From positions 5,467-69,466 of the forward strand of contig CAWJQV010000016.1 in the NCBI GenBank assembly GCA_963844985.1: a DNA stretch of 64,000 nucleotides. Reading direction: 5' to 3'. Numbering within the stretch: position 1 is the stretch's first letter; each line of letters starts with the position of its first letter. Below the pieces are notes generated by a model. It was not told where the DNA came from. It saw only the letters and a list, made by a program, of their open reading frames with translations, and did not search any database. The DNA comes from an uncultured delta proteobacterium (GTDB lineage: Bacteria; Desulfobacterota; Syntrophobacteria; Syntrophobacterales; Syntrophobacteraceae). Shown here piece after piece: positions 1 to 64,000 of this stretch. A program made the translations under genes and the position numbers.

Positions 1-317
1 CCGGCGAAAGCGGGAATGAAGTGGTGGTTCTTGGTCCCTTAATTTTGCAGATGTGTGCTTAATTCTGTGCAGGTGTATTCAGGAGCCCGACCTGCTCCAG
101 TGTGCCGGATCGCCCTGAGGTCGCTTTTCCTGAGGTGATAATGAGATGACAAAAAACTGCTTTCCAGCGACATTACGGTAGCATGCACCTGAGTGGCCGT
201 CAAGGAAGTATGAATGGGGTGACCGGCCAGTTCATCGCGTCCGGCTTCTTCCAGGATGCAAGCGCCCCTGAAATCCCACGGCACGAATGCGCAATGCGGC
301 CAATGCGGATGGATGTC

Positions 318-1076
318 TTATGCTTCATGAGCGGCACGGTCATCTGCAAATAGATCCTGCATCTGGCCTGGAATTGCCGGCGTTGCGACGGTTTCCGGCG
401 CTTTTCCGCCAGGCAGCTGCAGCGTGAGCGCCCGCGCATGCAGCGCCAGGCGGTCGAACGCATGATTGCGTCTGAGGTAGTTTACGGCCCGCATTGAGCC
501 GTAGCGTGCGTCACCGACTACCGGATGACCAGAGAGCCTTGCATGGCGCCGGATCTGATGCGTGCGGCCGGAAAGAAGTTCGATTTCCACCATCGTGTAA
601 TGGGCACTGTGGTCGAGGACCCGGTAACGGGTCTGGCTATCTTGCCGGGGTCCAGCGCCTTCGGCATTGTGGCGTCCGCCGGCCGTCTTGGCAAGGGCCC
701 AGCGCCATGTCCCCCACGGGGCGTTTCCATCCGGGTTATCCAGCCGGCCATGCAAGATAGCGATATAACGCTTCTTTACCTGACGAGATTCAAATTGCTT
801 CGAAAAATATCGAAACATCTCCCGGGTGACGGCCAGTAAAATAACGCCGCTGGTCTCCTTGTCGAGACGATGCACAGGATTGACGCCAAAATCCGGGTCC
901 ATCTCGATCTGCCCCTGGATGGGCGTTTCGTTCCGGATAAAGGCGGAAACCAAGGAGCAAAGATCCCGCCCGGATTCGTTGTGAACCGTCATGCCCGCAG
1001 GTTTATCGACCACCAGCCAACCCTTTCCCAGAGCAAGCGCGGGTATCTGTAAGAGTTCGCGCTCAATTGTGATCAT
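318..1076 (-). CDS. RluA-family pseudouridine synthase
   Basis: 252-aa ORF with HRLDKETSGVILLA (catalytic Asp) and GRTHQIRRH motifs. Confidence 0.85.
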   Translation of the reverse strand: MITIERELLQIPALALGKGWLVVDKPAGMTVHNESGRDLCSLVSAFIRNETPIQGQIEMDPDFGVNPVHRLDKETSGVILLAVTREMFRYFSKQFESRQVKKRYIAILHGRLDNPDGNAPWGTWRWALAKTAGGRHNAEGAGPRQDSQTRYRVLDHSAHYTMVEIELLSGRTHQIRRHARLSGHPVVGDARYGSMRAVNYLRRNHAFDRLALHARALTLQLPGGKAPETVATPAIPGQMQDLFADDRAAHEA

Positions 1077-1220
1077 CTGTGCTCTATCCTCAATAGCTTG
1101 CTTCAGTTTCAGTATCGATAGAATCGTGGTTGGAGATTAGTCTTCTGACCTCATCTGGAACTCTGTCAGGCGGGAACACTCGACCAGACGGTCCAGGGTC
1201 TTCAGCGTGAACACTTTTCC

Positions 1221-1820
1221 TCAGGTAGCGAGAAGCATCTTTCTCATGTCTTCTCGACCTACTCCAAAACCACGACCATCGATACAGGCGATCACCTCAA
1301 ATCGCGATTGCCAGGAAAAGTCTCCAGCAGAACTCAACTCAGCAAGACGCTGAATGCGTGTAACTTTATCCCTGGCTGTTCCGTCATCTTCGGTGAGTTT
1401 CGCTTCGATGATCACGTCGGGATTGAACTCGCTCGGGATTATAAAGTCCGGTGCCTGATCAAACCTTTCGATCCGCTCCGCACGTTTCGTCTTTCGAAAA
1501 CTGACACCCCGTCGCGTGAGCAGGTCCTCTATTGCGGACTCCAGGCTGTCCCCGCCAATCTCGCTGACGGAATCCCGGTGGCTCGAAAAAGACCTCCCGA
1601 GAAACCGCTCATAAAGCAGCATCGCACAGGGGACTCCCATGACGGCCATCTTCTCTATTGCCTCGATACCACCTTTGGTGTCTGCCTTGTTGAGGCGATG
1701 GATTCTGCCGGGTTCAACTTCGGGTGCACCCTCTGCAACCAGTTGGCATGCCGCTTCGATGAGGGGTTTTAGTTTCACAGCCGTCTCGCCTCGCACTTTG
1801 AGCGGTGCCGAGGGGGTCAT
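1221..1820 (-). CDS. hypothetical protein, possible PD-(D/E)xK-like nuclease; third gene of the AbiE operon
   Basis: 199-aa ORF whose ATG lies 6 nt after the AbiEii stop. PDFIIPSEFNPDVIIEAK gives a D-x13-E-A-K pattern. No family recognised with certainty. Confidence 0.45.
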   Translation of the reverse strand: MTPSAPLKVRGETAVKLKPLIEAACQLVAEGAPEVEPGRIHRLNKADTKGGIEAIEKMAVMGVPCAMLLYERFLGRSFSSHRDSVSEIGGDSLESAIEDLLTRRGVSFRKTKRAERIERFDQAPDFIIPSEFNPDVIIEAKLTEDDGTARDKVTRIQRLAELSSAGDFSWQSRFEVIACIDGRGFGVGREDMRKMLLAT

Positions 1821-1826
1821 TGAACG

Positions 1827-2657
1827 TCAATTGCCGCCACCTGCCGGCATGTTACGCAGACCTTGCCACGGTTCACCCGGCAAGCGGGCCGCCAGTTCAT
1901 GCATGACAAAAGCGGCTGCCTTCTGAAAGTTCCAGCCGCTATCTGCGGTGATGAGCGGGCCAAGATCCTGAGAAAACAGCGGATGATTCAGTTTCTTGAT
2001 CAGGTTTTCTTCGTACTCGGCCCGGGAAACCTTGTGGCCTTCGTGCTCCATGTAGTGCCGGAATGAATCGACCACTCTTTCCGCATTGATGCCGATTTCT
2101 TTGCTGGCGATCCACAGATCGAAGAGATCTCGTCCCTTCTTCCGCTGGTAGAGGGCACGCATTTTGGTCCCCATCAGTTCATCCAGTTGGTAGGTCCGGA
2201 TAGATGCACTGCCCGAAAACCAGCGGGATTTGACCTCCAGCGGCAGCGTCTCCAGGCCGAACACATTGAAATGCTCCCGCGAATTGATTTCCACCTTCAG
2301 TTTGAGGGGAAGGCCATCCTCTGCCCGTATCCGGTACACCAGCGCGACTCGCCCTTCGCTCTGTTTCCATTTCGGAGGGCCGAGCCAGGGGTCAAGGGCC
2401 TCGCGCAAGGCGTCCATGATCGGCCCGACGCCTCCAGCGCGGGTCTGGACCAGGTCAATGTCCTCAGAGTAGCGCGCCGGCTGAAGATGCAGCTTGTAGA
2501 GAGCCGTGCCACCACGAAATGCGAGGTTGTTCGCCAGGATCGGTCGAGAAAAAATCTCAATCAGTGCTCGGCTGATGATGAGATCCTGCTCGACCTGGGC
2601 ATCCTGGGTCCAAGGTACCTGCTGTCGCCACTCTGTAACGTAGTCGCGGGGGATCAC
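1827..2657 (-). CDS. AbiEii/AbiGii-family nucleotidyltransferase toxin (type IV TA / abortive infection)
   Basis: 276-aa ORF with FRGGTALYKLH and SEDIDL nucleotidyltransferase-type motifs. Its GTG start overlaps the AbiEi TGA (GTGA). Confidence 0.8.
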   Translation of the reverse strand: MIPRDYVTEWRQQVPWTQDAQVEQDLIISRALIEIFSRPILANNLAFRGGTALYKLHLQPARYSEDIDLVQTRAGGVGPIMDALREALDPWLGPPKWKQSEGRVALVYRIRAEDGLPLKLKVEINSREHFNVFGLETLPLEVKSRWFSGSASIRTYQLDELMGTKMRALYQRKKGRDLFDLWIASKEIGINAERVVDSFRHYMEHEGHKVSRAEYEENLIKKLNHPLFSQDLGPLITADSGWNFQKAAAFVMHELAARLPGEPWQGLRNMPAGGGN

Positions 2658-3442
2658 AGCTCGACCTCGACTTCGGCATTCACCAGCAGTTGCCAGCGCT
2701 GGTTCTTTTCAGCGACGTCAACCGGCTGGGAGGGAACCAGTGGGGTCACCACCAGCCGCTTCGTGGCTATATACCCGGCCAATGCCTCGGTCTTCTCCGG
2801 CATCCCGACAAGGTCTAATAGATATCCCAGCCGCTGCGCCCAGGTAACCGGAGAAAGCTCTGCAATCTTGGCCAGCTGCGCAGGATCAAGTTTTTCTGCC
2901 AACTCGGCAAGTATCGTAGCCACGCTGTCCAGGCCGCCGGCATGCTGGGGGTAACCCACCAAGTCAAATGCGGTCGTCTCCGGACTGGCGAGCCGCATCA
3001 CGCCCCGGGGCGTGTTTATGGTGCTCGTCGGCATCTCTTCAACGTTCTTCCGAGCAATGAAATCCACGCGAATCTTGCCGCACTCGAGGGGTGCCTTGTT
3101 CCTGGCCGTGACTACCTGGAATACCTGAGGGCGATGGTGGGCGGCACCATGATACTGGGCAGCGCTTAGCAGGCCGGCATAGTAGCTTTCGCCCAGGTGC
3201 TCCATGAGTAAGGGGATGAACTGCTCCGCCGGCAGGCAGCCGAGACTACGGTACTCAGGTGGCACAATCACATAGAACCCCCGGTAGGGCATGGCGATGT
3301 CACCCTTCTTGCGCAGCCGCTGGATGGTGGAATGCACCGCCACATCAGATGAGCCGAGCAACCGTTTGGCCAGTGCCACAGTGAAGCAGTATTCTCCCCT
3401 CGCCGGGAGGTCTATGAGGATTTTGGAGGCAGACACGCCCAT
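2654..3442 (-). CDS. AbiEi-family antitoxin / transcriptional regulator
   Basis: 262-aa ORF with an N-terminal winged-helix-like region (STIQRLRKKGDI) and an AbiEi-like C-terminal domain. It lies immediately upstream of and overlaps AbiEii. Confidence 0.75.
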   Translation of the reverse strand: MGVSASKILIDLPARGEYCFTVALAKRLLGSSDVAVHSTIQRLRKKGDIAMPYRGFYVIVPPEYRSLGCLPAEQFIPLLMEHLGESYYAGLLSAAQYHGAAHHRPQVFQVVTARNKAPLECGKIRVDFIARKNVEEMPTSTINTPRGVMRLASPETTAFDLVGYPQHAGGLDSVATILAELAEKLDPAQLAKIAELSPVTWAQRLGYLLDLVGMPEKTEALAGYIATKRLVVTPLVPSQPVDVAEKNQRWQLLVNAEVEVEL

Positions 3443-3778
3443 CTCTCCTACCGGTCAATATCACGCAGGCAAAGTATCATTTTTCGACCAAATGCGCGAG
3501 TGATTATTGTGAATGTGTAAATGAATTGATGGTTTCGTAAAAAGTGAATCGTTCGGTCATGGATTAAAATTGAAAACCAAGACCGATTGTGAGAATTTTC
3601 CGGACGTCGAACACTCAGTTGGACGTCAACCGCTCTTTGACAAGCTGAAACAGGGAGTGAAGAACGGAAAGAAGTTCTCGGGACGGGCTATCGCCCACCT
3701 TTTTCCCTCGTTTGAACGCAGCTGTCCGATAAATGTTGATGCCCGTTGCCTTGAGAAATGCACAAAGGCGAACGGCCT

Positions 3779-4433
3779 TCAACCCACTGATGCGTAGTTT
3801 TTGACGCCGATTCGTCGGTCAAACTGCGATATCGTTGCCTTGGAGCCGTTGCGAAACCGGTATTTTTCGATAAACTCCGGACTCTTCTCCATAGTTCTAC
3901 GGTGCGTCAGGCGCAACGCTTTTTCGTCATAGCGCAGGTAGTGGCCTCTACTGCCGGCCTTTGGAATCGCGTGAACGGGCAAGCGGTGCAATCTCGGAGG
4001 CAAACCCGGCGCTGAATCGCTTCTTCTTTTTGGCCTTTAGCGGCGTATGTCCCTGTGGGCAAGCAACAGGCTTTCCGTCCATGGAAAAGGTGAAGTCGGC
4101 AAGGCTACACTGACTATTCGGGGAGGAACCCATGCACGGAGGCACCACTTCCACTTACAGTTCCTTGGCCTTTTCACAGTTCTGGTCACTGCCGTAGAGG
4201 GGATCCGCAAGAAGCTGTTCGGGAGCCACCCCCCGCTCCCCGGTGGCTTCAAGGCAGGGGATCAGAGCGTTGGCATCGCTTTCATGGGCAGGCTCTACTT
4301 CGATATAGGTAATCAGGGAAAGGGTTTCCCGGTCTTCGTCGGTGCTGTAGGTTTCCGCCACCTGCACCTGGTAGCCCTTCCCTTTGTGACCGTCGCAGGT
4401 GGCATCCGGGTCCGAAGTGATGAGAAAAATTAG
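3779..4433 (-). pseudogene. IS1182/IS5-like DDE transposase remnant, multiple frameshifts
   Basis: Three adjacent minus-strand ORF pieces (4155-4367, 3948-4154, 3779-4003) carry transposase-like segments: LLADPLYGSDQN, ACPQGHTP, EKYRFRNGSKATISQFDRR. Confidence 0.6.
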
Positions 4434-4479
4434 CAGGGTGTGTCATTGTGTTGGGGGAATGATGGGCAGCTCGTTGCTA

Positions 4480-4790
4480 ATTGGTCTTCACGCAGGTTGC
4501 TTTGCTTGCGAAGGTTTTGAAAGAGGGTGTTTGCCAGAGTTTGAGGGGAAACTGCTCCAATAGTGGCTGGTGGGACTGTCTCCAGCGTCGAAGTATAGTG
4601 GTAGATGTTGACGGGCTCTTCATATCCCGGCCAGTCATCGTGAAAATCATCGAGGACAAGCGGCCCATCTGCAGGTACTTTCGTTTTTCTCTCGTGAGGA
4701 TCCGGGCACTGTTTCCTGAGTCCCAGGTGGAGGAGGATGCGTTCTATGACGTCGGGTTCATGAATCAGGCTGATGATTTTTTCTCAACCG
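4480..4790 (-). pseudogene. possible IS91-family (Y2/HUH) transposase C-terminal remnant
   Basis: My own minus-strand translation gives IISLIHEPDVIERILLHLGL followed by a Pro/Asp-rich tail, as at the C-terminus of IS91-type transposases. It is bounded upstream by a stop. Confidence 0.35.
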
Positions 4791-4924
4791 CCTGTAACAG
4801 GTATTCTCACCTCGACCCGGTGTTCCTGATGGTCGTCAACAAGGGGGATGGGGCGCCATCTTGGCTCTCATCTGAACACGAAAGTAAAGCAGACCAGATC
4901 ACATAAAAAACTAGACATCCAAGC

Positions 4925-5152
4925 ATGAAGGCACGGGCGAATACGTTGACGATTCGGTCATTACGAGCAAGATAAAATCTCAGCTCGCCGCTGATGATTT
5001 TCTCAAATCCTTCGAAATCAGTGTCGAAATATAGGGGCATCGTGCAACTGAGCGGTTTCGTTGATTCGCAAAGGGCCGTCGATAAAGCGGGGCAAATCGC
5101 CAGGGGCGTCGATGGGGTCAAATCCGTAAAAAACAATCTGAAAGTGAAGTAA
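4925..5152 (+). pseudogene. BON-domain (OsmY-like) protein fragment with one frameshift
   Basis: [31 protein letters not shown] then, after a +1 shift, [40 protein letters not shown]-stop. This is a typical BON-domain sequence. Confidence 0.5.
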
Positions 5153-5390
5153 GAGGAGAGCCTAATCCTCTCCCGGACGGAAGACGGCGCCCAGTGTTGA
5201 CCCGAATCATGGATTTCTGATAGACTCGAGGAGGAAAAACCTCCTCGCGCGAAATTCCATATCAGATGATGCTATTCAGCAGGGCACCGGGCGGAGCAGT
5301 CCGGTTGCTCGCAGTCTCTGTTGTGACAGTTTCTCCCTGGTGGGCCGCCCGCGCCTGAGGCTCAGGGATTTCTCCGAAGGAGGAGACGAG

Positions 5391-5612
5391 ATGAACGCAG
5401 TCAAGATCATGGGAATATTGCTGATTGTGGCCGGTATCGCAGGGTTACTGTACGGCAGTTTCAGCTACACCAAGGAGACTCACGACATCAAGCTGGGCCC
5501 GATCGAGATGTCGGTTGCGGAAAAACAGACGGTCAACATCCCTGTCTGGGCCGGCGTGGGGGCAATAGTGGGTGGTGGTGTGCTCCTGCTTTATGCGAGC
5601 AAGCAAAGGTAG
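5391..5612 (+). CDS. small two-TM membrane protein (DUF3185-like)
   Basis: [22 protein letters not shown] ... [22 protein letters not shown]. An internal ATG of the 5340-5612 ORF is preceded by GGAGGAG. Confidence 0.5.
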
Positions 5613-5667
5613 CTCCAGCCTCCAAGGGCTCCAAGATGGGGCGCAAATTCACTCAAGGAAAGCAATT

Positions 5668-6159
5668 ATGTTGAAAAAAATCGGAATTATTCTGGGCGGA
5701 GGGACCCTTTTGGTCATTGTGCTCTTCGGATGGTGGGTCTTCAGTCGCCCCGAACGGGGCACGACCGGGTCGGTCAGCACCCATTTCCGCTGGCTCGGAC
5801 CCAACGACAAGATCGTGGTCGACGGATTCAACGACCCCAAGGTCCAGGGCGTCGCCTGTCACATCGCCCGTGCGGAAACGGGAGGGGTGAAGGGCGAATT
5901 GGGTGTGGCGGAGGATACGAGTGACGCCAGCATCGCTTGTCGTCAGGTCGGTCCGATCAAGATCGTCGGCGAGCTCAAGGACGGTGAGCGCGTCTTCGAC
6001 GAGCGCCGCAGCCTCGTCTTCAAGAAGCTTCAGGTCGTGCGCTTCTTCGACCGCGAGCGCAATGTGCTGGTTTACGTGGCGTACAGCGATCGGGTTATCG
6101 AGGGTAGCCCGAAGAACAGCATCAGCACGGTGCCGATCATGGGGTGGCCGGCACCATAA
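5668..6159 (+). CDS. creA: CreA family protein
   Basis: Near full-length similarity to E. coli CreA ([54 protein letters not shown] ... [18 protein letters not shown]). Confidence 0.9.
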
Positions 6160-6475
6160 ATTCGAACTTCGCGGCCTAGTCCGTGCCTGCTCGTTCGGAG
6201 GGGAGGAGGACGTTCCGGCGAGCGATCATGGCGGGTAGATCACATCCAAATAAAGCCTTCCTTAATTCGGCGTTCTCTACCCACTATTTCCCACAGCGAG
6301 TGAACCGTTGCGAAAATGAAGGACGAAACGGCCCCATCAAAGCAAGTGTGGATTCTCTCGCAGTTGGACATAATGAATGTCAGTTGAATTTGAGCGAGAA
6401 CTTTCGCGAAGGTTGGAAATAGGGTTGGAACTGTTCCGAATTCAAAAAATTATCCTGCAACCTATTGATTTACTT

Positions 6476-6551
6476 TGGAGGGCGACGCGGGGATCGAACC
6501 CGCGACCTTTGGTTCCGGAGACCAACGCTCTATCCACTGAGCTAGTCGCCC
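6476..6551 (-). tRNA. tRNA-Arg (anticodon CCG), CCA encoded
   Basis: The reverse complement folds as a perfect cloverleaf: GGGCGAC TA GCTC AGTGGATA GAGC G TTGGT CTCCGGA ACCAA AGGTC GCGGG TTCGATC CCCGC GTCGCCC T CCA. Confidence 0.92.
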
Positions 6552-6789
6552 TTGTCCTGCGCGGAGGCACTGAATTGCCGTTACCCTCTGAGCTGGGTTT
6601 CAGATAACAGAGCAAAGCGGCTTTGTCAATGAACCGGTCGCCAGCCGGCTTCGATTTTTTCCTGACACCCCTAAGCACGAGCCTCCGTTCACCAGCCGCC
6701 GCAGGGTAATTTCTCCATCCATCAGGCCCCTGATCAGGTTGGCGGAGAAGGGCACAAAAGAAGGGTTTTTGCCCCTTCGCATCAAGCCG

Positions 6790-7374
6790 CTAAAGGACTC
6801 CTTTGGAAGAGGGGACCCCGGCGCGCCTCTCATCGCGAAGGGTCGCGTGGTCGAGGGCCCGTCCCCAGGCCTTGAAAATTGCTTCAACGATGTGGTGGGT
6901 ATTGCTCCCATAAAGGACCTGGATGTGCAGGGTGACGCCTCCGTTCTGACAGAACGCGCGGAAGAACTCGGGCACCAGTTCGGTTTCAAACTGACCGATT
7001 TCGGGAATCAGTGGAGGCGCCTGGTAGACCAGAAAAGGCCGATTGGAAAGATCGAGCGCCACGGATGCACACGCCTCATCCATGGGCACTGTTGCCTGCC
7101 CGTACCGGCGAATGCCCTGCCGGTCGCCGAGCGCTTCGGACAGGCACTTGCCAAGGCAAATGCCGATGTCTTCGACCGTGTGATGGGCGTCAACCTCCAG
7201 ATCGCCTTGAGCGTCGAGCCTCAGATCAAAAAAACCATGCACGGCAAAGAGGGTCAGCATGTGATCGAAAAAGGGGACCCCGCTGCGAACCTCCGCCTGG
7301 CCCTGTCCGTCCAGCGATAACTCAAGGTGAATATTGGTTTCTTTGGTTTTCCGATCGATTTGACCCTTTCGCAT
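6790..7374 (-). CDS. hisB: imidazoleglycerol-phosphate dehydratase
   Basis: 194-aa ORF with [36 protein letters not shown] motifs. Confidence 0.92.
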
Positions 7375-7523
7375 GGTTTCCCATCCATTCCGTCAATTGG
7401 CAAAGCCCAGACTCCCTGAGTTCGCTTGAGCCCTGCCGGCACTCTCATGGACACCCGGCAGCAGCACTCAAGATGAAACACTCAGGACCCATAACCCGCA
7501 ACCATTCTTCCCCATGGCAAGGA

Positions 7524-8330
7524 CTACCATTTCACCACCTGGACATCGTCAAGATTTCGCCCCAGGAAGGCCTCTCCGATGCTCTGAAAACGGTACGGCA
7601 CGTCGGTCACATAGTAATGGTACTCGGCAGGACTGTTTCGGCGGTTTCCCAAGTCCTGAAAGTCGAGCATCGCCGCGGTCCGGTCGGCCATCGCCGCGGC
7701 CGAGTCAACCAGTCGGATCTCGTCCCCCACAATTTCCTGCAGCAGGGGTTTGAGTAAAGGATAATGGGTGCAACCCAAAACCAGGGTGTCCACGCTATGC
7801 TCCAGCAGCGGTTCGAGGTACTCCTCGGCGATCAGGCGAGTTGCCCGGTGTTCCAACCACCCTTCTTCGACGAGGGGAACGAACAGCGGACAAGTCTGCG
7901 AAAAGATCCGGACCTCAGGATCGAGCCTATGGATGGCACGGTTGTACGCCCCGCTATTGATCGTTGCCGGCGTCCCAATGACGCCCACTCTCCTGGTCCG
8001 TGTCACGGCCACGGCCGTCTTTGCGCCCGCATCAATGACATCCAGCACCGGCACGGGTGACAGCCCGGCAACCGCCTGATGAGCTACGGCGGCCATGGTA
8101 TTGCAGGCAACAATGAGCAGTTTTACCCCCCGCTGCAGAAGGAACTGGGCAATCTGGCAGGCATACAGAGCGATCGTCTCGACCGATTTAACGCCATAGG
8201 GCACGCGCGCCGTATCGCCGAAATAGAGGATATTCTCAAAAGGCAAACGGGCCATGAGCGACCGGACCACGGTAAGGCCCCCGATGCCGGAATCGAATAC
8301 CCCGATGGGATCATTGACCTTCGTATCCAT
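7524..8330 (-). CDS. murI: glutamate racemase
   Basis: IGVFDSGIGGLTV and LVLGCTHYP motifs. The start is placed at the MDTKVNDPIG internal Met of the 313-aa ORF. Confidence 0.88.
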   Translation of the reverse strand: MDTKVNDPIGVFDSGIGGLTVVRSLMARLPFENILYFGDTARVPYGVKSVETIALYACQIAQFLLQRGVKLLIVACNTMAAVAHQAVAGLSPVPVLDVIDAGAKTAVAVTRTRRVGVIGTPATINSGAYNRAIHRLDPEVRIFSQTCPLFVPLVEEGWLEHRATRLIAEEYLEPLLEHSVDTLVLGCTHYPLLKPLLQEIVGDEIRLVDSAAAMADRTAAMLDFQDLGNRRNSPAEYHYYVTDVPYRFQSIGEAFLGRNLDDVQVVKW

Positions 8331-8579
8331 GGATCTAGAAGAACGCTTTCCTCTGAATCGATCGATGTTCTGACAACAGCATCTTATCCTGAGTGCAAGG
8401 CTTCCCGAACCCGTTTGGCCCGGTTCAGGCAAACCAGGGATTCGATTATATACACCGAGACGCATTTACTAGCATAAAGTAAAGGATCGCCCTATTCCTT
8501 TTTTCCAGAACGGGTCTCGGGCATGACAGGATTATCTCATGGATTCCCGCCGAAAACATACGGGAATGACGCCCTTGGA

Positions 8580-9476
8580 TTATGGTCGCTTTCGTTCTGT
8601 CGCGCTGTGCCGGGTATTCCGGATGGCGAGCGCCGTCTGGTAGGCAAGCCTGCGCGGCAACCGGTGCCGGCGTGCGATTTCTTGAGTCGCCTGCTTTAAC
8701 GTCCGCTCGGGATCTTCGAGGAGGAGGGCCAATTCTTCGCGCCAGTCCGGTGGTTCCTCCCCGGCGGGCAGGCCCTCTTTGAACCCCTCCACCACCAGGG
8801 TCAACTCACCGCGGGTCCCTTCGGCGTAGCGCCTTGCCGCTTCGGTTACGGTGCCGCGAAAAAACTCCTCGAACTTCTTCGTCAACTCCCGGGCAATGAC
8901 GATGCGACGGTCTCCCCAGGAATGGAGCATATCTTCAAGCGTTTTCCCCAGTCTTTGCGGCGCTTCGTAAAGGATAAGGGTCATGGGAAGGTTGGCATGA
9001 GCAGAAAAGAAGTGCTTTCTTCCGGCTCCTCTGGCCGGAGGGAAACCCAGAAAAGCGAAGGGATGCGTCGGCAGTCCCGATGCAACCAACGCCGATATCA
9101 AGGCCGTGGGCCCCGGGATTACGGCCACGGGCAGATTGCGCTCCAGCGCCTGCCGGACGAGCAGGGCCCCGGGGTCGGAAATCGCGGGGGTCCCGGCATC
9201 GGTAACCAGGGCGACCGATGTTCCTGCAGCAATCCTTTCGAGCAGCTCCGGCCCACGCTCCCGGACATTGTGACTGTGATAGCTGATGAGCGGTTTGTGG
9301 ATGTCGTAGTAGCTGAGCAATTTTCTGGTGTGGCGGGTGTCTTCGGCGGCGATCAGGGAAACGGAACGCAGAACATCGAGGGCCCTCAGAGTGATGTCGG
9401 CGAGATTACCTATGGGAGTGGCGACGATAAAAAGCGTCCCGGACTCCTCCTGCGCGTTCGATTCAGTCGGATGCAT
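8580..9476 (-). CDS. rsmI: 16S rRNA (cytidine1402-2'-O)-methyltransferase
   Basis: LFIVATPIGNLADITLRALDVL, AEDTRHTRKLL, DAGTPAISDPG motifs. The start may instead be at 9515. Confidence 0.88.
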   Translation of the reverse strand: MHPTESNAQEESGTLFIVATPIGNLADITLRALDVLRSVSLIAAEDTRHTRKLLSYYDIHKPLISYHSHNVRERGPELLERIAAGTSVALVTDAGTPAISDPGALLVRQALERNLPVAVIPGPTALISALVASGLPTHPFAFLGFPPARGAGRKHFFSAHANLPMTLILYEAPQRLGKTLEDMLHSWGDRRIVIARELTKKFEEFFRGTVTEAARRYAEGTRGELTLVVEGFKEGLPAGEEPPDWREELALLLEDPERTLKQATQEIARRHRLPRRLAYQTALAIRNTRHSATERKRP

Positions 9477-9828
9477 CGAAGGCATTCGGTATCCACTTAA
9501 TCTCGGGCTTGGCATCCTGCCATCTTATGGCAATGACATCGAAACGGGCCGGCTGATTTTCCAGGCGATGCTGTTTCAAATACCACTGCGCCAGGCGCGT
9601 CAGGCGCCGCTGTTTAGCACGCGAAACCAGTTCCTGGGGAGCCCCGTAGCCCGCCGCGAAGCGCGACTTAACCTCAACAAAGACGAGGGTCTTGCCATCC
9701 CGGCCAATGAGGTCGATTTCTCCCAGGGGGCAGCGGACATTCTGCGCCAAGACCTGGAGTCCATGCTGTTTCAGGAAATCAGCGGCAAGGTCTTCACCCA
9801 GCTTGCCCTTCTGCTTGCGATTGAGCAT
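9463..9828 (-). CDS. YraN-family (UPF0102) endonuclease
   Basis: GKLGEDLAADFLKQHG ... GEIDLIGRDGKTLVFVEVKSR signature. Confidence 0.82.
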   Translation of the reverse strand: MLNRKQKGKLGEDLAADFLKQHGLQVLAQNVRCPLGEIDLIGRDGKTLVFVEVKSRFAAGYGAPQELVSRAKQRRLTRLAQWYLKQHRLENQPARFDVIAIRWQDAKPEIKWIPNAFDASD

Positions 9829-9844
9829 TGATGTTTCCAAGGAG

Positions 9845-10480
9845 TTACTGATCACTGTCCAGGACGCCGCGGAAGCTCAGGCGATGCAGGGGGCACGGAC
9901 CATGGCGGCGGAGCGCCTGCAGGTGCTGGGCGGTTCCGTAGCCCTTGTTCCGGGCAAACCCGTAAGCAGGGTAAAGGACATGGTATTCGCACATCAGTCG
10001 ATCGCGATGCACCTTGGCCACAATTGAGGCGGCACTGATGGAAAGGCTGAGCTGGTCTCCCCGAGGGATGCCTTTTTGCCGAATGGGCAGGGGGAGCTTG
10101 TAGGGGCCGTCAATCAAGAGAAAGTCCGGCGGACACTGAAGGTTTCTTACGGCCTCGATCATGGCCTTGAAGGTAGCCTGCAGGATGTTGACCCGGTCGA
10201 TCTCTTCCGGTTCCACGCAGCCGATCCCGATCGCGGAAGCAGAGGAGTTGATCTTCCGGCAGCAGGCTTCCCTCTGCGCCGCTGTCAGATGCTTCGAGTC
10301 CTTGACTCCCGGCAATTCCGCGTTCTGAGGCAAAACAACGGCGGCAGCCACAACCGGGCCGGCCAGCGGGCCGCGACCCACTTCGTCAATCCCGGAAACC
10401 CGCTGAAAACCCCGACGGTAAGCCTCTCGTTCGAAAAACAAGGGGTCCACCGCCGAGGTGACCATGGACTGCTGACGCAC
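9845..10480 (-). CDS. rnhB: ribonuclease HII
   Basis: [25 protein letters not shown] and [12 protein letters not shown] motifs. Confidence 0.9.
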
Positions 10481-10827
10481 TAGCGCTTCTCTTTAATTCG
10501 GGCGGCCTTGCCAAGACGTTGGCGCAGATAGTAGAGTCTGGATCGACGCACGCGCCCCCGGCGCAATACTTCGACTTTGTCAATCTGGGGGGAATGCAAC
10601 GGGAAAATCCTTTCCACTCCCACCCCGTAAGACACCTTGCGGACGGTGAAAGTAGCCGAGAGCAATCCCTTATGATAGCGAATCACTACCCCTTCAAACA
10701 CCTGAACACGCTCCTTGTCCCCTTCGCGAATCTTGACATGCACCTTGACGGTGTCTCCCGATCGAAAGGCAGGGATGTCCATCCGCATAAATTCCCGCTG
10801 GATGCTCTCCGCGACACTCATCCCCAT
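10480..10827 (-). CDS. rplS: 50S ribosomal protein L19
   Basis: 115-aa ORF with [29 protein letters not shown]. Confidence 0.95.
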
Positions 10828-10886
10828 TTCTCATCCTCCATTCCCAGCCATGAGAACCAACCCTCAAGGCTTCTGTTCAAAGTTAT

Positions 10887-11459
10887 CTACCGGTCCATAT
10901 GAAGAAGGCGATCCATCAGAATAGCTGCTGCACAGCGCACTGACAGGTGGTTGTATCCACCTCTGCCCGGGATCGCATGAAGTACTGCATCCGCCTCCCT
11001 GATCACCGCAGGGGCCAAACCCCAGGCGGTTCCGAAGAGCAGAAGACAGGGCCGACGGGCGTTCGCCAGCCGCCGACGGGCCTGTCTGTGGGTCAGGGCT
11101 CCCGGCTGTTCGTTTGCCGTGGTGGCCCAAACCAGGGGTGCTTCCCCCCATTCCGCGTGAATCTCCTCCTTGACTGCGGCAATATCATCCGCAATCCTTA
11201 AACGCTTCAAGGCCTCTTCCCGATCAGGGTGCAATTCCTTGCCGATCCCTTTGCACCAATGGTCCAGCAGGCGCCTGATCAAGACCTTCTGGTCGTGCAA
11301 GGGCGTTACGATGTAGCAGGCCGGGACTGCATAAGTACGGGACGTACGCGCCATGTCATGCAGGTCCAGGTTGGTCATGGCCGAAGCAATGATCTCACCC
11401 TTGCGGTTGACGACCGGGTAGTGCACCAGGGCCACATAAAGCGGAAACGATTTCGTCAA
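10887..11459 (-). CDS. predicted SPOUT-type RNA methyltransferase (Methyltrn_RNA_4-like)
   Basis: LVHYPVVNRKGEIIASAMTNLDLHDMARTSRTY pattern. It sits between trmD and rplS. Confidence 0.6.
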   Translation of the reverse strand: MTKSFPLYVALVHYPVVNRKGEIIASAMTNLDLHDMARTSRTYAVPACYIVTPLHDQKVLIRRLLDHWCKGIGKELHPDREEALKRLRIADDIAAVKEEIHAEWGEAPLVWATTANEQPGALTHRQARRRLANARRPCLLLFGTAWGLAPAVIREADAVLHAIPGRGGYNHLSVRCAAAILMDRLLHMDR

Positions 11460-11514
11460 CGGCAGCGGCTACCCCCGAAGGTTCTCCAACAAAAGATCTG
11501 CAGCTGCGGCCCGG

Positions 11515-12303
11515 TCAAGACCGCACCGAAGAGTGGATATTTCGATCCTGCACCTGCTGCGACCTTTGAGCAAATTCCTTCTCCGCCTGCTGAAGCAGTT
11601 TCCGGTCCGGATCCGTCAGTTCCAGGCGGGCAAACAGATCGGGGCGGCGCAGCTTGGTCCGCAACAGGGCCTCACCTCTCCGCCATCGCTGAATCGCTTC
11701 ATGGTCACCCGAAAGCAGAATTTCCGGCACCCGGTGCCCTCGGAAATCCCGCGGGCGCGTGTACTGGGGAAACTCGAGCACCGGTTCCGCAAACGACTCG
11801 AATCTCGGCGAAGCGACATTGCCCAGGACCCCGGGAATCAGCCTGGTAACGGCATCCACCACTACCATGGCCGCCAGTTCGCCTCCGGTCAGAACATAAT
11901 CGCCGAGTGAAATCTGCTCATCGGTAAAGGATTCGGCAACCCGCTCATCCACCCCTTCATAGCGTCCGCAAATCAAAACCAGGCGGGGCAAAGCGCTCCA
12001 TCTCCAGGCACATTCCTGCTGAAACACGCGCCCCTGGGGGCTGAGCAGCACCACCCGGGGCCGGGGTTCCTCTGCTCTGAGCGTATCCAGAAGACTCACG
12101 ATCGGTTCGGGTTTCATAACCATGCCTTCGCCGCCCCCAAAAGGGCGGTCGTCGGTGACCTGATGTTTATCGACGGCATAGTCTCGGATATTGTGGACCC
12201 GAACGCTGATCAGACCCCGCTCGTGAGCTTTTCCCACGATGCTTTCCCGCAGAGGAGATTCAAACATGCCGGGGAACAGGGTTAAGATTTCAAAGATCAT
12301 CAA
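11515..12303 (-). CDS. trmD: tRNA (guanine37-N1)-methyltransferase
   Basis: [44 protein letters not shown] motifs. Confidence 0.92.
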
Positions 12304-12826
12304 GCAAACCGTCCGGCGGATCGATGATCATCCTTCCACCCCGAAGATCAACCTCGAGGATGACGTCAGCAATCGCCGGAATCAATACTTCGCCCGTGGT
12401 GTGGACAACCACATAAACGTCATGACCGCCGGTCTCGATCACTCCCCGGAGAATCCCGATTTCTTTACCTGCAACGGTTTCGACACGAAGCCCGTCGAGC
12501 TGGTAATGGTAATATTCTCCTTCCTCGGTGGGAGGCAGGCACTCTTCAGGGACAAAAATCTCCCGGTCAACGACTCCCTGAGCGGCATCGACGTCGGGGA
12601 TTTCGGCAAATTGGGCGATCAAATGCCTTCCCTGCGTGCGCAGATGCACCACGGTCAGTTCAACCGTCCCGGGACCTCCTGCAGAGTGGAGATGAAGCTT
12701 TGCCCCTGGTTTTTGAAGAGCCAGGGTTTCTCCATAAGGAAAAAGCTTGAGGGCGCCTCGAAGCCCGTGGGTCTTCACGAACTTACCCACAGGAATCAGG
12801 CGAGATCGATTCATCCACTCACTCAA
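12290..12826 (-). CDS. rimM: 16S rRNA processing protein RimM
   Basis: 178-aa ORF with [16 protein letters not shown] and a C-terminal PRC-barrel-like region, in rpsP-rimM-trmD synteny. Confidence 0.85.
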
Positions 12827-13058
12827 TGATTTCCAGAACAGCCCGTTTCCGTATCTTCGTTGAAGCGGCGCTCAAAATCGTTCGCATCGCACGGGCAGTG
12901 CGCCCCTGCTTGCCGATAACCTTGCCCAAATCCTCTTTGGCGACTCTCAACTCGAGAACAGAGGTCTGTTCACCCTCTATTTCCGAGACCTTTACCTTCT
13001 CAGGATTATCCACCAAAGCCCGTGCCATAAAGTCGATCAATTCTTTCAACATTGTCAC
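12819..13058 (-). CDS. KH-domain RNA-binding protein (YlqC/UPF0109)
   Basis: 79-aa ORF with [26 protein letters not shown], between rpsP and rimM. Confidence 0.82.
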
Positions 13059-13092
13059 CTCCGGATCCTCCGCGCCGCAAATGCCTCTCTAC

Positions 13093-13353
13093 CTAAGAGG
13101 GCTGAGCACCATCATGAACGGTATGTTTGCGAATCAAGCTACGCACTGTATCTGTGGGTTTTGCACCCTCCTGGAGCCAATACTGTAGTCTCGCCGGGTT
13201 GATCTTGAAATGAGCCGGTTCCGGTAACGGGTTGTACGTTCCCAATCTCTCAATAAAGCGACCATCCCGCGGAGCCTCGGAAGAAGCGACCACAACATGA
13301 TAGAAGGGTTTCTTTTTCCTTCCGCCACGGGCCAAACGAATGCGCACGGACAT
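13093..13353 (-). CDS. rpsP: 30S ribosomal protein S16
   Basis: MSVRIRLARGGRKKKPFYHVVVA N-terminus. Confidence 0.95.
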   Translation of the reverse strand: MSVRIRLARGGRKKKPFYHVVVASSEAPRDGRFIERLGTYNPLPEPAHFKINPARLQYWLQEGAKPTDTVRSLIRKHTVHDGAQPS

Positions 13354-13605
13354 AATCTGGGTTTTACCTCCTCGTCAAGAACCTGGGCTCGTCTTCCCGA
13401 AGCCCAAGCTGAAAACAAATTGTCTCACTGGTCCGACCTTTTCCTTCCAGATGATTTTCATGGCGGAGCCACGCCCGCTAAGCATGCAAACAGCACCTGG
13501 AGTTATGATGCTTCTGCTCGGCACATAACACCGTAAGACCCGCATGATGTTTTCCCCATGCAGGAGTTGCGGCGCAAATGTTTCATATACTCCATCGCCG
13601 GAGAA

Positions 13606-14961
13606 TTAAAAAGGAAAAAATGAACGCTTCCGACGGGTCTTGCCTTTCTTCTTTTTGCCCCCCGCTCCTCCACCAACAACCTGCCGCATCATCCTGCGCG
13701 CCTCATCATAGCTCTTCAGCAGGCGATTCACGTCATGAACCGCCGTCCCGCTGCCGTTGGCGATGCGCCGTCGCCGACTGGCGTTGATGATGGCAACATT
13801 CCGGCGCTCGTCTTTGGTCATGGAGTTGATGATGGCTTCCATGCGGACAAATTCCTTCTCGTCCACCTGCATTTTCTTCAGTTCTTTCATCATCCCCATG
13901 CCGGGAAGCATGCTGATGATCTGTTCGAGTGAACCCAGTTTTCTGATCTGACGGAGCTGATTCCGAAAATCTTCGAGGCTGAAGGAGTCCTCCCGAAACT
14001 TCCTGGCCATCTCCTCGGCTTCTTTCTCATCAAAGGCTTCCTGGGCCTTTTCGATGAGCGAGAGGACATCACCCATGCCCAAGATACGGGAACTCATCCG
14101 ATCCGGGTGGAAAACCTCCAGGGCATCCAGCTTTTCGCCGACACCGATCAGTTTGATGGGGCAATTGGTTACGGCTCGGATGGAGAGGGCGGCGCCGCCG
14201 CGGGCATCACCGTCGAGTTTGGTAAGGACGACGCCGGTTATACCAAGCGTTTCGTGGAAGGAACCCGCGATCTTTACCGCGTCCTGACCGGTCATGGCAT
14301 CGGCGACGAGCAGGATCTCCACCGGTTGCAGGATTTCCTTCAAGCGGGTCAGTTCGGCCATCAGTTCGGAATCGATGTGGAGCCGCCCGGCGGTGTCGAC
14401 CAGCAGGGTGTCACAATTGTGTGCGTGGGCAAAAGGCACGGCTTCCCTGACGATTTCCTCGGGGCGCTGACTGGTCGTGGCAGGATAGACGGGCAATTGC
14501 AGTTGCCTGCCGAGAGTCGTCAATTGGTCGATGGCGGCGGGACGGTAAACATCTGCGGGAACCAGGCAGGGTCTGCGTTTCTCCTCCACGAGTTTGCGTG
14601 CGAGTTTGGCCGTGGAGGTGGTCTTGCCCGAACCCTGGAGCCCTACCAGCATGATGGCAACCGGTGGCCGCCCGAGGAGCTTCAGGGGTTCGGCGGTGCC
14701 ACCCATAAGCTCGGTGAGCGCTTCGCTGACAATTTTGATCACCTGCTGGCCGGGGGTGAGACTGCTCATTACCTCCTGGCCTACCGCGCGTTCCGCAATC
14801 CCGGCGACAAAATCCTTGGCAACCGTATAGTGGACATCCGCTTCAAGCAGGGCCATCCGGACTTCGCGAAGAGCGTCCCGGATATTTTCTTCAGTCAATT
14901 TTCCCTGTCCGCGAAGGTTCTTAAAAATCTTTTGGAATTTATCAGAGAGACCATCAAACAT
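13606..14961 (-). CDS. ffh: signal recognition particle protein Ffh
   Basis: MFDGLSDKFQ start, GLQGSGKTTS P-loop, DTAGRL, M-domain with GMGDV and a Lys/Arg-rich tail. Confidence 0.95.
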   Translation of the reverse strand: MFDGLSDKFQKIFKNLRGQGKLTEENIRDALREVRMALLEADVHYTVAKDFVAGIAERAVGQEVMSSLTPGQQVIKIVSEALTELMGGTAEPLKLLGRPPVAIMLVGLQGSGKTTSTAKLARKLVEEKRRPCLVPADVYRPAAIDQLTTLGRQLQLPVYPATTSQRPEEIVREAVPFAHAHNCDTLLVDTAGRLHIDSELMAELTRLKEILQPVEILLVADAMTGQDAVKIAGSFHETLGITGVVLTKLDGDARGGAALSIRAVTNCPIKLIGVGEKLDALEVFHPDRMSSRILGMGDVLSLIEKAQEAFDEKEAEEMARKFREDSFSLEDFRNQLRQIRKLGSLEQIISMLPGMGMMKELKKMQVDEKEFVRMEAIINSMTKDERRNVAIINASRRRRIANGSGTAVHDVNRLLKSYDEARRMMRQVVGGGAGGKKKKGKTRRKRSFFPF

Positions 14962-15274
14962 AGCGCCCACCACACTCACTGAGTCTGTAAGTCGATTTCC
15001 ACTGCCGGCCGAGCTTCGTCCCCCGGCCGAATTTCAGCCAGGCGGCGCCTCGTGCCTGAATCGTGGGATTATGTTCACCACCACCCGTCGCACCGCGAAT
15101 ACAGGGCATTGAGAGGGTGTCGGGACTTTCCTGGATTCCGGCTTTCACCGGAATCACGGAAAGTTTCTCGGCACCGCGCAATCCCTCTGGGATCAGGTCG
15201 TATATACATCACAAGGTACAGGAAAGAAAGGGATTTGGGGAAGGGTAAGCAAGATGGGAAACTGATGCGAAGGG

Positions 15275-15306
15275 ATCGCCGACAGGGAGTGTTCCCTGCC
15301 GGCGAT
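15275..15306 (-). terminator. strong hairpin just downstream of hppA
   Basis: ATCGCCGGCAGGGA-acac-TCCCTGTCGGCGAT on the minus strand, 15 nt after the hppA stop. It lacks a clean U tract. Confidence 0.4.
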
Positions 15307-15320
15307 GGTTCGAAATGGAG

Positions 15321-17378
15321 CTACTTAATGAGCGGAATAATAAGCAGCGCCACGATGTTGACGACTTTGATCATCGGGTTGATGGCCGGACCGGCGGTAT
15401 CCTTGTAGGGATCGCCTACGGTGTCACCGGTGACTGCGGCTTTGTGAGCATCGGAGCCCTTGCCGCCATACATCCCGTCTTCGATGAACTTCTTGGCATT
15501 GTCCCAGGCGCCGCCGCCACTGGTCATGGCAATGGCCAGGAAGAGGCCGGTGATGATGCTGCCGATCAGCACGCCGCCCAGAGCTTCCTTACCGATCAAC
15601 ATGCCGACGATGACAGGGGCTGCTACCGGAATCAAAGCGGGCAGCATCATTTGCTTGATGGCGCTCTTGGTCACGATATCAACGCACTTGCCATACTGCG
15701 GCCGCGCGGTGCCTTCCATAATGCCGGGGATTTCACGGAACTGGCGGCGGACTTCCTCAACAACCCCGCCGGCAGCCTTACCCACCGCTTCCATCAGCAG
15801 CGACCCAACAAAGTAGGGCAACAAGCCACCGATGAAGAGACCTACGAGGACCTTGGGATTGGAGAGATCAAATGCCAAGCCCGCTTCAAACGATCGGGAA
15901 TACTCGGCAAAGAGCACCAGAGCGGCAAGAGCCGCCGAGCCGATGGCATAGCCCTTGGTGACGGCTTTGGTGGTGTTGCCCACGGCATCCAGAGGATCGG
16001 TCACGGCGCGAACGCTCTCGGGCAGTTCCGCCATTTCGGCAATACCACCGGCGTTGTCGGTGATCGGACCGTAGGAGTCGATGGCCACGACGATACCGGT
16101 CATGGAGAGCATCGCCACCGCGGCAAGAGCAATGGCAAACAACCCGCCGCCGGGATTGCCGGCGAACCCGCCACCCAGCGAATACGCCCACATGATCGCA
16201 CCACAGATAACGAGCGCCGGGGCGCCGGTCGACTTCATGCTCACCGCAAGACCGGCGATGACATTGGTGCCGTGCCCGGTCTGGCTGGCGGCGGCAATGT
16301 GCTTAACCGGATTGAAGCTCTTGGAGGTGAAGTACTCGGTGATCATCACGATCAGACCGGTCAGGAGCAAACCGATAACAGCGATGGTGAAAACACCCAT
16401 CGGCGTGAAAATTTGTTCCACTCCGGGTCGTGCGAGGAACATGTCGGAAGCAACGTAAAAGGCGCCGGCGGCGAGAATGCCTGAAACCGCAAGGCCTTTG
16501 TAGAGAGCGCCCATGATGTACTGGCTCTTGCCAAGCCGCACAAAGAAGGTCCCGATGATGGAGGCGATAATCGAAATACCGCCAATCAGCAAGGGGAATT
16601 CAACCCACTTGCTGTCGGGCCCGTATATGGTCTTTGCCAGCAGCATTGCCGCAACCAGGGTAACCGTATAGGTTTCATAAAGGTCGGCAGCCATACCCGC
16701 GCAATCGCCCACATTGTCACCCACGTTGTCGGCGATGACTGCGGGATTGCGGGGATCATCCTCGGGGATGCCGGCTTCAACTTTGCCAACGAGGTCGGCG
16801 CCAACGTCTGCAGCTTTGGTGTAAATGCCGCCGGCGATACGAGCAAAAACGCTCATCAGGGAGCAGCCGAATCCCAGGCCAACCAGAGCATGAAAGGCAT
16901 CGTCAACCGGCGCAACGGTCCTGACGAAATGGTAGTAACCGGTGAGGCCAAGCAAGCCGAGGCCTACGACCATAATGCCGGTAACCGACCCACCCTTGAA
17001 GGCCACGTTCAATGCCGGCTGAATCCCGCTTTTGGCTGCTTCCGTGGTGCGGACATTCGCCTTAACACTGACCATCATGCCAATGTACCCGGCAAGGGCT
17101 GAACCCACCGTACCTATGACAAAGCCCACGGCGGTCCACTTGCCAAGATAGGTGATCATGGCCGCGAGGACGACCATAACGATTCCCACCGTCTTGTACT
17201 CGCGATTCAAGAAGGCTGCTGCTCCCTCTGCGACGGCGCCGGAGATCTCCTGCATTCTCTCTGATCCCGCAGGCTGCTTCGATACCCATGCTGCGGTCAG
17301 CAGCGCATAGATCACACCTAAAGCGCCACACCCCAGGGCGAAAAAGACAATGTTTTCCATTAACATCGAGTCCTCCAT
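15321..17378 (-). CDS. hppA: membrane-bound proton-translocating pyrophosphatase; GNTTKA suggests the K+-independent type
   Basis: 685-aa polytopic ORF with [44 protein letters not shown] and [11 protein letters not shown] motifs. Confidence 0.95.
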
Positions 17379-17839
17379 TTTGAGTAAAGTTTCTTTTTCC
17401 TAGAATCTTTTGGACATGAGGTCCATTCCCTCACTGCATCGAAAACTTACAATCTGTGTCGGTCACCTCCTCCTATCAGTTGTGAAATTTGGTCAAAAAA
17501 CCCGGTTTCATTGAGAAAATAACGAAGGTACGCCCATCCTCCTCCCCTTTTCAGCGGAGTTGGCAAGCGAACTCAACAAGAAAACGATTCCCTTTTCATC
17601 CGGAGGCGCAATTGCGGAAGATGGAGCGGAGAAATGCGAATCAGAAGAAGAACCGTTTCGGCCTTACGCTCAGCCATTATTCATAAGCCACCGCCTTGAA
17701 CAGCAACCCGCATGCCGAGGCATCACTCCAGGGCGCCATGAAGCTGGGGCCTTTTTACACGCGCGCCAAGCTACTTTAGCACAGGCTCCTTTGTCAAGCG
17801 GAAAACGTTCACAATCAAAAATCCGGTTTCACCCCGCCC

Positions 17840-19702
17840 TCACGCAGGGCCGATGCGCTCCCTGACGGCCAGGAGCTTGTTCCTCAGTTCATCCATTTCA
17901 GGCAATTCCCGGGAAAGAGCCGACTGCCTCAGCAACAACTCCTCTTCCCCTTTCGCCCTCTGCTTCATCCCTTTTTCCATGGCCGTGCCGATCCCTGCCA
18001 GAGTCGACCGCATTTTTCCGACCATTTCCCGATGGAATTTCTGTTTGCTGTCGCTGAGTCTTGCAATGAAATCATGCCTCATCCTGCCGGCCTGCATTTC
18101 GATCAGCTCCAGCATGCGGCGCTTCCTCTTGCCAAGGATCACGCTGTTGGCCTTCCTGAAAAGAAAGGCCTTGAGCTTATGAAAACGGTTGCTGATGTAC
18201 TTCGGAAACACCTGAGTGAGAGAATCCGCAAGCATGTCGAGCCCGACGGGTTCTTCCCTGAGTTTGTAGGAAAAATTCGACTCCCCGGTCCAGAGCGACT
18301 CAGCCTTGACGCTGCTGAAGGGCACCGCAAAGAGCTGCGATGAGAATTCCAGCAGGTCGTCGATGATCTGGTTCATTTTCGCGGCAAAACGATCGCAGAT
18401 TGCCTGATTGGCCCTCGCCAGGGCGTCGTCCTCCTTTATGCGCCAGGCGTTGAATGCCGGTTCGACCTCGTTCACCACGTAAGCTTCAAGGGCATCGTTC
18501 AACTCCTTCAACGAAAGGTCTTTGTGGTCCTCATGGAAGGCGTCGAATCCCTGCTCCATTTGCGGAATAAGCTCCTTCTTGAAGGCTTCGAGGTCCTCAT
18601 CGAGTCGCACCCTGATCAGTCGCTTGATCTCACCATCCAGGAGGATGTCGAAATTCCTCTCTTCCATAAGGACTTCTTCCTTCTTGAGCTCCAGTGCCTG
18701 AAGCTTTTGCTGGAGTTCGTCCACCGGACAGATCAGGGATTGCCATTCGAGTTCCAATTGGAGTCGCGCCTGAGAGAGGACTCTCAAAAGGTTGTTGACC
18801 ACGGAACGAAGGAGGATGCTGCCCTTTTCCTCAATCAGAAACGTGTTCAAAACTTCGGCAAAAGCGGGAAGCTTACTCCGTTCGCGCAGTTCTTCCGAAC
18901 CCTCCAGATTTCCTGCCAGAGCCAGTTTGGCCGATATCGGATAGACTTTGACTGCGAACCCTGCCGCTTCCTTGATGGTGCTTCGGGCAAAGGCGATGGA
19001 TTCTTGGATTTCCCGGTCGGTGACATAGTCGATCTTGTTCAGCAGGAAGAAGATCTTGTCCGAATACTGCTGCACGTCCTTCAGGAAATCGAGTTCCGCC
19101 TTGCTGACCGGCTGCTCGACCGAGAGCAAAAAGAGCGCCGCGTCGCAGTTGGGTAGGTATTGGTAGGCGACATCGGTGTTGTGAATGTAAACCGAGCCCA
19201 CACCAGGGGTATCGACCAGGCGCACGCCGTCTTTCAGATAGGGAGAAGGATAGCTCACAAGAACCTCCTTCACCTCCTTGATGTTCTTGGGATTACCCGG
19301 CTCAGTGACATATTGGCCAAGGTCTTCAGGGTCAATGGTGGTGATCGTCCCATCCTGGAAGGACACCCGGATGTGCACCGTCTCACCGTAGGTTAGAACG
19401 GTCACGATGGAGGTCAAAGGAACGACACCGGTCGGGAGCAAATCCACTCCCATGAGAGCATTGATGAGGCACGTCTTGCCTCTCTTGAATTGGCCGACCA
19501 CGACCAGATTCAGAGTGTTCGTGCGGACCTTTTCGGCGAGTTCCTCGATAGGAAATCCTGCCAGATGTTCCAGCGCCGACATCTGAACGATACAAGCAAG
19601 GATTTCCTCTTTTAAGACCGCGTATTTGTGCATCTCCAAGAAGTCCCTTATCTCCCTTTTTCTGACGCTATGTTCCGGCATCTGTTGCATGGAAAGAGGC
19701 AT
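17840..19702 (-). CDS. dynamin-family GTPase (bacterial dynamin-like protein)
   Basis: 620-aa ORF with a VVVGQFKRGKTCLINALMG P-loop, DTPGVGS and NKIDY G4 motifs, followed by a long helical region. Confidence 0.75.
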   Translation of the reverse strand: MPLSMQQMPEHSVRKREIRDFLEMHKYAVLKEEILACIVQMSALEHLAGFPIEELAEKVRTNTLNLVVVGQFKRGKTCLINALMGVDLLPTGVVPLTSIVTVLTYGETVHIRVSFQDGTITTIDPEDLGQYVTEPGNPKNIKEVKEVLVSYPSPYLKDGVRLVDTPGVGSVYIHNTDVAYQYLPNCDAALFLLSVEQPVSKAELDFLKDVQQYSDKIFFLLNKIDYVTDREIQESIAFARSTIKEAAGFAVKVYPISAKLALAGNLEGSEELRERSKLPAFAEVLNTFLIEEKGSILLRSVVNNLLRVLSQARLQLELEWQSLICPVDELQQKLQALELKKEEVLMEERNFDILLDGEIKRLIRVRLDEDLEAFKKELIPQMEQGFDAFHEDHKDLSLKELNDALEAYVVNEVEPAFNAWRIKEDDALARANQAICDRFAAKMNQIIDDLLEFSSQLFAVPFSSVKAESLWTGESNFSYKLREEPVGLDMLADSLTQVFPKYISNRFHKLKAFLFRKANSVILGKRKRRMLELIEMQAGRMRHDFIARLSDSKQKFHREMVGKMRSTLAGIGTAMEKGMKQRAKGEEELLLRQSALSRELPEMDELRNKLLAVRERIGPA

Positions 19703-19791
19703 TCACATATAATGAGCAGCCAGGAAAACCGCAAGAAAAAATCTTTACCCCCGAAACCGCGGACGGCACGAAGCCTTGAAAGGAGAACCCG

Positions 19792-20725
19792 GTGAAAGGT
19801 CCCCCGATGAAACAAAAATCTCGCTTTAGAGGGCTAAGGTTGCTCTCCTTCACATTCTTTGCGCTCCTCTTCGGAAGCACGGGAACCGGCGCTGCCGTCG
19901 ATGACGCCTTTGCACCTCTGAAACAGAAACTGGCTGCCGACGGCTTCGCGCAGACCCAGGTCGCACATTTTGTATCCTCCAGGGCTCACTCCGCTCTATA
20001 AGAACGTCGCTCAGACCCTCCATCTCACGGAAAGCAAGCTGAATTACGATCAATTTCTGCAGCCCTCGGCCGTTGCTGAGGCCAAGCGCTTTCTTCGCCG
20101 AAACGAGGCCGTCCTTTTGCACGCCGAGGAAATCTATGGTGTCAACCGCTGTGTGATCGTCGCCATCCTTTTGGTCGAGACTCACTTCGGCAGCTACACC
20201 GGGGCGACTCCGACCTTCACCATCCTCTCCACCTTTGCCCTCATGGATCAACAGAGCAGTCGCGACCGGGTCTGGAATCTCATGTCCCCTCAGGACCGGA
20301 AGAAGTGGGACCGGGCCGAATTTGACCGGCGCCTCACGCGAAGGGCTAACTGGGCCTATGATGAGCTCTATGCACTGCTGCGCCTTACCGACGGCAACCC
20401 GAAGAAAGTCACGGCGCTGAAAGGTTCCGTCATGGGAGCGATCGGTTGGCCCCAGTTCCTGCCCTCCAGCCTGGTCCGATGGGGAACCGACGGCAACCGT
20501 GACGGCCGGATCGACCTCTTTGAGCTGGATGACGCCGTCTTCAGTGTCGCCAATTATCTGCGGGTGCACGGCTGGGATGAGGCCGGGACCGAATCTGAAA
20601 AGGAAGACGTGATCTACACCTACAACCACAGTCGCCCCTATGTGGGGGCAATAATGGGAGTAGCCGGGGAACTGGGCGAGTGTTCCGGAAAGAAATCCGC
20701 TTCGGGACCCGGATCAAGGCCTTAG
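19792..20725 (+). CDS. lytic murein transglycosylase (MltB-like); frame broken in the T4 run at 19968-19971
   Basis: A signal-peptide ORF (19792-20001) and the catalytic part (19970-20725; AILLVETHFG, GAIGWPQFLPSS, YNHSRPYV) join if one T is removed: ...VAHLYPPGLTPLYK. Confidence 0.72.
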
Positions 20726-20781
20726 CCGGCGTCCATCCGGAAACCCTTCATAACCGAGTTCATACGGGGATCAGGCTTCAC

Positions 20782-21309
20782 TCAATAACAATTGTCCGGC
20801 GGCAGCCCGAGCTTCTGATCCCGGGCCAACCGTTCGGCCAGCTTTTTTTCAACGGGCTCCGGGACCAGACCGGTCACACAGCCGCCCGACAAGACCACTT
20901 CCTTGATGATGCTTGAACTGATGTAAATATAGCGCATTCCCGTCATCAAAAAGAGCGTTTCGACTTCGGTGCTGAGCTTGCGATTCATCAGGGCCATCTG
21001 AAATTCATATTCGAAGTCGCTGATCGCTCGCAGTCCGCGAACAATAGCATTCGCCTTAACGCTTTTTACGTATTCAACCAGCAGCCCACGAAAAGTGTCC
21101 ACTTCCACACGGCTTTCGAGCGGATGGCCGACGAGTGAAGCCTTAATCAGGTCGATGCGTTCTTCAAGCGTGAGAAGGGGTTTCTTGCCCGGATTGGCGG
21201 CGATGGCGATCACTATCCTGTCGAAAATCTTCAAGGCACGCTCAAGCAGGTCCAGATGGCCATTGGTAATGGGATCGAACGATCCAGGATAGACCGCCAG
21301 CTTATCCAT
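20782..21309 (-). CDS. coaD: pantetheine-phosphate adenylyltransferase
   Basis: AVYPGSFDPITNGHLDL and SSSIIKEV motifs. Confidence 0.92.
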   Translation of the reverse strand: MDKLAVYPGSFDPITNGHLDLLERALKIFDRIVIAIAANPGKKPLLTLEERIDLIKASLVGHPLESRVEVDTFRGLLVEYVKSVKANAIVRGLRAISDFEYEFQMALMNRKLSTEVETLFLMTGMRYIYISSSIIKEVVLSGGCVTGLVPEPVEKKLAERLARDQKLGLPPDNCY

Positions 21310-21355
21310 GCTTTTCTCCTTTCAGACAAGTCCCGGAAGAGATTCATCGCCAGAA

Positions 21356-21919
21356 TCAGTGAGCAAGCTCTCTCGCAAAGAAGGAAACCACCGTATCACC
21401 GTATTTCCGCTCCTGGACCCTCAGCCATTCCTGTTCCTCCGAGGGGAGCGGCAGCAAGTCTCTAACACCGTGTTCAGCGACCACAAGGGTCCCCCCTCGG
21501 GCCGCACCGCCGAGGTCCGAAAGAGTCCTTTGAACCAACCCTTTCCCGTAAGGGGGGTCCATAAATACCAGGTCAAAAGCCTCCCCTTGACCCCCAAGCC
21601 GGCGGAGTGCTTGATTTATCGTTCCGTGAATGATGCTCACCCGGTCCTGGACTCCGCAAAGCTCGGCATTAGACCGAATCAATCGAACCGCGTGCACGCT
21701 TTGATCGACAAACACCGCTTCCGAAGCCCCGCGACTCAAAGCCTCCAGGCCCAGCGCTCCGGTCCCGGCGAAAAGATCGAGCACCCTCGCCCCCACCACC
21801 GCCGGCCCGATAATGCTGAAGATGGCCTCGCGCACACGATCGGAAGTCGGCCGGATCTCCTGTCCTTTCGGAGCAAGGAGCCGTCTCCCTCGAAAAGTGC
21901 CGGCGACAATGCGCATCAT
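21356..21919 (-). CDS. rsmD: 16S rRNA (guanine966-N2)-methyltransferase
   Basis: MRIVAGTFRGRRL, RPTSDRVREAIF, LDLFAGTGALGLEALSRGA, VFMDPPY motifs. Confidence 0.88.
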   Translation of the reverse strand: MMRIVAGTFRGRRLLAPKGQEIRPTSDRVREAIFSIIGPAVVGARVLDLFAGTGALGLEALSRGASEAVFVDQSVHAVRLIRSNAELCGVQDRVSIIHGTINQALRRLGGQGEAFDLVFMDPPYGKGLVQRTLSDLGGAARGGTLVVAEHGVRDLLPLPSEEQEWLRVQERKYGDTVVSFFARELAH

Positions 21920-21926
21920 TAAGAAA

Positions 21927-21961
21927 CAGTGATCAGTGGTTAGTGATCAGTGGCCAGTAAA
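21927..21961 (+). repeat. five tandem heptamers CAGTGAT CAGTGGT TAGTGAT CAGTGGC CAGTAAA
   Basis: Read directly in the rsmD-asd intergenic region. Confidence 0.8.
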
Positions 21962-21988
21962 CGGGCCGCAAAGCAAAAACGAGGGCGT

Positions 21989-23009
21989 TTACAGCAGTCC
22001 CCGCTCGATCAGCAACTCGGCGATCTGAACGGCATTGGTGGCCGCCCCCTTGCGGATGTTGTCCGCCACCACCCACATGACCAGACCATTCTCCACCGAT
22101 GGATCCTTCCGGATGCGCCCCACCAGGGTATCGTCCTGGCCCTCGGCGGCAAGCGGCACGGGGTAGTGCTTTTGAGCCGGGTCGTCCACCACGCGCACTC
22201 CGGGAGCGTTCTCCAGAAGGGACCGCACCCGGTCAACCGAGATCGGAGCCCTGGTCTCAATGTTCACCGATTCCGAGTGGCCGTAATAAACGGGGATGCG
22301 AACGGTTGTGGCACAGACCGCGATTTCAGGGTCATTGAAGATCTTGCGGGTCTCGTTGACCATCTTCATCTCTTCTTCGGTATAACCATCTTCCAGAAAG
22401 GCCCCGATATGCGGGAAGCAATTGAAGGCGATCTGGTAGGGGTAGATTTCCCTTCGCACCTCGTTGCCGTGCATGACATCGGACACCTGTTGACGCAGCT
22501 CCTCGATAGCCCGCTTCCCGGTACCCGATACCGCCTGGAAGGTGGTCACGACGATTCGTTTGATCCCCACCGCATCCTGGATGGGTTTCAGCGCCACCAC
22601 CATCTGAATGGTCGAACAGTTGGGGTTGGCGATGATATTGGGGTGAGGGGCCACGGCATCGGGGTTCACTTCCGGGACCACCAGCGGGACCCCGGGTGTC
22701 CATCCGAAATGCGCTCGAGTTGTCGATCACGACACATCCGGCCTGTGCCGCCAGGGGAGCAAATTTCTTGCTGACCGAACCTCCCGCGGAAAAAAGAGCG
22801 ACATCGATCCCCGCAAAGGAATCCTCCCGAAGTTCATAAACCGGATGTTCCCTTCCTTTGAAAGGAAGCGTTTTCCCGATGGATCGCGCCGAAGCGAGAA
22901 GTTTCAGTTCGCCAACCGGAAACGCTCGCTCTTCAAGGACTTTCACCATAAGGTTGCCAACGGCCCCGGTTGCTCCAACCACCGCCACTTTGTACGATTT
23001 TTGCGCCAT
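21989..23009 (-). CDS. asd: aspartate-semialdehyde dehydrogenase; frame broken near 22685-22700
   Basis: The N-terminal piece (VAVVGATGAVG ... NSSAFRMD) and the C-terminal piece (PLVVPEVNPDA ... NPNCSTIQMV ... QAVSGTG) lie in frames offset by one base. Confidence 0.88.
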
Positions 23010-23033
23010 TTCTTTTGCACCTCTCTATAAATT

Positions 23034-23068
23034 TGAGTAGGGAGTAAGCGGTAGGGAGTAAGGAGCTG
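23034..23068 (+). repeat. degenerate heptamers GAGTAGG GAGTAAG CGGTAGG GAGTAAG GAGCTGG
   Basis: Read directly. These are related in inverse orientation to the CTTACTG array 60 nt downstream. Confidence 0.7.
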
Positions 23069-23124
23069 GTGATGTGGATTATCACCCCAACCAAGCAACT
23101 ATGACCATGTCTCCCGAGCCCCTG

Positions 23125-23201
23125 CTCACTGCTCACTGCTTACTGCTTACTGCTTACTGCTTACTGCTTACTGCTTACTGCTTACTGCTTACTGCTTACT
23201 T
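23125..23201 (+). repeat. 11-unit heptanucleotide tandem array (2x CTCACTG, 8x CTTACTG, 1x CTTACTT)
   Basis: Read directly. The leuB stop codon (TAA, 23189-23191) and last codons lie inside the array. Confidence 0.95.
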
Positions 23202-24261
23202 ATATAATCTGCCACCAAGTCCCCGACCTCGGTTGTGGAATACCCCATCTGGCCGGCAGACAGGTTCTTGATATCCGTCCCTACCACCTTGCGGAGGGCA
23301 TTTTCGATGCGGCCGGCGGCACGTTTCTCGCCGAGGTTCTCCAGCATCATTTGAGCTGCGGCAATGGCCGCGAGCGGATTGATGATGTTTTTGCCGGTGT
23401 ACTTGGGAGCGGAGCCGCCGATGGGTTCGAACATCGACACTCCGCCCGGATTGATATTACCCCCGGCGGCAATCCCCATCCCACCCTGGATCATGGCCCC
23501 AAGGTCGGTGATGATATCTCCAAACATGTTGTCGGTTACAATCACGTCAAACCATTCCGGGTTCTTCACCATCCACATGACCGTCGCATCGACATGGGCG
23601 TAATCGGTCTGGATGTCGGGATACTCCGCTGCGACCTCATAAAACACCCGTTCCCAGAGGTCGAAAGCATAGGTCAGGACGTTGGTCTTGCCGCAAAGGG
23701 TAAGCTTTTTCCGCTTGTTGCGCCGACGGCAGAAATCGAATGCAAACCGGATGCACCGCTCAACTCCCAAGCGGGTGCTGATGGACTCCTGAATGGCCAC
23801 CTCATGCCGTGTCCCCTTCCGCAAGAAGCCGCCCGACCCGGTATACAGCCCTTCCGTGTTCTCGCGGACGACAACAAAGTCGATGTCTTCCGGTCCTTTG
23901 TCCTTGAGCGGCGTTTCCACTCCCGGATAAAGGATCACCGGCCTCAGGTTGACATATTGGTCGAGCTGAAAGCGGAGTTCCAGGAGCAGGCCCTTTTCGA
24001 GAATCCCGGGCTTGACTTCGGGATGGCCGATCGCCCCCAGGAGGATCGCATCAAAGGTCTTGAGTTCTTCCAAGACGCCGGCGGGAAGGGTTTCTCCCGT
24101 GCGCAGATAGCGCTCCCCCCCAGGTCGAAATGGACCAGACGCACCTGGAAGTCTTCTTTTTCCGCGACGGCATGCAGCGCCTTAATGGCTTCGCGAACCA
24201 CTTCGGGCCCGGTGCCGTCGCCGGCAATCACGGCAATGTTATAGGATTTTGTATTCCCCAT
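23189..24261 (-). CDS. leuB: 3-isopropylmalate dehydrogenase; frame broken at the C7 run 24115-24121
   Basis: The N-terminal piece (YNIAVIAGDGTGPEV ... HFDLGG) and the main piece (LLGAIGHP ... VRENTEGLY ... DNMFGDIITDL) are offset by one base at a 7-nt homopolymer. Confidence 0.88.
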
Positions 24262-24317
24262 GAGTCTCCTCTCTCCCCCTTGCAGGTTCAAGGCAATTGT
24301 CCGGAGTCTTCCTCCGC

Positions 24318-24833
24318 TCAACGCTCGTTAGTGCTCTCGGCGTCGGCAACCTGCTGCCGAACATAGTTCATCAGCCCGCCTGCCTGCAAGAGTTCCTGCA
24401 TGAACGGGGGCACCGGTTGCGCCCTGTGGCTCCGGCGTCGGGTATGATTGATGATCAGGCCCTGATCCAGGTCCACTTCAACCTCATCCCCGGTGACAAT
24501 GACAGCAGCGGCTTCCGGCGATTCCAAAATAAGGAGCCCCATATTGAAGGCATTCCGGTAAAAGATCCGCGCAAAGCTGTGGGCAATGACACAGCTTATG
24601 CCGGCCCCTTTTATGGCCACCGGGGCATGTTCCCGCGAGGAACCGCACCCGAAGTTTTTTCCCGCCACAATGATGTCGCCCGCCTTGACTTTCCCCGGGA
24701 ATTCCGGGTCGGCGTCTTCCATGCAGTGGGCCGCCAGAAACTGCGGGTCCGTGCTGATCAGATAGCGTGCCGGGATGATCGCGTCGGTATCGACATCATC
24801 CCCGAATTTCCAGGCTTTTCCTCTGATTGTCAT
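24318..24833 (-). CDS. leuD: 3-isopropylmalate dehydratase small subunit
   Basis: 171-aa ORF with GKAWKFGDDVDTDAIIPARYL and GKNFGCGSSREHA. Confidence 0.9.
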   Translation of the reverse strand: MTIRGKAWKFGDDVDTDAIIPARYLISTDPQFLAAHCMEDADPEFPGKVKAGDIIVAGKNFGCGSSREHAPVAIKGAGISCVIAHSFARIFYRNAFNMGLLILESPEAAAVIVTGDEVEVDLDQGLIINHTRRRSHRAQPVPPFMQELLQAGGLMNYVRQQVADAESTNER

Positions 24834-24836
24834 ATC

Positions 24837-26096
24837 TCAAACCCCTTCCGGATGGACGATATACCCGGCAATAGCGGAAGCGGCAGCGACTGCAGGGTTG
24901 GTCAGGTAGACTTCACTTTCCGGATGCCCCATGCGTCCCACAAAGTTGCGGTTGGTGGTGGCCACGGCCCGCTCGCCCGCTGCAAGAATTCCCATGTGTC
25001 CTCCCAGGCAGGGACCGCAGGTGGGGGTGCTCACCGCCGCTTCAGCATCGATGAAAATCTCCATCAGGCCATGCTGCAGGGCCTGACGGTAGATCTCCTG
25101 GGTCGCCGGAATGATCAGGCACCGGACCCCGGGAGCGACCTTCCTGCCTTTGAGAATTCGCGCCGCCTGCTGCAGGTCCTCGAAGCGCCCGTTGGTGCAG
25201 GAACCGATAACCGCCTGTTGAATGGGAATGCGAGGGAGTTCCGTCACCGGCCGCACATTCTCCGGGGAATGGGGCAAGGCCACCATGGGTTCGAATCCCG
25301 AAACATCCCATTCGTAAGTACGCTCATAACAGGCGTCGGCATCGCTCTTGTAGAACTGGTAGCTTCTCTTGGCCCGGCCTTTGACATACTCCTCCGTGAT
25401 CGCGTCAGGCGGAATGATGCCCACCTTAGCCCCCGCTTCTATGGCCATATTGCTCATGGTGAAGCGGTCTGCCATGGGAAGTGTATCGATCACCTCTCCC
25501 GTGAATTCCATCGCACAATAGCGCGCACCATCGACACCAACCTGACCGATCGTGTACAGGATGAGGTCCTTGCCGCCCACCCAGGGCCGCAATTTTCCGC
25601 TAAAAACGAACTTCATGGAGGAAGGGACCTTAAACCAGATTCTCCCGGTCATCATGACCGCCGCCAGGTCCGTGCTCCCCACGCCCGTGGCGAAAGCCCC
25701 GAGCGCCCCGTAGGTGCAGGTGTGGCTGTCCGCGCCAATCACCACATCCCCCGGAAGCACCAGTCCCTTTTCCGGCAAGAGAGCATGTTCGATGCCCATG
25801 CGGCCGACTTCATAGAAATGGACCAGCTGCTGTTCGGCGGCGAATTCCCGGAGCGCCTTGACCTGCATCGCGGAAGCGATGTCCTTGTTCGGGGTGAAAT
25901 GATCGGGAATCAAGGCAACACGCTCGCGATCGAAGACCTTTTTGGCTCCCGCTCGCCGAAACGCTTCAATTGCGAACGGAGCCGTAATATCGTTGCCCAG
26001 GGCAAAATCGACGGTTACCTCGAGAAGCTCTCCCGGGCGGAGTTCCGATCGCCCGGCGTGGGCTGACAGGATTTTTTCACTGATGGTCATGGACAT
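24837..26096 (-). CDS. leuC: 3-isopropylmalate dehydratase large subunit
   Basis: 419-aa aconitase-family ORF with DHFTPN, GADSHTCTYGALGAFATG, GSCTNGR, CGPCLG. Confidence 0.92.
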   Translation of the reverse strand: MSMTISEKILSAHAGRSELRPGELLEVTVDFALGNDITAPFAIEAFRRAGAKKVFDRERVALIPDHFTPNKDIASAMQVKALREFAAEQQLVHFYEVGRMGIEHALLPEKGLVLPGDVVIGADSHTCTYGALGAFATGVGSTDLAAVMMTGRIWFKVPSSMKFVFSGKLRPWVGGKDLILYTIGQVGVDGARYCAMEFTGEVIDTLPMADRFTMSNMAIEAGAKVGIIPPDAITEEYVKGRAKRSYQFYKSDADACYERTYEWDVSGFEPMVALPHSPENVRPVTELPRIPIQQAVIGSCTNGRFEDLQQAARILKGRKVAPGVRCLIIPATQEIYRQALQHGLMEIFIDAEAAVSTPTCGPCLGGHMGILAAGERAVATTNRNFVGRMGHPESEVYLTNPAVAAASAIAGYIVHPEGV

Positions 26097-26266
26097 CTTT
26101 CAACCTTTCACACGAGAAGCAGACGTGATGCTATCCGCACCACGATTCAGGAGACCACTTCGTGGGTTCTCCGGCATCGGCGATCCGCCGCCGGCCACGA
26201 AGAGGCGCGCAAATCCCGTCGGGCCCCAGCCAGAAATGCTGGCGATCCGCCGGTCGGGAGGCAGCC

Positions 26267-27115
26267 TCAGGAATGACTCGCATCATCCCGGGGCGTCTGT
26301 TCATACCTGACCGGGACGGGTTCGTTTGTTCCGTCGCTCTTCGGGGCCCGGTAGCGCTTCAGGACATACTCAAGGGGACCGGAGATCACGTAGGTCAGGA
26401 GGATGGTGAACATCATGGGACCAGGACTGACCGCAACGACCGTCACGAGCACGATCACCAGGAAGAGGACCGGCATGGGTTTGGATTTTACAAACTCAAA
26501 GTCTTTAAAGCTGTTGAACGGAATCGTGCTCACCATAAGGAACCCGAGCAGGTACGTGAACACCAGGAGCGGCACCCCGAGAAGGTGGGGCGAAGCGATC
26601 TCCAACCCGTCCAGGAAGAGGACCGTGGTCGCAATCATCAGCGCCGCCCCGGGAATGGGCAGGCCGACGAAATACTTGCTGCTCACCGTGCCGACTTGAA
26701 CGTTGAAGCGAGCCAGCCGCAAAGCGCCGCAGGCGACAAACAGAAAGGCCGCCAACCATCCCACCCGACCGAACGGCCGCAGGGCCCAGAGGTAAACCAG
26801 CAGTCCGGGTCCCACGCCGAAGGCCACCAGGTCGGCAAGCGAATCATACTCCACGCCGAAGCGACTGGTAGCCTTGGTGAGACGGGCAACCTTGCCGTCC
26901 AGGATGTCGAAGACACAGGAGACCAGGACGGCCAGTGCGGCTATTTCAAACTTGCCGTTGATGGCGTTGACGATGCCGAAGAAGCCGCTGAAGAGGTTGG
27001 CCGTGGTAAAAAGGTTCGGAACGATATAGGTCCCGCGGTGGAACTTCCCCTCCTGGTCCTTGAATCGGCGCCATCTGCGTTTCCGCGGCCGTCGTTTTTT
27101 TATTTCAGCCGACAT
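26267..27115 (-). CDS. pssA: CDP-diacylglycerol--serine O-phosphatidyltransferase
   Basis: CDP-alcohol phosphatidyltransferase motif DILDGKVARLTKATSRFGVEYDSLADLV in a polytopic protein. Confidence 0.85.
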   Translation of the reverse strand: MSAEIKKRRPRKRRWRRFKDQEGKFHRGTYIVPNLFTTANLFSGFFGIVNAINGKFEIAALAVLVSCVFDILDGKVARLTKATSRFGVEYDSLADLVAFGVGPGLLVYLWALRPFGRVGWLAAFLFVACGALRLARFNVQVGTVSSKYFVGLPIPGAALMIATTVLFLDGLEIASPHLLGVPLLVFTYLLGFLMVSTIPFNSFKDFEFVKSKPMPVLFLVIVLVTVVAVSPGPMMFTILLTYVISGPLEYVLKRYRAPKSDGTNEPVPVRYEQTPRDDASHS

Positions 27116-27765
27116 AACGGTGTCTCCCCCGCATAAACATGTTCATTCCGCGAAACCAGAAGATCGCTTTCTTCAGGCACATAAAGATCCACTCGGGAAC
27201 CAAAGCGAATCAGCCCGAACCGCTCGCCGCGCAAAACCCGATCGCCGACGGTCGGCCAGCAGACAATGCGGCGAGCAATCAAGCCCGCCACTTGCGTCAG
27301 GACCACGTCAACGCCCTCATCACTGCGAATCCACACCCAGTTCTGCTCGTTTTCGCGGCTGGCCCTGGGCTTCTGCGCAGCCAAAAAGCGACCCTTCCGG
27401 TAGTGCACGCCGTGAACGGCACCCGACACAGGAACCCGATTCACGTGCACATCAAAAACGGACATAAAAATGCTGATTTTAAGCGACGGAGCCTGCGAGA
27501 AGTGCGTTCCGTCAACTCTCTCGATAAGGATCACCTTACCGTCGGCGGGGGACACAACGTCCCTGTCGTCGGCCGTAAGAACACGTTCCGGGTCCCGAAA
27601 GAAATGACCCACAAGAAGGGTCAGCACAAGCAGCAATCCCGCGAGAAGAGAATACCCCAGTATGGCAAAAACCAGCGTCGTGAACGCAAACGCCAGCACA
27701 AAAGGAATCCCTTCCCGCGCAAACGGTATGTGCTTTCTCTTTTCGCGAAAGGTCACGGAATTCAT
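27100..27765 (-). CDS. psd: phosphatidylserine decarboxylase (short form)
   Basis: 221-aa ORF with the FGSR self-cleavage motif (GLIRFGSRVDLY), adjacent to pssA. Confidence 0.82.
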   Translation of the reverse strand: MNSVTFREKRKHIPFAREGIPFVLAFAFTTLVFAILGYSLLAGLLLVLTLLVGHFFRDPERVLTADDRDVVSPADGKVILIERVDGTHFSQAPSLKISIFMSVFDVHVNRVPVSGAVHGVHYRKGRFLAAQKPRASRENEQNWVWIRSDEGVDVVLTQVAGLIARRIVCWPTVGDRVLRGERFGLIRFGSRVDLYVPEESDLLVSRNEHVYAGETPLCRLK

Positions 27766-27812
27766 GCGACCCCCTCAACCCCGAACAGAAGTCGAAAACC
27801 AGAAGTCAGAAT

Positions 27813-28815
<1,003 letters not shown>

Positions 28816-28835
28816 AACCGTCTCCTTCTTGTCGT

Positions 28836-29336
28836 TTAGTGTTTCTTGCTCCGAGCCAGCGCCGCTTTGCCCGTACGAGCGATTTCCACGATACCCATTT
28901 GATTCAGCAGTTCAATGATTGCCGAAATCTTGCCCTCATTTCCGGTGATTTCGATGGTGTAAAAGTGAGGACTCACGTCTACCACTTTGGCTCGGAAGAT
29001 GTCCACAATACGCAGCACCTCGGCCCTCGTCTGGGCCTCGGCCCGAACCTTGATCAGAGCCATTTCCCGGTCGACGAATTCCGTTTCCCGAAAGTCAAAG
29101 ACCTTGATCACATTGATCAGTTTGTTGAGCTGCTTGATGATTTGCGCCAAAATATGTTCGTCGCCGACGATTACCAGGGTGATGCGCGTGATCCCGGGTT
29201 CATTGGTTTCAGCGGCGGTGATATTCTCGATATTGAATCCTCTGCCGGCGAGCAGCCCCACCACCCGGGCGAGCACTCCCGGGAGGTTCTGTACCAGCAT
29301 GCCAATTGTGTACCGTTTTGCCTGGTTGGTCTCCAC
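28836..29336 (-). CDS. ilvN: acetolactate synthase small (regulatory) subunit
   Basis: ACT-domain N-terminus ([29 protein letters not shown]), downstream of ilvB. Confidence 0.9.
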
Positions 29337-29431
29337 GTTTACTCCATGGCTGTAATGAGCAACACCCGATCCTGGCCCGCCCGAAATCCGAGATGCGCCG
29401 TCGGAAATCGGGAAAAGGCAACCTCTCGGCC

Positions 29432-31153
29432 TTATTTCAGCAGCATATCATTGATGCTTTTCCCGGCAGGCACCATGGGGTAGACCCCTTCTTCCGGGGC
29501 CACCACAAAATCCATGAGCACCGGTCTCTTGACGGAAAAAGCTTCGCGCAGCACCGGTTCCACTTCTTCCGGCCGGGTCGCGCGGAGCCCCACCGCACCA
29601 TAGGCTTCGGCCAGTTTGACGAAGTCCGGGGTAATCCCTTCCAGGCAGGTGCCGCAGTAATTGCACTCGTAGAAGAGCTCCTGCCACTGGCGAACCATGC
29701 CCAGATACTGGTTTCTCAAAATCGCGACCTTTACCGGAAGATTGTTGCAGACCGCCGTGATGACTTCCTGAATGTTCATCTGGATGCTGCCGTCGCCGGC
29801 AATGTCGACCACCAGCCGGTCCGGAAAGGCCGCCTGGGCGCCGATCGCGGCGGGAAAGCCATAGCCCATGGTGCCGAGCCCCCCCGAGGTGAGAAGGGTG
29901 CGGGGACGGTTGAAGTGATAGAACTGCGCCGCCCACATCTGGTTCTGGCCTACTTCGGTGGTGATGATGGCGTCTCCGCCGCTGAGCTCATAGATCTTTT
30001 CGACCACGAACTGCGGCTTGATCACGTCGCCTCCCTGTTCGTATCCAAGGGGATGAGCGGCTTCCCACTGCCGGATCTGATCCAGCCAGGGGAACCGCTG
30101 CTCCACCAAGCCCTTGACGGGATCTTCTTCGGCCATCACCATGAGCTTTTGCAGAGCATTTTTGCAGTCACCCACAATGGGGATGTGAGCTTCGACGACC
30201 TTCCCGATACTGGTGGGATCGACGTCAATATGAATGATCTGGGCTTTGGGGGCAAAGCCGCTGACCTTTCCGGTGACGCGGTCATCGAAGCGGGCCCCCA
30301 CCGTGATCAGCAGGTCGGAATGGGTCACCGCCATATTGGCCCGATAGGTGCCGTGCATTCCGAGCATTCCCAGCCAAAGCGGATGGAGTGCCCTTCGGCC
30401 CGACTTTTCTTTAACCGTGGCCGGAAAACCGCCGAGTCCCATGAGTGTGGTCGTCACCGGAATCTGCATGAACTCGGCGAACTGGCGCAACTCATCATGG
30501 GCGTCCGAATGGATCACTCCGCCCCCCGCATAGATCAGGGGACGCTTGGCTTTCCTGATCAGTTCGTGGGCGCGCTTGATTTGCCCCATGTGCGCTTCCA
30601 GAGTGGGACGATATCCGGGCAGGTCTACCCTCCGGGGATATTTGAACTCGGTCTGAGACTGGAGCATATCCTTGGGCAAATCGACCACGACCGGCCCCGG
30701 ACGACCGGTCCGGGCCAGGTAAAAGGCCTCTTTTATGGTCCTTGCCAGATCGTTGACATCCCTGACCAGATAGCTGTGTTTGGTGCAGGGCCGGGTGATG
30801 CCGATGATGTCCACTTCCTGGAAAGCGTCGTCGCCGATCATGGCGGTGGGGACCTGGCCGGTAAAGACCACGATGGGAACCGAATCCATATTGGCGGTGG
30901 CCACTCCGGTGACCGTGTTGGTGGCCCCGGGGCCGGAGGTTACCAGGCAAACCCCCACACGGCCGCTGGCCCGCGCATACCCGTCGGCCATGTGAGCCGC
31001 CCCCTGTTCGTGGCGAACCAGGATGTGGCGGATGCCGGCGTTGGGCATTTCATGATAGACGTCAAGAACCGACCCCCCCGGAAAACCGAAGATGACCTCG
31101 ACGTTCTCCTTCTTGAGGCTTTCGAAAAAGATCTGTGCTCCCTTTAGTTTCAT
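29432..31153 (-). CDS. ilvB: acetolactate synthase large subunit (biosynthetic type)
   Basis: 573-aa ThDP enzyme with [17 protein letters not shown] and [15 protein letters not shown]...GDGSIQMN. Confidence 0.93.
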
Positions 31154-31306
31154 AGACGATCCCTCACCGACCGACCACGCTCCAGGTCAGTACTTTGAAA
31201 TGCTTATTCATTCGACAGAAAATTCGAAACTACTTTCATAACCCAAAAGAAAGTGCTTCTGCCATAAAAATTTGATGTTGGCAGATTTTCCGAATAATCT
31301 TAACCG

Positions 31307-31346
31307 AATTTTCATGCCGGGGCAGAAATTTTCATGCCGGGTCAGC
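31307..31346 (+). repeat. 2 x 20-nt tandem duplication AATTTTCATGCCGGG(G/T)CAG(A/C)
   Basis: Read directly. It lies in the region where the HTH of the WYL regulator would be expected. Confidence 0.85.
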
Positions 31347-31443
31347 ATCCGTAAAGCATCGACAGAAATAGCGCCGATGTGCAAGAAACCCGTTCACTCC
31401 GGGTGGGGAGTTTACCGGTCGGTTTGCTTTCAGATGAAAGCTC

Positions 31444-32217
31444 GTGGAGTGTTGCGGCAGGAATCTTGACGTTAAATGGCGATTAACCAAAGGCGAAGCC
31501 AAACTCTTCAACGGCACCGAGATCGAGAAAATGGCCGACTCCGCCTTCGGCAAAATGTCGTTTTTTATGCCGGTGGGATTTTCCCAGCAACTGGATAAGA
31601 TCCGAACACTATTCGTACCGCCGGGCAAATTCACCAAGGATTATACGGGAAAGGAGAAGATCATTAACGACCTTCGGCGGGCAATGATCGAGCAGAGGCG
31701 CTGCACGGTGAGATACCACTCCTTCAGTTCCGGGAAAAAGCGGGAATATGAACTTGATCCCCTGCGGTTTTTTGAGAATAACGGCGGGCTCTATGCCTTC
31801 GTCTACATTTGTGGATACAATGAAATTCGAACCTTGGCAGTGGAGCGGATCGAGCGGTTGGAGGTAACCGATGTCTCCTTCGATTATCCCGAAGACTTCG
31901 ATCCCGAAAAACTGCTCACTTCAGCCTTCGGCATCATCTTCGACAAACCCTTCCAGGTTAAAATCAGGTTCTCCAAAGAGGCCGCACCGTACATCCGGGA
32001 GCGAACGTGGGCACCCGTTCAGCAGCTTACTGAAAATGAAGTCGATGGCTCGCTCATTCTGGAAATGGAAACCCTGGGCTGGCTCGATGTCAAGAAATGG
32101 GTGCTATCCCACGGCGTGCAGGCGGAACTCCTGGAACCGAAGGAAATGAGGGCCGAAATTGCAGAGGAACTGAAGAACTGTCTCCTAAAATACTCGACTT
32201 CCTCGGTTGCCCGGTAA
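31444..32217 (+). CDS. WYL-domain regulator lacking an intact N-terminal HTH
   Basis: VRYHSFSSGKKREYELDPLRFFENNGGLYAFVY (WYL domain) plus a C-terminal extension. The upstream ORF 31272-31469 is in another frame. Confidence 0.7.
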   Translation: MECCGRNLDVKWRLTKGEAKLFNGTEIEKMADSAFGKMSFFMPVGFSQQLDKIRTLFVPPGKFTKDYTGKEKIINDLRRAMIEQRRCTVRYHSFSSGKKREYELDPLRFFENNGGLYAFVYICGYNEIRTLAVERIERLEVTDVSFDYPEDFDPEKLLTSAFGIIFDKPFQVKIRFSKEAAPYIRERTWAPVQQLTENEVDGSLILEMETLGWLDVKKWVLSHGVQAELLEPKEMRAEIAEELKNCLLKYSTSSVAR

Positions 32218-32355
32218 AGTACAGAACTGATTCTTATCCACGAAGTCAGCGCTGCGATTCCGGCCATTTTATGCAAATTATAGGCTCAGCTTCGATGTTT
32301 ATGTCGGGGTAAAACAGGGGAGATGGCATTGGCTTTTTCATTCTCGGACAAATTC

Positions 32356-32571
32356 CTAGACAGCGTCCTTTATCAGTTGGTACTTGACGGGCAGCAATTG
32401 TTCCAAATTCACATGGACTGAGGCGTTCATGATTTCGATGCCGATGATCCTGTCCCCCGCACCCACGTCCAGCACGACATCTTCTGTAATCCGTCGGTTA
32501 ATGGTCTCCTGCCGCCTATCATCAAGGCGGATATAAAGAAGATCCGTCTTGTTGTTATAGAGAATGTTCAT
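32356..32571 (-). CDS. DUF2283-family protein (antitoxin-like)
   Basis: MNILYNNKTDLLYIRLDD ... VLDVGAGDRIIGIEIMNAS pattern, starting at an internal Met of the 89-aa ORF. Confidence 0.7.
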   Translation of the reverse strand: MNILYNNKTDLLYIRLDDRRQETINRRITEDVVLDVGAGDRIIGIEIMNASVHVNLEQLLPVKYQLIKDAV

Positions 32572-33745
32572 CTTTCTATCTCCCATTTCCCATAGAATAC
32601 GTAAACCGTAACCGTTATGATACAATCTCTCTCGGTAACAAAGAAGACCTCAACTCGTTTTTGCTCGTAATACTTCTGTCTGATTCGCAGAGGATGAGCA
32701 GCAGCCAAGCAAAGAATTTACTGTTAATCTGTCTCATCTCAACCTCCTTGGATTCTAAGAATTCTGGGCAGTTAAGGCTGACGACACTCCTAAAGCTGTA
32801 AGATGAAACCGTTTGACTGACGATAGCTCCATGAAGCTAGGAAGGGTTGTTAACAGGGTAACGAAGTTTCCTGAGATTTCTGGATTATTATATATACTAA
32901 AATCTTTTCATGTGAGACGCTCATCTCAGAGTTTGATTGAGCTTTCCCCTGCGAAATGTGGAACAGGAAGCATTGTTATTTGACCATCCTCACCTTCCGA
33001 AAAGCGTGTAGACGATGGTAAAAGCTTTGAATAAGGCGTTTAGGCAGACGTTTTCAAATTACATACACAGCATGAAGATTTTTATTTTACCGTCGCTACG
33101 ACTCGGTGTCAACAGCATCCGGAGGTGCGGTGTAGACATCTCAACCAGCGGCAAAAGGAGAAATCTTCTCTGGCTTATCGTCACGGTTCCGGGTTTACGG
33201 CCAGTTTTTTGACCTGAGTCCCGGATTCAGTGGCTGACACTCCGAGTGTTATCGAGAAAAAGGGCATTTCAGTCGCATAGTGCCATGAGAACGGCACTGC
33301 AGCCAGGTTGTTTGGTCGTAAAGGGAATGTCCTGCCGTCCGTCATGAGGTGTCCGCCCAGATGATAGGTTCCTGCTTGGTGACCCTATGAAGCAGAGCAA
33401 GATAGAGCGTTTTCATGGATTCCAAAATGACCCAACAAGAATTAAGGAACATATATCCTCCCAGAGAGCTTTCTTGCTGCCTATTTTATTTATTTCAGGA
33501 CAGCTTGGAAGGGGTGCAACAGAACTGCCGAGTTTGGTCGACGAGGAAAGCCAGCGCCATCATCCACCCAACCCGACGCGTCACGTACAACCCAAGCCCG
33601 GAGGAGTCGCAAGGCTCCCTCGGCTCTTGCTCATAAAGCCGGCCTGCACGTTCCGGAAAAGTCTGGAGAGATCGCCTTAACATCCCACCAAAGTGAATAT
33701 ATCTTAACAAAATGCTTACTTAGATAAACTGGTAACCTCAAACAG

Positions 33746-34995
33746 TTAATTGGCTGAACTGTTTTTTCTTCTTCTAAAATAATAGGCTGCACTCACCAAC
33801 AGAAGAACAGCCATCATTGAGGTCCCCCATTCATTCATTGCCGGGATTGCTGCAATGGGTTGTGTCCAGCCATCGGAGAGCGTCTTCAGGAACGCGACGA
33901 TGGCAAGCTCCTCCCCGTGGTTCAATCCAAGATTTCCCATTTCTGTTGTGTTGATGTTCACAGCTACTTCCGGGGCGGGCCAGCCCGCGCCGGGAACGTC
34001 CCTCGTGTTGTAGAAGTGAACGATCTCCTCCAGCGACTTGAAGTAGCCATTGTGGCCGTACGCCTTCACGAACTTCTTGGTGGGCCGCAAGTCCACGTTG
34101 CGCAAGGTCGGGACCTTGAACTTGCCCCACTCAGGCCCCCAGACTGCTCCGGGTAACCTGCGGCCTTGAGGAAGCCGCCCAGGCCAGGGTCAACCCAGTT
34201 CGCGCCGTCCGGGTTCAATCGGGCATCATTGTAGAACGGATTCAACGGGTTCCGGGGCACGCCCAGGTTATCGTAGGTGAAATCTGTGAAGAGAGGGGCC
34301 ACATGACAGTTGGCGCACTTCGCCTTGCCGTTGAAACAGCGCCAGGCCCCACTGCTCCTGGCCGGTCAACCTGGCCTGCCCTTTCAGCCAGTAGTCGTAC
34401 TTGGAAGTGAACTGGCTGACCTCTTCGGATCGCTCGTACGCTGCGATCGCAGCGGCCGATGCACTCGTAACTTGGTAGTGCAGGGTCGGTGCAGACCTGA
34501 AGGAACAGATCCTTGTAGCTCGATGCCAGCACTTTATCAATCACGGCCTGCGCGCTGGCGTTGTTCTGCTCCAGCGGGTTCAGGAAGGGGCCCTGGGCTT
34601 GTTCAGCCAAGGGGTCGCCAAGGGTCCAGCCGGTTGCCCTACCATCCCAGAACATACCGCCAACCCACTTGGTTCCATCCCAGTGCAGAATAGGGCTATC
34701 GCCAGCATAGGCGGATGCAGGCGGTTTTCGGTTCCCGAACCGGCCAGCTACTGCACCTTCATAGACTGCCCCTGCTGCATTGATGGCCTCATCAGGTCCC
34801 GTCCATCCCACAGTCGGCCCATGGCAGACCGCACAAGACTGGCCAGGAGGAGTTGAGAGATTTGTGTCAAAAAATAAATTCTTTCCTAACTGCTCTTGCG
34901 GTGTTAGACCTGAATTGCCCTGAGCAAAGACAATCCAGAAAACTCCGAACTACCAACACTACCGAAAGCATAGCGATAATCTTCTTGTTCATCAT
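33746..34995 (-). pseudogene. di-haem cytochrome c peroxidase family protein with an IPTL-CTERM-like tail; at least 3 frame breaks
   Basis: Pieces carry CAVCHGP (my own translation at about 34810-34830), FLNPLEQNN, FTDFTYDNLGVPRNP, YGHNGYFKSLEEIVHFYNTRD, and the terminal IPAMNEWGTSMMAVLLLVSAAYYFRRRK. Confidence 0.7.
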
Positions 34996-35734
34996 CAAGT
35001 CCTCCTTTCTGACCGAACAGCACAAATGGGTCTGCAATACCTTTCCCTAGACCGATCACCTCCTTTCAGCTTCTAACAACAACCCAGCGTACCACAAACT
35101 CATCCTTTGACAGTCCGGCCGCCTTATCAGAAGACCCGCAGAGAGACACAGAAACTCCCTGGGGCCTTTGCATCGGCACCTTCAGGAGCTTCTCCTCGGT
35201 TCTACGGGTATAAGAGTGATTGCCCTTTCAGGGTGACGGCGTTTCCCACATGGCCACGACTGCTTCATGATCGTTAGGCCTAACGGCGGCCGTTTTCTGG
35301 AGGACCTTGGACCGCAGAGACTCATTGCTTGGGGCAGAGAATGGACAGCTACTGAGAATAGGATGACGAACACCACTCCACACCAACCTGCTCCTTCTTT
35401 GACGAGAAAACGGTCGTTCATGTGCGTGGGTCCCATGAACGATGTTAGCCGTAACAATTGTTCATGTCAAAGCAAAAAGGGTGGTTGTGAAACGTATCTT
35501 GTACGGGCGACTACCGAGCCATTTGATGGGCCGTGCCGGAGCGTCATTGCCAAGTATCCGAGAGGGGTATATGCCGTCCTGACATGTTAGTTTGATGGGC
35601 CATCTTCTTGGCCTTCAGTGAGTCAAGGAGAGCTGCTTCGGTACTGTATTAACTGACGCCAATCTGGCTTTGCCCCCGACGAGATGGCCATGTTTCAACA
35701 TCAAAGCGTCTTCCCTCAGGGCAGCAATGTAACA

Positions 35735-35946
35735 TTAACAGAACCAGCACATTAAGGTGGTGATGGCTCGTTATTGATAGCCGGAAGATATCTTGCCACA
35801 AGGTTGCATCCCACCAGAGGAAGTTCGTATAGAAAGTATGATCTGGAGGTAGCAAATCTTCAGATTGCCAAAATTTCACTGATCAGGAGAGCAAATGTTA
35901 GAGACTTTTCCTCAATCTGCCAGGCTTCGGTTTCGCAGCGGAACGG
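35735..35946 (+). repeat. junction repeat copy A (full length; further 3' homology to about 36135)
   Basis: TTAACAGAACCAGCAC ... CTTGCCACAAGG ... GTATGATCTGGAGG ... ATCAGGAGAG-caa-ATG ... GCGGAAC. Confidence 0.85.
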
Positions 35947-36264
35947 ATAATCATTCGGATGGGGTTAGCCCTGAACCGTCAACCCACGGTGTCTCTCGCC
36001 AGTGTGAATCGTCTCTTCAAAGGCAGGCACGATTGATGATATCAAAAAGGAATAGACTCAAGCCTTCAGCCGAATTGTGCATACAAGGTAGCTGTCGCCA
36101 GATTTACTCGCCGCCAATCAGAGAGCTGACCTCTACCGATTTGGGGCAAATCGCGACCTAGAAATGTTTGACGACGCTGCGGAGGTCGAGTAGGTTCCAG
36201 AAACAGGGCGAAAGAGAGTTTTCCCTCAATATAACACAATGATTTTTAGGAAAGGATAGAAAGG

Positions 36265-36732
36265 ATGCTCTATAAAATTGTTTTGAGTGCTGTGGCTTTG
36301 CTGCTTGCCTGTTCTTTCGGGTATGTCTCGCCGCGGAGGTCGGCGATACGGATGCTCACAGAGGAACTGCTGAAGTTCCAGGGCACCTGGGTCATGGTGT
36401 CGTCAGAAAAAAGTGGCAAGCTGGTGGCAGACGAGCGTGTGGACCGGACCAAAATCTTATATGAGGGAAAAACGGGATGGAAATTTGAGCCCAACCATCA
36501 TCCGGAACCTATAATCTTCGAGATTTTAGATATCGATACCTCAAAAGAGCCAAAGCAAATGCGTGCCATTGAAAAGAATGGACCCAGTATGGGCAAGACG
36601 CTTGTAGCGATCTACAGATTCGAGGGCCCCGATCAATACACGTTTGCTTACGACCCCAGTGGGTCCACAATACTGACGGAGTTTACCACTAAAGAAGGAA
36701 CAGAGCACATTCGTAAACCTGGAAGCGCGTGA
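36265..36732 (+). CDS. secreted lipocalin-like protein (TIGR03067-like domain)
   Basis: Signal peptide, then LKFQGTWVMVSSEKSGK ... LVAIYRFEGPDQYTFAY pattern. An AGGA motif lies upstream. Confidence 0.5.
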   Translation: MLYKIVLSAVALLLACSFGYVSPRRSAIRMLTEELLKFQGTWVMVSSEKSGKLVADERVDRTKILYEGKTGWKFEPNHHPEPIIFEILDIDTSKEPKQMRAIEKNGPSMGKTLVAIYRFEGPDQYTFAYDPSGSTILTEFTTKEGTEHIRKPGSA

Positions 36733-37676
36733 AGCCGTGAGATCCTTAATTGTTTCGAGTCGGGTATAGAGACTGTCTGATTTTTCCGCCAGCAGATCAC
36801 GAATGACCCCCACAATCGATATTCCATATAGGCAAGCGTTACGGTCTCGCTCCTGCTGCTGCCTCTTGTTCAGTATGACGAGCCCTCGCGCAGCATATCA
36901 ACCATGCATCGAGTGAAGAGGGACGCGCTTTGACATTAAACTATGTATGGCTCGGTATCTCGATCGTGATGCCAAAGTTGTGTGCGTCAAGTTCTGAAAA
37001 TTCGATTAAGGCATATGGCGCCTATTTCTTACTTTGCTTCCCGCGACAAGCAAGGAACCTAGCCGTGGAGGGCCGCCGAGAATGGGTCCAACCGTGACTC
37101 GCCGGAGGTGGCCCAAAGGCAGTGCCTTGAAACGAAAATCGCATACCAAACTTGCGCGCAAGTATCCGGGGGCCTTCATCACCCGACCTTTTATGCAAAC
37201 CCGATTATCTGCCACACTGAAAAGTGCAATTATCTTAACATCTTCAAGTCCTTAAGAGCAGAGGCAAATCGTTGAAAATATCCCATTGAAATCCTCACCT
37301 TTTTGATCGTCGATTTTGATCGAAGGAAGGCAGCTATTTACCCCAAGCGAACAGTCGAGTGTTTTTTGCTCCCAACTCCCCACAACACAACGACAACTCC
37401 TGATGATTTTTGTCATTCGTTGCCAAAAGATTGGCATAAATTCGGTTGACAGCATCCACATCGGGCGCTAGCGTAAATGACTTAAGGAGTAATTTGTTCT
37501 TCCTTTCAATATCTAATGGTTATGAAGGAAGGCGCAGGCTCCTTCCTATACAATTCAGAGAGGCATTTCCCCCTCTTGGTAAAGCTTTGAATCTTTAACG
37601 GGTTAGTAGAAACAATATGTAAGCAAATATACAATCGTACCGTGGGAGCCAATGTCGAGAAAGGAGGCTGATTCGC

Positions 37677-38881
37677 ATGGATAAAAGGATTTCTTCGTAT
37701 CGGGAGCTTGCCCTTTTTGGAGTGCTTGCTGCAACTTTGGTTTTGTTCATGCTGGTCCTGCCGGTGCCTCGCCAACTTATCAGGTACACAAACTTGTCTC
37801 AGACATTTCGGGACTTGCAGACAATTTCGATCCGAATCTCAAAATCCATGGGGGATTTCGTCCGGCCCAACCAGTCCTTTCTGGATTTCGGATAACCACG
37901 CCGGTGTTGTTACTCTTTACAATGGCAACGGCCAGCCCTTCCCGGTGGTAAGCCCCCTAGTCGTCACGGTTCCTCCGCCTTCAGGTGGAACCCCTCCCTC
38001 TACACCCACTGGACAAGTATTTAATGGAAACCTGGCGAGTTTTAAGATTAACGGAACTGCAGCGAGCTTTATCTTTGCGACGGAGGATGGAACAATCTCG
38101 GGTTGGAATTCAGGTTCAGGGACCAATGCCATCCGTACAGTAGATAATTCAGCATCTGGCGCGGTCTATAAGGGGCTTGCCTGGTAACAACGGCACCAGC
38201 GATTTTCTTTATGCCGCCAATTTTCACGCTGGGACCATTGATGTGTTCGACAGCCTCTTTGCACCTACCACCTTGGCTGGAAACTTCACCGATCCCAATC
38301 TGCCCAGTGGGTTTGCCCCATTCAATATCCAGAACCTGGGAGGGAAGCTTTATGTGACCTATGCGAAGCAGGATGCAACCGAACATGATGATGTCCCCGG
38401 TCCAGGCAATGGTTTCGTCAATGTTTTTGATTTGAACGGCAATCTTTTCAATCGTCTCATTTCTAATGGAGCCCTTAACTCTCCATGGGGATTGGCATTG
38501 GCTCCTACCAATTTCGGTGATTTCAGTAACACCCTTCTAGTCGGAAATTTTGGCGATGGACTCATTAATGCCTTCGATCCCGGTACTGGTGCCTTTCTCG
38601 GTCAAATCCAAGATGCTTGGAGAACTCCTATCGTGATTAAGGGATTATGGGGACTGAAGTTTGGCAATGGGGGAAATGGTGGTGATTCCCATACGCTGTA
38701 CTTCACGGCTGGAATTCCAGGTCCCTCTCCAGGCGCGGTGGAAGACCATGGGTTGTTCGGCAGCATCAAACCCGTCCAACCGGCGGTTGTCCCAGCATTC
38801 AACCATTGGGGTTTACCCGTGTTCGCAGTCCTTTTGCTCGCCTCGGTCTGTTGGGTCGTGAGAAGAAGGAGAAAGACATAG
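37677..38881 (+). pseudogene. TIGR03118-like secreted beta-propeller protein with an IPTL-CTERM-like tail; about 3 frame breaks
   Basis: LVSDISGLADNFDPNLK / NPWGISSGPTSPFWISDN / LYAANFHAGTIDVFD / NSPWGLALAP / GNFGDGLINAFD read across three frames. The tail is VPAFNHWGLPVFAVLLLASVCWVVRRRRKT. A strong AAGGAGG motif precedes 37677. Confidence 0.65.
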
Positions 38882-38909
38882 GCCTGATAATCCTGTGGAC
38901 TCCTCCTCT

Positions 38910-38943
38910 GGCAGGGTCAGCAATGGTCCTGCCTTTCTTCTTG
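38910..38943 (+). terminator. rho-independent terminator candidate
   Basis: GGCAGG-gtcagcaatggt-CCTGCC followed by TTTCTTCTT, 29 nt after the stop at 38881. Confidence 0.5.
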
Positions 38944-39017
38944 GCGAGTCGAGAGGGTGAATGGTAACCGACCAATTTCATCGATTCCGAGCGTTAACCA
39001 GCACAAAAGTCATTTAC

Positions 39018-39174
39018 TTAACAGAACCAGCACTTTAAGGTAGTGATGGTTCGTTACTGATAGCCGAAACATATCTTGCCAGAACCTTGAACTCGCAGGG
39101 ACAGCGGATTCCTTGAGGGTATGATTTGAACGTGGTGAATTCTCGGGATGTCCAGATTTCAAGGACCAGGAGAG
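39018..39174 (+). repeat. junction repeat copy B (full length)
   Basis: TTAACAGAACCAGCACTTTAAGGTAGTGATGGTTCGTTACTGATAGCCGAAAC ... CTTGCCAGAACC ... GTATGATTTGAACGTGG ... ACCAGGAGAG. Confidence 0.85.
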
Positions 39175-39668
39175 ATGCATGAAGGCCACCGGCTGCAAAA
39201 TACTCCCGACTATTTCGATCCAATCAGCCACCATTTTTCAAAGAACGACACACCCTGTCTCGGCTCCCCTCAATGATACCGGAGGTATCCACTGACCAGA
39301 AGACCCCACCTGATGGGCATTCCACCAGCATCATTTTCAAAGAGTTGTCGGCTCATCGATCCAGGCAGTACGCTCGTTTGCCTCCGAGGTGACGGGTATC
39401 ATTTCCAAGTCCACGGGTGACACGAGCAACTTAAATGGCCGAGCCGAAGTCACGAAGGACTGGCAGTGAATGTTAGAATTTGTCCCTCCCGTCCAGGACT
39501 CAGGCAACAGGAACGCATTCCTTGGGCCACGCGCGTTATTGGAAAACCTTGGGCTCGGGCCTTGTGGACTGAATAAATGTGATATTATCCGCATACTTGC
39601 ACAACATCAAAAAAAGTGCTTAGGTTTATGAGAAGTTCGACAATTTCAGCATTTAGGAGAAAGAAGAA

Positions 39669-40028
39669 ATGAATAAAGAGGCGGATACAGCAAATGAGAT
39701 GATCAAGCGTTTGGCATTGTCTTTGGATAGTATTTTTCAAAGGGCAGAGGAATTGAACGCCTCCTTTGAGCGCAGCCCAAAGCCGCGCCAGAGAAAGATA
39801 GTTGAGATATTACACAAGCATGACATTCCCGCATGCGTGGGACCGTTCTTTGATTCCTATTCCAGAATCAGCGCGGCCGGAGGGGATATTGAGCAATTCA
39901 GCCACATGATGGTAGAAAGGCTTTCTTCTTACCTTCAAGAAGACCCCTCCAAGGTTGCGATACGATTCAGGGAAGCGATTGCGGATTACGTTGAATTCAG
40001 GAGCCGTGACCTGGACGAAGGCCGCTAA
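39669..40028 (+). CDS. hypothetical protein
   Basis: 119-aa ORF preceded by AGGAGAAAG; no recognisable family. Confidence 0.35.
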   Translation: MNKEADTANEMIKRLALSLDSIFQRAEELNASFERSPKPRQRKIVEILHKHDIPACVGPFFDSYSRISAAGGDIEQFSHMMVERLSSYLQEDPSKVAIRFREAIADYVEFRSRDLDEGR

Positions 40029-40405
40029 AGCTTTAATCGCCATATCAGATGAAAGTCCCACGGGCATGGATGCATATATGGTCAATATGATGGCCACGCC
40101 TTCTTAGCCCTCCGGACCCCGGCAACAAAAACACGTGGCCGGGGTGATATGCCTTCTGTCACCAGTTCGCTAAGGGGGTCTTGCAAATCAAGTTATCGGA
40201 GTCTACCAGGACGGGCCAACAGAAATCGCCTTGGCGATCCCGGTTAATCCTGTGGGATTTGGGAAAGCAATGGTTTCGCTTGCCCATATTGCGTTATCCT
40301 GAAATCTTTTGTTGGTGGCCGAATATGATCCGCATGTGGTGGGTTTGATGATGGGTGGGTTCCGAAAGCCATAGGAGAGCTCAATGAACTTCGAACACCA
40401 CAGAA

Positions 40406-40687
40406 TTAAGCGGCGGCTGGAACTGATATGGACTCGATGCCTACACCAAGGAACGTGATGACGCCACGTAGCCGCGCCGTCCGCTTGAATGAAAGTTGGG
40501 CATCATTCCGATTCACTAAAGAGAAAAGTTGCTTCTGCAGTTCCTGAACTATTTGAGAGCGGATAATGCCCATGTCCTTTTCGTGTTGGTCAAATTCGTC
40601 AACGGCCTCCGCCAAAAGTTCACAAATCGTCGCTGCCCAGAGCATCTCGCCTAATGTCCGGGGACAGGATAGGTCTGCTGCGATCAA
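40406..40687 (-). CDS. hypothetical protein
   Basis: 93-aa ORF 29 nt downstream of the MerB-like frame; no recognisable family. Confidence 0.3.
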   Translation of the reverse strand: MIAADLSCPRTLGEMLWAATICELLAEAVDEFDQHEKDMGIIRSQIVQELQKQLFSLVNRNDAQLSFKRTARLRGVITFLGVGIESISVPAAA

Positions 40688-40716
40688 GATTAATCTAAAT
40701 CAAAGCGCGAAGGCCA

Positions 40717-41424
40717 TTAGGGAGTCCAGAAGGGACCCGCCTTGCCCAGCTTCTTCAGCGATAAGATCAGCTCCGATGCATATTCGTTCAGTCGAGAGAG
40801 ATAGTCGGGCTGTAGGCGATTCCTGTGCAAAGGCCCACTAAACGCCGTTGCCCAGTTGGACAAGGACATGATGGACTCAGCCGAAACGGGATCATAAAGC
40901 GACCAATTCTTCACATGCTCTTCCGACCGGAAGAGATTCATGCGGCTTCAAGCCGAACCCCAGGTCACTTCTCCTGTTAAAGCCTTGGCGAACGGAATAT
41001 TCATATGTCCTACGGTCGTTGGTGGATTGACTTCGAGGATCTCCTCGTCACGCATGCGGACGCGGATGGGTTGCCCACAATCCAGGCAACTGGTGTCGAT
41101 ACGGATCTCCGTACCGGGGAAAAGCCAGCGCACGGCCAGCACTTCGATTCCTCACTGTCCGTACCACTTCTGTTCCCCCTTGATCGTTACACGATGATGT
41201 GTCGGTACGTTGGAAAAAGGCGCCCATGACTCAACGTAGTCTGTGTCTCTGACAAACCAGCAGGCTATGGAGGACTCGGCTGCCTTGCGCTGCAAGTGCC
41301 TGGCCTCGTCTGGTCGCACCCCGAGAATTCCCGCAAGCTCGGTATAGTGCGGTGCCCGCCCAGTCTTCACAAAATGCTCCACAACAGCAGTGTAAGCTCG
41401 TTGCACCAATGTGGTTTCTTCCAT
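40717..41424 (-). CDS. MerB-like (alkylmercury lyase family) protein with two in-frame TGA codons; candidate selenoprotein
   Basis: ORFs 41152-41424, 40948-41142 and 40717-40941 share one frame and are separated only by TGA at 41152-41154 and 40948-40950. The joined 235-aa product resembles MerB (GRAPHYTELAGILG; WYGQ-TGA-GIEVL; TSCLDCG; GSA-TGA-SRMNLFRS). Confidence 0.6.
40915..40941 (-). promoter_or_regulatory. SECIS-like hairpin after the second TGA
   Basis: AUG-AAU-CUCUUCC-GGUC-GGAAGAG-CAU. The 7-bp stem starts 12 nt after UGA, and the GGUC apical loop starts 19 nt after UGA. Confidence 0.55.
41119..41145 (-). promoter_or_regulatory. SECIS-like hairpin after the first TGA
   Basis: GAAG(U)GCUGGC-CGUGC-GCUGGC(U)UUUC gives 10 pairs including G-U, with one U-U mismatch. 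The loop contains GU 19-20 nt after UGA. Confidence 0.4.
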
Positions 41425-41536
41425 GTCATTTCCTCCCTTTCAGTTGTCATTTGGTACCGCGTATCGTTGACCACTGCCTTGGCGCTCAACTGGTGTAGCC
41501 TGCCAGATGGAGCGGCTTGTTGGCGGCCAACCGTGA

Positions 41537-41888
41537 TCATAAACCCTTCGGCAAAATCTTTGCAACAAACGACTGAGCGACGATCTTACCGTCCTGAACA
41601 ACGAATGTGTCTGTCGCCAGGTCGTAACGTGTTGTCGGCCGTCTCGGCGGTCCACAAAATGTAGGCATAGTCACCTTTGATGGACTGGTGCTTCAATTTG
41701 AACGAAGAACCAGGTTTTGCAAACTCTGCCAAAAGACCCTCGAATAACGGTCTGATAGCGTCGACTCCCTCTAATGGCCCGTCTGGCGTAAACAGGATCG
41801 CCGTGGGTGCGTAGTCGGAGAGGATGCCATTGAGGTCGCCCTCGCCAAAAGATTCCAAGTGGATGATCGACAACATCTTTCGTCGCAC
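41537..41888 (-). pseudogene. SnoaL/NTF2-like protein with a C-terminal frameshift
   Basis: GDLNGILSDYAPTAILFTPDGPLEGVDAIRPLFEGLL ... YAYILWTAETADNT then, after a 1-nt shift, YDLATDTFVVQDGKIVAQSF. Confidence 0.5.
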
Positions 41889-42003
41889 TCATGTCTTGCT
41901 CCTCCGTTGTTGGTTCTAATTCCTCGCTTCAGCGATCAGCCTTGTCTGAGTCGTCTCTTTGGTGGCCATCGGCCCTTAGCCGGCACAGACCAACTATTTT
42001 ATA

Positions 42004-42060
42004 GGCCGAACTCCCGTTGACGTGAGGGCTCGGTGGTCTTTGATCCACCCAACGTTCGCC
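42004..42060. other. attC-like imperfect palindrome (GGCCGAAC ... GTTCGCC)
   Basis: Terminal boxes GGCCGAAC / GTTCGCC with an inner GGTGG-n8-CCACC hairpin, between the genes 41537-41888 and 42124-42510. Confidence 0.35.
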
Positions 42061-42123
42061 TTCAACGGCACCGCCTTTGGCGCGTCCGCTGGACATTGTT
42101 GCTGGGCGACGGTCAGAGTCTAC

Positions 42124-42510
42124 TCATGACGGCGGGCTTTTTCCGAGCACTCGTTCAATCGCCGGCACAGCGTCCTCCGGACCGCGCACGAGGATGATCT
42201 TCGATCTCGGCGCGTTCGCGTGGATGATGTTGAGAACGCGATTGAACCAGACAGTGGTCTCTTCCGTCGCGGGGAAATTCACGGCGTCCTGTCCGTTGAT
42301 GTAGCCGCCGATGGCCACGCCATCGTACTCGGCTCGCTTCAGCTCCGCGACCAGCCGTGCGTCCCCAGCTTCATCGTTCGTCAGCACGAAGGTGGTCGCC
42401 TGGAACCCGAGCGAACGGAGTTTCTCTTGGACGGCGGCGGCGATCTCCGGATGTTTGCCGAACCCGAGGATGCGCCAACCCGTGGGGTGTGAAGAAGAGG
42501 CGATCTGCAT
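42124..42510 (-). CDS. hypothetical protein
   Basis: 128-aa ORF; no recognisable family. Confidence 0.4.
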   Translation of the reverse strand: MQIASSSHPTGWRILGFGKHPEIAAAVQEKLRSLGFQATTFVLTNDEAGDARLVAELKRAEYDGVAIGGYINGQDAVNFPATEETTVWFNRVLNIIHANAPRSKIILVRGPEDAVPAIERVLGKSPPS

Positions 42511-42762
42511 TTAGAGAATCATACCCCATCACGTCATTCCTCTACAAAACGTCAATCCCAAGTACTCATGATCAGCAACCACCCGACGCAGCGACTCATC
42601 GCGCGACGCGGTCTATCTCAACTCTCAACCTATTCGAACCATCCGTCCAGCGCTCCGCTTGAGAGGCACTGCTTCTAGCGGCGTCCCTCTCGAAGTGTTC
42701 GGCGTAATGATCGTTCATCACATCGGACCATATTTCCCTAATCCCGCTGGGCTTTCGTGTAG

Positions 42763-43557
42763 TTAGCGGCCACTCCCCATCTGAGCCAATATCTGCTCCA
42801 GAGCCGTCTGATCGGGAGTCACAAAAGGGGTCGAAGTTGGGACTTCCGCAAGCAACTCCAAGAAGTATCCGGTCTTTCCCCGCGCTGGTGGCAAGTGTGC
42901 GGAGAAGATCATTTTCGGGCCAATTTGACCAATTCTATCGAGCGCTTTAGTGAATCCGTCCGGGCTAACCATATGAACCCATGGGCTGTCAGCACTGGCC
43001 CAGCTGACCATGCCTCTAGCGAGATCTCCTTCTGTCACATCATCCGCATTCTGCACCGGCGAGGGGATAATGGCACCAAAGAAATCGGCAGAGAAAAAGG
43101 CTTCCGATTTGTTATCGTAGACACCGATAGTAGTCGGGTTATCGAACATGGGCGGTCTGACGGCGGTCAGCTCACGGTCACCCACTCTAATTCTGTCTCC
43201 CGGATTTAACCAGTGAACCCGATGCATAGGTACCGGCCAAGCTGTGCTCATCCTCAGCACTGCCAGGGAGTTCGCCACAAGGCGCGCGCCGGGTGATACT
43301 TCAAGAACCTTCTGAATGTTACCGGTATGGTCTGCATCATCGTGGGTAATCCATACCCACCTCAGGTCCTGAGGATCAATGATCGACGATAGAGCTATCA
43401 TAAACTCCTCAGTCTCAATTCCCATTCCCGTGTCAACGAGTACCGGCTCTTTAGCCTTGATGACGAAGGCATTGACCGGCAGGAATCCCATCCCGGGTAT
43501 CGGGAAATGAGCGGGAACGACCACGATATCTGGCATCGCTTCATAGGGTTTATCCAT
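42763..43557 (-). CDS. MBL-fold metallo-hydrolase
   Basis: 264-aa ORF with the WITHDDADHTGN (HxHxDH-type) motif. Confidence 0.8.
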   Translation of the reverse strand: MDKPYEAMPDIVVVPAHFPIPGMGFLPVNAFVIKAKEPVLVDTGMGIETEEFMIALSSIIDPQDLRWVWITHDDADHTGNIQKVLEVSPGARLVANSLAVLRMSTAWPVPMHRVHWLNPGDRIRVGDRELTAVRPPMFDNPTTIGVYDNKSEAFFSADFFGAIIPSPVQNADDVTEGDLARGMVSWASADSPWVHMVSPDGFTKALDRIGQIGPKMIFSAHLPPARGKTGYFLELLAEVPTSTPFVTPDQTALEQILAQMGSGR

Positions 43558-43604
43558 TGGAAACTCCTCCTTTCAAAAGACCGACTTGGAACCTTCACAA
43601 GTCA

Positions 43605-43668
43605 TCGCCAGAATGGATGTTTAAAAATCGAACAGTATGAATTGAAAGTTGCCATAACGTTAGGTGAC
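43605..43668 (+). repeat. junction repeat copy J (degenerate)
   Basis: TCGCCAGAATGG-n20-AGTATGAATTGAAAGTTGCCATAACGTTAGGTGAC aligns loosely with the repeat core. Confidence 0.4.
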
Positions 43669-43812
43669 ACAGGGCCTCGAAGCGGTTCCCTCAAGATCGG
43701 CTGCATTCGGCTACGTACGGACATTCAAGCTATTCAAGCTCCAAGCCTTTCGGATGGGCCTGCAGCCGGTAAGCAGGCCTACTCGAACTTGCCTCGAATG
43801 GCCCAGAGACCG

Positions 43813-44721
43813 CTATCCCCCTGGCGCCATACTGGCAACCAAGTCATGGAGTTGACCGTGGCCCCAGATGCTGTCAGCGGTGGTGTAGTATTCGGTCTGC
43901 CAGGATGCTTCGTCGATGGCGCGGCCGCCCCAACCGTATTCGAGGGCGAAATTCGAAGGGTTGGCCATGTAGAAGGAGACCATGTGATCATTCATGTGGC
44001 AGCCAAGGTCGATCGCGATGGGGACCCTGCGCGAGAGACAGAGGTCGTGGCCGGAGCCTACGTCATTTAAGGAATTGCACTCAAAGAGGATGTGGTTAAT
44101 TCGCTTGGGCGCCCGTGGGGCCTCCACCAAGCCGATAGAGTGGTGCCGTGCGTTGCAGTGCAGAAAAGCGAGGCGAACCTTGCCGCCTGGCACCCGGACC
44201 TCTGTAAAGTCGGAGATGCGGAAGCCAAGGAGGTCGCGGTAAAAGCCGACGCTCTCGTCCAGGCTGCGGGCATAGACGAGGATATGGCCGAGCCCCATGT
44301 CCCCAGTCTTGAAGCCGGTCATGGGACGGCTCGGATGGAAGGGATGCTGGTTGACCGGGTGGCCCCAGAATACCTCGGTGGAGATACCGTTGGGGTCGAC
44401 GCACTTGATCAAGTCGATGACACGGCGGTCTTCTGCTTCGTCTCGGGTGCCGGCGGTTACCTTTACGCCGCCGTCCCCAAGCTGCTGGGCGACACGCTGG
44501 AGAGTGGCTGAATCCGGCACTTCCCAACCGACGAACTCAAGGTCGTCGCTACCGTTCGAGCGCAGCTCCAAACGGTGGTGGTACTCGTCCATGCGGAGAT
44601 AAGAGCTAGTGTCGTCGCCAGGAACAACCTGCATCCCAAGGATATTGGTAGCGAGGTCGTGCCACGCCTTCGCGTCGCTGATGCCGACGCCGATGTAACC
44701 GAGTTGGGAGACGCTGGCCAT
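43813..44721 (-). CDS. extradiol ring-cleavage dioxygenase (BphC-like, VOC superfamily)
   Basis: 302-aa two-domain ORF with QLGYIGVGISD, MGLGHILVYARSLDES, FLHCNARHHSIGL and ALEYGWGG. Confidence 0.85.
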   Translation of the reverse strand: MASVSQLGYIGVGISDAKAWHDLATNILGMQVVPGDDTSSYLRMDEYHHRLELRSNGSDDLEFVGWEVPDSATLQRVAQQLGDGGVKVTAGTRDEAEDRRVIDLIKCVDPNGISTEVFWGHPVNQHPFHPSRPMTGFKTGDMGLGHILVYARSLDESVGFYRDLLGFRISDFTEVRVPGGKVRLAFLHCNARHHSIGLVEAPRAPKRINHILFECNSLNDVGSGHDLCLSRRVPIAIDLGCHMNDHMVSFYMANPSNFALEYGWGGRAIDEASWQTEYYTTADSIWGHGQLHDLVASMAPGG

Positions 44722-44898
44722 GTAGTGCTCCTTTTGCTAGGGGAAAAGGATACAAGGAAGCATAATGGCACCAATAATACTTTTGTCCTCCTGAGGTGGT
44801 CAAAGGGAAAATTCCTTTTGGGAATAACCTCACCCAACATGGATTTTCTGGCCGAAATTGAGGCTGATAGACCAACGGTGAGCCCTGCCTCTTCTTTA

Positions 44899-45030
44899 CT
44901 TGCCATAAGGTCGAATCTGAGCTGGGGCACCTCTCATGAAAAGTATGATCTGGACGTCGTAAGGTTTCAGGGTATCGAGATTTCAGCCATCAGGAGAGCT
45001 GCGTGGAGTTTCCCCTTCTTCAGCCGAACG
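44899..45030 (+). repeat. junction repeat copy C
   Basis: CTTGCCATAAGGTCGAATCTGAGCTGGGGCACCTC ... GTATGATCTGGACGTCG ... ATCAGGAGAG-ctgc-GTG-GAGTTTCCCCTTCTTCAGCCGAAC. Confidence 0.85.
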
Positions 45031-45044
45031 GCGATGGTTTCAGC

Positions 45045-45559
45045 TCACAGTGCATCTTTTGCCGGCATGAGTGGTACGCGTGTCGAGACAGCGTGTAATG
45101 CAATGTTGTGGAGCATTTCATTCACTGTGGTGCAGCAATCCGGCAGAATGCATACCTTGTACTTCTCTGCGGACTTCGAGATAGCCGTGTGAGTCACGCA
45201 GTTTTGAGTCATCATGCCGCACACAAGCAATTCATCGACCCCTAATTCAGAGAGCGTCTCTTCAAGATTAGTCTTCACGAAGCTGTCAGCAAACTCTTTG
45301 ATATAATGGGAGCATCGGGAGCAGCTTCAAGAATTCGTGGATGGATTTTCGCGCCGTCCGAGCCCTGGTTGAAAAATGGCGCAATCCCCATTTCGGGGTT
45401 TGCGATATGCTGGATGTGAATAATGGGAATGCCTTTCACTCTCGCCGCCTTGATCGCCTGCTCGATGTTGCTGAGCGTAGCATCCGTATTCCAGAGCGGA
45501 AACTTACCGCCTGGGAAATAGTCATTCTGCAAGTCAATGAGTAGTAGTGCCTTCTTCAT
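45045..45559 (-). pseudogene. isochorismatase-family cysteine hydrolase; frame broken near 45278
   Basis: KALLLIDLQNDYFPGG ... then (shift) FADSFVKTNLEETLSELGVDELLVCGMMTQNCVTHTA. Confidence 0.75.
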
Positions 45560-45584
45560 GCTTTCTCCTTCGTCGATTCATTAA

Positions 45585-45663
45585 GCCGAACGCTCCAGTT
45601 CACCGGGCCGCGAAAGCAAGTGCAACTCCGCTTTCACCGCTCCCTTGGAACTTGTTGTTCGGC
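45585..45663. other. attC-like site: GCCGAAC-gctc-CAGTTC ... GGAACTTG-tt-GTTCGGC
   Basis: Perfect 7-bp outer boxes, an unpaired 4-nt spacer, then a second paired box. It is 79 nt long and starts 11 nt after the stop of the 45674-46090 pseudogene. Confidence 0.5.
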
Positions 45664-45673
45664 AAACATGTCA

Positions 45674-46090
45674 TTACCACCTGGTTAGTATGGCCCACAC
45701 CATGTTGGGCGAATGACCTTTGACGCGAACCATGCGCACCCACAGCAGCGTCATATGTTCCAGATGCAGCGCTTGCTCAAGACCTCCAACAATCGAGTGG
45801 CTCCCAGCCGAGCTGTTTGATCAAGTTACCAACTGTCTTCTTCGCGGATTCGTCCTGCCCGCACTACATCATCACTGGCTTGACGTTGGAATGAGGATAA
45901 GAGCTGTTCTCGAAATTCTCGAAACCGTTGATGGTGAAGGTTTTGCCCACCTTGGCCTCTGGAACAAGTTCCTGCACCATCTCCGACCCGGATTGACTGC
46001 AGTGAAAGCTGGGGGAACTCATCGAAGACCTTGTATCGCGTTTTAGAATAGACCTCGAAGCTCCAACTCGTGCTTTGAGGGTTCGGTTCC
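45674..46090 (-). pseudogene. F420-dependent NADP oxidoreductase-like fragment (5' truncated, at least 2 frameshifts)
   Basis: My own translation gives SGSEMVQELVPEAKVGKTFT ... CGQDESAKKTVGNLIKQLGWEPLD / VGGLEQALHLEHMTLLWV. Confidence 0.45.
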
Positions 46091-46119
46091 GCGCAACCTC
46101 ATCTCCAGTTAATCTTGGC

Positions 46120-47064
46120 CTACCTCGCTACGATGCGCAACCCTATGCTGATAGGATCAAAAACCAAGTGCATGCCTAGATGTTCAAAGTAGCGGCTTGA
46201 TCCGTAAATGATTTTCCACTGCGTGCGATCAAAGTCAAAATGCGCTTCGGCGGTGATCGCACCATCGGGCAGATTGCTGATAGTCGCGAGAAACTTCATG
46301 TCATGATGCATGCCACGGAGTTCAAGTGTGCCTTCCACTTTGAAATTGGGTGCACTCAAGGATTCACCAATTTTCCGGGCCGAATTAATCGTGAACCGGG
46401 CTGTTGGGAACTTCTCTGTGAAGAAAAAGTCATCCGATTTTAAGTGAGCAATGAGGACCGGCTGCCATTCGTTACCCTCCAAGTTCAGATTTTTTAGCGA
46501 GTGCATGTCGACCTCAAAAGTTCCGTTTAACTTGCCTTGCTGTATCTTGATATCGCCCCTCAATAGACGTAACGTGCCGTAGTGTATCGTGTTTGGGTTG
46601 CGCCCAGTCCACTCAATAATGCTCTGTTCAATGTCGACACTGTAGCTCCGGTCGTCCAATCTGAGGTGATCGTCCTCGTCTACAGCATCCGGATCATTAC
46701 CCGTCAGAGGATATCCGGCTTCTCTCCAGGCAGCCAGCCCTCCGGTGAGAGTAAACACCTTTGAATACCCGAGCCGCACAAGCTTTTCGGCTGCGGTGAC
46801 TGAATCATGGGAAGCCCTGCTTGAGCCGTACAGAACAATCTCCCGGTCACGATCGGGCACGATAGCCTCCACTTCCGAGGGGAAGACAACTTGAAAGACG
46901 CAGGCATTTTGGGCACCTGGCAGATGCCTCTTGTCGAATAGTTCCTTTAGCAAGGTGTCAATAATGATCAGATCTGTCTTCTGACTGATCTTGTCGTACA
47001 ACTCCTCCGCCGTGATCTTCGCAAAACTTTTCGTATTTTCCATCTTCTCCTCCTCCACGACCAT
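46120..47064 (-). CDS. rhodanese-homology domain fused to a YceI-like domain
   Basis: HLPGAQN ... LYGSSRASHDS ... LTGGLAAWREAGYPL (rhodanese fold without the active-site Cys), then TGRNPNTIHYGTL ... FPTARF ... GTLELRG (YceI-like). Confidence 0.7.
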   Translation of the reverse strand: MVVEEEKMENTKSFAKITAEELYDKISQKTDLIIIDTLLKELFDKRHLPGAQNACVFQVVFPSEVEAIVPDRDREIVLYGSSRASHDSVTAAEKLVRLGYSKVFTLTGGLAAWREAGYPLTGNDPDAVDEDDHLRLDDRSYSVDIEQSIIEWTGRNPNTIHYGTLRLLRGDIKIQQGKLNGTFEVDMHSLKNLNLEGNEWQPVLIAHLKSDDFFFTEKFPTARFTINSARKIGESLSAPNFKVEGTLELRGMHHDMKFLATISNLPDGAITAEAHFDFDRTQWKIIYGSSRYFEHLGMHLVFDPISIGLRIVAR

Positions 47065-47243
47065 CTGGCATACTGCTTTTCCGTATTATGTCCACCTGGG
47101 CTGGGACTGATGCTGTCAAAATGTCATTGAGCTTGTTCAGAAAGGTAAGCATAGTGAATGATCCCCGCCATTCCACTTTTCCTGCCTCTTCGATTTGCTT
47201 GCCAACGGGGTGAGATCTTCTCTTGCAAGCGACCATAACGGAA

Positions 47244-47287
47244 ATGATCTGGACGTGTTAAACTTTTGAGCCCTTGAGATTACAAGG
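47244..47287 (+). repeat. junction repeat copy D1 (partial; in tandem with D2)
   Basis: ATGATCTGGACGTGTTAAACTTTTGAGCCCTTGAGATTACAAGG. Confidence 0.7.
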
Positions 47288-47420
47288 TCCGCCAGAAGGT
47301 GGCGCCAGACCAGACACACTTCGCATAAAAGGTATGATCTGGAAACGGTGAAGATTTCGGCACTTCATTTTTCAGCTGAGGAGGAGAGGTATGCAAAGTT
47401 TCCCCTTTTCCAGCCGACCG
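47288..47420 (+). repeat. junction repeat copy D2
   Basis: CCGCCAGAAGGTGGCGCCAGACCAGACACACTTCGCATAAAAGGTATGATCTGGAAACGG ... GGAGGAGAGG-t-ATG-CAAAGTTTCCCCTTTTCCAGCCGACC. It is nearly identical to copy G over about 90 nt. Confidence 0.85.
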
Positions 47421-47484
47421 TTTGAGTTGAGGGGCGCGAAGCCGGCTTGCCGGCGTAGCGTCCCTCTCGAACGATTGGTTAGCT
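47413..47484. other. attC-like site (GCCGACC ... GTTAGCT) with a long imperfect inner hairpin
   Basis: Inner arms CGTTTGAG(TTG)AGGGGCGC / GCGTCCCT-CTCGAACG with a 3-nt bulge. It ends 10 nt from the stop of the gene 47494-49137. Confidence 0.4.
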
Positions 47485-47493
47485 GACGCTAGC

Positions 47494-49137
47494 TCATCGA
47501 ACCAGCTCAATCTCGCTTGGTCGCCACGTCTTGTCGAAGAACGGTTCCAGCGGGCTGTAGAGGCGCAGGAGGACAAAGTAACCCTTTTGGGGCACGGTCT
47601 GAATCCAGTTGCCGCGCTTGATCCCCTCAGGTTGCATTGGAGCGAAGTAGACCGTCGTGGAGCCGTCGGCGTTAGGCTCGGCGGCGGGCGATGGATAGCT
47701 CTGGCTGCCGGCGCGTGAGTAGCGCTGCGGGGTGTCGAGCATTGAGCGCGACTGATTGTCATAGAGCGTGAGGGACCAGAAGTTCGCCGCGGGAATGCCT
47801 TTCGGCAGGCTCACCTTGTAAGTCTTGGCGCCGTCCAAGTACTGCTTGTTCGCGTCCCGAGTGCCATAGAGATACTGTGAGCCGACGCCGGTCATACGCA
47901 TGGCCATGGCCGGCGACATGCCGACGTTGGAGTAGAAATAAAACGTCCGAACATCCAGCGTGCGGTAGCCAGTCTTCGGGAAGGGCTTGACACCTTCGGG
48001 AATACGTTGCCCATCCCGTACCGGCCCCTCGATGATAGGGATCGGCGTCTCGAACTCGTAGCCGCCGATGAACATCGGACTCACCCAGGCCGAGTCGGGG
48101 TAATACACCCAGCTTTGATCGCGCGGGTTCATGACGAGACTGCGAGCGGTGGCATTGGCCACCGCGACCGCTTCGGTGAGGATCTTCTTCATCCGGACAT
48201 CGGGGGCAAAGGGTTTGCCCTTGACGATCCCGATCGCGGCGAGCGGGCCCATCAGTTCGGGGTCGAGCGAGGTAGCCGGCTCCTGCTGGACGACCTCGTT
48301 GAGCATCTCGTAGAAGCTGAAGTCGTTGGGCGGAATGGTGTTGATTGCCCTACCGCTGCCCTCATGGAACACGGTTTCGGGCGACGGCGCGATCCGTCCG
48401 AGCCGAACCTTGCCGCTCAGGAACTCGGCGAGGGGCGTGCCGACCCCGCCCGCCTCGTATCGGTAGACCTTGGTGAACTTCCGGATCATCTCGGCCGCCG
48501 GCTTCGGGCTGTTGTCCTCAAGGAACATACGGCCGAACCACACGACGCGAGTGGTTTGAGCGCGAGCCGTGAAAAACCCGCCCTCCGGCAGCGGACCGTC
48601 GTAGCCGGGCGGCACGATCAGGTACTTTCCGCCAAGGCCGCGATCGGGGCCGGGCAGGCCGAGGTCGATGACCCAGCGGTACCAGTCGTCATCGATGGCG
48701 CCGAGAAGTCTCGGAGGCACCTCCAGCACCATGGGCCCTTTTGTGAGATCGAGGAAACCCACGACGTAGAGCGTGTCCGCGTTGGCCGTGAGGACCAGCG
48801 ACTTCGAATCCATGAAGTCGGACCAGACAACGACCTCGTTATCTTTCACTCCGATGTCAGCAAGGCCTTTGTGGAAGGCCTGCATGCTGACGCCCTGGTA
48901 AGTGTTTACGAACGCTTCGAAGGCGTGGGTGAAGTCGAGGTTGTCATATACCTTGGCGAGCGTGTCACTGCTCGGCATGCCGTCCTTGAATTCGAGCGTG
49001 CCGATCCGGCTCTCGACCCTGTCGGGTGTCGTGATCGAGGACGGAATTGCGCTGGCCGACTGGGCGGTGGCCAAGCCGGGGGCTGCCATCAGGGCGCAGG
49101 TTGCGAGGATGGCAAATGGCCTCGTGAGCTGATTCAT
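47494..49137 (-). CDS. secreted DUF1254/DUF1214-family protein
   Basis: Signal peptide, then DDWYRWVIDLGLPGPDRGLGGKYLIVPPGY and NFWSLTLYD signatures. The start is placed at MNQLT. Confidence 0.75.
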   Translation of the reverse strand: MNQLTRPFAILATCALMAAPGLATAQSASAIPSSITTPDRVESRIGTLEFKDGMPSSDTLAKVYDNLDFTHAFEAFVNTYQGVSMQAFHKGLADIGVKDNEVVVWSDFMDSKSLVLTANADTLYVVGFLDLTKGPMVLEVPPRLLGAIDDDWYRWVIDLGLPGPDRGLGGKYLIVPPGYDGPLPEGGFFTARAQTTRVVWFGRMFLEDNSPKPAAEMIRKFTKVYRYEAGGVGTPLAEFLSGKVRLGRIAPSPETVFHEGSGRAINTIPPNDFSFYEMLNEVVQQEPATSLDPELMGPLAAIGIVKGKPFAPDVRMKKILTEAVAVANATARSLVMNPRDQSWVYYPDSAWVSPMFIGGYEFETPIPIIEGPVRDGQRIPEGVKPFPKTGYRTLDVRTFYFYSNVGMSPAMAMRMTGVGSQYLYGTRDANKQYLDGAKTYKVSLPKGIPAANFWSLTLYDNQSRSMLDTPQRYSRAGSQSYPSPAAEPNADGSTTVYFAPMQPEGIKRGNWIQTVPQKGYFVLLRLYSPLEPFFDKTWRPSEIELVR

Positions 49138-49466
49138 CTTCGTGTCTCCTCTGTTTTCGGATTTCAAGTATCGAAGAGGCCTCAATTCCTGGGCACATCG
49201 CTCGGGGCGAGGCTTCGGCCGGCTAATCGCGGCGTTGACCCGTGGAACGAAGATTGCGGAGCCGCAGGGGTATGCCAGCGAGTGACATCGGTGTCGAGTG
49301 GCCTGGTTGGCGCTGCCAAGGCGGTGTCGGCCAAGGTAGGCACCGATATGGGAATTGAGCAGTCAGCCTGCACCATTCGTTCGGTATTATGGACCAATTG
49401 GCCCTGGGCTTCAATGTCTGAATGATAATGATAGCCGCCTAACCATGCGATGGGAACTTGCTACGT

Positions 49467-49566
49467 CTTGCCAAGACCTTAAGCTCGCAGTAGCGACCGG
49501 TTCTTTGAGGGTATGATCTGAACGTGGTGAATTTTAGGAACGGTCAGATTTTAAGGACCAGGAGAG
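49467..49566 (+). repeat. junction repeat copy E (3' module continues to about 49670)
   Basis: CTTGCCAAGACCTTAAGCTCGCAG ... GGTATGATCTGAACGTGGTGAATTTTAGGAACGGTCAGATTTTAAGGACCAGGAGAG. It is closest to copy B. Confidence 0.85.
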
Positions 49567-49888
49567 ATATCTGGAATCGATCGACTACGGGGCCAGCAAC
49601 GCGATACAAGGCAGCTGTCGCAACTTATTGCAGGCCGATTACAGAACTCTATCACCTCCGTGATGCCTCTGTCCATCGAGTTAGCCGACCATTTACCGAG
49701 AGAGTGAATCTTCATGAGCAGTGCTCACGGAAGGGTTGGCAAATTAGAGTTTGTTTCGGTTCCTGACTTGCAAAGAGTCACGAAGCATGCCGAGATAGGA
49801 ACCGGATGAGCTGAGAGGCTCACGTCCAGATCTGCGCGGGCGTCGGGGTGCGATTCCCCAGCGCACTCTAGTATGTTGATGAAGACCA

Positions 49889-51856
49889 TTACAGTTCCAC
49901 TTGACTGCCCAACTCAACCACGCGGCCGGGAGGAATGCCGAAGAAGTTGGAAACATTCCAGGCGTTGCGTGACAAAAAGGCGAACAGTCCCTTGCGCCAC
50001 CGGGTCATCTTGCTGGAACCGGTAGTCAGCAGAGATTCCCGGCCCAGAAAGAAGGAGGTGGCAAAGATGTCCACATCCAGGCCGTGAACATTTAGCAGGT
50101 CGATGATTTCCTGGATATTGGGGGTTTCCATAAATCCGTATGAAGCTACGATACGGCAAAAACCGAGGCCTTTGTCGGTTATTTCGACTCTTTTCTCTCG
50201 CGGGACATAGGGAGTATCAGTGGAAACAAGGGAGAGGATAAACACCCTTTCCGGTAAGGCTTCGATATGTTTCAGAAGATGGAGCAGCACAATGGGAGTC
50301 CCCGTTGGCGACACCGAAAGAAAGAAAGCGGTGCCGGGAGTGCGCGCCAGCTTGAAGCCGGTAATGTCGGATATGAGAAGATCGAGGGGGACCTGGGCTA
50401 GTTCAAAACTCTTCCTGAGAACAGCCCGGCCGTCTCGCCAGGTGACCATGACGACGAAGAGGAAGACGGCGACGCTCACTGCAAACCAACCTCCGTCAAA
50501 GAACTTGAGCAGGTTGGCGCCGAAATAAGAAAGATCAAAGAAGAGAAAGATGCTGGAAGGTAACAAAGACTTCCAGAGCGGCCAACCCCAGTTATACCGG
50601 GTAACAAAAAAGTAGATGAGAGTGGTGATGGCCATGGTGCCGGTGACCGCAATGCCGTAGGCGGCGGCCAGACGGCTGGATTCTTTAAAGGCGAGCGCCA
50701 AACCCAGGCAGCCGATCATCATCATGGTGTTGACCCATGGCAGGTAAATCTGCCCCTTGGTCTCCCCCGAGGTATGTACGATTCGTAACCGGGGGCAATA
50801 GCCTATCTGGATGGCTTGCTGCGTCAGGGAATAGACCCCGGTGATCATCGCCTGCGAGGCAATGACCGTGGCGGTTGTGGCCAGAGCCACCATGGGATAG
50901 AGGAGAGGCCGCGGAACCAGCTCATAAAAGGGGTGGACCGAAGCCTGGGGGTTCTCCAGGAGCAGGGCGGTTTGGCCGAAATAATTGAGCAGGAGGGCGG
51001 GAAAGACCACCGTGATCCAGGAGAGGCGGATAGGCCCAAGCCCAAAATGGCCCAGGTCCGCATAGAGTGCCTCCCCTCCGGTGAGGCAGAGCACTACAGC
51101 GCCCAGAACCACAACCCCGTGCAGCCGGTTGGTGGCAAAGAAGGAGACGGCGTAACGCGGGTCCAGGGCCGCCAGGATTTCGGGCCGGCGTAAGATCTGG
51201 GCCAGTCCCAGGACGGCTATGGAGGAAAACCAAAACAACATGATGGGGCCGAAGACCCGTCCAATACGCTCGGTGCCCTGGCTCTGAAACATAAACAGGC
51301 CCGCCAGGACGATGCAGGACATGGGCAGGACGAAGGGTTCAGCGCCGATGGTGGCCACATTCAGGCCTTCCATTGCAGATAGCACGGAGATGACCGGGGT
51401 AATAATGCCGTCGCCATAAAGCAGGGCCGCACCAAAGATGGCCAGGAGCACCAGCAGGTTTACCCGGCGAGGAGAGACGCTCTGCCGCCCCTTGCTCAAA
51501 AACAGCGCGACCAGAGCGTAAATGCCGCCCTCCCCATGGTTGTCGGCCCGTAAGATGAACATGACGTATTTTACGGTGACCACCATCGTCAGCGACCAAA
51601 AGATCAGGGACATGACCCCCAGAATGTTATCCGGGGTGATGGTCATGGCGTGCGGACCGTGGAAGCATTCCTTGACGGTGTAAAGAGGGCTGGTGCCAAT
51701 ATCGCCATACACCACTCCCAGAGCCCCCAGAGCAAGGATCAGCTGTTTCTTCGGATCTTGATGCTCGTTCGGGCGGCCACGGCTTGACGAAAAGGCTGTT
51801 TCTGCTGACGCGGATTGAGGCGGCTGCTGCGCACCTGGGGTGGAAGAGGAACTCAT
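49889..51856 (-). CDS. kup: KUP/HAK/KT-family potassium transporter
   Basis: GALGVVYGDIGTSPLYT, ADNHGEGGI and a C-terminal cytoplasmic domain. The start is placed at MSSSSTPG. Confidence 0.9.
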   Translation of the reverse strand: MSSSSTPGAQQPPQSASAETAFSSSRGRPNEHQDPKKQLILALGALGVVYGDIGTSPLYTVKECFHGPHAMTITPDNILGVMSLIFWSLTMVVTVKYVMFILRADNHGEGGIYALVALFLSKGRQSVSPRRVNLLVLLAIFGAALLYGDGIITPVISVLSAMEGLNVATIGAEPFVLPMSCIVLAGLFMFQSQGTERIGRVFGPIMLFWFSSIAVLGLAQILRRPEILAALDPRYAVSFFATNRLHGVVVLGAVVLCLTGGEALYADLGHFGLGPIRLSWITVVFPALLLNYFGQTALLLENPQASVHPFYELVPRPLLYPMVALATTATVIASQAMITGVYSLTQQAIQIGYCPRLRIVHTSGETKGQIYLPWVNTMMMIGCLGLALAFKESSRLAAAYGIAVTGTMAITTLIYFFVTRYNWGWPLWKSLLPSSIFLFFDLSYFGANLLKFFDGGWFAVSVAVFLFVVMVTWRDGRAVLRKSFELAQVPLDLLISDITGFKLARTPGTAFFLSVSPTGTPIVLLHLLKHIEALPERVFILSLVSTDTPYVPREKRVEITDKGLGFCRIVASYGFMETPNIQEIIDLLNVHGLDVDIFATSFFLGRESLLTTGSSKMTRWRKGLFAFLSRNAWNVSNFFGIPPGRVVELGSQVEL

Positions 51857-52047
51857 GCACACCCTCCAAAACATCTTTAAAAGGTTGATTCGCCACAGAG
51901 GCAAGAAACGGCAGACCGTGACCTGTCCCATCAGGGTTTTTTCCATAGCGGGGTGATTCCAACGGCCTGGAGCTTTTCCAATGTGAGTTCGCATTCGAAA
52001 CTCTTCCGACGTTCTAATCCGCCGTATTTCGGGTCTTGCCTGTTTTG

Positions 52048-52967
52048 CTATCGCGTTGCTTTAAATTCTCTTTCGCGAACTACTTCCTGCATGCTGATAA
52101 GAGCCTCATCACACTGAGCGGCTATCTTCCGCTTCTTTCCTAAAGAAAGCTCGAAAGACTTGAGGTTGGTATTCTCACGAGAGAGTCTGATTATCTCGGC
52201 AGTAATTGCCGCAAAGTCATCGAAGGCCGCTCTTGCATCCTGGAGCGATGCACGGTCTTCCTCGGGAACTAAATCCGCCAGTTTTTTGAGGGAGGTGTCA
52301 ACGATCTCTCCATCCTGCCGCATCTCCGCTTCGATTTCATCCATCCGTGCATCACTTGCCGCTACGATGTGGGGAGCATGTAAAATCTGTATCCCCAGCC
52401 CCGCCGCAAGGGCATCGGATGCCGGTATCAGGACATGGCTGCAGTTGTCGCTCGATAAACTGGAATAGATCAGGTTCTTGAGAGCTCGTTCAAAACGCTT
52501 TATGGCTTCATTTCCTTTGCCAAAAGACAGGGCAGCAGCCTTGAGGTTGGTGTTCTGAACGGCGAACTCAGGATCTCATGGTCGATCTTTCGAAGCTCTG
52601 CCCAGCATGAGTCAAACTGATGGAACAGTTTCATCTCTTTATCCGTGTGATCCCGGTTGAGCAAAGATTCGAGCTCACGGTGATCTCGCTCTACACGGTC
52701 TGCAGCCTGGCGCGACCGGTCGGCAAAATCCCTGGAGGTCTCATCCGTATCCGCCATGACTGCGCTCTTTTCAGTTTCCTCCGACTTGAGGAGGTTTACT
52801 CTCATCGCAGACAAGAGCTCCATCTTCTTAGTCATATTGCCTATGACGTCCTGCAGATCGGGGCTGCCGCCTCTAAACCTGATGACGATCAAAGTCAACA
52901 CAAGGATCAGGGCGGCCAGCACTAACAGGGAAATCGAAATTCTTCCATGTGCATGTTGCCTGCTCAT
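52048..52967 (-). pseudogene. membrane-anchored four-helix-bundle (4HB_MCP-like) sensor-domain protein; frame broken near 52570
   Basis: An N-terminal TM segment plus helices. QNTNLKAAALSFGKG (shifted frame) and RENTNLKSFELSLGKK are duplicated motifs. No signalling domain follows. Confidence 0.5.
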
Positions 52968-53031
52968 ATTCTTTATGCTCCTTTCGGCTCAATTTACTGC
53001 TATCCGTAACCGTGCGGGCTCAGGCTTTCCT

Positions 53032-53223
53032 TTAGAGGACTTTCATTCGTTTCGTTGCCTGTGATACCTGATGACGAAGTTGAAATTGGGGAAGGCTCGC
53101 GGCAGCCTCATCAGGTTGAACACCATAACACCTATCGCCATTCGGTCCAGCCATGAGGACAATGGGCCAACCGAAATAGATGATCTCTTCCGAAGGATTG
53201 GCACAATTGGTACGCTGCTGCAT
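53032..53223 (-). CDS. small hypothetical protein
   Basis: 63-aa ORF with AAGGGG 8 nt upstream of the ATG; no family recognised. Confidence 0.25.
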   Translation of the reverse strand: MQQRTNCANPSEEIIYFGWPIVLMAGPNGDRCYGVQPDEAAASLPQFQLRHQVSQATKRMKVL

Positions 53224-53353
53224 ATTCGCACCCCTTTTTGAGTGAAGTCATTCTACACCTCCAATTTCCACCGCACATAATTTAAGCAGGATCTTTTCAG
53301 TGTTGTACTTCGCAGCGCTATTTTCTCGTTCAAATCTGCAGAATTCAGAACCT

Positions 53354-53480
53354 CTTGCCACGGTGGTGAAACGGCAGCCTGCCTCGATTTACTATGCACA
53401 TGATTTGGAAGTGGTAACTTTCCAAGACGTCGAGATTTCAGTCATCAGGAGAGAAACGTGGAGTCTATCCTCCAGCCAAC
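53354..53480 (+). repeat. junction repeat copy F
   Basis: CTTGCCACGGTGG ... CACATGATTTGGAAGTGGTAACTTTCCAAGACGTCGAGATTTCAGTCATCAGGAGAG-aaac-GTG ... CCAGCCAAC. Confidence 0.8.
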
Positions 53481-53536
53481 ATAGCCATCACCGGGAGCCA
53501 TCTTTATCGGCGATCCGGTGCATGGCATGGTTAGGC
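53474..53536. other. attC-like site AGCCAAC-ATAGCCAT-CACCGG ... CCGGTG-CATGGCATG-GTTAGGC
   Basis: 63 nt, nearly fully paired arms with two extra bases on one arm. GTTAGGC abuts the stop codon of the gene 53539-53955. Confidence 0.55.
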
Positions 53537-53538
53537 AA

Positions 53539-53955
53539 CTACTTTGCCTTACACTTGTATACGTAGTTCGAACTCGTGCCTTTAAGCGGATAGTCCTGAT
53601 CGTTAAGATCGAGCCGGAAGGTAATCTCTACGTCGCGACACCCGTCATGTTTGATACCATCCGAGGTGATCGTGACGTCGCGTTCACAGCTCAGAAGAAT
53701 CCCCCCATCTGAGCGAGATAGGTTTTGGATTTTTACAACGACGTTTTCCCCACGAGCCTCATATATAAACTCGGACTGCCCTGATCCACTTACCCCGATA
53801 TGATCAACCTTCCATCCGGCGGGTCTAAGCAGCACGGCTTTGATTTTATCAGGCCCACCAGCACCGGTATTGTCTTGGGCATAAGCCGTTGGTATTGTTT
53901 GGAGCGAAGAAAAACAAAGAACACAGGAGATGGCAAGAAAAGAATACAGTTTCAT
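53539..53955 (-). CDS. secreted hypothetical protein
   Basis: 138-aa ORF with the signal peptide MKLYSFLAISCVLCFSSLQTIPTAYA. Confidence 0.45.
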   Translation of the reverse strand: MKLYSFLAISCVLCFSSLQTIPTAYAQDNTGAGGPDKIKAVLLRPAGWKVDHIGVSGSGQSEFIYEARGENVVVKIQNLSRSDGGILLSCERDVTITSDGIKHDGCRDVEITFRLDLNDQDYPLKGTSSNYVYKCKAK

Positions 53956-53987
53956 TTGAGCCTCCCTCTGGGTCGAAATAATTCGTT

Positions 53988-54077
53988 GCCTAACGCAAAA
54001 TCAGCGGTGCCAGGCCATGGACTTGAAAACATGACCACAAGGCGTGTCCGGGCATCCGCTGCATTTTTTTGTTCGCA
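53988..54077. other. attC-like site GCCTAAC-GCAAAATCAGCGG ... CCGCTGCATTTTTTT-GTTCGCA
   Basis: 90 nt; outer AAC/GTT boxes plus paired inner boxes with unequal arms. It fills the spacer between the genes 54090-54419 and 53539-53955. Confidence 0.5.
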
Positions 54078-54089
54078 CCTTCTATCGCG

Positions 54090-54419
54090 CTACTTCTTCG
54101 AAGCTGTGAAACCCGAATCGTCTCCCATATGGAAGTAGATCCTTCCAGTCATGGTTCGACCCGTGATCTGCGCCCACGCCCTCCCACAGACGGAGTCTCC
54201 TTCATCTTCGCCCTCAAATGAGAATTCGAGTCGCTCAACCCCACCCAACGGCTCGACCCGGCAGTCGACCTCGGCCTCGACTGCGCCGAATTGAAGTGAA
54301 CCCGTGCCATCGTCCCCGATCGTTAAATGGCCTGGCACCACCTTATCGATGTAGTCTTTGTCCCACTGTTCCATTTCCGTAATTCGCCACCTGCCTACGT
54401 ATGCCTTATTGGTCTTCAT
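54090..54419 (-). CDS. hypothetical protein
   Basis: MKTNKAYVGRWRITEMEQWDKDYID ... GRAWAQITGRTMTGRIYFHMGDDSGFTA. The start is placed at an internal Met of the 142-aa ORF. Confidence 0.45.
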   Translation of the reverse strand: MKTNKAYVGRWRITEMEQWDKDYIDKVVPGHLTIGDDGTGSLQFGAVEAEVDCRVEPLGGVERLEFSFEGEDEGDSVCGRAWAQITGRTMTGRIYFHMGDDSGFTASKK

Positions 54420-54530
54420 TCTTGTGTTACCCTTTTTTGGTGAGAACACAGGATATTGCGCCGTCAGGATATGGCTATAGAGCATTGGCGTCAAGCTGGA
54501 GCTATCTTCTAAATGCATTTTTCAACGGAA

Positions 54531-54657
54531 CTTGCCAGAAGGTGGCGCCAGACCAGACACACTTCGCATAAAAGTATGATCTGGAAACGGTGAAGATTTC
54601 GGCACTTCGTTTTTAAGCAAGAAGGAGCTGTGTGGAGTTTCCCCTTTCCATCCGAAC
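54531..54657 (+). repeat. junction repeat copy G
   Basis: CTTGCCAGAAGGTGGCGCCAGACCAGACACACTTCGCATAAAAGTATGATCTGGAAACGG ... AAGGAG-ctgt-GTG-TGGAGTTTCCCCTTTCCATCCGAAC. Confidence 0.85.
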
Positions 54658-54713
54658 GTGTGAGAACAGCGGCCGCGGCTGTGCCGCGTGTCCGCTGGAT
54701 TGATTTGTTGGGC
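54651..54713. other. attC-like site TCCGAAC ... GTTGGGC
   Basis: 63 nt; inner arms CAGCGGCCGCGGC / GCCGCG(TGT)CCGCTG with a 3-nt bulge. It overlaps the 3' end of repeat copy G. Confidence 0.45.
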
Positions 54714-54845
54714 TTAGATCGTTTTAGTTTTTTCCTTTGATAGAGGGACCATCCTCTGTTTATGATTAGTACAATAATGTTACAGAGGGCTATTAGGGAT
54801 CGCTTCGCATCGTCTAACATATTCGGAAAGGTTATCGCAAATAAT

Positions 54846-55884
54846 GCAAAGTGGGTATGCACTTTACTCAACCGGCCGAGTAGCGTAGCATGTGCTCGTG
54901 GAAGAGCAAAGACACCCGATTTCCGGCATTGATTATCCTGGAACGTTCCAGGAGTTTGAGGAATGGTTTAGTGGCGAAGATGCCTGCCTCGACTACATTG
55001 CCAAGCTTCGGTGGCCAGATGCTTTCTGTTGCCCCAGTTGCCGAGACACCACGGAAAAGCCCTCTATGATGGGGCGAGGCCTCTTTCTTTGCCGAAAATG
55101 TAAACGGCAAACATCTGTAGCTGCGGGGACACTGTTTCACAAGACCCACAAACCCTTGCGAACTTGGTTCCTTGCCATGTGGTTCGTGACAAGCCAAAAG
55201 CATGGAGCTAGCGCTCTCGGTTTGAAAAGGGTTCTCGGACTTGGCAGCTACAATACAGCGTGGATTTGGCTTCATAAGCTGCGTCGTGCGATGGTGCGCC
55301 CTGGTCGAGATCAATTGACCGGTGCCATTGAAATTGATGAGACATATGTTGGAGGCCGTGGGACGAAGGTCCGTGGGCGAGGTGCTGAGCGAAAGTCGAT
55401 TGTTGCCATAGCAGCAGAAGTCCGGGGACGCGGTCCTGGCAGAATACGCATGTCTGTTGTTGCCGATGTGTCCGCAATGAGCCTTCACAAATTTCTTTTG
55501 GATAACGTGGAAATGGGAGCTGAAATCCGGACTGACGGCTGGAACGGGTATAAAGGAATCGAGAAACTGGGCTTCAATCATATTGTGACAAATCTCGCTG
55601 CAAGTGGAGATCCTGCTCATGTGGTTATGCCTCGTGTTCATCGTGTTGCATCTCTGTTGGACCGTTGGTGGCTTGGGATTCACCAAGGGGCTATCCGTCC
55701 GCAACATCTTGACTACTATCTTGATGAGTTCACATTTCGGTTCAATCGCCGCGCCCCCAAAGCCCGAGGTCTACTCTTCTACCGCCTGATGGAGCAAGCG
55801 GTGGATTGCGCCCCCAGGCCCCGCCAGATGATCGTAGGGGGTGGACCGGTGGATGGTTGAGCTAAGTGCATACCCACTTAATGC
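54846..55884 (+). mobile_element. IS1595-family (ISXO2-like) insertion sequence
   Basis: Terminal inverted repeats GCAAAGTGGGTATGCACTTTA (54846-54866) and TAAGTGCATACCCACTTAATGC (55863-55884) flank the transposase gene. No clear target duplication was seen. Confidence 0.8.
54892..55860 (+). CDS. IS1595-family transposase
   Basis: 322-aa ORF with an N-terminal zinc ribbon (CPSCRD ... CRKCKRQTS) and the ISXO2-like DDE domain (IEIDETYVGG). Confidence 0.85.
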   Translation: MLVEEQRHPISGIDYPGTFQEFEEWFSGEDACLDYIAKLRWPDAFCCPSCRDTTEKPSMMGRGLFLCRKCKRQTSVAAGTLFHKTHKPLRTWFLAMWFVTSQKHGASALGLKRVLGLGSYNTAWIWLHKLRRAMVRPGRDQLTGAIEIDETYVGGRGTKVRGRGAERKSIVAIAAEVRGRGPGRIRMSVVADVSAMSLHKFLLDNVEMGAEIRTDGWNGYKGIEKLGFNHIVTNLAASGDPAHVVMPRVHRVASLLDRWWLGIHQGAIRPQHLDYYLDEFTFRFNRRAPKARGLLFYRLMEQAVDCAPRPRQMIVGGGPVDG

Positions 55885-56039
55885 AATCTTCTGTGGCCGC
55901 TAACAGTTTTGAAACGGGATACTCTCGAATCTCGAATCCGATACATGAGCCAGTTGTGTTGATAAAGTGATTACACAGATAGCCATAAGCCACAAGCCGT
56001 GTCCAGAATATTGGTTTAGTCTGGGGTGTGAACTTTTCA

Positions 56040-58058
56040 ACTTGAGTTTTCCAAATCATCCTCTGCGCAGGTCGTATCCAATGGAAAGTACGAGGATAAT
56101 TCCGTAAGGGCACGCTCGCCGGGGGTCAGGTATACTTCCCGAGCCCGAAGGCTTCAAAGAGGCGGCTCTGGACCGCGGACAGGGCAGTTACTTTCTTCAC
56201 CGTTTTCCCGTCCCCGTAAACGAGGATGATCATGGTAATGTCTTCCAGTTCCTCGATGAGTACCTTGCAGCTCATGCCGATGCCGTTTTCTCTCGCAAGA
56301 AACTGGAGCAGCTTGAGGAGAAGCAGGGCTAGGACACAGACGAAGGCATGGACCCTGATTTTGGAGTCCGTCCAGTGATAACCCGGGTGATAGGCCACAA
56401 GATCCCGGTCTTTGAGGTGATGGAAGCCGTCCTCGATCTGGCATCCACTTTTCTGGTAGCCGAGAATGGTTTCCGTTGTGGCGTCCTTGATGTTGGTAAA
56501 GACGATTTTCTTTCCGAAGGTGGCCTTTTTGGCGCGGACCTCGGAGCGTTTCCGCTGGAGACTGAACATGTTCTTCCAGCCGTTGTGCCAGACCCTGAAG
56601 TCGTGGAATCGCAGGGCTTGGGAACTACCGACTTTTTGGGTTTTGAGGAAGGTCCGCATCTGAGCCTCAACTTCCTTGGTGGGCTCCTTGGCAATCATCT
56701 CGAAGAAGGCTTTGGCCTCCTTCATCACTCGTTTCATGTGGAACTCGAAGATGCGCTCCTGCCGTTTGGCGGTTGCCGGGTTGTAGGTGAGAATAACCGT
56801 TCGCTCAGCGCCAAAAACCTTCTTCGTCGTGCGATGGACTTTAAACTGGCCAAAGTTGTCCGTGTACCGGCTCAGGGCAATGGCGGTAAGATCCGCATGC
56901 TGGCTGGGAGTAAGGGATCCTACGAATTGGATCTGAAAGCCCTGCCCCTCAAGGGCGGAAAAATTCTTCTGCGAGTTGTTCCCCTTGTCGAAGACGAGCA
57001 CCAGACTCTCGGCTTTCTTCGCCACCTCATGGTAACGGGCGGTGAGTTTCCTTACGGCCGTGGGAAAGAGAGTCGCATCGTTTTGGTGCCCGCAGTAGAC
57101 GCCGTGGAAGATGGGAATTCCGAGATCGCGAAGCACTGCCAACTGCAGCCCCACCTGTCGGTTGTTGTCCCTGCCCTCCTTGTTCTTCCCAAACTGAGAG
57201 AGGCTGTTCTCCGTCTCCGGCTGGCAGAAATTGTAGAAATTGGTGGTATCATAGAGCACCGCGTCCAGGAGGAACCCAAATTCCTTGATGAGGTTTTTCC
57301 AAAGTCCCTTTTCAATGGCTTCGATCTTGGAATCGTCCAGGACGGATTCGAGTTCGTCGATATCAAGTTTTTCATTGGGGGAAAGTCCCCGGCTTTCCTT
57401 TTCGCTGCGGATTCGGGCTTCGCTGATGAGTTGGTCATAGGCGTACCAGAATGCCTTGCTGTTGAGCTTTCCGGGATTCACCTTCTGAAGTTTCGAGAGG
57501 ACCGTCTTTTCGTACCACCTGCCCATGCTCTCCTTGGAAGTGTGATTTCCGACCCGGTTGATGGCGCCTATAAGGATGAAATCAGAAATGGAAATGCCTC
57601 CCACCTCCCCTGGAGCTACTTCGCTTATGATGTCTCTGAGTCCAACCCTTTCGGCCACTTCAAAAAGGGCCACGGGCAGTCCGAATTCCTTCTTCTTGAG
57701 CTCGACCGGATCGTAGAGATTCTCCCTGTCGAGAAGCTTCTTAAGGACGGTTTCGGCGGGTCCAAGGTAGATCTGTTCATTGACGACACGGCTCTTACCG
57801 CTCCCTTTGGTCTTGCCGCTGGCATCGGGGTCGATCTTGACGCGGTGCGACCTGGAGTAATAGTAGTAGCGCTTTTTCCCGCGCCGTCTCTCAACAATCT
57901 TGCCTGTGAATGCAGTCTCGTTAGTCATGTATTGCATTATACTGGATATAAGCATGCTATGCAAGCAAATAATGCACAATATTTATGACCTTACGGTATA
58001 AACCTCGGCGCAGCAAGCAACGGGGGGCATCGGATGGTCAATTTTGGAAAACTCAAGT
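56040..58058 (-). mobile_element. IS1634/IS4-like insertion sequence with long terminal inverted repeats
   Basis: Outer IRs ACTTGAGTTTTCCAAA (56040-56055) / TTTGGAAAACTCAAGT (58043-58058), plus inner matching CCGTAAGG(G/T)CA blocks about 60 nt in from each end. Confidence 0.7.
56126..57979 (-). CDS. IS1634-family DDE transposase
   Basis: 617-aa ORF (likely start MTNETAF at 57928) with KKRYYYYSRSH ... QIYLGP at the N-terminus and YDTTNFY, VFDKGNNS motifs. Confidence 0.8.
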   Translation of the reverse strand: MCIICLHSMLISSIMQYMTNETAFTGKIVERRRGKKRYYYYSRSHRVKIDPDASGKTKGSGKSRVVNEQIYLGPAETVLKKLLDRENLYDPVELKKKEFGLPVALFEVAERVGLRDIISEVAPGEVGGISISDFILIGAINRVGNHTSKESMGRWYEKTVLSKLQKVNPGKLNSKAFWYAYDQLISEARIRSEKESRGLSPNEKLDIDELESVLDDSKIEAIEKGLWKNLIKEFGFLLDAVLYDTTNFYNFCQPETENSLSQFGKNKEGRDNNRQVGLQLAVLRDLGIPIFHGVYCGHQNDATLFPTAVRKLTARYHEVAKKAESLVLVFDKGNNSQKNFSALEGQGFQIQFVGSLTPSQHADLTAIALSRYTDNFGQFKVHRTTKKVFGAERTVILTYNPATAKRQERIFEFHMKRVMKEAKAFFEMIAKEPTKEVEAQMRTFLKTQKVGSSQALRFHDFRVWHNGWKNMFSLQRKRSEVRAKKATFGKKIVFTNIKDATTETILGYQKSGCQIEDGFHHLKDRDLVAYHPGYHWTDSKIRVHAFVCVLALLLLKLLQFLARENGIGMSCKVLIEELEDITMIILVYGDGKTVKKVTALSAVQSRLFEAFGLGKYT

Positions 58059-58399
58059 CAGGGTGACCAATTTGGCTGGTACAGGTGCAGCGTCAAGCCC
58101 ATCCAATAGCGTATCCCCAGCAGGTCCCCCTAAAGCCCCGACAGAAGTTCATTGCCACAGGAGGGAACGCCCAGGCGACGGTAAGCTTCGCGCCACCGGC
58201 TTCAGACGGTGGGAGCCCCATCATTTCATACAAGGTTACCTCAAGCCCTGGCGGCAAAACGGCAGCAGGAACTGCAAGCCCGATAACGGTGAAGAAGCTC
58301 TCTAACGGGACCGCCTATACATTCAAAGTCAGGGTGATAAATGCAATTGGTACAGGTCCATCATCAAGCCCATCCAATAGCGTGACGCCGGTTGAGTAA
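58059..58399 (+). pseudogene. 3' fragment of a fibronectin type III repeat protein, truncated by the IS, with one frameshift
   Basis: VRVTNLAGTGAASSPSNSVSP ... ATGGNAQATVSFAPPASDGGSPIISYKVT ... YTFKVRVINAIGTGPSSSPSNSVTPVE-stop. It begins at the IS boundary. Confidence 0.6.
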
Positions 58400-58599
58400 T
58401 TTGCGCGACCTGTTTCTACTGTAAGGGTGCTGGGACTGTGAAGAGCTCATTAGCATCGGGTGGCAGTGGAAACTGATGTATGCAATTGGGGTTGGTGCCA
58501 GCATTGATCTCCGCCAACGTGGAAAGTGACGATGACTTACCCCTGAAAACACAACAGGCTTTCATCGTCAGGGGCGACCGAACGCCTGATCATGAAAGC

Positions 58600-58760
58600 T
58601 TAACAGAATCAGCATCTTAAGGTGGTGATGGCTCGTTATTGATAGCCGGAAGGTATCTTGCCAGAAGGTCGAATCTGAGCTGGGGCACCTCGCATAAAAA
58701 GCATGATCTGGACGTGGCAAATTTTCAGGACGTCGAGATTTCAGCTATCAGGAGAGGAGA
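58600..58760 (+). repeat. junction repeat copy H (full length)
   Basis: TTAACAGAATCAGCATCTTAAGGTGGTGATGGCTCGTTATTGATAGCCGGAAGGTATCTTGCCAGAAGG ... GCATGATCTGGACGTGGCAAATTTTCAGGACGTCGAGATTTCAGCTATCAGGAGAGG. Confidence 0.85.
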
Positions 58761-58787
58761 GTTGAATTGGGGGTTGTGAACTTTCAG

Positions 58788-58839
58788 TAGGAACCTCATT
58801 ACAGGTTTACTCAAATTCACCTTAATGAGATCGTTGGCC
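58788..58839. other. attC-like site TAGGAAC-CTCATTA ... TAATGAG-atc-GTTGGCC
   Basis: 52 nt; a 7-bp inner stem flanked by AAC / GTT boxes, 28 nt after repeat copy H. Confidence 0.3.
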
Positions 58840-59132
58840 GACAGTGGGGCTAATGAGACCGTCTGTCTCAATACCCGGTGGGTCTAAAGGATTCGCATTG
58901 CCTTCCCCATGTCGCCCCAAGCTACCATTGGATAGATTCCGGAGCATCTCGATACATCAAAACTCGCCATTTGCTCTTCGCCAAAACTTATCATGCTCCA
59001 GTCACACCCCCGCGGGCCAAAAGCAAATCTGTCTCCTGAAGGGTGGCGGAGTTGCGGATAAGGTATCAATTATTTCGATAACCTTATTGCTATGAACACT
59101 GCGATGCTTTATATACAAAGGTTACATTTTGG

Positions 59133-59159
59133 CCGCGGGGAAACCCCTGTGGTTTTTTT
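59133..59159 (+). terminator. intrinsic terminator-like hairpin 25 nt upstream of the ABC-F start
   Basis: CCGCGGGG-aaa-CCCCTGTGG followed by TTTTTTT. GGAG lies 10 nt before the ATG at 59184. Confidence 0.5.
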
Positions 59160-59183
59160 ATTTCAACATGGAGTCAAAAAAGC

Positions 59184-60821
59184 ATGATCAGTGCCTCAAA
59201 CGTGGCCCTCTCGTATGGCAAAAGGGTCATATTCAAAGAAGTCAATATAAGGTTCACCCCGGGGAACTGCTATGGGCTCATCGGCGCCAACGGCTCCGGG
59301 AAATCGACCTTTCTTAAAATCCTTTCAGGCGAGTTGGAACCGGACAAGGGCGAAATCATTGTCGGCGCCAGGGAGCGTGTGGCGGTTCTCAGCCAGGACC
59401 AGTTCGCATTCGACGAGGAAACGGTTCTTAACACGGTTATAATGGGCCATGCACGGCTATACGAAATAATGGCGGCGCGGGAGGCGATCTACGCAAAGGC
59501 CGATTTTTCCGAAGAGGATGGCATTCGCTCGGCAGAACTGGAGGGTAAGTTCGCCGAAATGAACGGCTACGAGGCGGAGTCTGAGGCCGCGGTGCTTCTC
59601 AACGGTCTTGGCATACCCGAAGAGATGCGCCCAATAAGAATGAAGGAACTGGAGGCCGGTTTTAAGGTGCGGGTGCTGCTGGCCCAGGCGTTGTTCGGCA
59701 ATCCGGATGTGCTGTTGCTGGATGAGCCGACCAATCATCTGGACCTGAAGTCCATCACCTGGCTTGAGGAGTATCTGTTCCGCTTTCCCAGCACGGTTAT
59801 CGTCGTTTCCCATGATCGGCATTTTCTCAATCAGGTCTGTACTCATGTGGCGGACATCGACTTCGGCAAGATACAGCTCTACGTCGGCAATTACGATTTC
59901 TGGTATCAGGCGAGCCAAATGGCGTTCAAACAGAAGCGGGATGAGACCCGTAAAATCACCGACAAAGCAAACCAATTGAAGGAATTCATCCAGCGTTTCA
60001 GTTCCAACGCCTCCAAGGCGAAGCAGGCAACCTCGCGCAAAAAGCTGCTCCAAAAGCTGACACTTGATGATATGCCGGTCTCTTCAAGGAAGTATCCGCA
60101 CGTTGCGTTCAAGCCCGAACGTCCCTGCGGCGACATAATTCTGGAGATAACGGGCCTGTCCAAGGCCATCGATGGAATGCCCGTGCTTAACGGACTTACC
60201 CTAACGGTGCGCAAGGGGGAAAAGATTGCCTTCGTCGGCGGCAACAGCCTTGCCAAGACGACGCTGTTCCAAATCCTGGCCGGGGAACTTGAGCCGGACA
60301 GCGGCAGTTTCCGCTGGGGCGTCACCATCACCCGCTCCTATTTCCCTAAGGAAAACAGCGCCTATTTCGATAATGACCTGAGCCTTGTCGAGTGGTTGCG
60401 GCAATTTTCTCCCCCAACTGAGGGAGAGCGCTTCGCCAGAGCGTTCCTTGGCAGGATGCTGTTTTCCGGTGATGAAGCAATGAAGAAGACCCGTGTCCTC
60501 TCCGGAGGGGAGCGGGTCCGCTGCATGCTCTCCAAAATGATGCTGGTTGGCGCCAATGCGCTCATCATGGATGAGCCGACCAATCATCTGGATCTGGAAT
60601 CGATCACTGCCCTGAATAATGGGCTGACGGCCTTCCCGGAGGTGGTTTTGTTTTCCTCCCACGATCATGAATTCATTGACACTTTGGCAAACAGGATAGT
60701 CGAGATTACCCCTGGCGGGATCATCGATCGGTCGATGGGGTTTGAAGAATACCTGAATGATGAGGATGTAACCGGATACAGGAATGAGTTGTGCCATGGC
60801 CAATGCGACCTCACTCTCTGA
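59184..60821 (+). CDS. ABC-F family ATPase (YbiT-like, two ABC domains, no TM domain)
   Basis: 545-aa ORF with two Walker A motifs (GANGSGKST, GGNSLAKTT), two signature/Walker B sets (LLLDEPTNHLD, LIMDEPTNHLD) and an inter-domain linker. Confidence 0.9.
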   Translation: MISASNVALSYGKRVIFKEVNIRFTPGNCYGLIGANGSGKSTFLKILSGELEPDKGEIIVGARERVAVLSQDQFAFDEETVLNTVIMGHARLYEIMAAREAIYAKADFSEEDGIRSAELEGKFAEMNGYEAESEAAVLLNGLGIPEEMRPIRMKELEAGFKVRVLLAQALFGNPDVLLLDEPTNHLDLKSITWLEEYLFRFPSTVIVVSHDRHFLNQVCTHVADIDFGKIQLYVGNYDFWYQASQMAFKQKRDETRKITDKANQLKEFIQRFSSNASKAKQATSRKKLLQKLTLDDMPVSSRKYPHVAFKPERPCGDIILEITGLSKAIDGMPVLNGLTLTVRKGEKIAFVGGNSLAKTTLFQILAGELEPDSGSFRWGVTITRSYFPKENSAYFDNDLSLVEWLRQFSPPTEGERFARAFLGRMLFSGDEAMKKTRVLSGGERVRCMLSKMMLVGANALIMDEPTNHLDLESITALNNGLTAFPEVVLFSSHDHEFIDTLANRIVEITPGGIIDRSMGFEEYLNDEDVTGYRNELCHGQCDLTL

Positions 60822-60910
60822 TAAATGTTGAGCCCTGTCTCTGGAATGCTTCATTTCTTCCCTGGTCATGTTTCCAAATTGGAACACGACCAGTGGCCTG
60901 ACAGTTACTG

Positions 60911-61627
60911 TTGGTGCTCATGAAACCTTGGGTGTTACTCGACGCTGCGCGGGCACCCCGTGACGAGGGGGAACTGAGACTATACCGGCGGGGTGAGGAA
61001 TTCTCCATCAGGGTCGGCAACCTTGAACTCATGAACAGTCGCGTCCATGGGTCGGAAGAAGCGCTTGGGAAGCTTGCTTGTGCAAGGATTGCAGACCGCC
61101 CCCGGCCTCGAGTCCTGATAGGCGGACTGGGTATGGGCTACACCCTGAGCGCCGTGCTGCATGGACTTAGCGCTCAAGGCCAGGTGATTGTGGCCGAACT
61201 GATACCGGAGGTGGTGGCGTGGAACCGCGGTCCCCTGGGGATCCTTGCCGGCCATCCGCTCCGGGACGACCGGGTCATTGTACGCGAAGTCGATGTTGCC
61301 CGGATATTGCGTGCGGAGCAACGTGCTTATGATGCCATCCTGCTGGACGTCGACAATGGCCCCAAGGGATTGACCAGGAATGGAAATGACTGGCTCTATG
61401 GCCATGGTGGCTTGAGAGCGGCTTCCGCGGCATTGCGGCCCGGAGGTATACTGGCGGTATGGTCGGCCGGTCCTGATCACGCATTCAGTGATCGTCTGCG
61501 AAAGACCGGTTTCAAGGTGGAGCAGGTTCGCGTGCGGGCGCGCGGTGCATGTGGGGGAGCGCGACACACCATATGGATTGCCGGGAGTGCCGCACAAACG
61601 GCAGAGCAAGCGTCCCCGCCCCGTTGA
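60911..61627 (+). CDS. spermidine synthase-like class I methyltransferase-fold protein
   Basis: VLIGGLGMGYTL, DAILLDVDNGP and GGILAVWS motifs. Confidence 0.65.
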   Translation: MVLMKPWVLLDAARAPRDEGELRLYRRGEEFSIRVGNLELMNSRVHGSEEALGKLACARIADRPRPRVLIGGLGMGYTLSAVLHGLSAQGQVIVAELIPEVVAWNRGPLGILAGHPLRDDRVIVREVDVARILRAEQRAYDAILLDVDNGPKGLTRNGNDWLYGHGGLRAASAALRPGGILAVWSAGPDHAFSDRLRKTGFKVEQVRVRARGACGGARHTIWIAGSAAQTAEQASPPR

Positions 61628-61766
61628 CTGTTCGCCATTATAGGCTGGCCTCGTGCCTGAAAAAAACCGTCGCCATCACGACCCATAATCTTTTTCTAAG
61701 ACCTTTATCAATGACTCTGCATCAAAGCTGCGGGGCTTATCAACTTACCAGGAGCAACTCTTAAAT

Positions 61767-63179
61767 ATGTCATTTACAACCCTCGGCCTTTCGGCCGAAC
61801 TACTTCATGCCATTGCCGATCAAGGCTACAGCAAACCAACTCCCGTTCAGAGCCGGGCAATCCCTGTTATCCTTTCAGGAAAGGACATCCTGGCCGGTGC
61901 TCAAACCGGCACGGGTAAAACAGCCGGTTTCGCTCTGCCGCTTTTGCAGCTCTTGAACAACCGCAGCAGCACAAAGGTAAAGAATAGCGTGCGTGCTCTG
62001 ATACTTACCCCAACCCGTGAGCTTGCAGCTCAGGTCGAAGAGAGTGTGGCGGCCTACGGAAAGTACCTGCCGTTGAAATCGGGGGTCATCTTTGGCGGTG
62101 TAAAGATCAATCCGCAGATCGGCCAACTCCGCCGAGGCATCGATATTCTGGTGGCAACCCCCGGGCGTTTGCTTGACCATGTTCAACAACGGACCGTGGA
62201 TCTCTCGAGAGTCGAGATATTAATTGTGGACGAAGCGGATCGTATGTTGGATATGGGATTTATTCGGGATATCCGCAGAATACTCACCCTGCTGCCCGCA
62301 CGGCGACAAAACCTGCTCTTCTTCGCCACCTTTTCCAATGACATCAAAGCACTTGCCGAAAATTTATTGAACTCCCCAGTCCTGATTGAAGTGGCCAGGC
62401 GCAATACCGCATCGGAGACGATTGAACAGTTGATTCATCCCGTGGATCGCACCCGTAAGCGCGAGCTGCTTTCTTTTCTTATCGACTCCCAAAAATGGCG
62501 GCAGGTCCTCGTATTCACCCGAACCAAACACGGCGCCAACAAACTGACCAAGCAACTTGAGCGCGATGGAATAAGTGCGGCGGCCATCCACGGCAACAAG
62601 AGCCAGGCGAACCGAACCCGGACGTTGGCGAACTTTAAGCATGGCGATGTCCGTGTGTTGGTTGCTACTGATGTTGCATCACGAGGGCTCGACATCGAAC
62701 ATTTACCGCATGTGGTAAATTTTGAATTACCCAGTGTGTCTGAAGATTATTTGCACCGAATCGGCCGCACCGGACGTGCCGAGCGCGAAGGAATTGCCAT
62801 ATCACTCGTCTGTATTGATGAGCGCGAGCAATTAAAAGATATCGAACGTCTACTCAAGTGCACAATCCCCCAGGAAATCGTTGAGGGATATGAGCCCGAC
62901 CCGTCAATAAGGGCCGAACCCATTCTCAGGGGCGGAAATAATCCAAATCAGCGCCAGGGCCGGAATTCTCTGCCCGGCAAATTTTGGAGCAACGAGGACA
63001 GTCCCAATCCCATTGGCAGTCGAAAAGGCAGCTTGGGCAAAAAGCGCTTTCCGGAAAGCTCCAAAAATAAAGAACCGGTGCGCGGACGCCAGGATCTCTT
63101 GAGAAAGCACGCGACGAAAGCACGCCGGACACCGCAGGGCTGCGGGACACCAAAACATGATCGCCCTTCGGACAGGTAA
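61767..63179 (+). CDS. rhlE: DEAD-box ATP-dependent RNA helicase (RhlE-like)
   Basis: Q motif, [29 protein letters not shown]-equivalent and HRIGRTGRA motifs, with a basic C-terminal tail. Confidence 0.9.
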
Positions 63180-63256
63180 GGCTACGCTATCCCACCATCG
63201 TATGTAACAAATCTTTGGGGTAGCCGCCGGCACCGGCTCAGAGAAAGGTCACACAG

Positions 63257-63365
63257 CTTGCCACAAGGAAAAACCTGCGGCAGACCTCGATTTTGCGAAT
63301 GTATGATCTGGACATGGCAAAGATTTTGGCCATCGAGATTTCAATGGTCAGGAGGAGGAGAGGAA
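63257..63365 (+). repeat. junction repeat copy I
   Basis: CTTGCCACAAGG ... TGTATGATCTGGACATGGCAAAGATTTTGGCCATCGAGATTTCAATGGTCAGGAGGAGGAGAGG-a-ATG. Confidence 0.8.
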
Positions 63366-63416
63366 TGCCGACTTTCCGACGGCCCTGCCGGACGGTGACC
63401 AAAAATAGCCAAGTGG

Positions 63417-63474
63417 GAGCAACACCGCCTCCCGTGTCCCATATCTCCGGTTTCCGGCAGAGATATGGTTAGAG
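63417..63474. other. attC-like site GAGCAAC ... CCATATCTC-n12-GAGATATGG-TTAGAG
   Basis: A 9-bp inner stem. GTTAGAG overlaps the stop codon of the gene 63469-64000. Confidence 0.3.
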
Positions 63475-64000
63475 GTCAGCCTTTTCTCCCGCAGTTCTCG
63501 GTTGAACCGTCAGCATGATGGTCGAGTCCGGCGCGCCATACAGGAGCAGGTACGTACCATCGTCGACCGCACCAACCATTGTCTCCTCCCCCATGCCCAC
63601 CTCCTTCAGGCCAAATTCGGCGTTATATAAATACCATGAGCGTACGCCGGTCAGGGTCAGAGCTGAAGCCGCAGGCCACCGGAACCACTCGCCCAGCCCT
63701 TCGGGGCCGATCGTCACCGTGCCGTGCCCTGACTGTAGAGAGGAGATGGTCTCCAGCGGGCGGTACCAAGTTCCGCACCAGAGGATCCATTCTTCTCCCT
63801 CCCGCTCCTCGATCACCAGATCGCTGAGACCCCAGCCGTTGTCGATGGGAATCTTGAGACACATCCGGGCGACATGATCACTTCCCCTCGGATCGAAGAC
63901 CTGTACCAGATCAAGTCCCGCTGAGCTGAGCGATACGGCAAGGTACCCCTCCAGGCCCGGGACTTCTGCCAGGCTGATCAGGGGGGGTTGCCGCCCCAGA
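63469..64000 (-). CDS. hypothetical protein, 5' end beyond the window edge
   Basis: By my own check, the frame of the 131-aa ORF stays open upstream to base 64000. No family recognised. Confidence 0.4.
   Translation of the reverse strand, partial: LGRQPPLISLAEVPGLEGYLAVSLSSAGLDLVQVFDPRGSDHVARMCLKIPIDNGWGLSDLVIEEREGEEWILWCGTWYRPLETISSLQSGHGTVTIGPEGLGEWFRWPAASALTLTGVRSWYLYNAEFGLKEVGMGEETMVGAVDDGTYLLLYGAPDSTIMLTVQPRTAGEKADL

Follow-up and report, generated by a model that had tools for sequence, protein, structure and literature searches.

The window, a 64-kb stretch of DNA, carries short interspersed repeats in its accessory region. A profile HMM of the family, trained on 87 distinct sequences, matches ten copies, all on the + strand and all within 35.8-63.4 kb (nhmmer E 3e-24 to 8e-10); it has no match at 1-35 kb or anywhere on the minus strand of the window. 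This agrees with the initial annotation, which had described one co-oriented family confined to the accessory region. The same-strand bias (10/10) has a two-sided p of about 0.002, and a strict pattern has 7 matches in the window as against 0 in 100 shuffles. Pairwise identity among the window copies is 61-85%. The copies and their adjoining modules are listed below by window position; loci elsewhere carry L numbers.

35735..35791, +, 5' module (optional) preceding A, TTAACAGAACCAGCAC...GATAGCCGGAAGATAT, alignable to B, H and L006
35792..35891, +, core copy A, 100 bp, full length (nhmmer E 1.9e-17)
39018..39074, +, optional 5' module of B, aligned with the modules of A and H
39075..39174, +, core copy B (nhmmer E 2.9e-24)
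40279..40385, +, degenerate copy X, under the HMM threshold, spotted by eye in the alignment/sequence and absent from the earlier listing
44899..44998, +, core copy C (nhmmer E 2.7e-20)
44999..45029, +, type-a extension on the 3' side of C (GTGGAGTTTCCCCTT..CAGCCGAAC)
47198..47290, +, core copy D1, without its last 7 nt and fused to D2 (nhmmer E 2e-17, profile positions 1-93)
47291..47386, +, core copy D2 (nhmmer E 2.4e-11)
47387..47485, +, type-a extension and imperfect palindrome after D2 (fold z -0.75, not significant)
49467..49566, +, core copy E (nhmmer E 3e-21; 91% identity to L008)
49567..49630, +, type-b module on the 3' side of E (ATATCTGGAATCGA...GCGATACAAGGCAGCTGTCGC), aligned with A and 9 other loci
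53354..53453, +, core copy F (nhmmer E 3.6e-21; 92% identity to L002)
53470..53541, -, imperfect palindrome GCCTAAC...GTTGGCT of attC-like shape (ssDNA fold -15.7 kcal/mol, z -3.9)
54531..54626, +, core copy G (nhmmer E 7.6e-10)
58600..58656, +, optional 5' module of H, aligned with the modules of A and B
58657..58756, +, core copy H (nhmmer E 1.4e-22)
58700..58712, +, invariant central box as it stands in H, GC^ATGATCTGGA (family consensus GT^ATGATCTGGA), from the conservation profile and junction mapping
63257..63354, +, core copy I (nhmmer E 1.6e-21)

Two entries of the earlier listing required revision. A degenerate copy placed at 43605-43668 receives no HMM score (E>1) and aligns poorly, and it is no longer included. 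The tandem arrangement of D1 and D2 is confirmed, with D1 spanning 47198-47290 as a nearly complete copy and not just the 47244-47287 given before. Alignment bears out both the extra 5' module carried by A, B and H and the 3' module common to A and E (ATACAAGGYAGCTGTC); the latter recurs in at least 10 other loci. Several of the adjoining modules lie close to genes: the type-a extension of C comes within 15 nt of the stop of 45045-45278, a convergent gene, the block 47387-47485 after D2 adjoins the stop of gene 47494-49185(-) and recurs in L098, and the palindrome after F sits directly past the stop of gene 53539-53955(-). Beyond copy G come a type-a extension and then a hairpin (z -2.9), reaching to about 54716, and a palindromic module upstream of copy I (63200-63256) is common to L001.

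All-against-all BLAST delimits the shared unit to -46..+54 around the anchor, a core of 100 bp with sharp borders (CTTGCC...GT^ATGATCTGGA...CAGGAGAG), to which optional modules may be added at the flanks. Core length is 98-100 nt in 87/87 copies. The left half (46 nt) is variable, although it always starts with CTTGCC, and the right half (54 nt, ATGATCTGGA to CAGGAGAG) is better conserved; each half is fixed in length and the two join at the invariant box. The core ends are weakly inverted (CTTGCCAG / CTCTCCTGG), matching at 5/8 positions only, and no duplication occurs in the flanks of core copies. Hairpin modules attach to either end of the core in either orientation. CTTG and GTTC also occur at other module joints, with CTTGCC starting directly after the joint or with C before the joint and GTTCGGCTGG after it.

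The family was found at 20 genome loci, all in MAGs assigned to Syntrophobacteraceae, 'delta proteobacterium' or Desulfomonilaceae, and at 90 metagenome loci. It is an approximately 100-bp non-coding interspersed DNA of Syntrophobacteraceae and related Desulfobacterota. Its subfamilies are old and common to several genomes. The window copies are as diverged from one another as from the copies of other genomes and thus show no sign of recent amplification. A classical MITE was rejected since the ends match at 5/8 positions, the flanks are not duplicated, the core has no fold and the window copies are only 61-85% identical. A REP/BIME was rejected as well, since the core is not palindromic and the palindromic modules are optional neighbours.

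Fold, coding capacity and promoter signals

The initial annotation had drawn a conserved 10-bp hairpin with a compensatory change and had considered a structured RNA. Such a hairpin can be drawn from the consensus sequence, and alternative CTGGA/TCCAG pairings lie beside AGGAG. However, no fold is conserved on either strand among the roughly 90 distinct copies collected from related genomes and from metagenomes: RNAalifold yields 0 kcal/mol on both strands with 87 sequences (-2 kcal/mol with 21), and the single-strand fold z of the core is near 0 (about -0.2). Covariation in the family alignment does not rise above shuffles, with 74% of cells paired in both (74% on the + and 78% on the - strand with 87 sequences) and one double change observed versus 2.4 expected, and the common variants GGA->GAA and GAG->GAA break pairs. 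In the Rfam search, the sole match at gathering thresholds is a tRNA at 6479-6551, and at E<=5 nothing in 35-64 kb overlaps any copy. The family can be assigned neither to Rfam nor to a classical IS end, in keeping with the initial annotation, which had found no known repeat, riboswitch or IS end to assign it to. There is also no downstream gene for a cis-regulatory RNA or riboswitch, and this reading is extremely improbable. The existence of the family, its boundaries and its lack of a conserved structure are established.

Another reading is transcription from the + strand, with the repeat serving as a small RNA gene or as a portable module that supplies a promoter or 5' leader. The repeat contains a TATGAT box and an AGGAG motif, the full-length copies of the 5' module (A, B, H, L067 and L086) all precede a co-directional ORF 370-860 nt away, and L020 has a fluoride riboswitch 160 nt downstream. 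This is nevertheless very unlikely, as a sigma-70-like -35/-10 pair is not conserved (D2 alone scores) and the family has no conserved RNA fold or terminator. The Shine-Dalgarno-like AGGAG, earlier thought to open short ORFs with its start codon, is followed by no conserved ORF and many copies lack a start codon. Furthermore, what lies ahead of 49/66 copies is the 3' end of a convergently oriented gene. A D5/D6-like match (33.1 bits, threshold 40) at 49797-49866 is found in the flank of copy E only; it is sub-threshold and without a D1-D4 match, and a group II intron was rejected.

An IS91-like element at the central box

In other genomes, an IS91-family element of about 2.6 kb, encoding a 281-aa tyrosine recombinase and then a Y2 HUH transposase, is inserted exactly at the ^ of the central box and always in one orientation, which is identical in L026, L098, L111, L112 and L117. 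The IS body starts with GAACTAAACGCTTCGCG and ends ...CGCCTATTTCAT. The tyrosine recombinase was found in L026, where it adjoins a half-core in divergent orientation, and its homologues are multi-copy. For four of the homologues, 36 contexts were fetched on contigs long enough to show the next gene; in all of them this gene begins 12-16 nt after the recombinase and, wherever Pfam matches were recorded for it, is Zn_Tnp_IS91 plus Y2_Tnp. RefSeq plasmid NZ_CP125298.1 is annotated with this gene arrangement as well.

Occupied sites with recognisable family halves have the left junction ...ATCAT^GAAC. The left flank of the IS ends in CAT in 18/18 sites and in ATCAT in 13/18, while the right-end flanks begin with varied bases and contain TGGCA(A/G)(G/T) 38-53 nt out in 11/14 independent sites. 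Rejoining the two flanks rebuilds a core without duplicated bases, which the profile recognises at nhmmer E 8e-14 (L111), 8e-7 (L112) and 2e-4 (L117, where the match spans the junction); IS-internal controls give zero core matches. The half-cores clearly belong to this family at five occupied sites only, and other IS subgroups occupy sister repeats that the HMM does not score. IS bodies are 100% identical within L121-130 and within L131-134, and identity falls abruptly to about 65% in the flanks. This drop suggests insertion into a pre-existing repeat; no orthologous pair of empty and filled sites was found.

The flanking of the IS by exactly two core halves is also the anatomy expected of a deletion derivative, in which the repeat would consist of both outer IS91-like termini joined together and moved in trans by the enzymes of the element. 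The sharp borders, fixed length and weakly inverted ends of the core are consistent with this. Identical IS bodies, however, carry different but homologous half-cores on each side, and thus the halves are not copied with the IS. With no target duplication, no near-identical copies within one genome, and subfamilies that are old and shared among genomes, a MITE-like origin of this kind is unlikely.

IS91 inserts without target duplication and in a specific orientation at a short target, has subterminal palindromes, forms single-strand circles and mobilises adjacent DNA by one-ended transposition (PMC13181058, PMC10288648). The present partner resembles IS91/ISCR elements in its Y2 HUH transposase (Zn_Tnp_IS91 and Y2_Tnp), its lack of target duplication, its single orientation, its subterminal palindromes (CGCTTCGCG) at both ends and TTAGTTC beside the left-end junction (PMC13181058). 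It differs in that a tyrosine recombinase takes the upstream place of orf121 and in that insertion occurs at ATCAT^ inside a 100-bp repeat, not at any CTTG or GTTC, the target next to oriIS of the studied IS91 members. The repeat qualifies as a target or associated repeat of an IS91-family element: a Y2 HUH element sits in it at a fixed position and orientation without target duplication.

The core is probably a specific, orientation-dependent insertion site of IS91-like elements, a non-coding DNA and not an RNA structure. The recombinase and/or transposase encoded by the IS would recognise the repeat as DNA and thereby gain a safe intergenic insertion site. The repeat itself may have multiplied as a non-autonomous relative or travelled along with gene blocks, and its co-orientation may result from the strand-specific, single-strand-based chemistry of such elements combined with the uniform direction of the genes in the island. 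The core is possibly an old non-autonomous relative of the IS91-like element. No IS91-like gene or end occurs in the window, which holds repeats only, so the IS link rests on other genomes. All window copies are unoccupied, and the 28-kb stretch is likely to be a series of empty insertion sites where the blocks of an accessory-gene island join. Two of the initial suggestions, a miniature element targeting attC-type hairpins and a recombination accessory site, come nearer: the family belongs to mobile-DNA biology and serves as a recombination or insertion site. The partner, however, is no integron; it is a member of the IS91 family that carries a tyrosine recombinase and inserts into the middle of the repeat.

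The riboswitch-like RNA reading is thereby replaced by a tested one in which the repeats are DNA signals of mobile-element biology. To our knowledge, the role of the tyrosine recombinase found upstream of the transposase in many IS91-family elements has not been established. The presence of IS91-like elements at one exact spot of a dedicated 100-bp repeat offers the testable idea that this recombinase carries out site selection or integration.

Hairpins, block joints and related repeats

The 3' ends of the copies had been described as running into attC-like palindromes. This is the case after F, G and I (z -3 to -3.9), whereas the hairpins after five others are not significant, and hairpins fitting attC sites (a 57-141 nt imperfect palindrome, RYYYAAC...GTTRRRY, single-strand fold) neighbour F, G and I only. 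The link between repeat and hairpin is partial and subfamily-dependent. Like integron attC arrays (Vibrio VCRs), the family consists of co-oriented, lineage-specific repeats separating small accessory genes, with some neighbouring hairpins bearing RYYYAAC/GTTRRRY-like ends by stop codons and with blocks common between genomes. An integron-like cassette array (CALIN), with the repeat as a conserved extension of cassette recombination sites beside attC hairpins, would fit the GCCTAAC...GTTGGCT hairpin right past a stop codon and the block 42051-42500, common to L074 and L049, which ends ...GAACG/TT on the gene strand (joint at the slash). The best NCBIfam match of the associated recombinase is also 'integron integrase' at 228 bits, but this lies below the 265-bit cut-off (TIGR02249) and is split over two stretches, and the recombinase belongs to an IS91-family element. 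Unlike in attC arrays, the repeat is no imperfect palindrome, no IntI was found, the hairpins are optional at either core end and in either orientation, and blocks join at the ends of the core, not at GTT. The window contains no integrase or tyrosine recombinase (Pfam on 20 ORFs; tblastn), a simple and crude R''/R'/L-box scan of it gave zero matches, and the core is unfolded, with 13% of downstream flanks folding at z<-2 family-wide versus 5% of control windows. Such an array is accordingly improbable.

Similar lineage-specific, short, non-coding intergenic repeats lying mostly beyond the 3' ends of genes are known as REP/BIME and RIME. They too are mosaics of optional modules, including palindromes, and are entered by an IS at one defined position in a fixed orientation; IS1397/ISKpn1 and IS621 reportedly insert into REP, and ISRm elements into RIME. 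IS-targeted intergenic repeats as such are already known, and what is new here is an IS91-family element at the exact centre of the repeat. REP/BIME is a palindromic unit of 20-40 nt with an associated RAYT, whereas the present core is 100 bp long, non-palindromic and unfolded. Neither a RAYT nor a Y1 transposase is among the 25 most often matched of the 138 families found in 148 neighbouring ORFs. The partner IS, too, is of another type: it belongs to the IS91 family, not to IS3 or IS110, and has a tyrosine recombinase in addition. Pneumococcal BOX, ERIC and Neisseria Correia elements are also intergenic, modular, oriented repeats of about 100 bp with old subfamilies. They can fold, or they bear terminal inverted repeats and TA duplications, and none is known to serve as an IS91-type docking site. 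The optional modules and the 49/66 bias toward convergent genes are features that the insertion-site model leaves unaccounted for.

The outer ends of the core coincide with break-points of gene blocks common to several genomes. A block around copy B (39004-39610) is 93% identical to metagenome locus L067, the homology to L043 stops exactly after GGAGAG of copy X, and a rhodanese gene block common to L055 stops 3 nt before D1. The cores might instead be double-stranded att- or dif-like sites for the IS91-borne tyrosine recombinase, with exchange at GT^ATGATC, and bound mobile gene blocks, but this is doubtful and about as improbable as a cassette array. If it were true, directly repeated cores would bound blocks that excise, exchange and insert, an integron-resembling cassette system using neither IntI nor a folded attC. 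In this accessory island, whose lineage is uncultured and lives in peat and wetland, the repeats mark the joints of exchanged gene blocks, and they are useful landmarks for annotating such islands and for understanding the fragmentation of MAGs at these points.

Repeat copies in the window and in other genomes

A family of plus-strand repeats at 35.7-63.4 kb was recognized by direct-repeat search and reading of the window sequence. A profile HMM for the core, a 100-bp non-coding unit, was built from 87 distinct family members and gave 10 significant matches in the window, 10 of 10 on the plus strand (E 3e-24 to 8e-10), with no match in 1-35 kb and none on the minus strand. The initial annotation, which had described co-oriented repeats restricted to the accessory region, is thus largely right in its observation of the repeats; the 'degenerate' copy that it placed at 43605-43668 is unsupported. 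A strict IUPAC pattern matched seven window copies versus none in 100 shuffles.

Core copies in the window, matched by the profile HMM (copy X recognized by eye)
35792-35891, plus strand, core A
39075-39174, plus strand, core B
40279-40385, copy X, additional and very degenerate
44899-44998, plus strand, core C
47198-47290, plus strand, core D1
47291-47386, plus strand, core D2
49467-49566, plus strand, core E
53354-53453, plus strand, core F
54531-54626, plus strand, core G
58657-58756, plus strand, core H
63257-63354, plus strand, core I

The accessory region has a G+C content of 49-54% versus 55-59% in the core operons, and its genes are mostly on the minus strand. They encode a metallo-beta-lactamase-fold protein, an extradiol dioxygenase, a rhodanese-YceI protein, a DUF1254/DUF1214 protein, Kup, two transposases (IS1595 family and DDE_Tnp_1) and small proteins without Pfam matches; the ABC-F and DEAD-box genes are on the plus strand. 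The IS1595-family transposase (Zn ribbon and DDE; 54892-55860, plus strand) and a 617-aa ORF that matches DDE_Tnp_1 only weakly and below threshold (56126-57979, minus strand) lie between copies G and H and are unrelated to the IS91-like element described below. A gene for a WYL/WCX-domain protein (31444-32217, plus strand) lies where the core operons give way to the accessory island, and a tandem heptanucleotide array of about 14 CTGCTCA/CTGCTTA units occupies 23108-23214.

Applied beyond the window, the strict pattern matched 20 loci on one-genome-per-species contigs, all from MAGs of Syntrophobacteraceae, 'delta proteobacterium' or Desulfomonilaceae, and 90 metagenome loci, seven of which were chance matches (these loci carry L numbers here). 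All-against-all BLAST defined a sharply bounded common unit from CTTGCC (anchor -46) to CAGGAGAG (anchor +54), 98-100 nt long in 87 of 87 distinct copies. Its conservation lies in four boxes at fixed spacing, CTTGCCA, (G)TATGATCTGGA, GAGATTTCAA and CCAGGAGAG, and the left 46 nt fall into several strongly diverged subtypes. Copy F is 92% identical to L002, copy E 91% to L008, and copy B with 430 nt of flank 93% to L067. Since the window copies are no closer to one another than to those of other genomes, the subfamilies are old. Loci with two copies have them co-oriented in every case.

Optional modules flank the core. The extra 5' module reported for A, B and H was found (57 nt) and is also present in L006, L067 and L086, and the 3' module common to A and E (type b, ATATCTGGAAT...GCGATACAAGGCAGCTGTC) recurs in at least nine loci. 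Copies C, D2, F and G, as well as at least 12 loci, have a type-a 3' extension, GTGGAGTTTCCCC..CAGCCGAAC, with an imperfect palindrome after it. Either core end can be adjoined, in either orientation, by palindromic units about 60 nt long that have the ends CTGTACGTAAC...GTTACGTACAG. Two blocks are shared with L006 (2947-3184 there) and have no Rfam match: a conserved non-coding block of about 180 nt upstream of copy A (35552-35735, plus strand; 72% identity) and one of 57 nt (37068-37124, plus strand; 86%). In the core-operon half, 4461-4727 is 70-77% identical to segments just downstream of type-b copies in L013 (3355-3622), L086 (38-259) and L078 (3577-3770). Two adjacent minus-strand ORFs of 77 and 94 aa (45045-45278 and 45275-45559; 4-nt overlap) resemble a single frameshift-split gene, isochorismatase-like as judged by eye only; its downstream part stops 15 nt short of copy C's type-a extension.

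RNA, coding and promoter readings of the core

The initial annotation named a structured RNA among its possible readings of the repeats and described a conserved 10-bp hairpin that one copy keeps with different arms; the structured-RNA interpretation is wrong. RNAalifold yielded -2 kcal/mol for 21 sequences and 0 kcal/mol on both strands for 87, and Rfam gave no match over the copies. In the proposed hairpin, ATCTGGACGT/ACGTCGAGAT, 74% of cells pair, just as expected from shuffles; one compensatory pair was counted versus 2.4 expected, and two common variants, GGA to GAA and GAG to GAA, break pairs. An alternative pairing, CTGGA/TCCAG beside AGGAG, was no better, and a 5'/3' terminal pairing or pseudoknot was rejected because changes on one side lack compensating changes on the other. 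Folded as single-stranded DNA, the core is no more stable than its shuffles (mean z -0.18). An ORF-less group II intron was rejected, as its D5-like match falls below threshold and occurs only in the flank of E. This D V/VI-like sequence (49797-49866, plus strand; RF00029, 33.1 bits versus a gathering score of 40) has two non-canonical pairs in D5, begins about 230 nt after copy E and is missing from the other type-b copies.

Short ORFs opened by AGGAG and a start codon had also been described; they are indeed unconserved, but many copies lack the start codon. No substantial ORF follows AGGAG, and the conserved nucleotides 3' of it fall in different frames. The minus-strand consensus has one open frame, but its conservation shows no 3-nt periodicity, and the 1-2 nt indels between core copies count against coding. 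Inspection revealed no consistent -35/-10 pair of sigma-70, sigma-54 or ECF type; a consensus scan matched only D2, and no sigma-70-type promoter is conserved. CsrA-type GGA sites were rejected because the middle GGA is unconserved.

Gene context and block joints

The gene past the 3' end of the core is convergent in 49 of 66 cases, while that on the 5' side has no orientation preference (36 versus 31). Copies with the full 57-nt 5' module (A, B, H and those of L067 and L086) each have a co-directional ORF 370-860 nt downstream, and this long form may differ in role or context from the convergent-gene majority.

The downstream flank has a significant fold (z<-2) in 13% of copies, versus 5% of control windows. 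The earlier statement that the 3' ends run into attC-like palindromes applies to F, G and I, whose hairpins are significant (z -3.9, -2.9 and -3.0), but not to five other window candidates, whose folds are not. An integron reading of the island has some support: there are a few good attC-shaped hairpins, such as that after F (GCCTAAC...GTTGGCT, directly after a stop codon), and one block ends at G|TT. However, the island lacks IntI and the repeat does not behave as attC. In a long-hairpin energy scan of the window, candidate sites did not stand out from GC-rich coding DNA, and simple R''/L''/L'/R' scans returned no sites.

When homologous blocks are compared between loci, the preferred break-points are the outer ends of the core. 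Upstream flanks diverge until |CTTGCC in L012/L087, L019/L110, L043/L108 and L056/L085, and likewise between the rhodanese block (46021-47194) and L055; downstream flanks diverge from CAGGAG(AG)| in L004/L110, L037/L106 and copy X versus L043. L110 is chimeric, matching L004 to the left and L019 to the right of a cross-over within the core. Free reassortment of core halves was rejected: judged by eye, the halves are mostly linked by subfamily, with few exceptions (L056, L070), and a central exchange is thus not supported. Other mosaic joints carry CTTG/GTTC, |CTTGCC being the core start and hairpin-C|GTTCGGCTGG lying on the gene strand. CTTG occurs at core starts 44899, 47198, 53354 and others, and GAAC, which is GTTC on the gene strand, terminates the type-a extension beside a hairpin at 45021-45029, 47411-47419 and 54649-54657. 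These are the target/cleavage tetranucleotides of IS91, and the IS insertion point reported below does not account for them.

An IS91-like element at the centre of cores in other genomes

A Pfam survey of 148 neighbouring ORFs identified three tyrosine recombinases. The complete one (in L026) is divergent and adjoins a copy whose left half is other sequence; its best NCBIfam match is 'integron integrase' (228 bits versus a 265-bit cut-off, in two stretches). It belongs to a very large family of 281-aa homologues, many of which are seen on up to 28 contigs. The next gene, 12-16 nt on, encodes a 402-406-aa Zn_Tnp_IS91 and Y2_Tnp transposase in every fetched context on a long enough contig, wherever Pfam matches are on record. 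The two genes form an IS91-family element of about 2.56-2.6 kb, an architecture also annotated in RefSeq plasmid NZ_CP125298.1. Aligned copies start with GAACTAAACGCTTCGCG... and end with ...GCTTAGTTCATGAT-N50-CGCCTATTTCAT; near each end they carry a CGCTTCGCG palindrome, and their subterminal inverted repeats are ATCATGAACTAAAC / GTTTAGTTCATGAT.

The left flank of the element ends in CAT at 18 of 18 sites and in ATCAT at 13 of 18, and TGGCA(A/G)(G/T) lies 38-53 nt out on the right at 11 of 14 independent sites. In L026, L098, L111, L112 and L117 the flanks can be recognized as the two halves of the repeat found in the window, in reverse complement: the left corresponds to the core's right half (CTCTCCTGG...CCAGATCAT) and the right to its left half (...TCTGGCAAG). 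Flanks joined in silico rebuild the core (nhmmer E 8e-14, 8e-7 and 2e-4, the last spanning the junction), while IS-internal controls gave no match; this places the IS at GT^ATGATCTGGA. The site shows no duplicated bases, and the recombinase-to-transposase direction is always that of the core's minus strand. Other IS subgroups sit in sister repeats of the same layout (CTCTCCT/CTGCCCT ... ATCAT ^ ... TGGCAAG), whose uninterrupted sites were not found among the collected loci.

Element bodies are 100% identical among L121-L130 and among L131-L134 (three in one genome). Outside their limits identity falls abruptly to about 65%, and similarity is gone 40-55 nt further out; because of this abrupt drop, the half-cores are taken to be older than the present IS copies. 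On repeated occasions the IS would have entered members of a repeat family that already existed. Intergenic repeats serve other IS as safe targets, a use that resembles that of the cores by the IS91-like element. HUH rolling-circle elements have orientation-specific insertion, a short target without duplication, end hairpins and single-strand intermediates (PMC10288648, PMC13181058), and the behaviour of the IS at the cores fits this general pattern. The target differs, being ATCAT^ within a 100-bp repeat rather than the CTTG/GTTC of studied IS91 members, and the extra tyrosine recombinase is an obvious candidate for choosing it.

Most likely, then, the repeat is a lineage-specific interspersed DNA repeat at which an IS91-family element that encodes a tyrosine recombinase inserts. 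The cores themselves may be moved in trans, may represent ancient termini that became joined, or may simply travel along with gene blocks. The window, in which neither the element nor a remnant of its ends was found, most likely holds 10 or 11 such sites, unoccupied and all in one orientation, at the block joints of an accessory-gene island. The interest lies chiefly in the testable role that the IS91-associated recombinase gains. Another locus with a tyrosine recombinase at its end, L020, carries a fluoride riboswitch (RF01734, Rfam, 39.9 bits; 2311-2375) on the same strand as its repeat copy and 160 nt downstream of it.

Follow-up and report, generated by a model that had tools for sequence, protein, structure and literature searches.

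The interval 40390-54713 of the window (the whole stretch of DNA analysed, 64,000 nucleotides) is very probably a chromosomal integron cassette array that has no integrase nearby and is now decaying, in other words a CALIN, which is a known kind of array; the host is probably a Syntrophobacteraceae-like bacterium living in peat or wetland soil. This assignment follows from the absence of intI from the window, combined with an array of attC sites and a single cassette that has been mobile. Several of the cassettes begin, at the recombination point, with a repeat of 115-190 nt that is previously undescribed.

The attC sites were searched with a covariance model, R1, trained on 13 genuine class-1 integron attC sites and independent of the window. 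R1 served as a surrogate for the IntegronFinder model, with which the initial annotation had proposed to check its reading of the region as an integron-like array, and the result bore this reading out. Across the 64-kb window, its seven best matches all lay on the minus strand, that of the genes, between 40.4 and 54.7 kb. Their E-values ran from 3.5e-4 to 0.57; the calibration of R1 is rough, and all the values but one are individually weak (0.01-0.6). Six were at or below 0.1, with about 0.1 such match expected by chance, and the seventh had E 0.57. All matches elsewhere in the window had E>1, in line with the calibration. A second model, R2, was built from seven window sites and two sites of related genomes (L012 and the aadA-like L015). 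In the reciprocal test, on seven class-1 plasmid loci totalling 99 kb, R2 recovered all of the 16 attC sites with their strand assigned correctly and gave no false match at E<0.1, a performance that the very canonical, aadA-like L015 site may inflate.

The first attC of the array (54651..54713; R1 27.2 bits, E 3.5e-4; R2 54.7 bits; single-stranded DNA fold z -3.2) has its own cassette gene cut off by an IS1595 insertion. Next come the sites of the 142-aa gene cassette (53988..54076; R1 13.8 bits, E 0.57; R2 36 bits; z -2.9) and of the 138-aa gene cassette (53474..53536; R1 17.0 bits, E 0.098; R2 36.7 bits; z -4.5), then those at 47413..47483 (R1 17.4 bits, E 0.08; R2 46.3 bits; z -4.2), 45585..45663 (R1 17.4 bits, E 0.078; R2 38.5 bits; z -3.0) and 42047..42107 (R1 17.2 bits, E 0.085; R2 56.8 bits). 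The distal end of the array is marked by a 112-nt site (40390..40501; R1 20.9 bits, E 0.011; R2 43.3 bits) downstream of MerB-like fragments (40717-41424). R2 reported a probable attC at 42645..42703 (19.7 bits, E 0.006) that was unreported by R1, and a doubtful one after the SnoaL-like gene at 41466..41524 (15.4 bits, E 0.089), whose aligned 3′ box is not GTT-like; both are also on the minus strand. These two, the latter weakly, and the site at 40390-40501 were additions of the models to the sites listed initially. The distance from stop codon to attC is 2 nt at 53474-53536, 10 nt at 47413-47483, 13 nt at 53988-54076 and 16 nt at 42047-42107. It reaches 59 nt between the MBL-fold gene and the site at 42645-42703, and the site at 45585..45663 lies downstream of the rhodanese-YceI gene and an unassigned stretch of 450 nt.

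Five palindromes of the initial annotation (45585-45663, 47413-47484, 53474-53536, 53988-54077 and 54651-54713) folded as single-stranded DNA better than their shuffles (z -2.9 to -4.5) and coincided with R1 matches to within 0-4 nt. The palindrome proposed at 42004-42060 showed no fold (z -0.2) and is not an attC, both models placing the site at 42047-42107 instead, and the supposed weaker sites at 58788-58839 and 63417-63474 (z -1.7 and -1.9) were reported by neither model at E<=10. The RYYYAAC...GTTRRRY boxes held in part: no site shows the strict consensus on both boxes, and AAC...GTT alone is constant. In the common attC structure 88% of cells were paired, against 19-48% when the partners were slid. 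Compensatory changes were seen in six pairs, five of them in the L box, and the extra bases of the folds lie on the 3′ arm of the plus strand. The plus strand of each attC is the bottom strand and can fold into a hairpin of R box, unpaired spacer and L box, of the type that integron integrases recombine at G|TT.

Gene and attC alternate in the array, each minus-strand gene being followed by its site, unit by unit. The predicted gene content was largely upheld by Pfam, with SnoaL_2, MBL/ODP (42763-43557), extradiol dioxygenase, isochorismatase, rhodanese-YceI (46120-47064), DUF1254/DUF1214 (47494-49185) and Kup, as well as 4HB_MCP fragments and a MerB fragment; the exception is the presumed F420/NADP oxidoreductase fragment, ORF 45864..46022, which has no Pfam match. 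The isochorismatase consists of two frameshifted halves, ORF 45045..45278 being the C-terminal one. Two minus-strand ORFs of 128 aa (42124..42510) and 138 aa (53539-53955) precede the sites at 42047-42107 and 53474-53536, respectively. Length and gene number exceed what one cassette would hold in two stretches, 53473-47484 (6 kb, including Kup) and 45584-42704, so some boundaries there have been lost or were never present. Under its default 4-kb rule IntegronFinder would split the array into two CALINs at the 6-kb gap from 53474 to 47483. A terminator scan gave a single nearby match, 53474-53459, just beside attC 53474-53536.

It is highly improbable that the palindromes are generic intergenic hairpins, REP-like or bidirectional terminators, that mimic attC sites. 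Their location at the 3′ ends of genes and the modest E-values of the individual matches would suit such hairpins. However, the 31-kb core part of the window has none of them, R1 giving no match at E<1 there, and almost none occur in 440 kb of related DNA that lies outside arrays; on 164 kb from related genomes, surrogate data for this check, R1 gave two matches only, both resembling real attC sites. Furthermore, the hairpins carry no T-tracts, and the terminator scan stayed at shuffle level and matched none of them. Their sequences are diverse (59-112 nt) with conserved R and L boxes, and the units they bound are of cassette size and shift between contexts.

The best-defined mobile unit is the complete minus-strand cassette 53474..53993, which runs from TTAGGC through the 138-aa ORF to its attC. 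It is 87% identical to L112 9962-10471 and L113 595-1104, with both flanks unrelated. In the comparison with L112 the homology extends from G|TTAGGC to the R′ box and the flanks diverge at the G|TT crossover points; with R1, the L112 orthologue of this attC scored 20.5 bits. The 138-aa protein has 114 homologues in many differing contexts; those in L115 are followed by an attC, and one in a JGI contig adjoins a Phage_int_SAM_4/Phage_integrase (tyrosine recombinase) gene. The cassette-level variation among relatives that an integron array should display was thus found for this gene and its attC, whose neighbours differ in L112/L113, L115 and elsewhere. A block of two cassettes is also common to the array and L059 (95% identity, different context); it includes the attC 42047..42107, at 3975-4035 in L059, and its start is not at an attC boundary.

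The claim that intI is missing from the window stood: tblastn with an IntI1 query 100% identical to the real IntI1 gave a best E of 0.36, and no integrase was found across 613 kb of related loci. The two IS elements announced initially are present. An IS1595-family transposase gene (54892..55860, plus strand; Pfam DDE_Tnp_IS1595, E 2.4e-31, and Zn_ribbon_IS1595) is found immediately upstream of the first attC and flanks the array on its Pc-proximal side, and an IS4-like one (56126..57979, minus strand) has a weak DDE_Tnp_1 match (E 0.003, below the curated cut-off). A group II intron domain V/VI-like remnant at 49797..49866 (plus strand; Rfam RF00029, 33.1 bits for a gathering score of 40, E 0.005) lies on the strand opposite to the cassette genes, at a distance of about 20 nt from the stop codon of Kup. 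In its domain V it is similar to an intron of L116 that encodes an RT. The frameshifted genes, at least two missing attC sites, the two promoter-proximal IS elements and the intron stump behind Kup would all be marks of decay. An IntI from another location, whether encoded in the same genome, by a former neighbour or by a passing integron, presumably brought in the cassettes and shuffled them.

The array might instead have been the distal part of a complete sedentary chromosomal integron before becoming detached from it, with intI and attI outside the window and no growth at integrase-free sites, the separation being due to the IS1595 and IS4-like insertions or to an IS-mediated rearrangement. 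We consider this rather unlikely, even though the position of the IS elements, exactly promoter-proximal to the first attC, would suit it, and the same IS block recurs in L111 with an outer flank that differs from window position 58060 onward, which suggests IS-mediated rearrangement. A homologous cassette also lies beside an integrase gene in another contig, and this route to CALINs is named by Cury et al. (PMC4889954). However, no intI fragment occurs among the housekeeping-type genes of the 58-64 kb region past the IS elements, an intI pseudogene is lacking near 95% of CALINs (PMC4889954), and the small arrays or single attC sites of relatives (L112, L115 and L045) are integrase-free as well.

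A CALIN formed by an integrase acting from a distance, the reading that we prefer, agrees with the CALINs described by Cury et al. 2016 (PMC4889954) in its two or more co-oriented attC sites, promoterless accessory genes of unrelated function, non-resistance cassettes, IS beside the array and lack of a nearby intI or intI pseudogene. It differs in size, with 7-9 sites where 83% of CALINs have fewer than six (PMC4889954), and in the lineage-specific repeat at the start of several cassettes. Like the sedentary chromosomal integrons of Vibrio and Xanthomonas, it is chromosomal and one-directional, carries small genes of mostly unknown or metabolic function and varies between relatives at the cassette level. 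Unlike them, it has no integrase/attI platform, and its attC sites are heterogeneous (59-112 nt) rather than a homogeneous species-specific family such as the VCRs.

The repeat, noted initially as a 125-nt junction repeat, is genuine: a strict pattern found 9 copies in the window against 0 expected, and a profile search (nhmmer) found 10, all on the plus strand. Its supposed fusion with the palindrome into a composite attC was not borne out, the repeat being an independent dispersed element most of whose outside copies have no adjoining attC. We recovered 92 non-redundant copies in Syntrophobacteraceae-like (peat-soil) genomes. The element is non-coding, multi-copy, lineage-restricted and set in unrelated flanks; it has no match in Rfam and shows neither terminal inverted repeats nor a conserved secondary structure, the long form having a weak hairpin only. 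In at least nine independent loci its start coincides exactly with the crossover point of an attC and its orientation is constant, next to diverse attC sites (r47, r53 and r54 of the window; L012, L015, L045, L069 and two in L054). About 85% of the copies are far from any attC, in either orientation relative to the neighbouring genes.

In the array, r54 (54520..54630; E 1.4e-15) has a class-a 3′ extension, TGTGGAGTTTCCCCTTTCCATCCGAAC, that reaches the crossover point of attC 54651-54713, and r53 (53342..53455; E 5e-25) abuts attC 53474-53536; the loci of r53 and L112 diverge after the G|TT of that attC, which is the element start. A tandem pair, partial r47a and r47b (47191..47391; E 8e-8 and 5.6e-16; families D3, D6 and D7), abuts attC 47413-47483. 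In r49 (49456..49569; E 1.6e-22) a class b extension, common to L022, L044, L056, L090, L093 and L106, takes the place of an attC. The extension of r44 (44889..45028; E 6e-25) ends in GCCGAAC, an empty end also seen in L009 and L080; no attC hairpin follows it (45022-45110, fold z -0.1), and the isochorismatase stop is 16 nt away. Outside the array are the long forms r35 (35780..35893; E 4.5e-20) and r39 (39062..39177; E 2.9e-27), the latter with an orthologous locus, L078, 93-96% identical. Beyond the IS elements, the long form r58 (58649..58758; E 4.9e-27) is followed by the palindrome 58788-58839, attC-like in neither R1 nor R2, and r63 (63247..63355; E 4.6e-26) by a weak palindrome (z -1.9, no model match) that overlaps the stop of ORF 63469..63864.

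One subclass of the element terminates in the core-site-like GTTCGGC, and we tentatively favour the view that this end is a double-stranded partner site for IntI, attI- or attG-like (Loot et al., bioRxiv 10.1101/2022.09.11.507474). The G-T-T where cassettes join, the unoccupied copies and the unrelated attC sites of the joined cassettes form the pattern that, by analogy, would be expected of such a site, and also of CALINs or SALINs (single attC sites) that arise at a distance from an integron. Cassettes would then accumulate immediately next to the element, and the growth of small arrays far from any integrase would be possible. Unlike the element, the described attG sites consist of a short GWT motif with no conserved context of 100 nt around it, and attI is single-copy and beside intI, whereas the element is multi-copy. 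Nearly as likely, the element is a conserved non-coding 5′ segment of some cassettes that travels with gene and attC, as a leader or promoter borne by the cassette or a relic of cassette formation. The presence of several elements in one array, with a gene and next an attC after each of them, fits this equally: r54 precedes the 142-aa gene, r49 the DUF1254 gene and r47 the rhodanese-YceI gene, and the same interleaving is found in L054. The orthologous rhodanese-YceI gene of L066 likewise retains an element remnant upstream, which speaks against a mere landing site. ORF-less cassettes of the oral metagenome (PMC6557892) resemble the element in being non-coding, bounded by cassette junctions and provided with promoter-like and Shine-Dalgarno-like boxes, but the element differs in occurring in many copies, most of them outside arrays, and in lacking its own attC. 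Against a travelling 5′ segment stand the many copies remote from attC, the promoter-like -10 and AGGAG boxes, whose strand is opposite to that of the cassette genes, and the absence of the element from the cassette 53474-53993 and from its relatives.

Much less probably, the element is non-autonomous and mobile, MITE-like or derived from an attC-targeting IS or intron, its own transposition machinery rather than IntI placing it beside hairpins such as attC. Its dispersal and lineage restriction would agree with this, and IS1111-attC is a known attC-targeting element. So are the group IIC-attC introns (Léon and Roy; PMC3001079), which occupy the attC bottom strand, opposite to cassette transcription, with outward promoters. 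The absence of terminal inverted repeats and conserved structure argues against mobility of this kind, and no presence/absence polymorphism with target-site duplication was found. In contrast to these introns, the element lacks ribozyme domains and an RT gene, does not resemble a bona fide intron of the same environment, and is located external to the attC, next to its R′ side. The stump 49797-49866, which adjoins one copy of the element, has exactly the strand and position of a group IIC-attC intron.

The initial annotation had read the minus-strand gene run between 40 and 54.7 kb as an integron cassette array lacking an integrase, with imperfect palindromes as attC sites. A regular expression for the strict consensus RYYYAAC...GTTRRRY matched none of the claimed sites, and covariance models were therefore used instead. 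The first model, R1, served as a surrogate for that of IntegronFinder. Thirteen class-1 integron loci were fetched, and 13 attC sites were cut from behind annotated cassette genes (aadA1, aadA2, aadA5, aadA16, aadB, VIM-2, aac(6')-Ib, aac(6')-29a, arr-3, dfrA5, dfrA27, a DUF1010 cassette, and a yjjG site reconstituted across an intron); the sites were aligned, and the R and L helices alone were annotated. R1 was run with filters off on both strands of the window (128 kb). Its seven best matches all fell on the minus strand within 40.4-54.7 kb, at 54651-54713 (E 3.5e-4), 40390-40501 (E 0.011), 45585-45663 (E 0.078), 47413-47483 (E 0.08), 42047-42107 (E 0.085), 53474-53536 (E 0.098) and 53992-54073 (E 0.57). 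The remaining matches each had E>1, as correct calibration predicts. Six matches reached E<=0.1 where 0.1 is expected, and all of them share a strand and fall in 22% of the window's length; they cannot be due to chance. Five of the palindromes first proposed agreed with R1 matches to within 0-4 nt. The one placed at 42004-42060 had been mislocated, R1 putting the true site at 42047-42107, and the weaker sites at 58788 and 63417 received no support.

Folding as single-stranded DNA gave structures far better than those of shuffled sequences for five of the six main palindromes (z -2.9 to -4.5). In each of these five the extra bases left unpaired are found in the plus strand's 3′ arm, and the bottom strands of control attC sites (VIM-2, aadA and others) fold with bulges on the same 3′ arm. 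In an alignment of nine sites, the AAC/GTT pairs are retained in seven to nine, the R helix is 83% paired, and the L helix is 92% paired with compensatory changes at 5 of 9 pairs, a count that leans toward structure because the alignment was fitted to the model; 88% of the cells pair, versus 19-48% when the partners are slid. The window sites depart from the strict 7-mer R-box consensus, and the unpaired spacer between R and L in 54651-54713 measures 9 nt versus the canonical 5 nt. Four sites start 2, 10, 13 and 16 nt after a minus-strand stop codon and two start about 60 nt after one; in three cases no intact ORF directly precedes the site, because an IS has cut in, the gene is in fragments or the stretch is unassigned. 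Paired R boxes, an L helix with spacer and extrahelical bases, a model score and a location at the 3′ end of a gene were all found.

In 164 kb of related genomes, R1 found two sites only, a textbook attC of 61 bits in locus L015 and one in locus L012 that adjoins a copy of the junction repeat described below. A second model, R2, was built from these two and the seven window sites. It added a candidate at 42645-42703 (minus strand, E 0.006, seen by R2 only), 59 nt past a stop codon, and a doubtful candidate at 41466-41524 (minus strand, E 0.09). On seven class-1 plasmid loci R2 recovered 16 of 16 attC sites on the right strand with no false match at E<0.1 in 99 kb; part of this success is not independent, because R2 includes the aadA-like L015 site. 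The array shows that simple surrogate models are able to validate calls of attC clusters without an integron integrase (CALINs).

The credible genes in 40.4-54.7 kb are on the minus strand throughout, and Pfam confirmed most of the genes listed by the initial annotation: SnoaL_2, MBL/ODP, extradiol dioxygenase, isochorismatase (in two frameshifted halves, 45275-45559 and 45045-45278), rhodanese-YceI, DUF1254/DUF1214, Kup, two 4HB_MCP fragments and a MerB fragment. To the right of the array, Pfam identified an IS1595-family transposase (54892-55860) and a second DDE transposase (56126-57979).

No integrase was detected in the window by tblastn with IntI1; annotated IntI1 proteins from thousands of plasmids match this query at 100% identity. 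The best match (E 0.36) was a 24-aa stretch inside the junction repeat. Phage_integrase was absent from the scanned window ORFs, and tblastn with IntI1 was likewise negative in 613 kb of related loci. No intI, the gene of a tyrosine recombinase with the IntI-specific insertion, was thus found within about 4 kb of an attC cluster, as it would be in a complete integron. The side upstream of the first cassette, where such an integron would have attI and the Pc promoter, is taken up by IS1595. We know of no general model for attI sites. By definition a CALIN has two or more attC sites on the same strand, spaced by under 4 kb, and no integron integrase (Cury et al., PMC4889954). Since no IntI1-like integrase was found, the array is a CALIN by these definitions, with three sites in the cluster 54713-53474 and four to six in the cluster 47483-40390. 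The 4-kb rule makes these two adjacent CALINs, because the stretch 53473-47484, which includes Kup, is 6 kb without a recognisable site. Once the coordinates are corrected, the original observation and its CALIN interpretation hold. The array belongs to a known class and is ordinary for it: a further CALIN, from a little-studied, uncultured lineage of sulfate reducers and syntrophs of peat soils.

A sequence resembling domains V/VI of group II introns lies at 49797-49866 on the plus strand, about 20 nt past the Kup stop and opposite to the cassette strand. An RT-encoding intron in L116 (3855-3945), which comes from a sample of the same kind, has a closely similar domain V. With 33.1 bits versus a gathering score of 40, no accompanying RT ORF and at most about 300 nt that could be intronic, the match falls short of a group IIC-attC intron. 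The strand and position are those of group IIC-attC introns, which insert exactly there and separate a gene from its attC (PMC3001079). A truncated intron may for this reason mark a destroyed attC past Kup, but the score is below threshold. The arrangement is seen in a class-1 control, L036, whose yjjG cassette has its attC occupied, on the bottom strand, by a group IIC-attC intron (ltrA, 3500-5660); the insertion point lies between ...AATTGT and TAGGC. A similar domain V/VI-like stretch was also seen 3′ of a junction repeat copy at 977-1044 of another locus, L044.

Cassette mobility was followed through the 138-aa protein encoded at 53539-53955, which has 114 homologues. The fetched loci L112 and L113 are 87% identical to window 53994-53488, with unrelated flanks on the outside. 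The window and L112 copies both begin G|TTAGGCAA... immediately past the preceding attC and part again just beyond G|TT in the attC that each carries itself, limits that would be indirect evidence for integrase recombination there. Both L112 attC sites also score with R1. In L115 a homologue of the gene, followed 3 nt later by a single attC, stands between ordinary chromosomal genes, and on another contig a homologue sits within a run of small genes including VapBC and other antitoxin cassettes. On a contig of JGI 3300075153, known from its gene order, a Phage_int_SAM_4 + Phage_integrase gene near lexA is followed 800 nt downstream by a homologue. Among the 11 contexts examined for this protein family, this is the only one with an integrase. 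The order there, on one strand, is lexA, DUF6036, the 396-aa Phage_int_SAM_4 + Phage_integrase gene and the homologue; this could be an integron whose integrase is oriented like its cassettes. A two-cassette block (42500-41438, 95% identity) is common to the window and L059 in different contexts, and its left boundary is not at an attC.

The junction repeat, an element of 115-190 nt, is a real family. A strict pattern found nine copies in the window (0 expected) and a profile search ten, all on the plus strand. The strict pattern retrieved 23 true copies from GTDB genomes, all of them in MAGs of Syntrophobacteraceae or Desulfomonilaceae, mostly from peat, and about 60 from JGI metagenomes; 92 non-redundant copies have a complete 3′ end. 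The invariant blocks are CTTGCCA, about 38 nt, GTATGATCTGRAC, then TTTTC, GAGATTTCAA and CAGGAGAG, and the neighbouring genes run in either orientation. No copy matched Rfam 15 at gathering or at E<=5. There is no consensus secondary structure (RNAalifold -1.6 kcal/mol), and a scan of column pairs returned weak helices without compensatory change. No ORF is conserved after the AGGAG box, and the minus-frame likeness of 'HTLK..ATA.LRS' to box I of IntI1 (E 0.36) breaks down at stop codons in several copies and lacks a Pfam match. A sigma-70 or sigma-54 promoter was rejected, as a promoter scan calls one copy only and no -12/-24 pattern was visible by eye. The downstream flanks are unrelated except at orthologous loci, as would not be expected within a larger mobile unit. 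No similarity to the L116 or L036 introns was found by nhmmer, and a MITE or REP-type origin is disfavoured by ends that, read by eye, are not inverted copies of each other and by the lack of a consensus structure. A long form (window 35730-35795, 39017-39080 and 58599-58660) carries about 65 nt extra, CTTAACAGAAYCAGCA..GATAGCCGGAAGATAT, ending in CTGTTAAG on the cassette strand; taken as an ORF-less cassette with a 42-nt mini-attC, it offers a weak hairpin that is not conserved (z -4.9 to +1.2).

Twelve non-redundant copies continue for a further 30 nt or so, ...GTGGAGTTTCCCCTTTTCCAGCCGAAC, which on the cassette strand reads GTTCGGCTGGAAAAGGG..., i.e. a core-site-like GTT and then the element. 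Model-supported attC sites end exactly at the element at the window copies r47, r53 and r54 (named by kb), and in L012, L015, L045, L054 (twice) and L069. The attC bodies joined to it are all different, and at r53 the point of divergence from L112 is G|TT itself. The GCCGAAC end occurs without a following hairpin in window copy r44, L009 and L080. The initial annotation had described palindromes fused to the repeat as a composite not known to have been described for attC. The junction is real; it is not an unusual attC, for the differing attC bodies, their ends exactly at the element and the divergence of r53 at G|TT mean that two separate things are joined at the integron crossover point. At least nine independent crossover-point junctions, spread over several genomes, involve the element, even though the majority of its copies lie at other genomic positions. 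This crossover-point repeat is the one feature that is out of the ordinary.

One reading of these junctions makes the element a double-stranded partner site of IntI, attI- or attG-like, against which cassettes would accumulate; genomic attG sites are known to be used by IntI (Loot et al., bioRxiv 10.1101/2022.09.11.507474). The empty GTTCGGC ends, the diversity of the attC sites joined to the element and the many copies outside arrays favour such a site. In its full form, a new, multi-copy and scattered landing pad whose GTTCGGC end would be recombined by IntI with attC, we regard the proposal as rather unlikely. A cassette array without an integrase could then start from each copy. This would explain the origin and growth of CALINs and of single attC sites, supply a definite mechanism behind the unexplained abundance of arrays that lack an integrase, and provide a natural, sequence-defined case of the attC x genome route that laboratory work has recently demonstrated. 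In a related version, element and attC together would be a scaffold for assembling new cassettes, bearing on the long-open matter of cassette genesis.

The interleaved order of element, gene and attC in the window and in L054, and an element remnant retained upstream of the rhodanese-YceI gene in L066, favour another reading, a 5′ segment common to some cassettes; such a module would offer a rare clue, at the sequence level, to the way in which cassettes are made. A third reading, a small mobile element that does its own targeting, finds little support. One comparison fits none of these three readings. The metagenome contigs L045 (4300-4677) and L069 (160-535) are 100% identical across flank, element and whole attC. 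Their point of divergence is exactly the gene-side R'' box, at which two unrelated genes, one GNAT-like and one RibD_C-like, have their TAA stop codon in common. Divergence on the gene side is contrary to the prediction of canonical R' crossover; an assembly chimera, or a pair of cassettes whose attC sites are identical, may account for it. The element is the part worth following, and merits an experimental test. In L015, a methyltransferase gene and a very canonical attC lie between two element copies in inverted orientation (136-316 and 1729-1845), and a COG3860 RNA motif is found at 32-85.

Positions 1-31 kb of the window have a G+C content of 53-60% and long housekeeping-type ORFs, and include tRNA-Arg (6476-6551), a TPP enzyme gene (29432-31153) and a tandem heptanucleotide repeat CTGCTTA/CTGCTCA of about 15 units (23108-23214). 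From 31 kb on, the G+C content drops to 46-58% and the genes turn accessory; a gene for a WYL/WCX-domain regulator (31444-32217, plus strand) stands exactly at this transition, and a DEAD-box helicase gene lies at 61767-63179, whose product, the one window protein queried for exact matches, had none on record. Frameshifts interrupt many genes of the accessory region: CCP_MauG, a secreted repeat protein, MerB, SnoaL, isochorismatase and the 4HB sensor (33746-34811, 37708-38881, 40717-41424, 41537-41888, 45045-45559 and 52048-52967). In L111, the same locus of a strain 98.5% identical, the 4HB gene is intact (306 aa) versus two fragments in the window, and in L059 the SnoaL gene is intact; some of the window frameshifts are therefore recent (pseudogenisation) or assembly indel errors. 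L111, the nearest relative, stops within the array region. It contains the array and both IS, and past the outer IS end (window 58060, L111 2087) its sequence is unrelated, which suggests an IS-mediated rearrangement or a contig chimera at this point. A fibronectin type III fragment ORF (58085-58399) begins right at the IS boundary and has a 58-nt direct repeat (83% identity, 58055-58383) inside it; it is probably what remains of a bigger repeat protein that the IS interrupted. The window ORFs 33746-34105 and 38177-38881 end in a hydrophobic stretch followed by RRRK/RRRRK, C-termini that can be read, by eye, as a PEP-CTERM-like sorting signal.

Follow-up and report, generated by a model that had tools for sequence, protein, structure and literature searches.

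The locus considered here raises the question of whether a reading frame twice interrupted by TGA is a broken gene or one whose product carries two selenocysteine (Sec) residues. The original prediction held that three consecutive minus-strand ORFs of the window (the whole 64-kb stretch of DNA analysed) share one frame broken only by two TGAs, that their joined product is homologous to MerB, and that both TGAs fall on the columns of MerB Cys96 and Cys159; these claims held upon 235-codon translation, Pfam search and profile alignment, respectively, with Glu94 as the counterpart of Asp99. The frame runs from 41424 to 40717 on the minus strand and comprises 235 codons, the sole interruptions being TGA at 41154–41152 (codon 91) and TGA at 40950–40948 (codon 159); besides these two codons, no further stops or frameshifts are present along its 708 bp. 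We consider it very likely that a genuine two-Sec, MerB-fold selenoprotein is encoded, with the proviso that selenium incorporation is inferred and that no Sec machinery has been shown in the source genome. The features to which we refer are as follows.

40717–41424, minus strand: complete coding sequence of a predicted 235-residue MerB-fold selenoprotein (ATG 41424–41422, TAA 40719–40717, two UGA-Sec codons)
41432–41437, minus strand: Shine–Dalgarno-like GGGAGG, 7 nt 5′ of the ATG (seen in the sequence, function inferred)
41152–41154, minus strand: UGA codon 91, Sec 1, equivalent of MerB Cys96 by alignment to MerB structures (column TGA or Cys in relatives)
41143–41145, minus strand: Glu94 codon (Sec91 +3), equivalent of the MerB proton donor Asp99 by alignment to MerB structures
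41124–41140, minus strand: predicted SECIS-1, stem GCUGGC/GCUGGC of 6 bp including two G-U pairs (RNAalifold consensus)
41134–41130, minus strand: SECIS-1 loop CGUGC, 5 nt, G-U at nt 22–23 counting from the U of UGA
41077–41088, minus strand: C113-L-D-C116 motif, invariant columns (C113 aligns with the structural MerB Cys117, C116 is extra)
40948–40950, minus strand: UGA codon 159, Sec 2, equivalent of MerB Cys159 by alignment (column TGA in 87/87 loci)
40912–40944, minus strand: predicted SECIS-2, with lower stem 40944–40939/40917–40912 (6 bp), 3-nt bulge, upper stem and tetraloop
40935–40929/40924–40918, minus strand: SECIS-2 upper stem CUCUUCC/GGAAGAG (folding and RNAalifold consensus)
40928–40925, minus strand: SECIS-2 GGUC tetraloop, nt 23–26 counting from the U of UGA

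MerB homology and the active site

The joined product matches the Pfam MerB family (PF03243) with E = 2.2e-16 and a score of 60.4 bits (cutoff 27), spanning profile positions 1–116 of 126. HMMER alignment to MerB structures (1s6l, 3f2g and 5c17) places the first TGA in the Cys96 column (YAW-C-ALD in MerB, YGQ-U-GIE here) and the second in the Cys159 column (SF-C-CHVHFF in MerB, SA-U-SRMNLF here), with Glu94 occupying the Asp99 position. This acid at +3 is an invariant Glu in the close family and Asp or Glu in distant relatives that carry Cys at both columns. The fold is shown by way of a homologue model: the sequence modelled was not the window protein itself but P0011, a naturally occurring Cys/Cys homologue that shares 55% identity with it. 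The AlphaFold2 model of P0011 (pLDDT 88, pTM 0.85) was compared with the PDB using Foldseek, and each of the 11 significant matches was a MerB or MerB2 structure (TM 0.42–0.71, E as low as 5e-10). Weak non-MerB matches of the same model were to winged-helix DNA-binding domains over ~60 residues (LexA 1lea, prob 0.98, TMt 0.66), the aligned part of which we take to be the N-terminal region of the model.

The window family therefore has its fold in common with canonical MerB (E. coli plasmid R831b; 1s6l, 3f0o, 3f0p) and MerB2 (5c17), and the active-site spacing (X91-x-x-acid94 … X159) is the same, whereas identity to either is only 13–19%, the triad is Sec/Glu/Sec rather than the Cys/Asp/Cys of MerB, and the C-terminal region is ~25 residues longer. 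The NCBIfam organomercurial lyase MerB models (NF009710 and NF033555) score the window protein at 22.8 bits (cutoff 193) and 20.0 bits (cutoff 200). With equivalog score, triad residues and mer operon all unmet, the protein is not canonical MerB (EC 4.99.1.2); that its chemistry would be analogous to that of MerB, and not identical, is an inference drawn from sequence alone.

Conservation of the two UGA codons and their hairpins

Relatives were collected as 87 loci (L001–L086 plus the window, some being repeat recoveries of one gene), spread over at least five phyla: Nitrospirota, Desulfobacterota, Chloroflexota, Actinomycetota and Myxococcota. The two columns read TGA/TGA in 77 of these loci and Cys codon (TGY)/TGA in the remaining 10; this recurrence of TGA at both positions in 77/87 loci excludes a chance origin. 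Frames are intact in all but two loci (MAG copies from long reads, which seem to carry indels close to the ends of the gene), and none of the 87 copies has an extra stop in the core. Architecture is uniform in ~70 distinct relatives (~90 residues, Sec, 65–68 residues, Sec, ~77 residues, ending in GKxGPFW), and C113 and C116 are invariant in the close family. At least 573 related loci are present in a one-genome-per-species collection, and complete genomes with the gene include CP070811.1, CP070639.1 and OY969584.1. The pairing of UGA with Cys in homologues is met at both columns: column 1 is Cys in P0011 and in distant full-length relatives, and column 2 is Cys in P0011 (locus L087) and an invariant Cys in distant relatives, these distant Cys/Cys forms having Asp or Glu at +3. 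In one small sub-clade, Ser/Cys or Ser/Trp occupies these positions. The dN/dS ratio is 0.09 before, 0.17 between and 0.11 after the TGAs, such that purifying selection acts downstream of each UGA. Decay of the locus, which the original prediction had named as a possible refutation, is itself refuted: relatives retain TGA or Cys at both columns, with intact frames under purifying selection.

Bacterial SECIS elements are hairpins just 3′ of the UGA, with an apical-loop G (usually G-U) ~16–37 nt downstream. This geometry is satisfied at both UGAs, although the binding of SelB to either hairpin is inferred. As in the E. coli fdhF SECIS, each hairpin lies in frame and immediately 3′ of its UGA; the fdhF tetraloop GGUC is identical in SECIS-2 (nt 23–26, versus 22–25 in fdhF), and the G-U falls at nt 24–25 in SECIS-2 and nt 22–23 in SECIS-1, compared with nt 23–24 in fdhF. 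The stem sequences differ from those of fdhF, and SECIS-1 has a 5-nt loop upon a G-U-rich 6-bp stem. The original prediction of a G-U-loop hairpin at an fdhF-like distance after each TGA thus held, as did its match to the fdhF tetraloop, which we verified against E. coli genomes; the first hairpin is thermodynamically weak.

SECIS-2 (CUCUUCC-GGUC-GGAAGAG plus the 6-bp lower stem) folds at −16.6 kcal/mol with z = −2.86, none of 200 shuffles folding as well, and is also the RNAalifold consensus hairpin. Its codons CTC TTC CGG TCG GAA are present in 67–70 of 70 sequences, and among 44 conserved degenerate codon columns (covering most of the gene) these five are the only ones with frozen synonymous sites. 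In the Cys/Cys homologue P0011/L087, the peptide motif is kept with codons ATA TTT CGT TCT GAA, and the SECIS-2 hairpin is lost. Support for SECIS-1 (GCUGGC-CGUGC-GCUGGC) is comparative rather than thermodynamic: it is not the single-sequence MFE fold (z about −0.8, thermodynamically unremarkable) and emerges only through consensus folding (RNAalifold, 40 sequences), yet its pairing is complete (6/6) in 63 of 63 TGA forms, as it is in another 13 loci, versus 3–6 of 6 pairs in seven Cys forms, and its stem bases stay constant under changing residues (V/A/S always encoded NNG, R/S/C always NGC). Because the authentic fdhF SECIS itself reaches only z = −0.67 in the same thermodynamic test, single-sequence thermodynamics was dropped as a criterion. 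Both hairpins are consequently under nucleotide-level constraint that is specific to TGA-bearing copies.

Several objections can be raised to this reading of the RNA. Compensatory covariation is essentially absent from either stem in the RNAalifold consensus alignments, the lone double change being C16-G33 to U16-A33 (in L078 and L082); this absence arises because the stems hardly vary, and synonymous-site freezing together with relaxation in Cys forms was used instead. That the frozen codons merely reflect a search biased by the pattern MNLFRSEE was considered and rejected, in that loci recovered by the other pattern or by protein search, including those with variant peptides, show the same codons, and the Cys/Cys homologue (from protein search) is without them. 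Covariance-model searching with Rfam found neither SECIS nor tRNA-Sec, whether across the whole window at gathering thresholds or in 40600–41500 at E ≤ 10; we treat this null as uninformative because curated models capture bacterial SECIS poorly. Neither the 64-kb window nor ~1.3 Mb of related loci yielded selA, selB, selD or tRNA-Sec (tRNA-Sec being searched for in the window and 81 loci, sel genes among 40 window ORFs), and the Sec-decoding capacity of the source genome is therefore unconfirmed.

As regards the genetic code, 9 of 21 confident window genes end in TGA, and in-frame TGA occurs in none of the 21. The neighbours within the window are SnoaL-like, MBL-fold, extradiol dioxygenase and rhodanese-YceI genes, and the stretch around the locus is lower in GC and poor in ORFs, with a frameshifted SnoaL-like gene also present. 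The original prediction had pointed out that other damaged genes of the window are broken by frameshifts; these look like housekeeping genes affected by indel errors of the assembly, and they are no evidence on the MerB-like locus.

Comparison with known selenoproteins

The closest published case is SaoL, a MerB-like organometallic lyase selenoprotein (NCBIfam NF040728; Haft and Gwadz, bioRxiv 10.1101/2022.07.06.499078 / J Bacteriol 2023), which has one Sec within a Cys-Sec dipeptide and is a marker of the nine-gene sao operon in ~50 species (10.1101/2022.07.06.499078). SaoL and the window family are alike in their PF03243 fold, in Sec at the Cys159-equivalent metal ligand, in database truncation at that UGA, in their occurrence in anaerobes and in having a substrate that is not established but suspected to be wider than mercury. 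They differ in that SaoL keeps Cys and Asp at the C96/D99 positions, where the window family has Sec and Glu, and in that the sao operon surrounds SaoL, whereas neither sao genes nor any conserved neighbourhood surround the window family. The SaoL HMM scores the window protein at 41.9 bits (cutoff 140) over residues 57–137 only, and Sec159 is preceded by Ala in the window protein and 40 of 70 relatives (Ala, Asn, Gly or Leu in the translations inspected, never Cys). HMM score, CU dipeptide and operon are thus all unmet, and the window family is not SaoL.

Two Sec residues in one bacterial polypeptide are known from the UxxU metal-binding protein NF041115 and an FmdB-family UxxU protein (PMC13188914), which resemble the window protein in carrying two Sec for a presumed grip on one metal or a diselenide. 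The Sec residues of these proteins are 3 residues apart, such that one downstream structure could conceivably serve both (an inference on our part), whereas those of the window protein are 68 codons apart, each served by a separate SECIS within the reading frame. The newest inventory lists 119 prokaryotic selenoprotein (sub)families, with the one-Sec SaoL as its only MerB-like entry (PMC13188914). A two-Sec MerB-like family is absent from the literature accessible to us; an earlier description in Haft and Tolstoy 2025 (mSystems) or Deng et al. 2026 (Cell Rep) is not fully excluded, although a 2026 review citing both gives SaoL as the sole MerB-like listing. The original prediction, which called a Sec/Sec MerB homologue an unusual lyase, is supported overall but needs a correction here: a Sec-containing MerB homologue has precedent, because the one-Sec SaoL is published, and the novelty lies in the second Sec and the different clade.

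Proposed mechanism, rival readings and significance

In the mechanism that we propose, translation would start at the ATG at 41424 and the ribosome would terminate at the TAA (40719–40717). At each UGA, the in-frame mRNA hairpin would present a G-U-containing apical loop ~22–25 nt downstream, in the geometry used by SelB (the selenocysteine-specific elongation factor) on E. coli fdhF; from this SelB-type geometry we propose that Sec-tRNA(Sec) is therefore inserted and termination avoided. Sec91 and Sec159 would take the place of the cysteines as the metal-ligating pair, with Glu94 as the proton-donating acid, and by homology the two selenolates and the carboxylate would meet in the MerB active-site pocket. 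There a soft metal(loid) centre would most likely be bound and its carbon–metal(loid) bond cleaved, or at least sensed, via MerB-type protonolysis. We regard this whole account (a functional two-Sec gene with a MerB-type metal(loid) role) as likely, with SelB dependence, selenium incorporation, chemistry and substrate all being inferred.

Which role the site plays is less readily settled. When 735 ORFs flanking 69 of the loci were clustered, no partner gene recurred, and neither sao genes nor mer genes (merA, merR, merT, merP) were present; an operon of the mer or sao type was accordingly rejected. Read-through fusions are found in ~20 of the 87 loci, joining the module, in its two-Sec or its Cys/Sec form, to a class III adenylate/guanylate cyclase domain (in Acidimicrobiia and Actinomycetota) or to an AAA ATPase domain (in Anaerolineales and relatives); these fusions are more easily reconciled with a sensor than with a detoxifying lyase, and sensing remains a possible role. 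On chemical reasoning, Hg(II) gripped by two selenolates would be hard to release. The organometal lyase function claimed by the original prediction remains an inference which the fusions to signaling domains leave open to a sensing alternative; we hold a catalytic organometal(loid) lyase, as opposed to a binding/sensing module, to be slightly less likely than not.

Two rival readings accept the Sec pair and differ on what it does. The MerB-like domain might be a ligand-binding sensor that controls an output, and not a turnover enzyme, its ligand being a soft metal, an organometal or a reactive selenium or sulfur species, and the stand-alone form would then rely on a partner or on the winged-helix-like region at its N terminus. 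The cyclase/AAA fusions, the lack of a mer operon or conserved metabolic neighborhood and the weak winged-helix matches of the P0011 model speak for this; against it, the triad C/U-x-x-[D/E]…C/U is kept, acid included, even in distant relatives, as catalysis predicts, and canonical MerB has a comparable N-terminal region. On balance we lean away from a pure sensor. The pair might otherwise form a redox-active diselenide, perhaps relayed to C113-x-x-C116, which would make the protein an oxidoreductase rather than a carbon–metal lyase. Most prokaryotic selenoproteins are redox proteins (PMC13188914), an extra invariant CLDC motif is present, and both Sec would be adjacent in the MerB active site by homology; the fold, however, is that of MerB and not thioredoxin-like, and it is not obvious what the +3 acid would do in a dithiol/diselenide relay, so that we hold this reading to be unlikely.

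The other two rivals dispense with Sec altogether. UGA could be read through as, or reassigned to, a standard residue (Trp, Cys or Gly), in keeping with the Trp shown at both columns in JGI records P0001, P0003–P0006, P0009 and P0010 and with a true TGG at column 2 of L089. Yet P0001 (locus L002), the sole W/W record checked at the DNA level, has TGA there and fails standard-code translation; TGA ends 9 of the 21 window genes and is never in frame within them; TGA is confined to the two Cys-homologous columns; and SECIS-like hairpins are conserved at both sites and decay where Cys replaces TGA. We judge this reading very improbable. Finally, the locus could be a pseudogene decaying in an accessory region after two nonsense mutations, for which the lower-GC, ORF-poor surroundings and the frameshifted SnoaL-like gene might be adduced; the identical pair of TGAs across phyla, in intact frames with dN/dS of ~0.1 after each TGA, and a 708-bp frame without any other stop or frameshift leave almost no room for it.

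Returning to the two-Sec MerB-type reading, the family would be a rare bacterial case of two distant Sec residues each with its own in-frame SECIS, and so a natural test bed for the efficiency of double-UGA decoding. With both MerB-site ligands as selenolates, soft-metal affinity and product release should change radically, implying chemistry beyond classical mercury resistance, and the cyclase and AAA fusions offer an experimental handle on the ligand of the two-Sec site. A bolder reading, which we put forward only as a possibility, is of a large unannotated MerB-fold family that grips metal with a Sec pair and has spread horizontally among anaerobic and soil/sediment Desulfobacterota, Nitrospirota, Chloroflexota and Actinomycetota, perhaps as a mer-operon-independent enzyme or sensor for methylmercury or another organometal(loid). 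If this were true, the selenium ligand site of the fusions would directly gate cAMP synthesis or an AAA ATPase, constituting a new selenoprotein signaling module, and the family would be a candidate for unidentified anaerobic demethylation activity.

The family is common, and its lineages are relevant to mercury, sulfur and metal cycling. Its members stand in public records as fragments, as truncated “organomercurial lyase” entries or as Trp mistranslations, so that the family is miscounted in merB surveys and selenoproteome surveys alike.

Reading frame, MerB homology and the state of the two columns

The MerB-like frame is interrupted only by the TGAs at codons 91 and 159, and a Shine-Dalgarno-like GGGAGG can be read in the sequence 7 nt 5′ of its ATG.

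Features of the locus (window coordinates)
41424-41422 (ATG) to 40719-40717 (TAA), minus strand: MerB-like frame of 235 codons, read from sequence
41154-41152, minus strand: first in-frame TGA (codon 91, column 1), falling on MerB Cys96 (HMMER)
40950-40948, minus strand: second in-frame TGA (codon 159, column 2), falling on MerB Cys159 (HMMER)
41077-41088, minus strand: Cys113-Leu-Asp-Cys116 motif, invariant and specific to the two-Sec clade

Masking both stops gives a product that Pfam assigns to MerB (PF03243), its 60.4 bits (E=2.2e-16) clearing the gathering score of 27. The columns were placed by HMMER alignment to solved MerB structures, pairing YGQ-U-GIE of the locus with YAW-C-ALD of MerB at column 1 and SA-U-SRMNLF with SF-C-CHVHFF at column 2; the MerB proton donor Asp99 becomes Glu94. 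The original prediction had claimed this frame, its two TGAs, a likeness to MerB and placement of the stops on Cys96 and Cys159; every part held, and since the frame, the Pfam match and the structure alignments agree, we regard that description as accurate. MerB has only the first cysteine of the CLDC motif (its structural Cys117), Cys116 being an addition of the two-Sec clade.

A protein search recovered full-length relatives with Trp exactly at both columns, relatives of ~157 residues ending just ahead of column 2, and fragments ending at WYGQ ahead of column 1. At the DNA level, GTDB r232 (one genome per species) yielded at least 573 related loci, the best 80 of which include Nitrospirota/Thermodesulfovibrionales, Desulfobacterota (“delta proteobacterium” MAGs, Syntrophobacteraceae, Syntrophorhabdus, Geomonas, Desulfobacterales), Chloroflexota (Anaerolineales, Dehalococcoidia), Acidimicrobiia/Actinomycetota, Myxococcota and others. 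Within a set of 87 loci (L001-L086 plus the window, containing repeat recoveries of the same gene), 77 have TGA at both columns and 10 combine TGY (Cys) at column 1 with TGA at column 2; none has an additional stop codon in its core. They share one layout, in which 88-93 residues precede the first Sec (or Cys), 65-68 residues separate it from the second Sec, and ~77 residues follow to GKxGPFW, after which the stop is usually TAA or TAG. In full-length relatives at greater distance (20-44% identity), both columns are Cys, thereby satisfying the classical Sec/Cys-pair criterion at both sites, and the +3 position is D/E.

Other accounts of the stops were considered and rejected. Decay or chance is contradicted by the conserved columns, the uniform layout, the lack of extra core stops, the Cys of distant relatives, and dN/dS values against the window sequence of 0.09 for the N-terminal segment, 0.17 for the stretch separating the TGAs and 0.11 for the C-terminal segment, low enough to indicate that all three segments are translated and under selection. 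Code reassignment, in which TGA would be read as an amino acid generally, is rejected because TGA is an ordinary stop in the window (terminating 9 of 21 confident genes and in-frame in none of the 21) and because the DNA beneath the W/W protein record P0001 (L002:39-746) is TGA. That record is not obtainable under the standard code; its gene, on a short contig, was almost certainly called under a TGA=Trp table. JGI records P0003-P0006, P0009 and P0010 also show Trp at both columns and, by inference from P0001 and as protein records only, are taken to be TGA=Trp calls.

A small sub-clade sharing 75-85% identity with the window protein (L088:563-1273 and L089:661-1374; P0002, P0007, P0008) encodes Ser (TCA) at column 1 and either Cys (TGT) or Trp (TGG) at column 2, each codon one base from TGA, with both hairpin sequences still intact. 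Sec coding was probably lost here only very recently, and the lineage itself may have lost Sec decoding; a Ser where MerB has Cys96 should severely impair MerB-type catalysis. Some MAGs hold two paralogues (L056 and L074 in CBDTXZ01; L077 and L083 in JASFPE01), one pairing a Sec/Sec cyclase fusion with a stand-alone Cys/Sec form.

Hairpins downstream of the TGA codons

The RNA 3′ of the second TGA forms a hairpin (z=-2.86) in which a 3-nt bulge separates the lower stem from an upper stem of 7 bp (CUCUUCC/GGAAGAG) capped by a GGUC tetraloop. Across 70 distinct sequences (44-93% protein identity), CTC, TTC, CGG, TCG and GAA are used in 67, 70, 70, 70 and 68, respectively, and these five consecutive codons are the sole frozen columns among 44 conserved degenerate codon columns, which cover most of the gene but not all; for the conserved Asn, His, Tyr and Asp that flank them, the alternative codons are about equally common. 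The Cys/Cys homologue P0011 (locus L087) is a natural control for this constraint: it retains the peptide M-N-I-F-R-S-E-D, encoded by ATA TTT CGT TCT GAA GAC, and the hairpin is destroyed. Loop variants (GGUC to AGUC) retain G-U.

After the first TGA, RNAalifold (40 sequences) gives a 6-bp stem (GCUGGC/GCUGGC) and a 5-nt N-G-U-N-N loop. Each of the 63 TGA forms makes all six pairs, as do 13 more loci, as against 3-6 pairs in seven distinct sequences with Cys at column 1. The stem bases are fixed as the residues vary, V/A/S at +4 always being NNG and R/S/C at +8 always NGC, a constraint missing in Cys forms.

The original prediction had proposed a hairpin with a G-U loop after each TGA, which held, site 1 being backed by consensus folding and not by the single-sequence MFE fold, in which it does not appear. 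Its comparison with the GGUC tetraloop of the E. coli fdhF SECIS (the mRNA hairpin directing Sec insertion at UGA) also held: 5,412 of 5,420 E. coli records match the fdhF element at ≥99% identity, the listed matches lie under fdhF, and identical folding gives a loop spanning nt 22-25, counted from the UGA's U. The locus loops lie at nt 23-26 (GGUC, site 2) and 21-25 (CGUGC, site 1), so that at either site G-U is no more than 1 nt from where fdhF has it.

No Rfam SECIS match was found in 40600-41500 at E≤10. In the single-sequence folding test that does not support site 1, the authentic fdhF SECIS itself reaches only z=-0.67. Both stems are so constant that compensatory covariation is practically absent, the sole double change being the outermost pair (C-G to U-A) in L078 and L082. 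We consider a recoding mechanism very likely and well supported, with Sec machinery in the genome and selenium incorporation not shown.

Family placement, fusions and possible function

A model of P0011 (55% identical to the window protein; pLDDT 88, pTM 0.85) has only MerB or MerB2 structures as significant PDB matches, its top 11 (E down to 5e-10, TM 0.42-0.71). The locus product is nevertheless neither canonical MerB (20-23 bits against NCBIfam equivalog cutoffs of 193-200) nor SaoL (41.9 bits against 140), and no model in NCBIfam release 20.0 claims it. SaoL, the MerB-like selenoprotein already in the literature, contains a single Sec, which forms a Cys-Sec dipeptide where MerB has Cys159; its remaining catalytic positions are Cys and Asp, and its gene is part of the nine-gene sao operon (Haft and Gwadz, 10.1101/2022.07.06.499078). 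An inventory from 2026, covering 119 prokaryotic selenoprotein (sub)families, has SaoL (CU motif, one Sec) as its only MerB-like entry (PMC13188914). A two-Sec MerB homologue was undescribed in the literature searched, coverage of which was incomplete, two possibly relevant papers lying outside it. GenBank names truncated members of 158 and 163 residues “organomercurial lyase”, and when 1.84 billion representatives were searched exhaustively, the family came back in pieces ending at residue 90 or starting at 93-98 or 161, exactly the two TGAs, at which the family is thus split in databases.

Read-through fusions make up ~20 of the set of 87. Those of Acidimicrobiia and Actinomycetota run past the second TGA into a class III adenylate/guanylate cyclase domain, giving ~393 residues (in Sec/Sec and Cys/Sec versions); gene callers break this product into two genes, “MerB” (158 residues) and “Guanylate_cyc” (232 residues). 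Those of Anaerolineales and related MAGs extend the two-Sec module at its C-terminus by ~290 residues that include an AAA ATPase domain (519 residues total).

Loci with read-through fusions
Cyclase fusions: L003:10001-11182; also L004-L006, L045, L048, L049, L051, L053, L054, L056, L060, L063
AAA fusions: L035:about 10001-11560; L036, L043; by C-terminal continuation L038, L044, L058, L064, L069, L076

The locus is very likely a two-Sec form of the already known MerB-like selenoproteins, widespread, mobile and mis-annotated. The two-Sec reading of the original prediction is supported, with Sec machinery in the genome, selenium incorporation and activity not shown. By homology, and without activity data, the MerB pocket with its two selenolates and Glu94 would capture a soft metal(loid) and protonate the carbon leaving group. 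Sensor and redox roles stay alive because merA/merR are absent, Hg(II) is expected to be hard to release from two selenolates, and the module is fused to signalling domains; we put a lyase a little short of even odds, a sensor below that, and a redox role as unlikely.

Neighbourhood and mobility

Alignment of the window with its closest relatives (L007, L008, L009, L011, L014, L020; MAGs labelled Nitrospirae/Nitrospirota, Thermodesulfovibrionales or “delta proteobacterium”) is restricted to the ~750-bp gene (40685-41441), at 81-91% nucleotide identity (85-91% for the first four). Their flanks do not align, save for a SnoaL-like gene that lies upstream of the locus in the window and immediately downstream in L008, L014 and L020. 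That the gene alone aligns indicates horizontal exchange, possibly as a small mobile or recombining cassette.

Window features around the locus
41537-41888, minus strand: SnoaL-like gene, split by a frameshift, adjoining the locus
32000-42000: lower-GC (0.48-0.53), ORF-poor stretch surrounding the locus
54892-55860: IS1595-family transposase
1827-3442: AbiEi/AbiEii toxin-antitoxin pair
27813-28526, 23189-24073, 21989-22681: partial ORFs for ilvC, leuB and asd (partial Pfam profile matches)

Neighbours in the window are the SnoaL-like gene, an MBL-fold (ODP) protein, an extradiol dioxygenase and a rhodanese-YceI protein; by appearance (low GC, transposase, toxin-antitoxin pair) this is probably an accessory or island segment. 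Elsewhere the window carries typical chromosomal genes (ffh, trmD, H+-PPase, kup, ilv/leu genes, ABC-F, DEAD helicase). The SnoaL-like frameshift and the partial ilvC, leuB and asd are likely to be typical long-read assembly indel errors, not biological decay.

Clustering of 735 flanking ORFs from 69 loci revealed no conserved neighbour and no recurrent mer or sao genes; the best cluster, of generic PAS-GGDEF proteins, reached 11 of the 69. A ~650-residue NADH:flavin (old-yellow-enzyme/2,4-dienoyl-CoA-reductase-like) oxidoreductase lies near the gene in seven loci (L068:10724-12686, labelled Chloroflexia, and six others; median ~32 nt away, 6 of 8 copies on the opposite strand), and is the sole hint of a possible lineage-specific partner.
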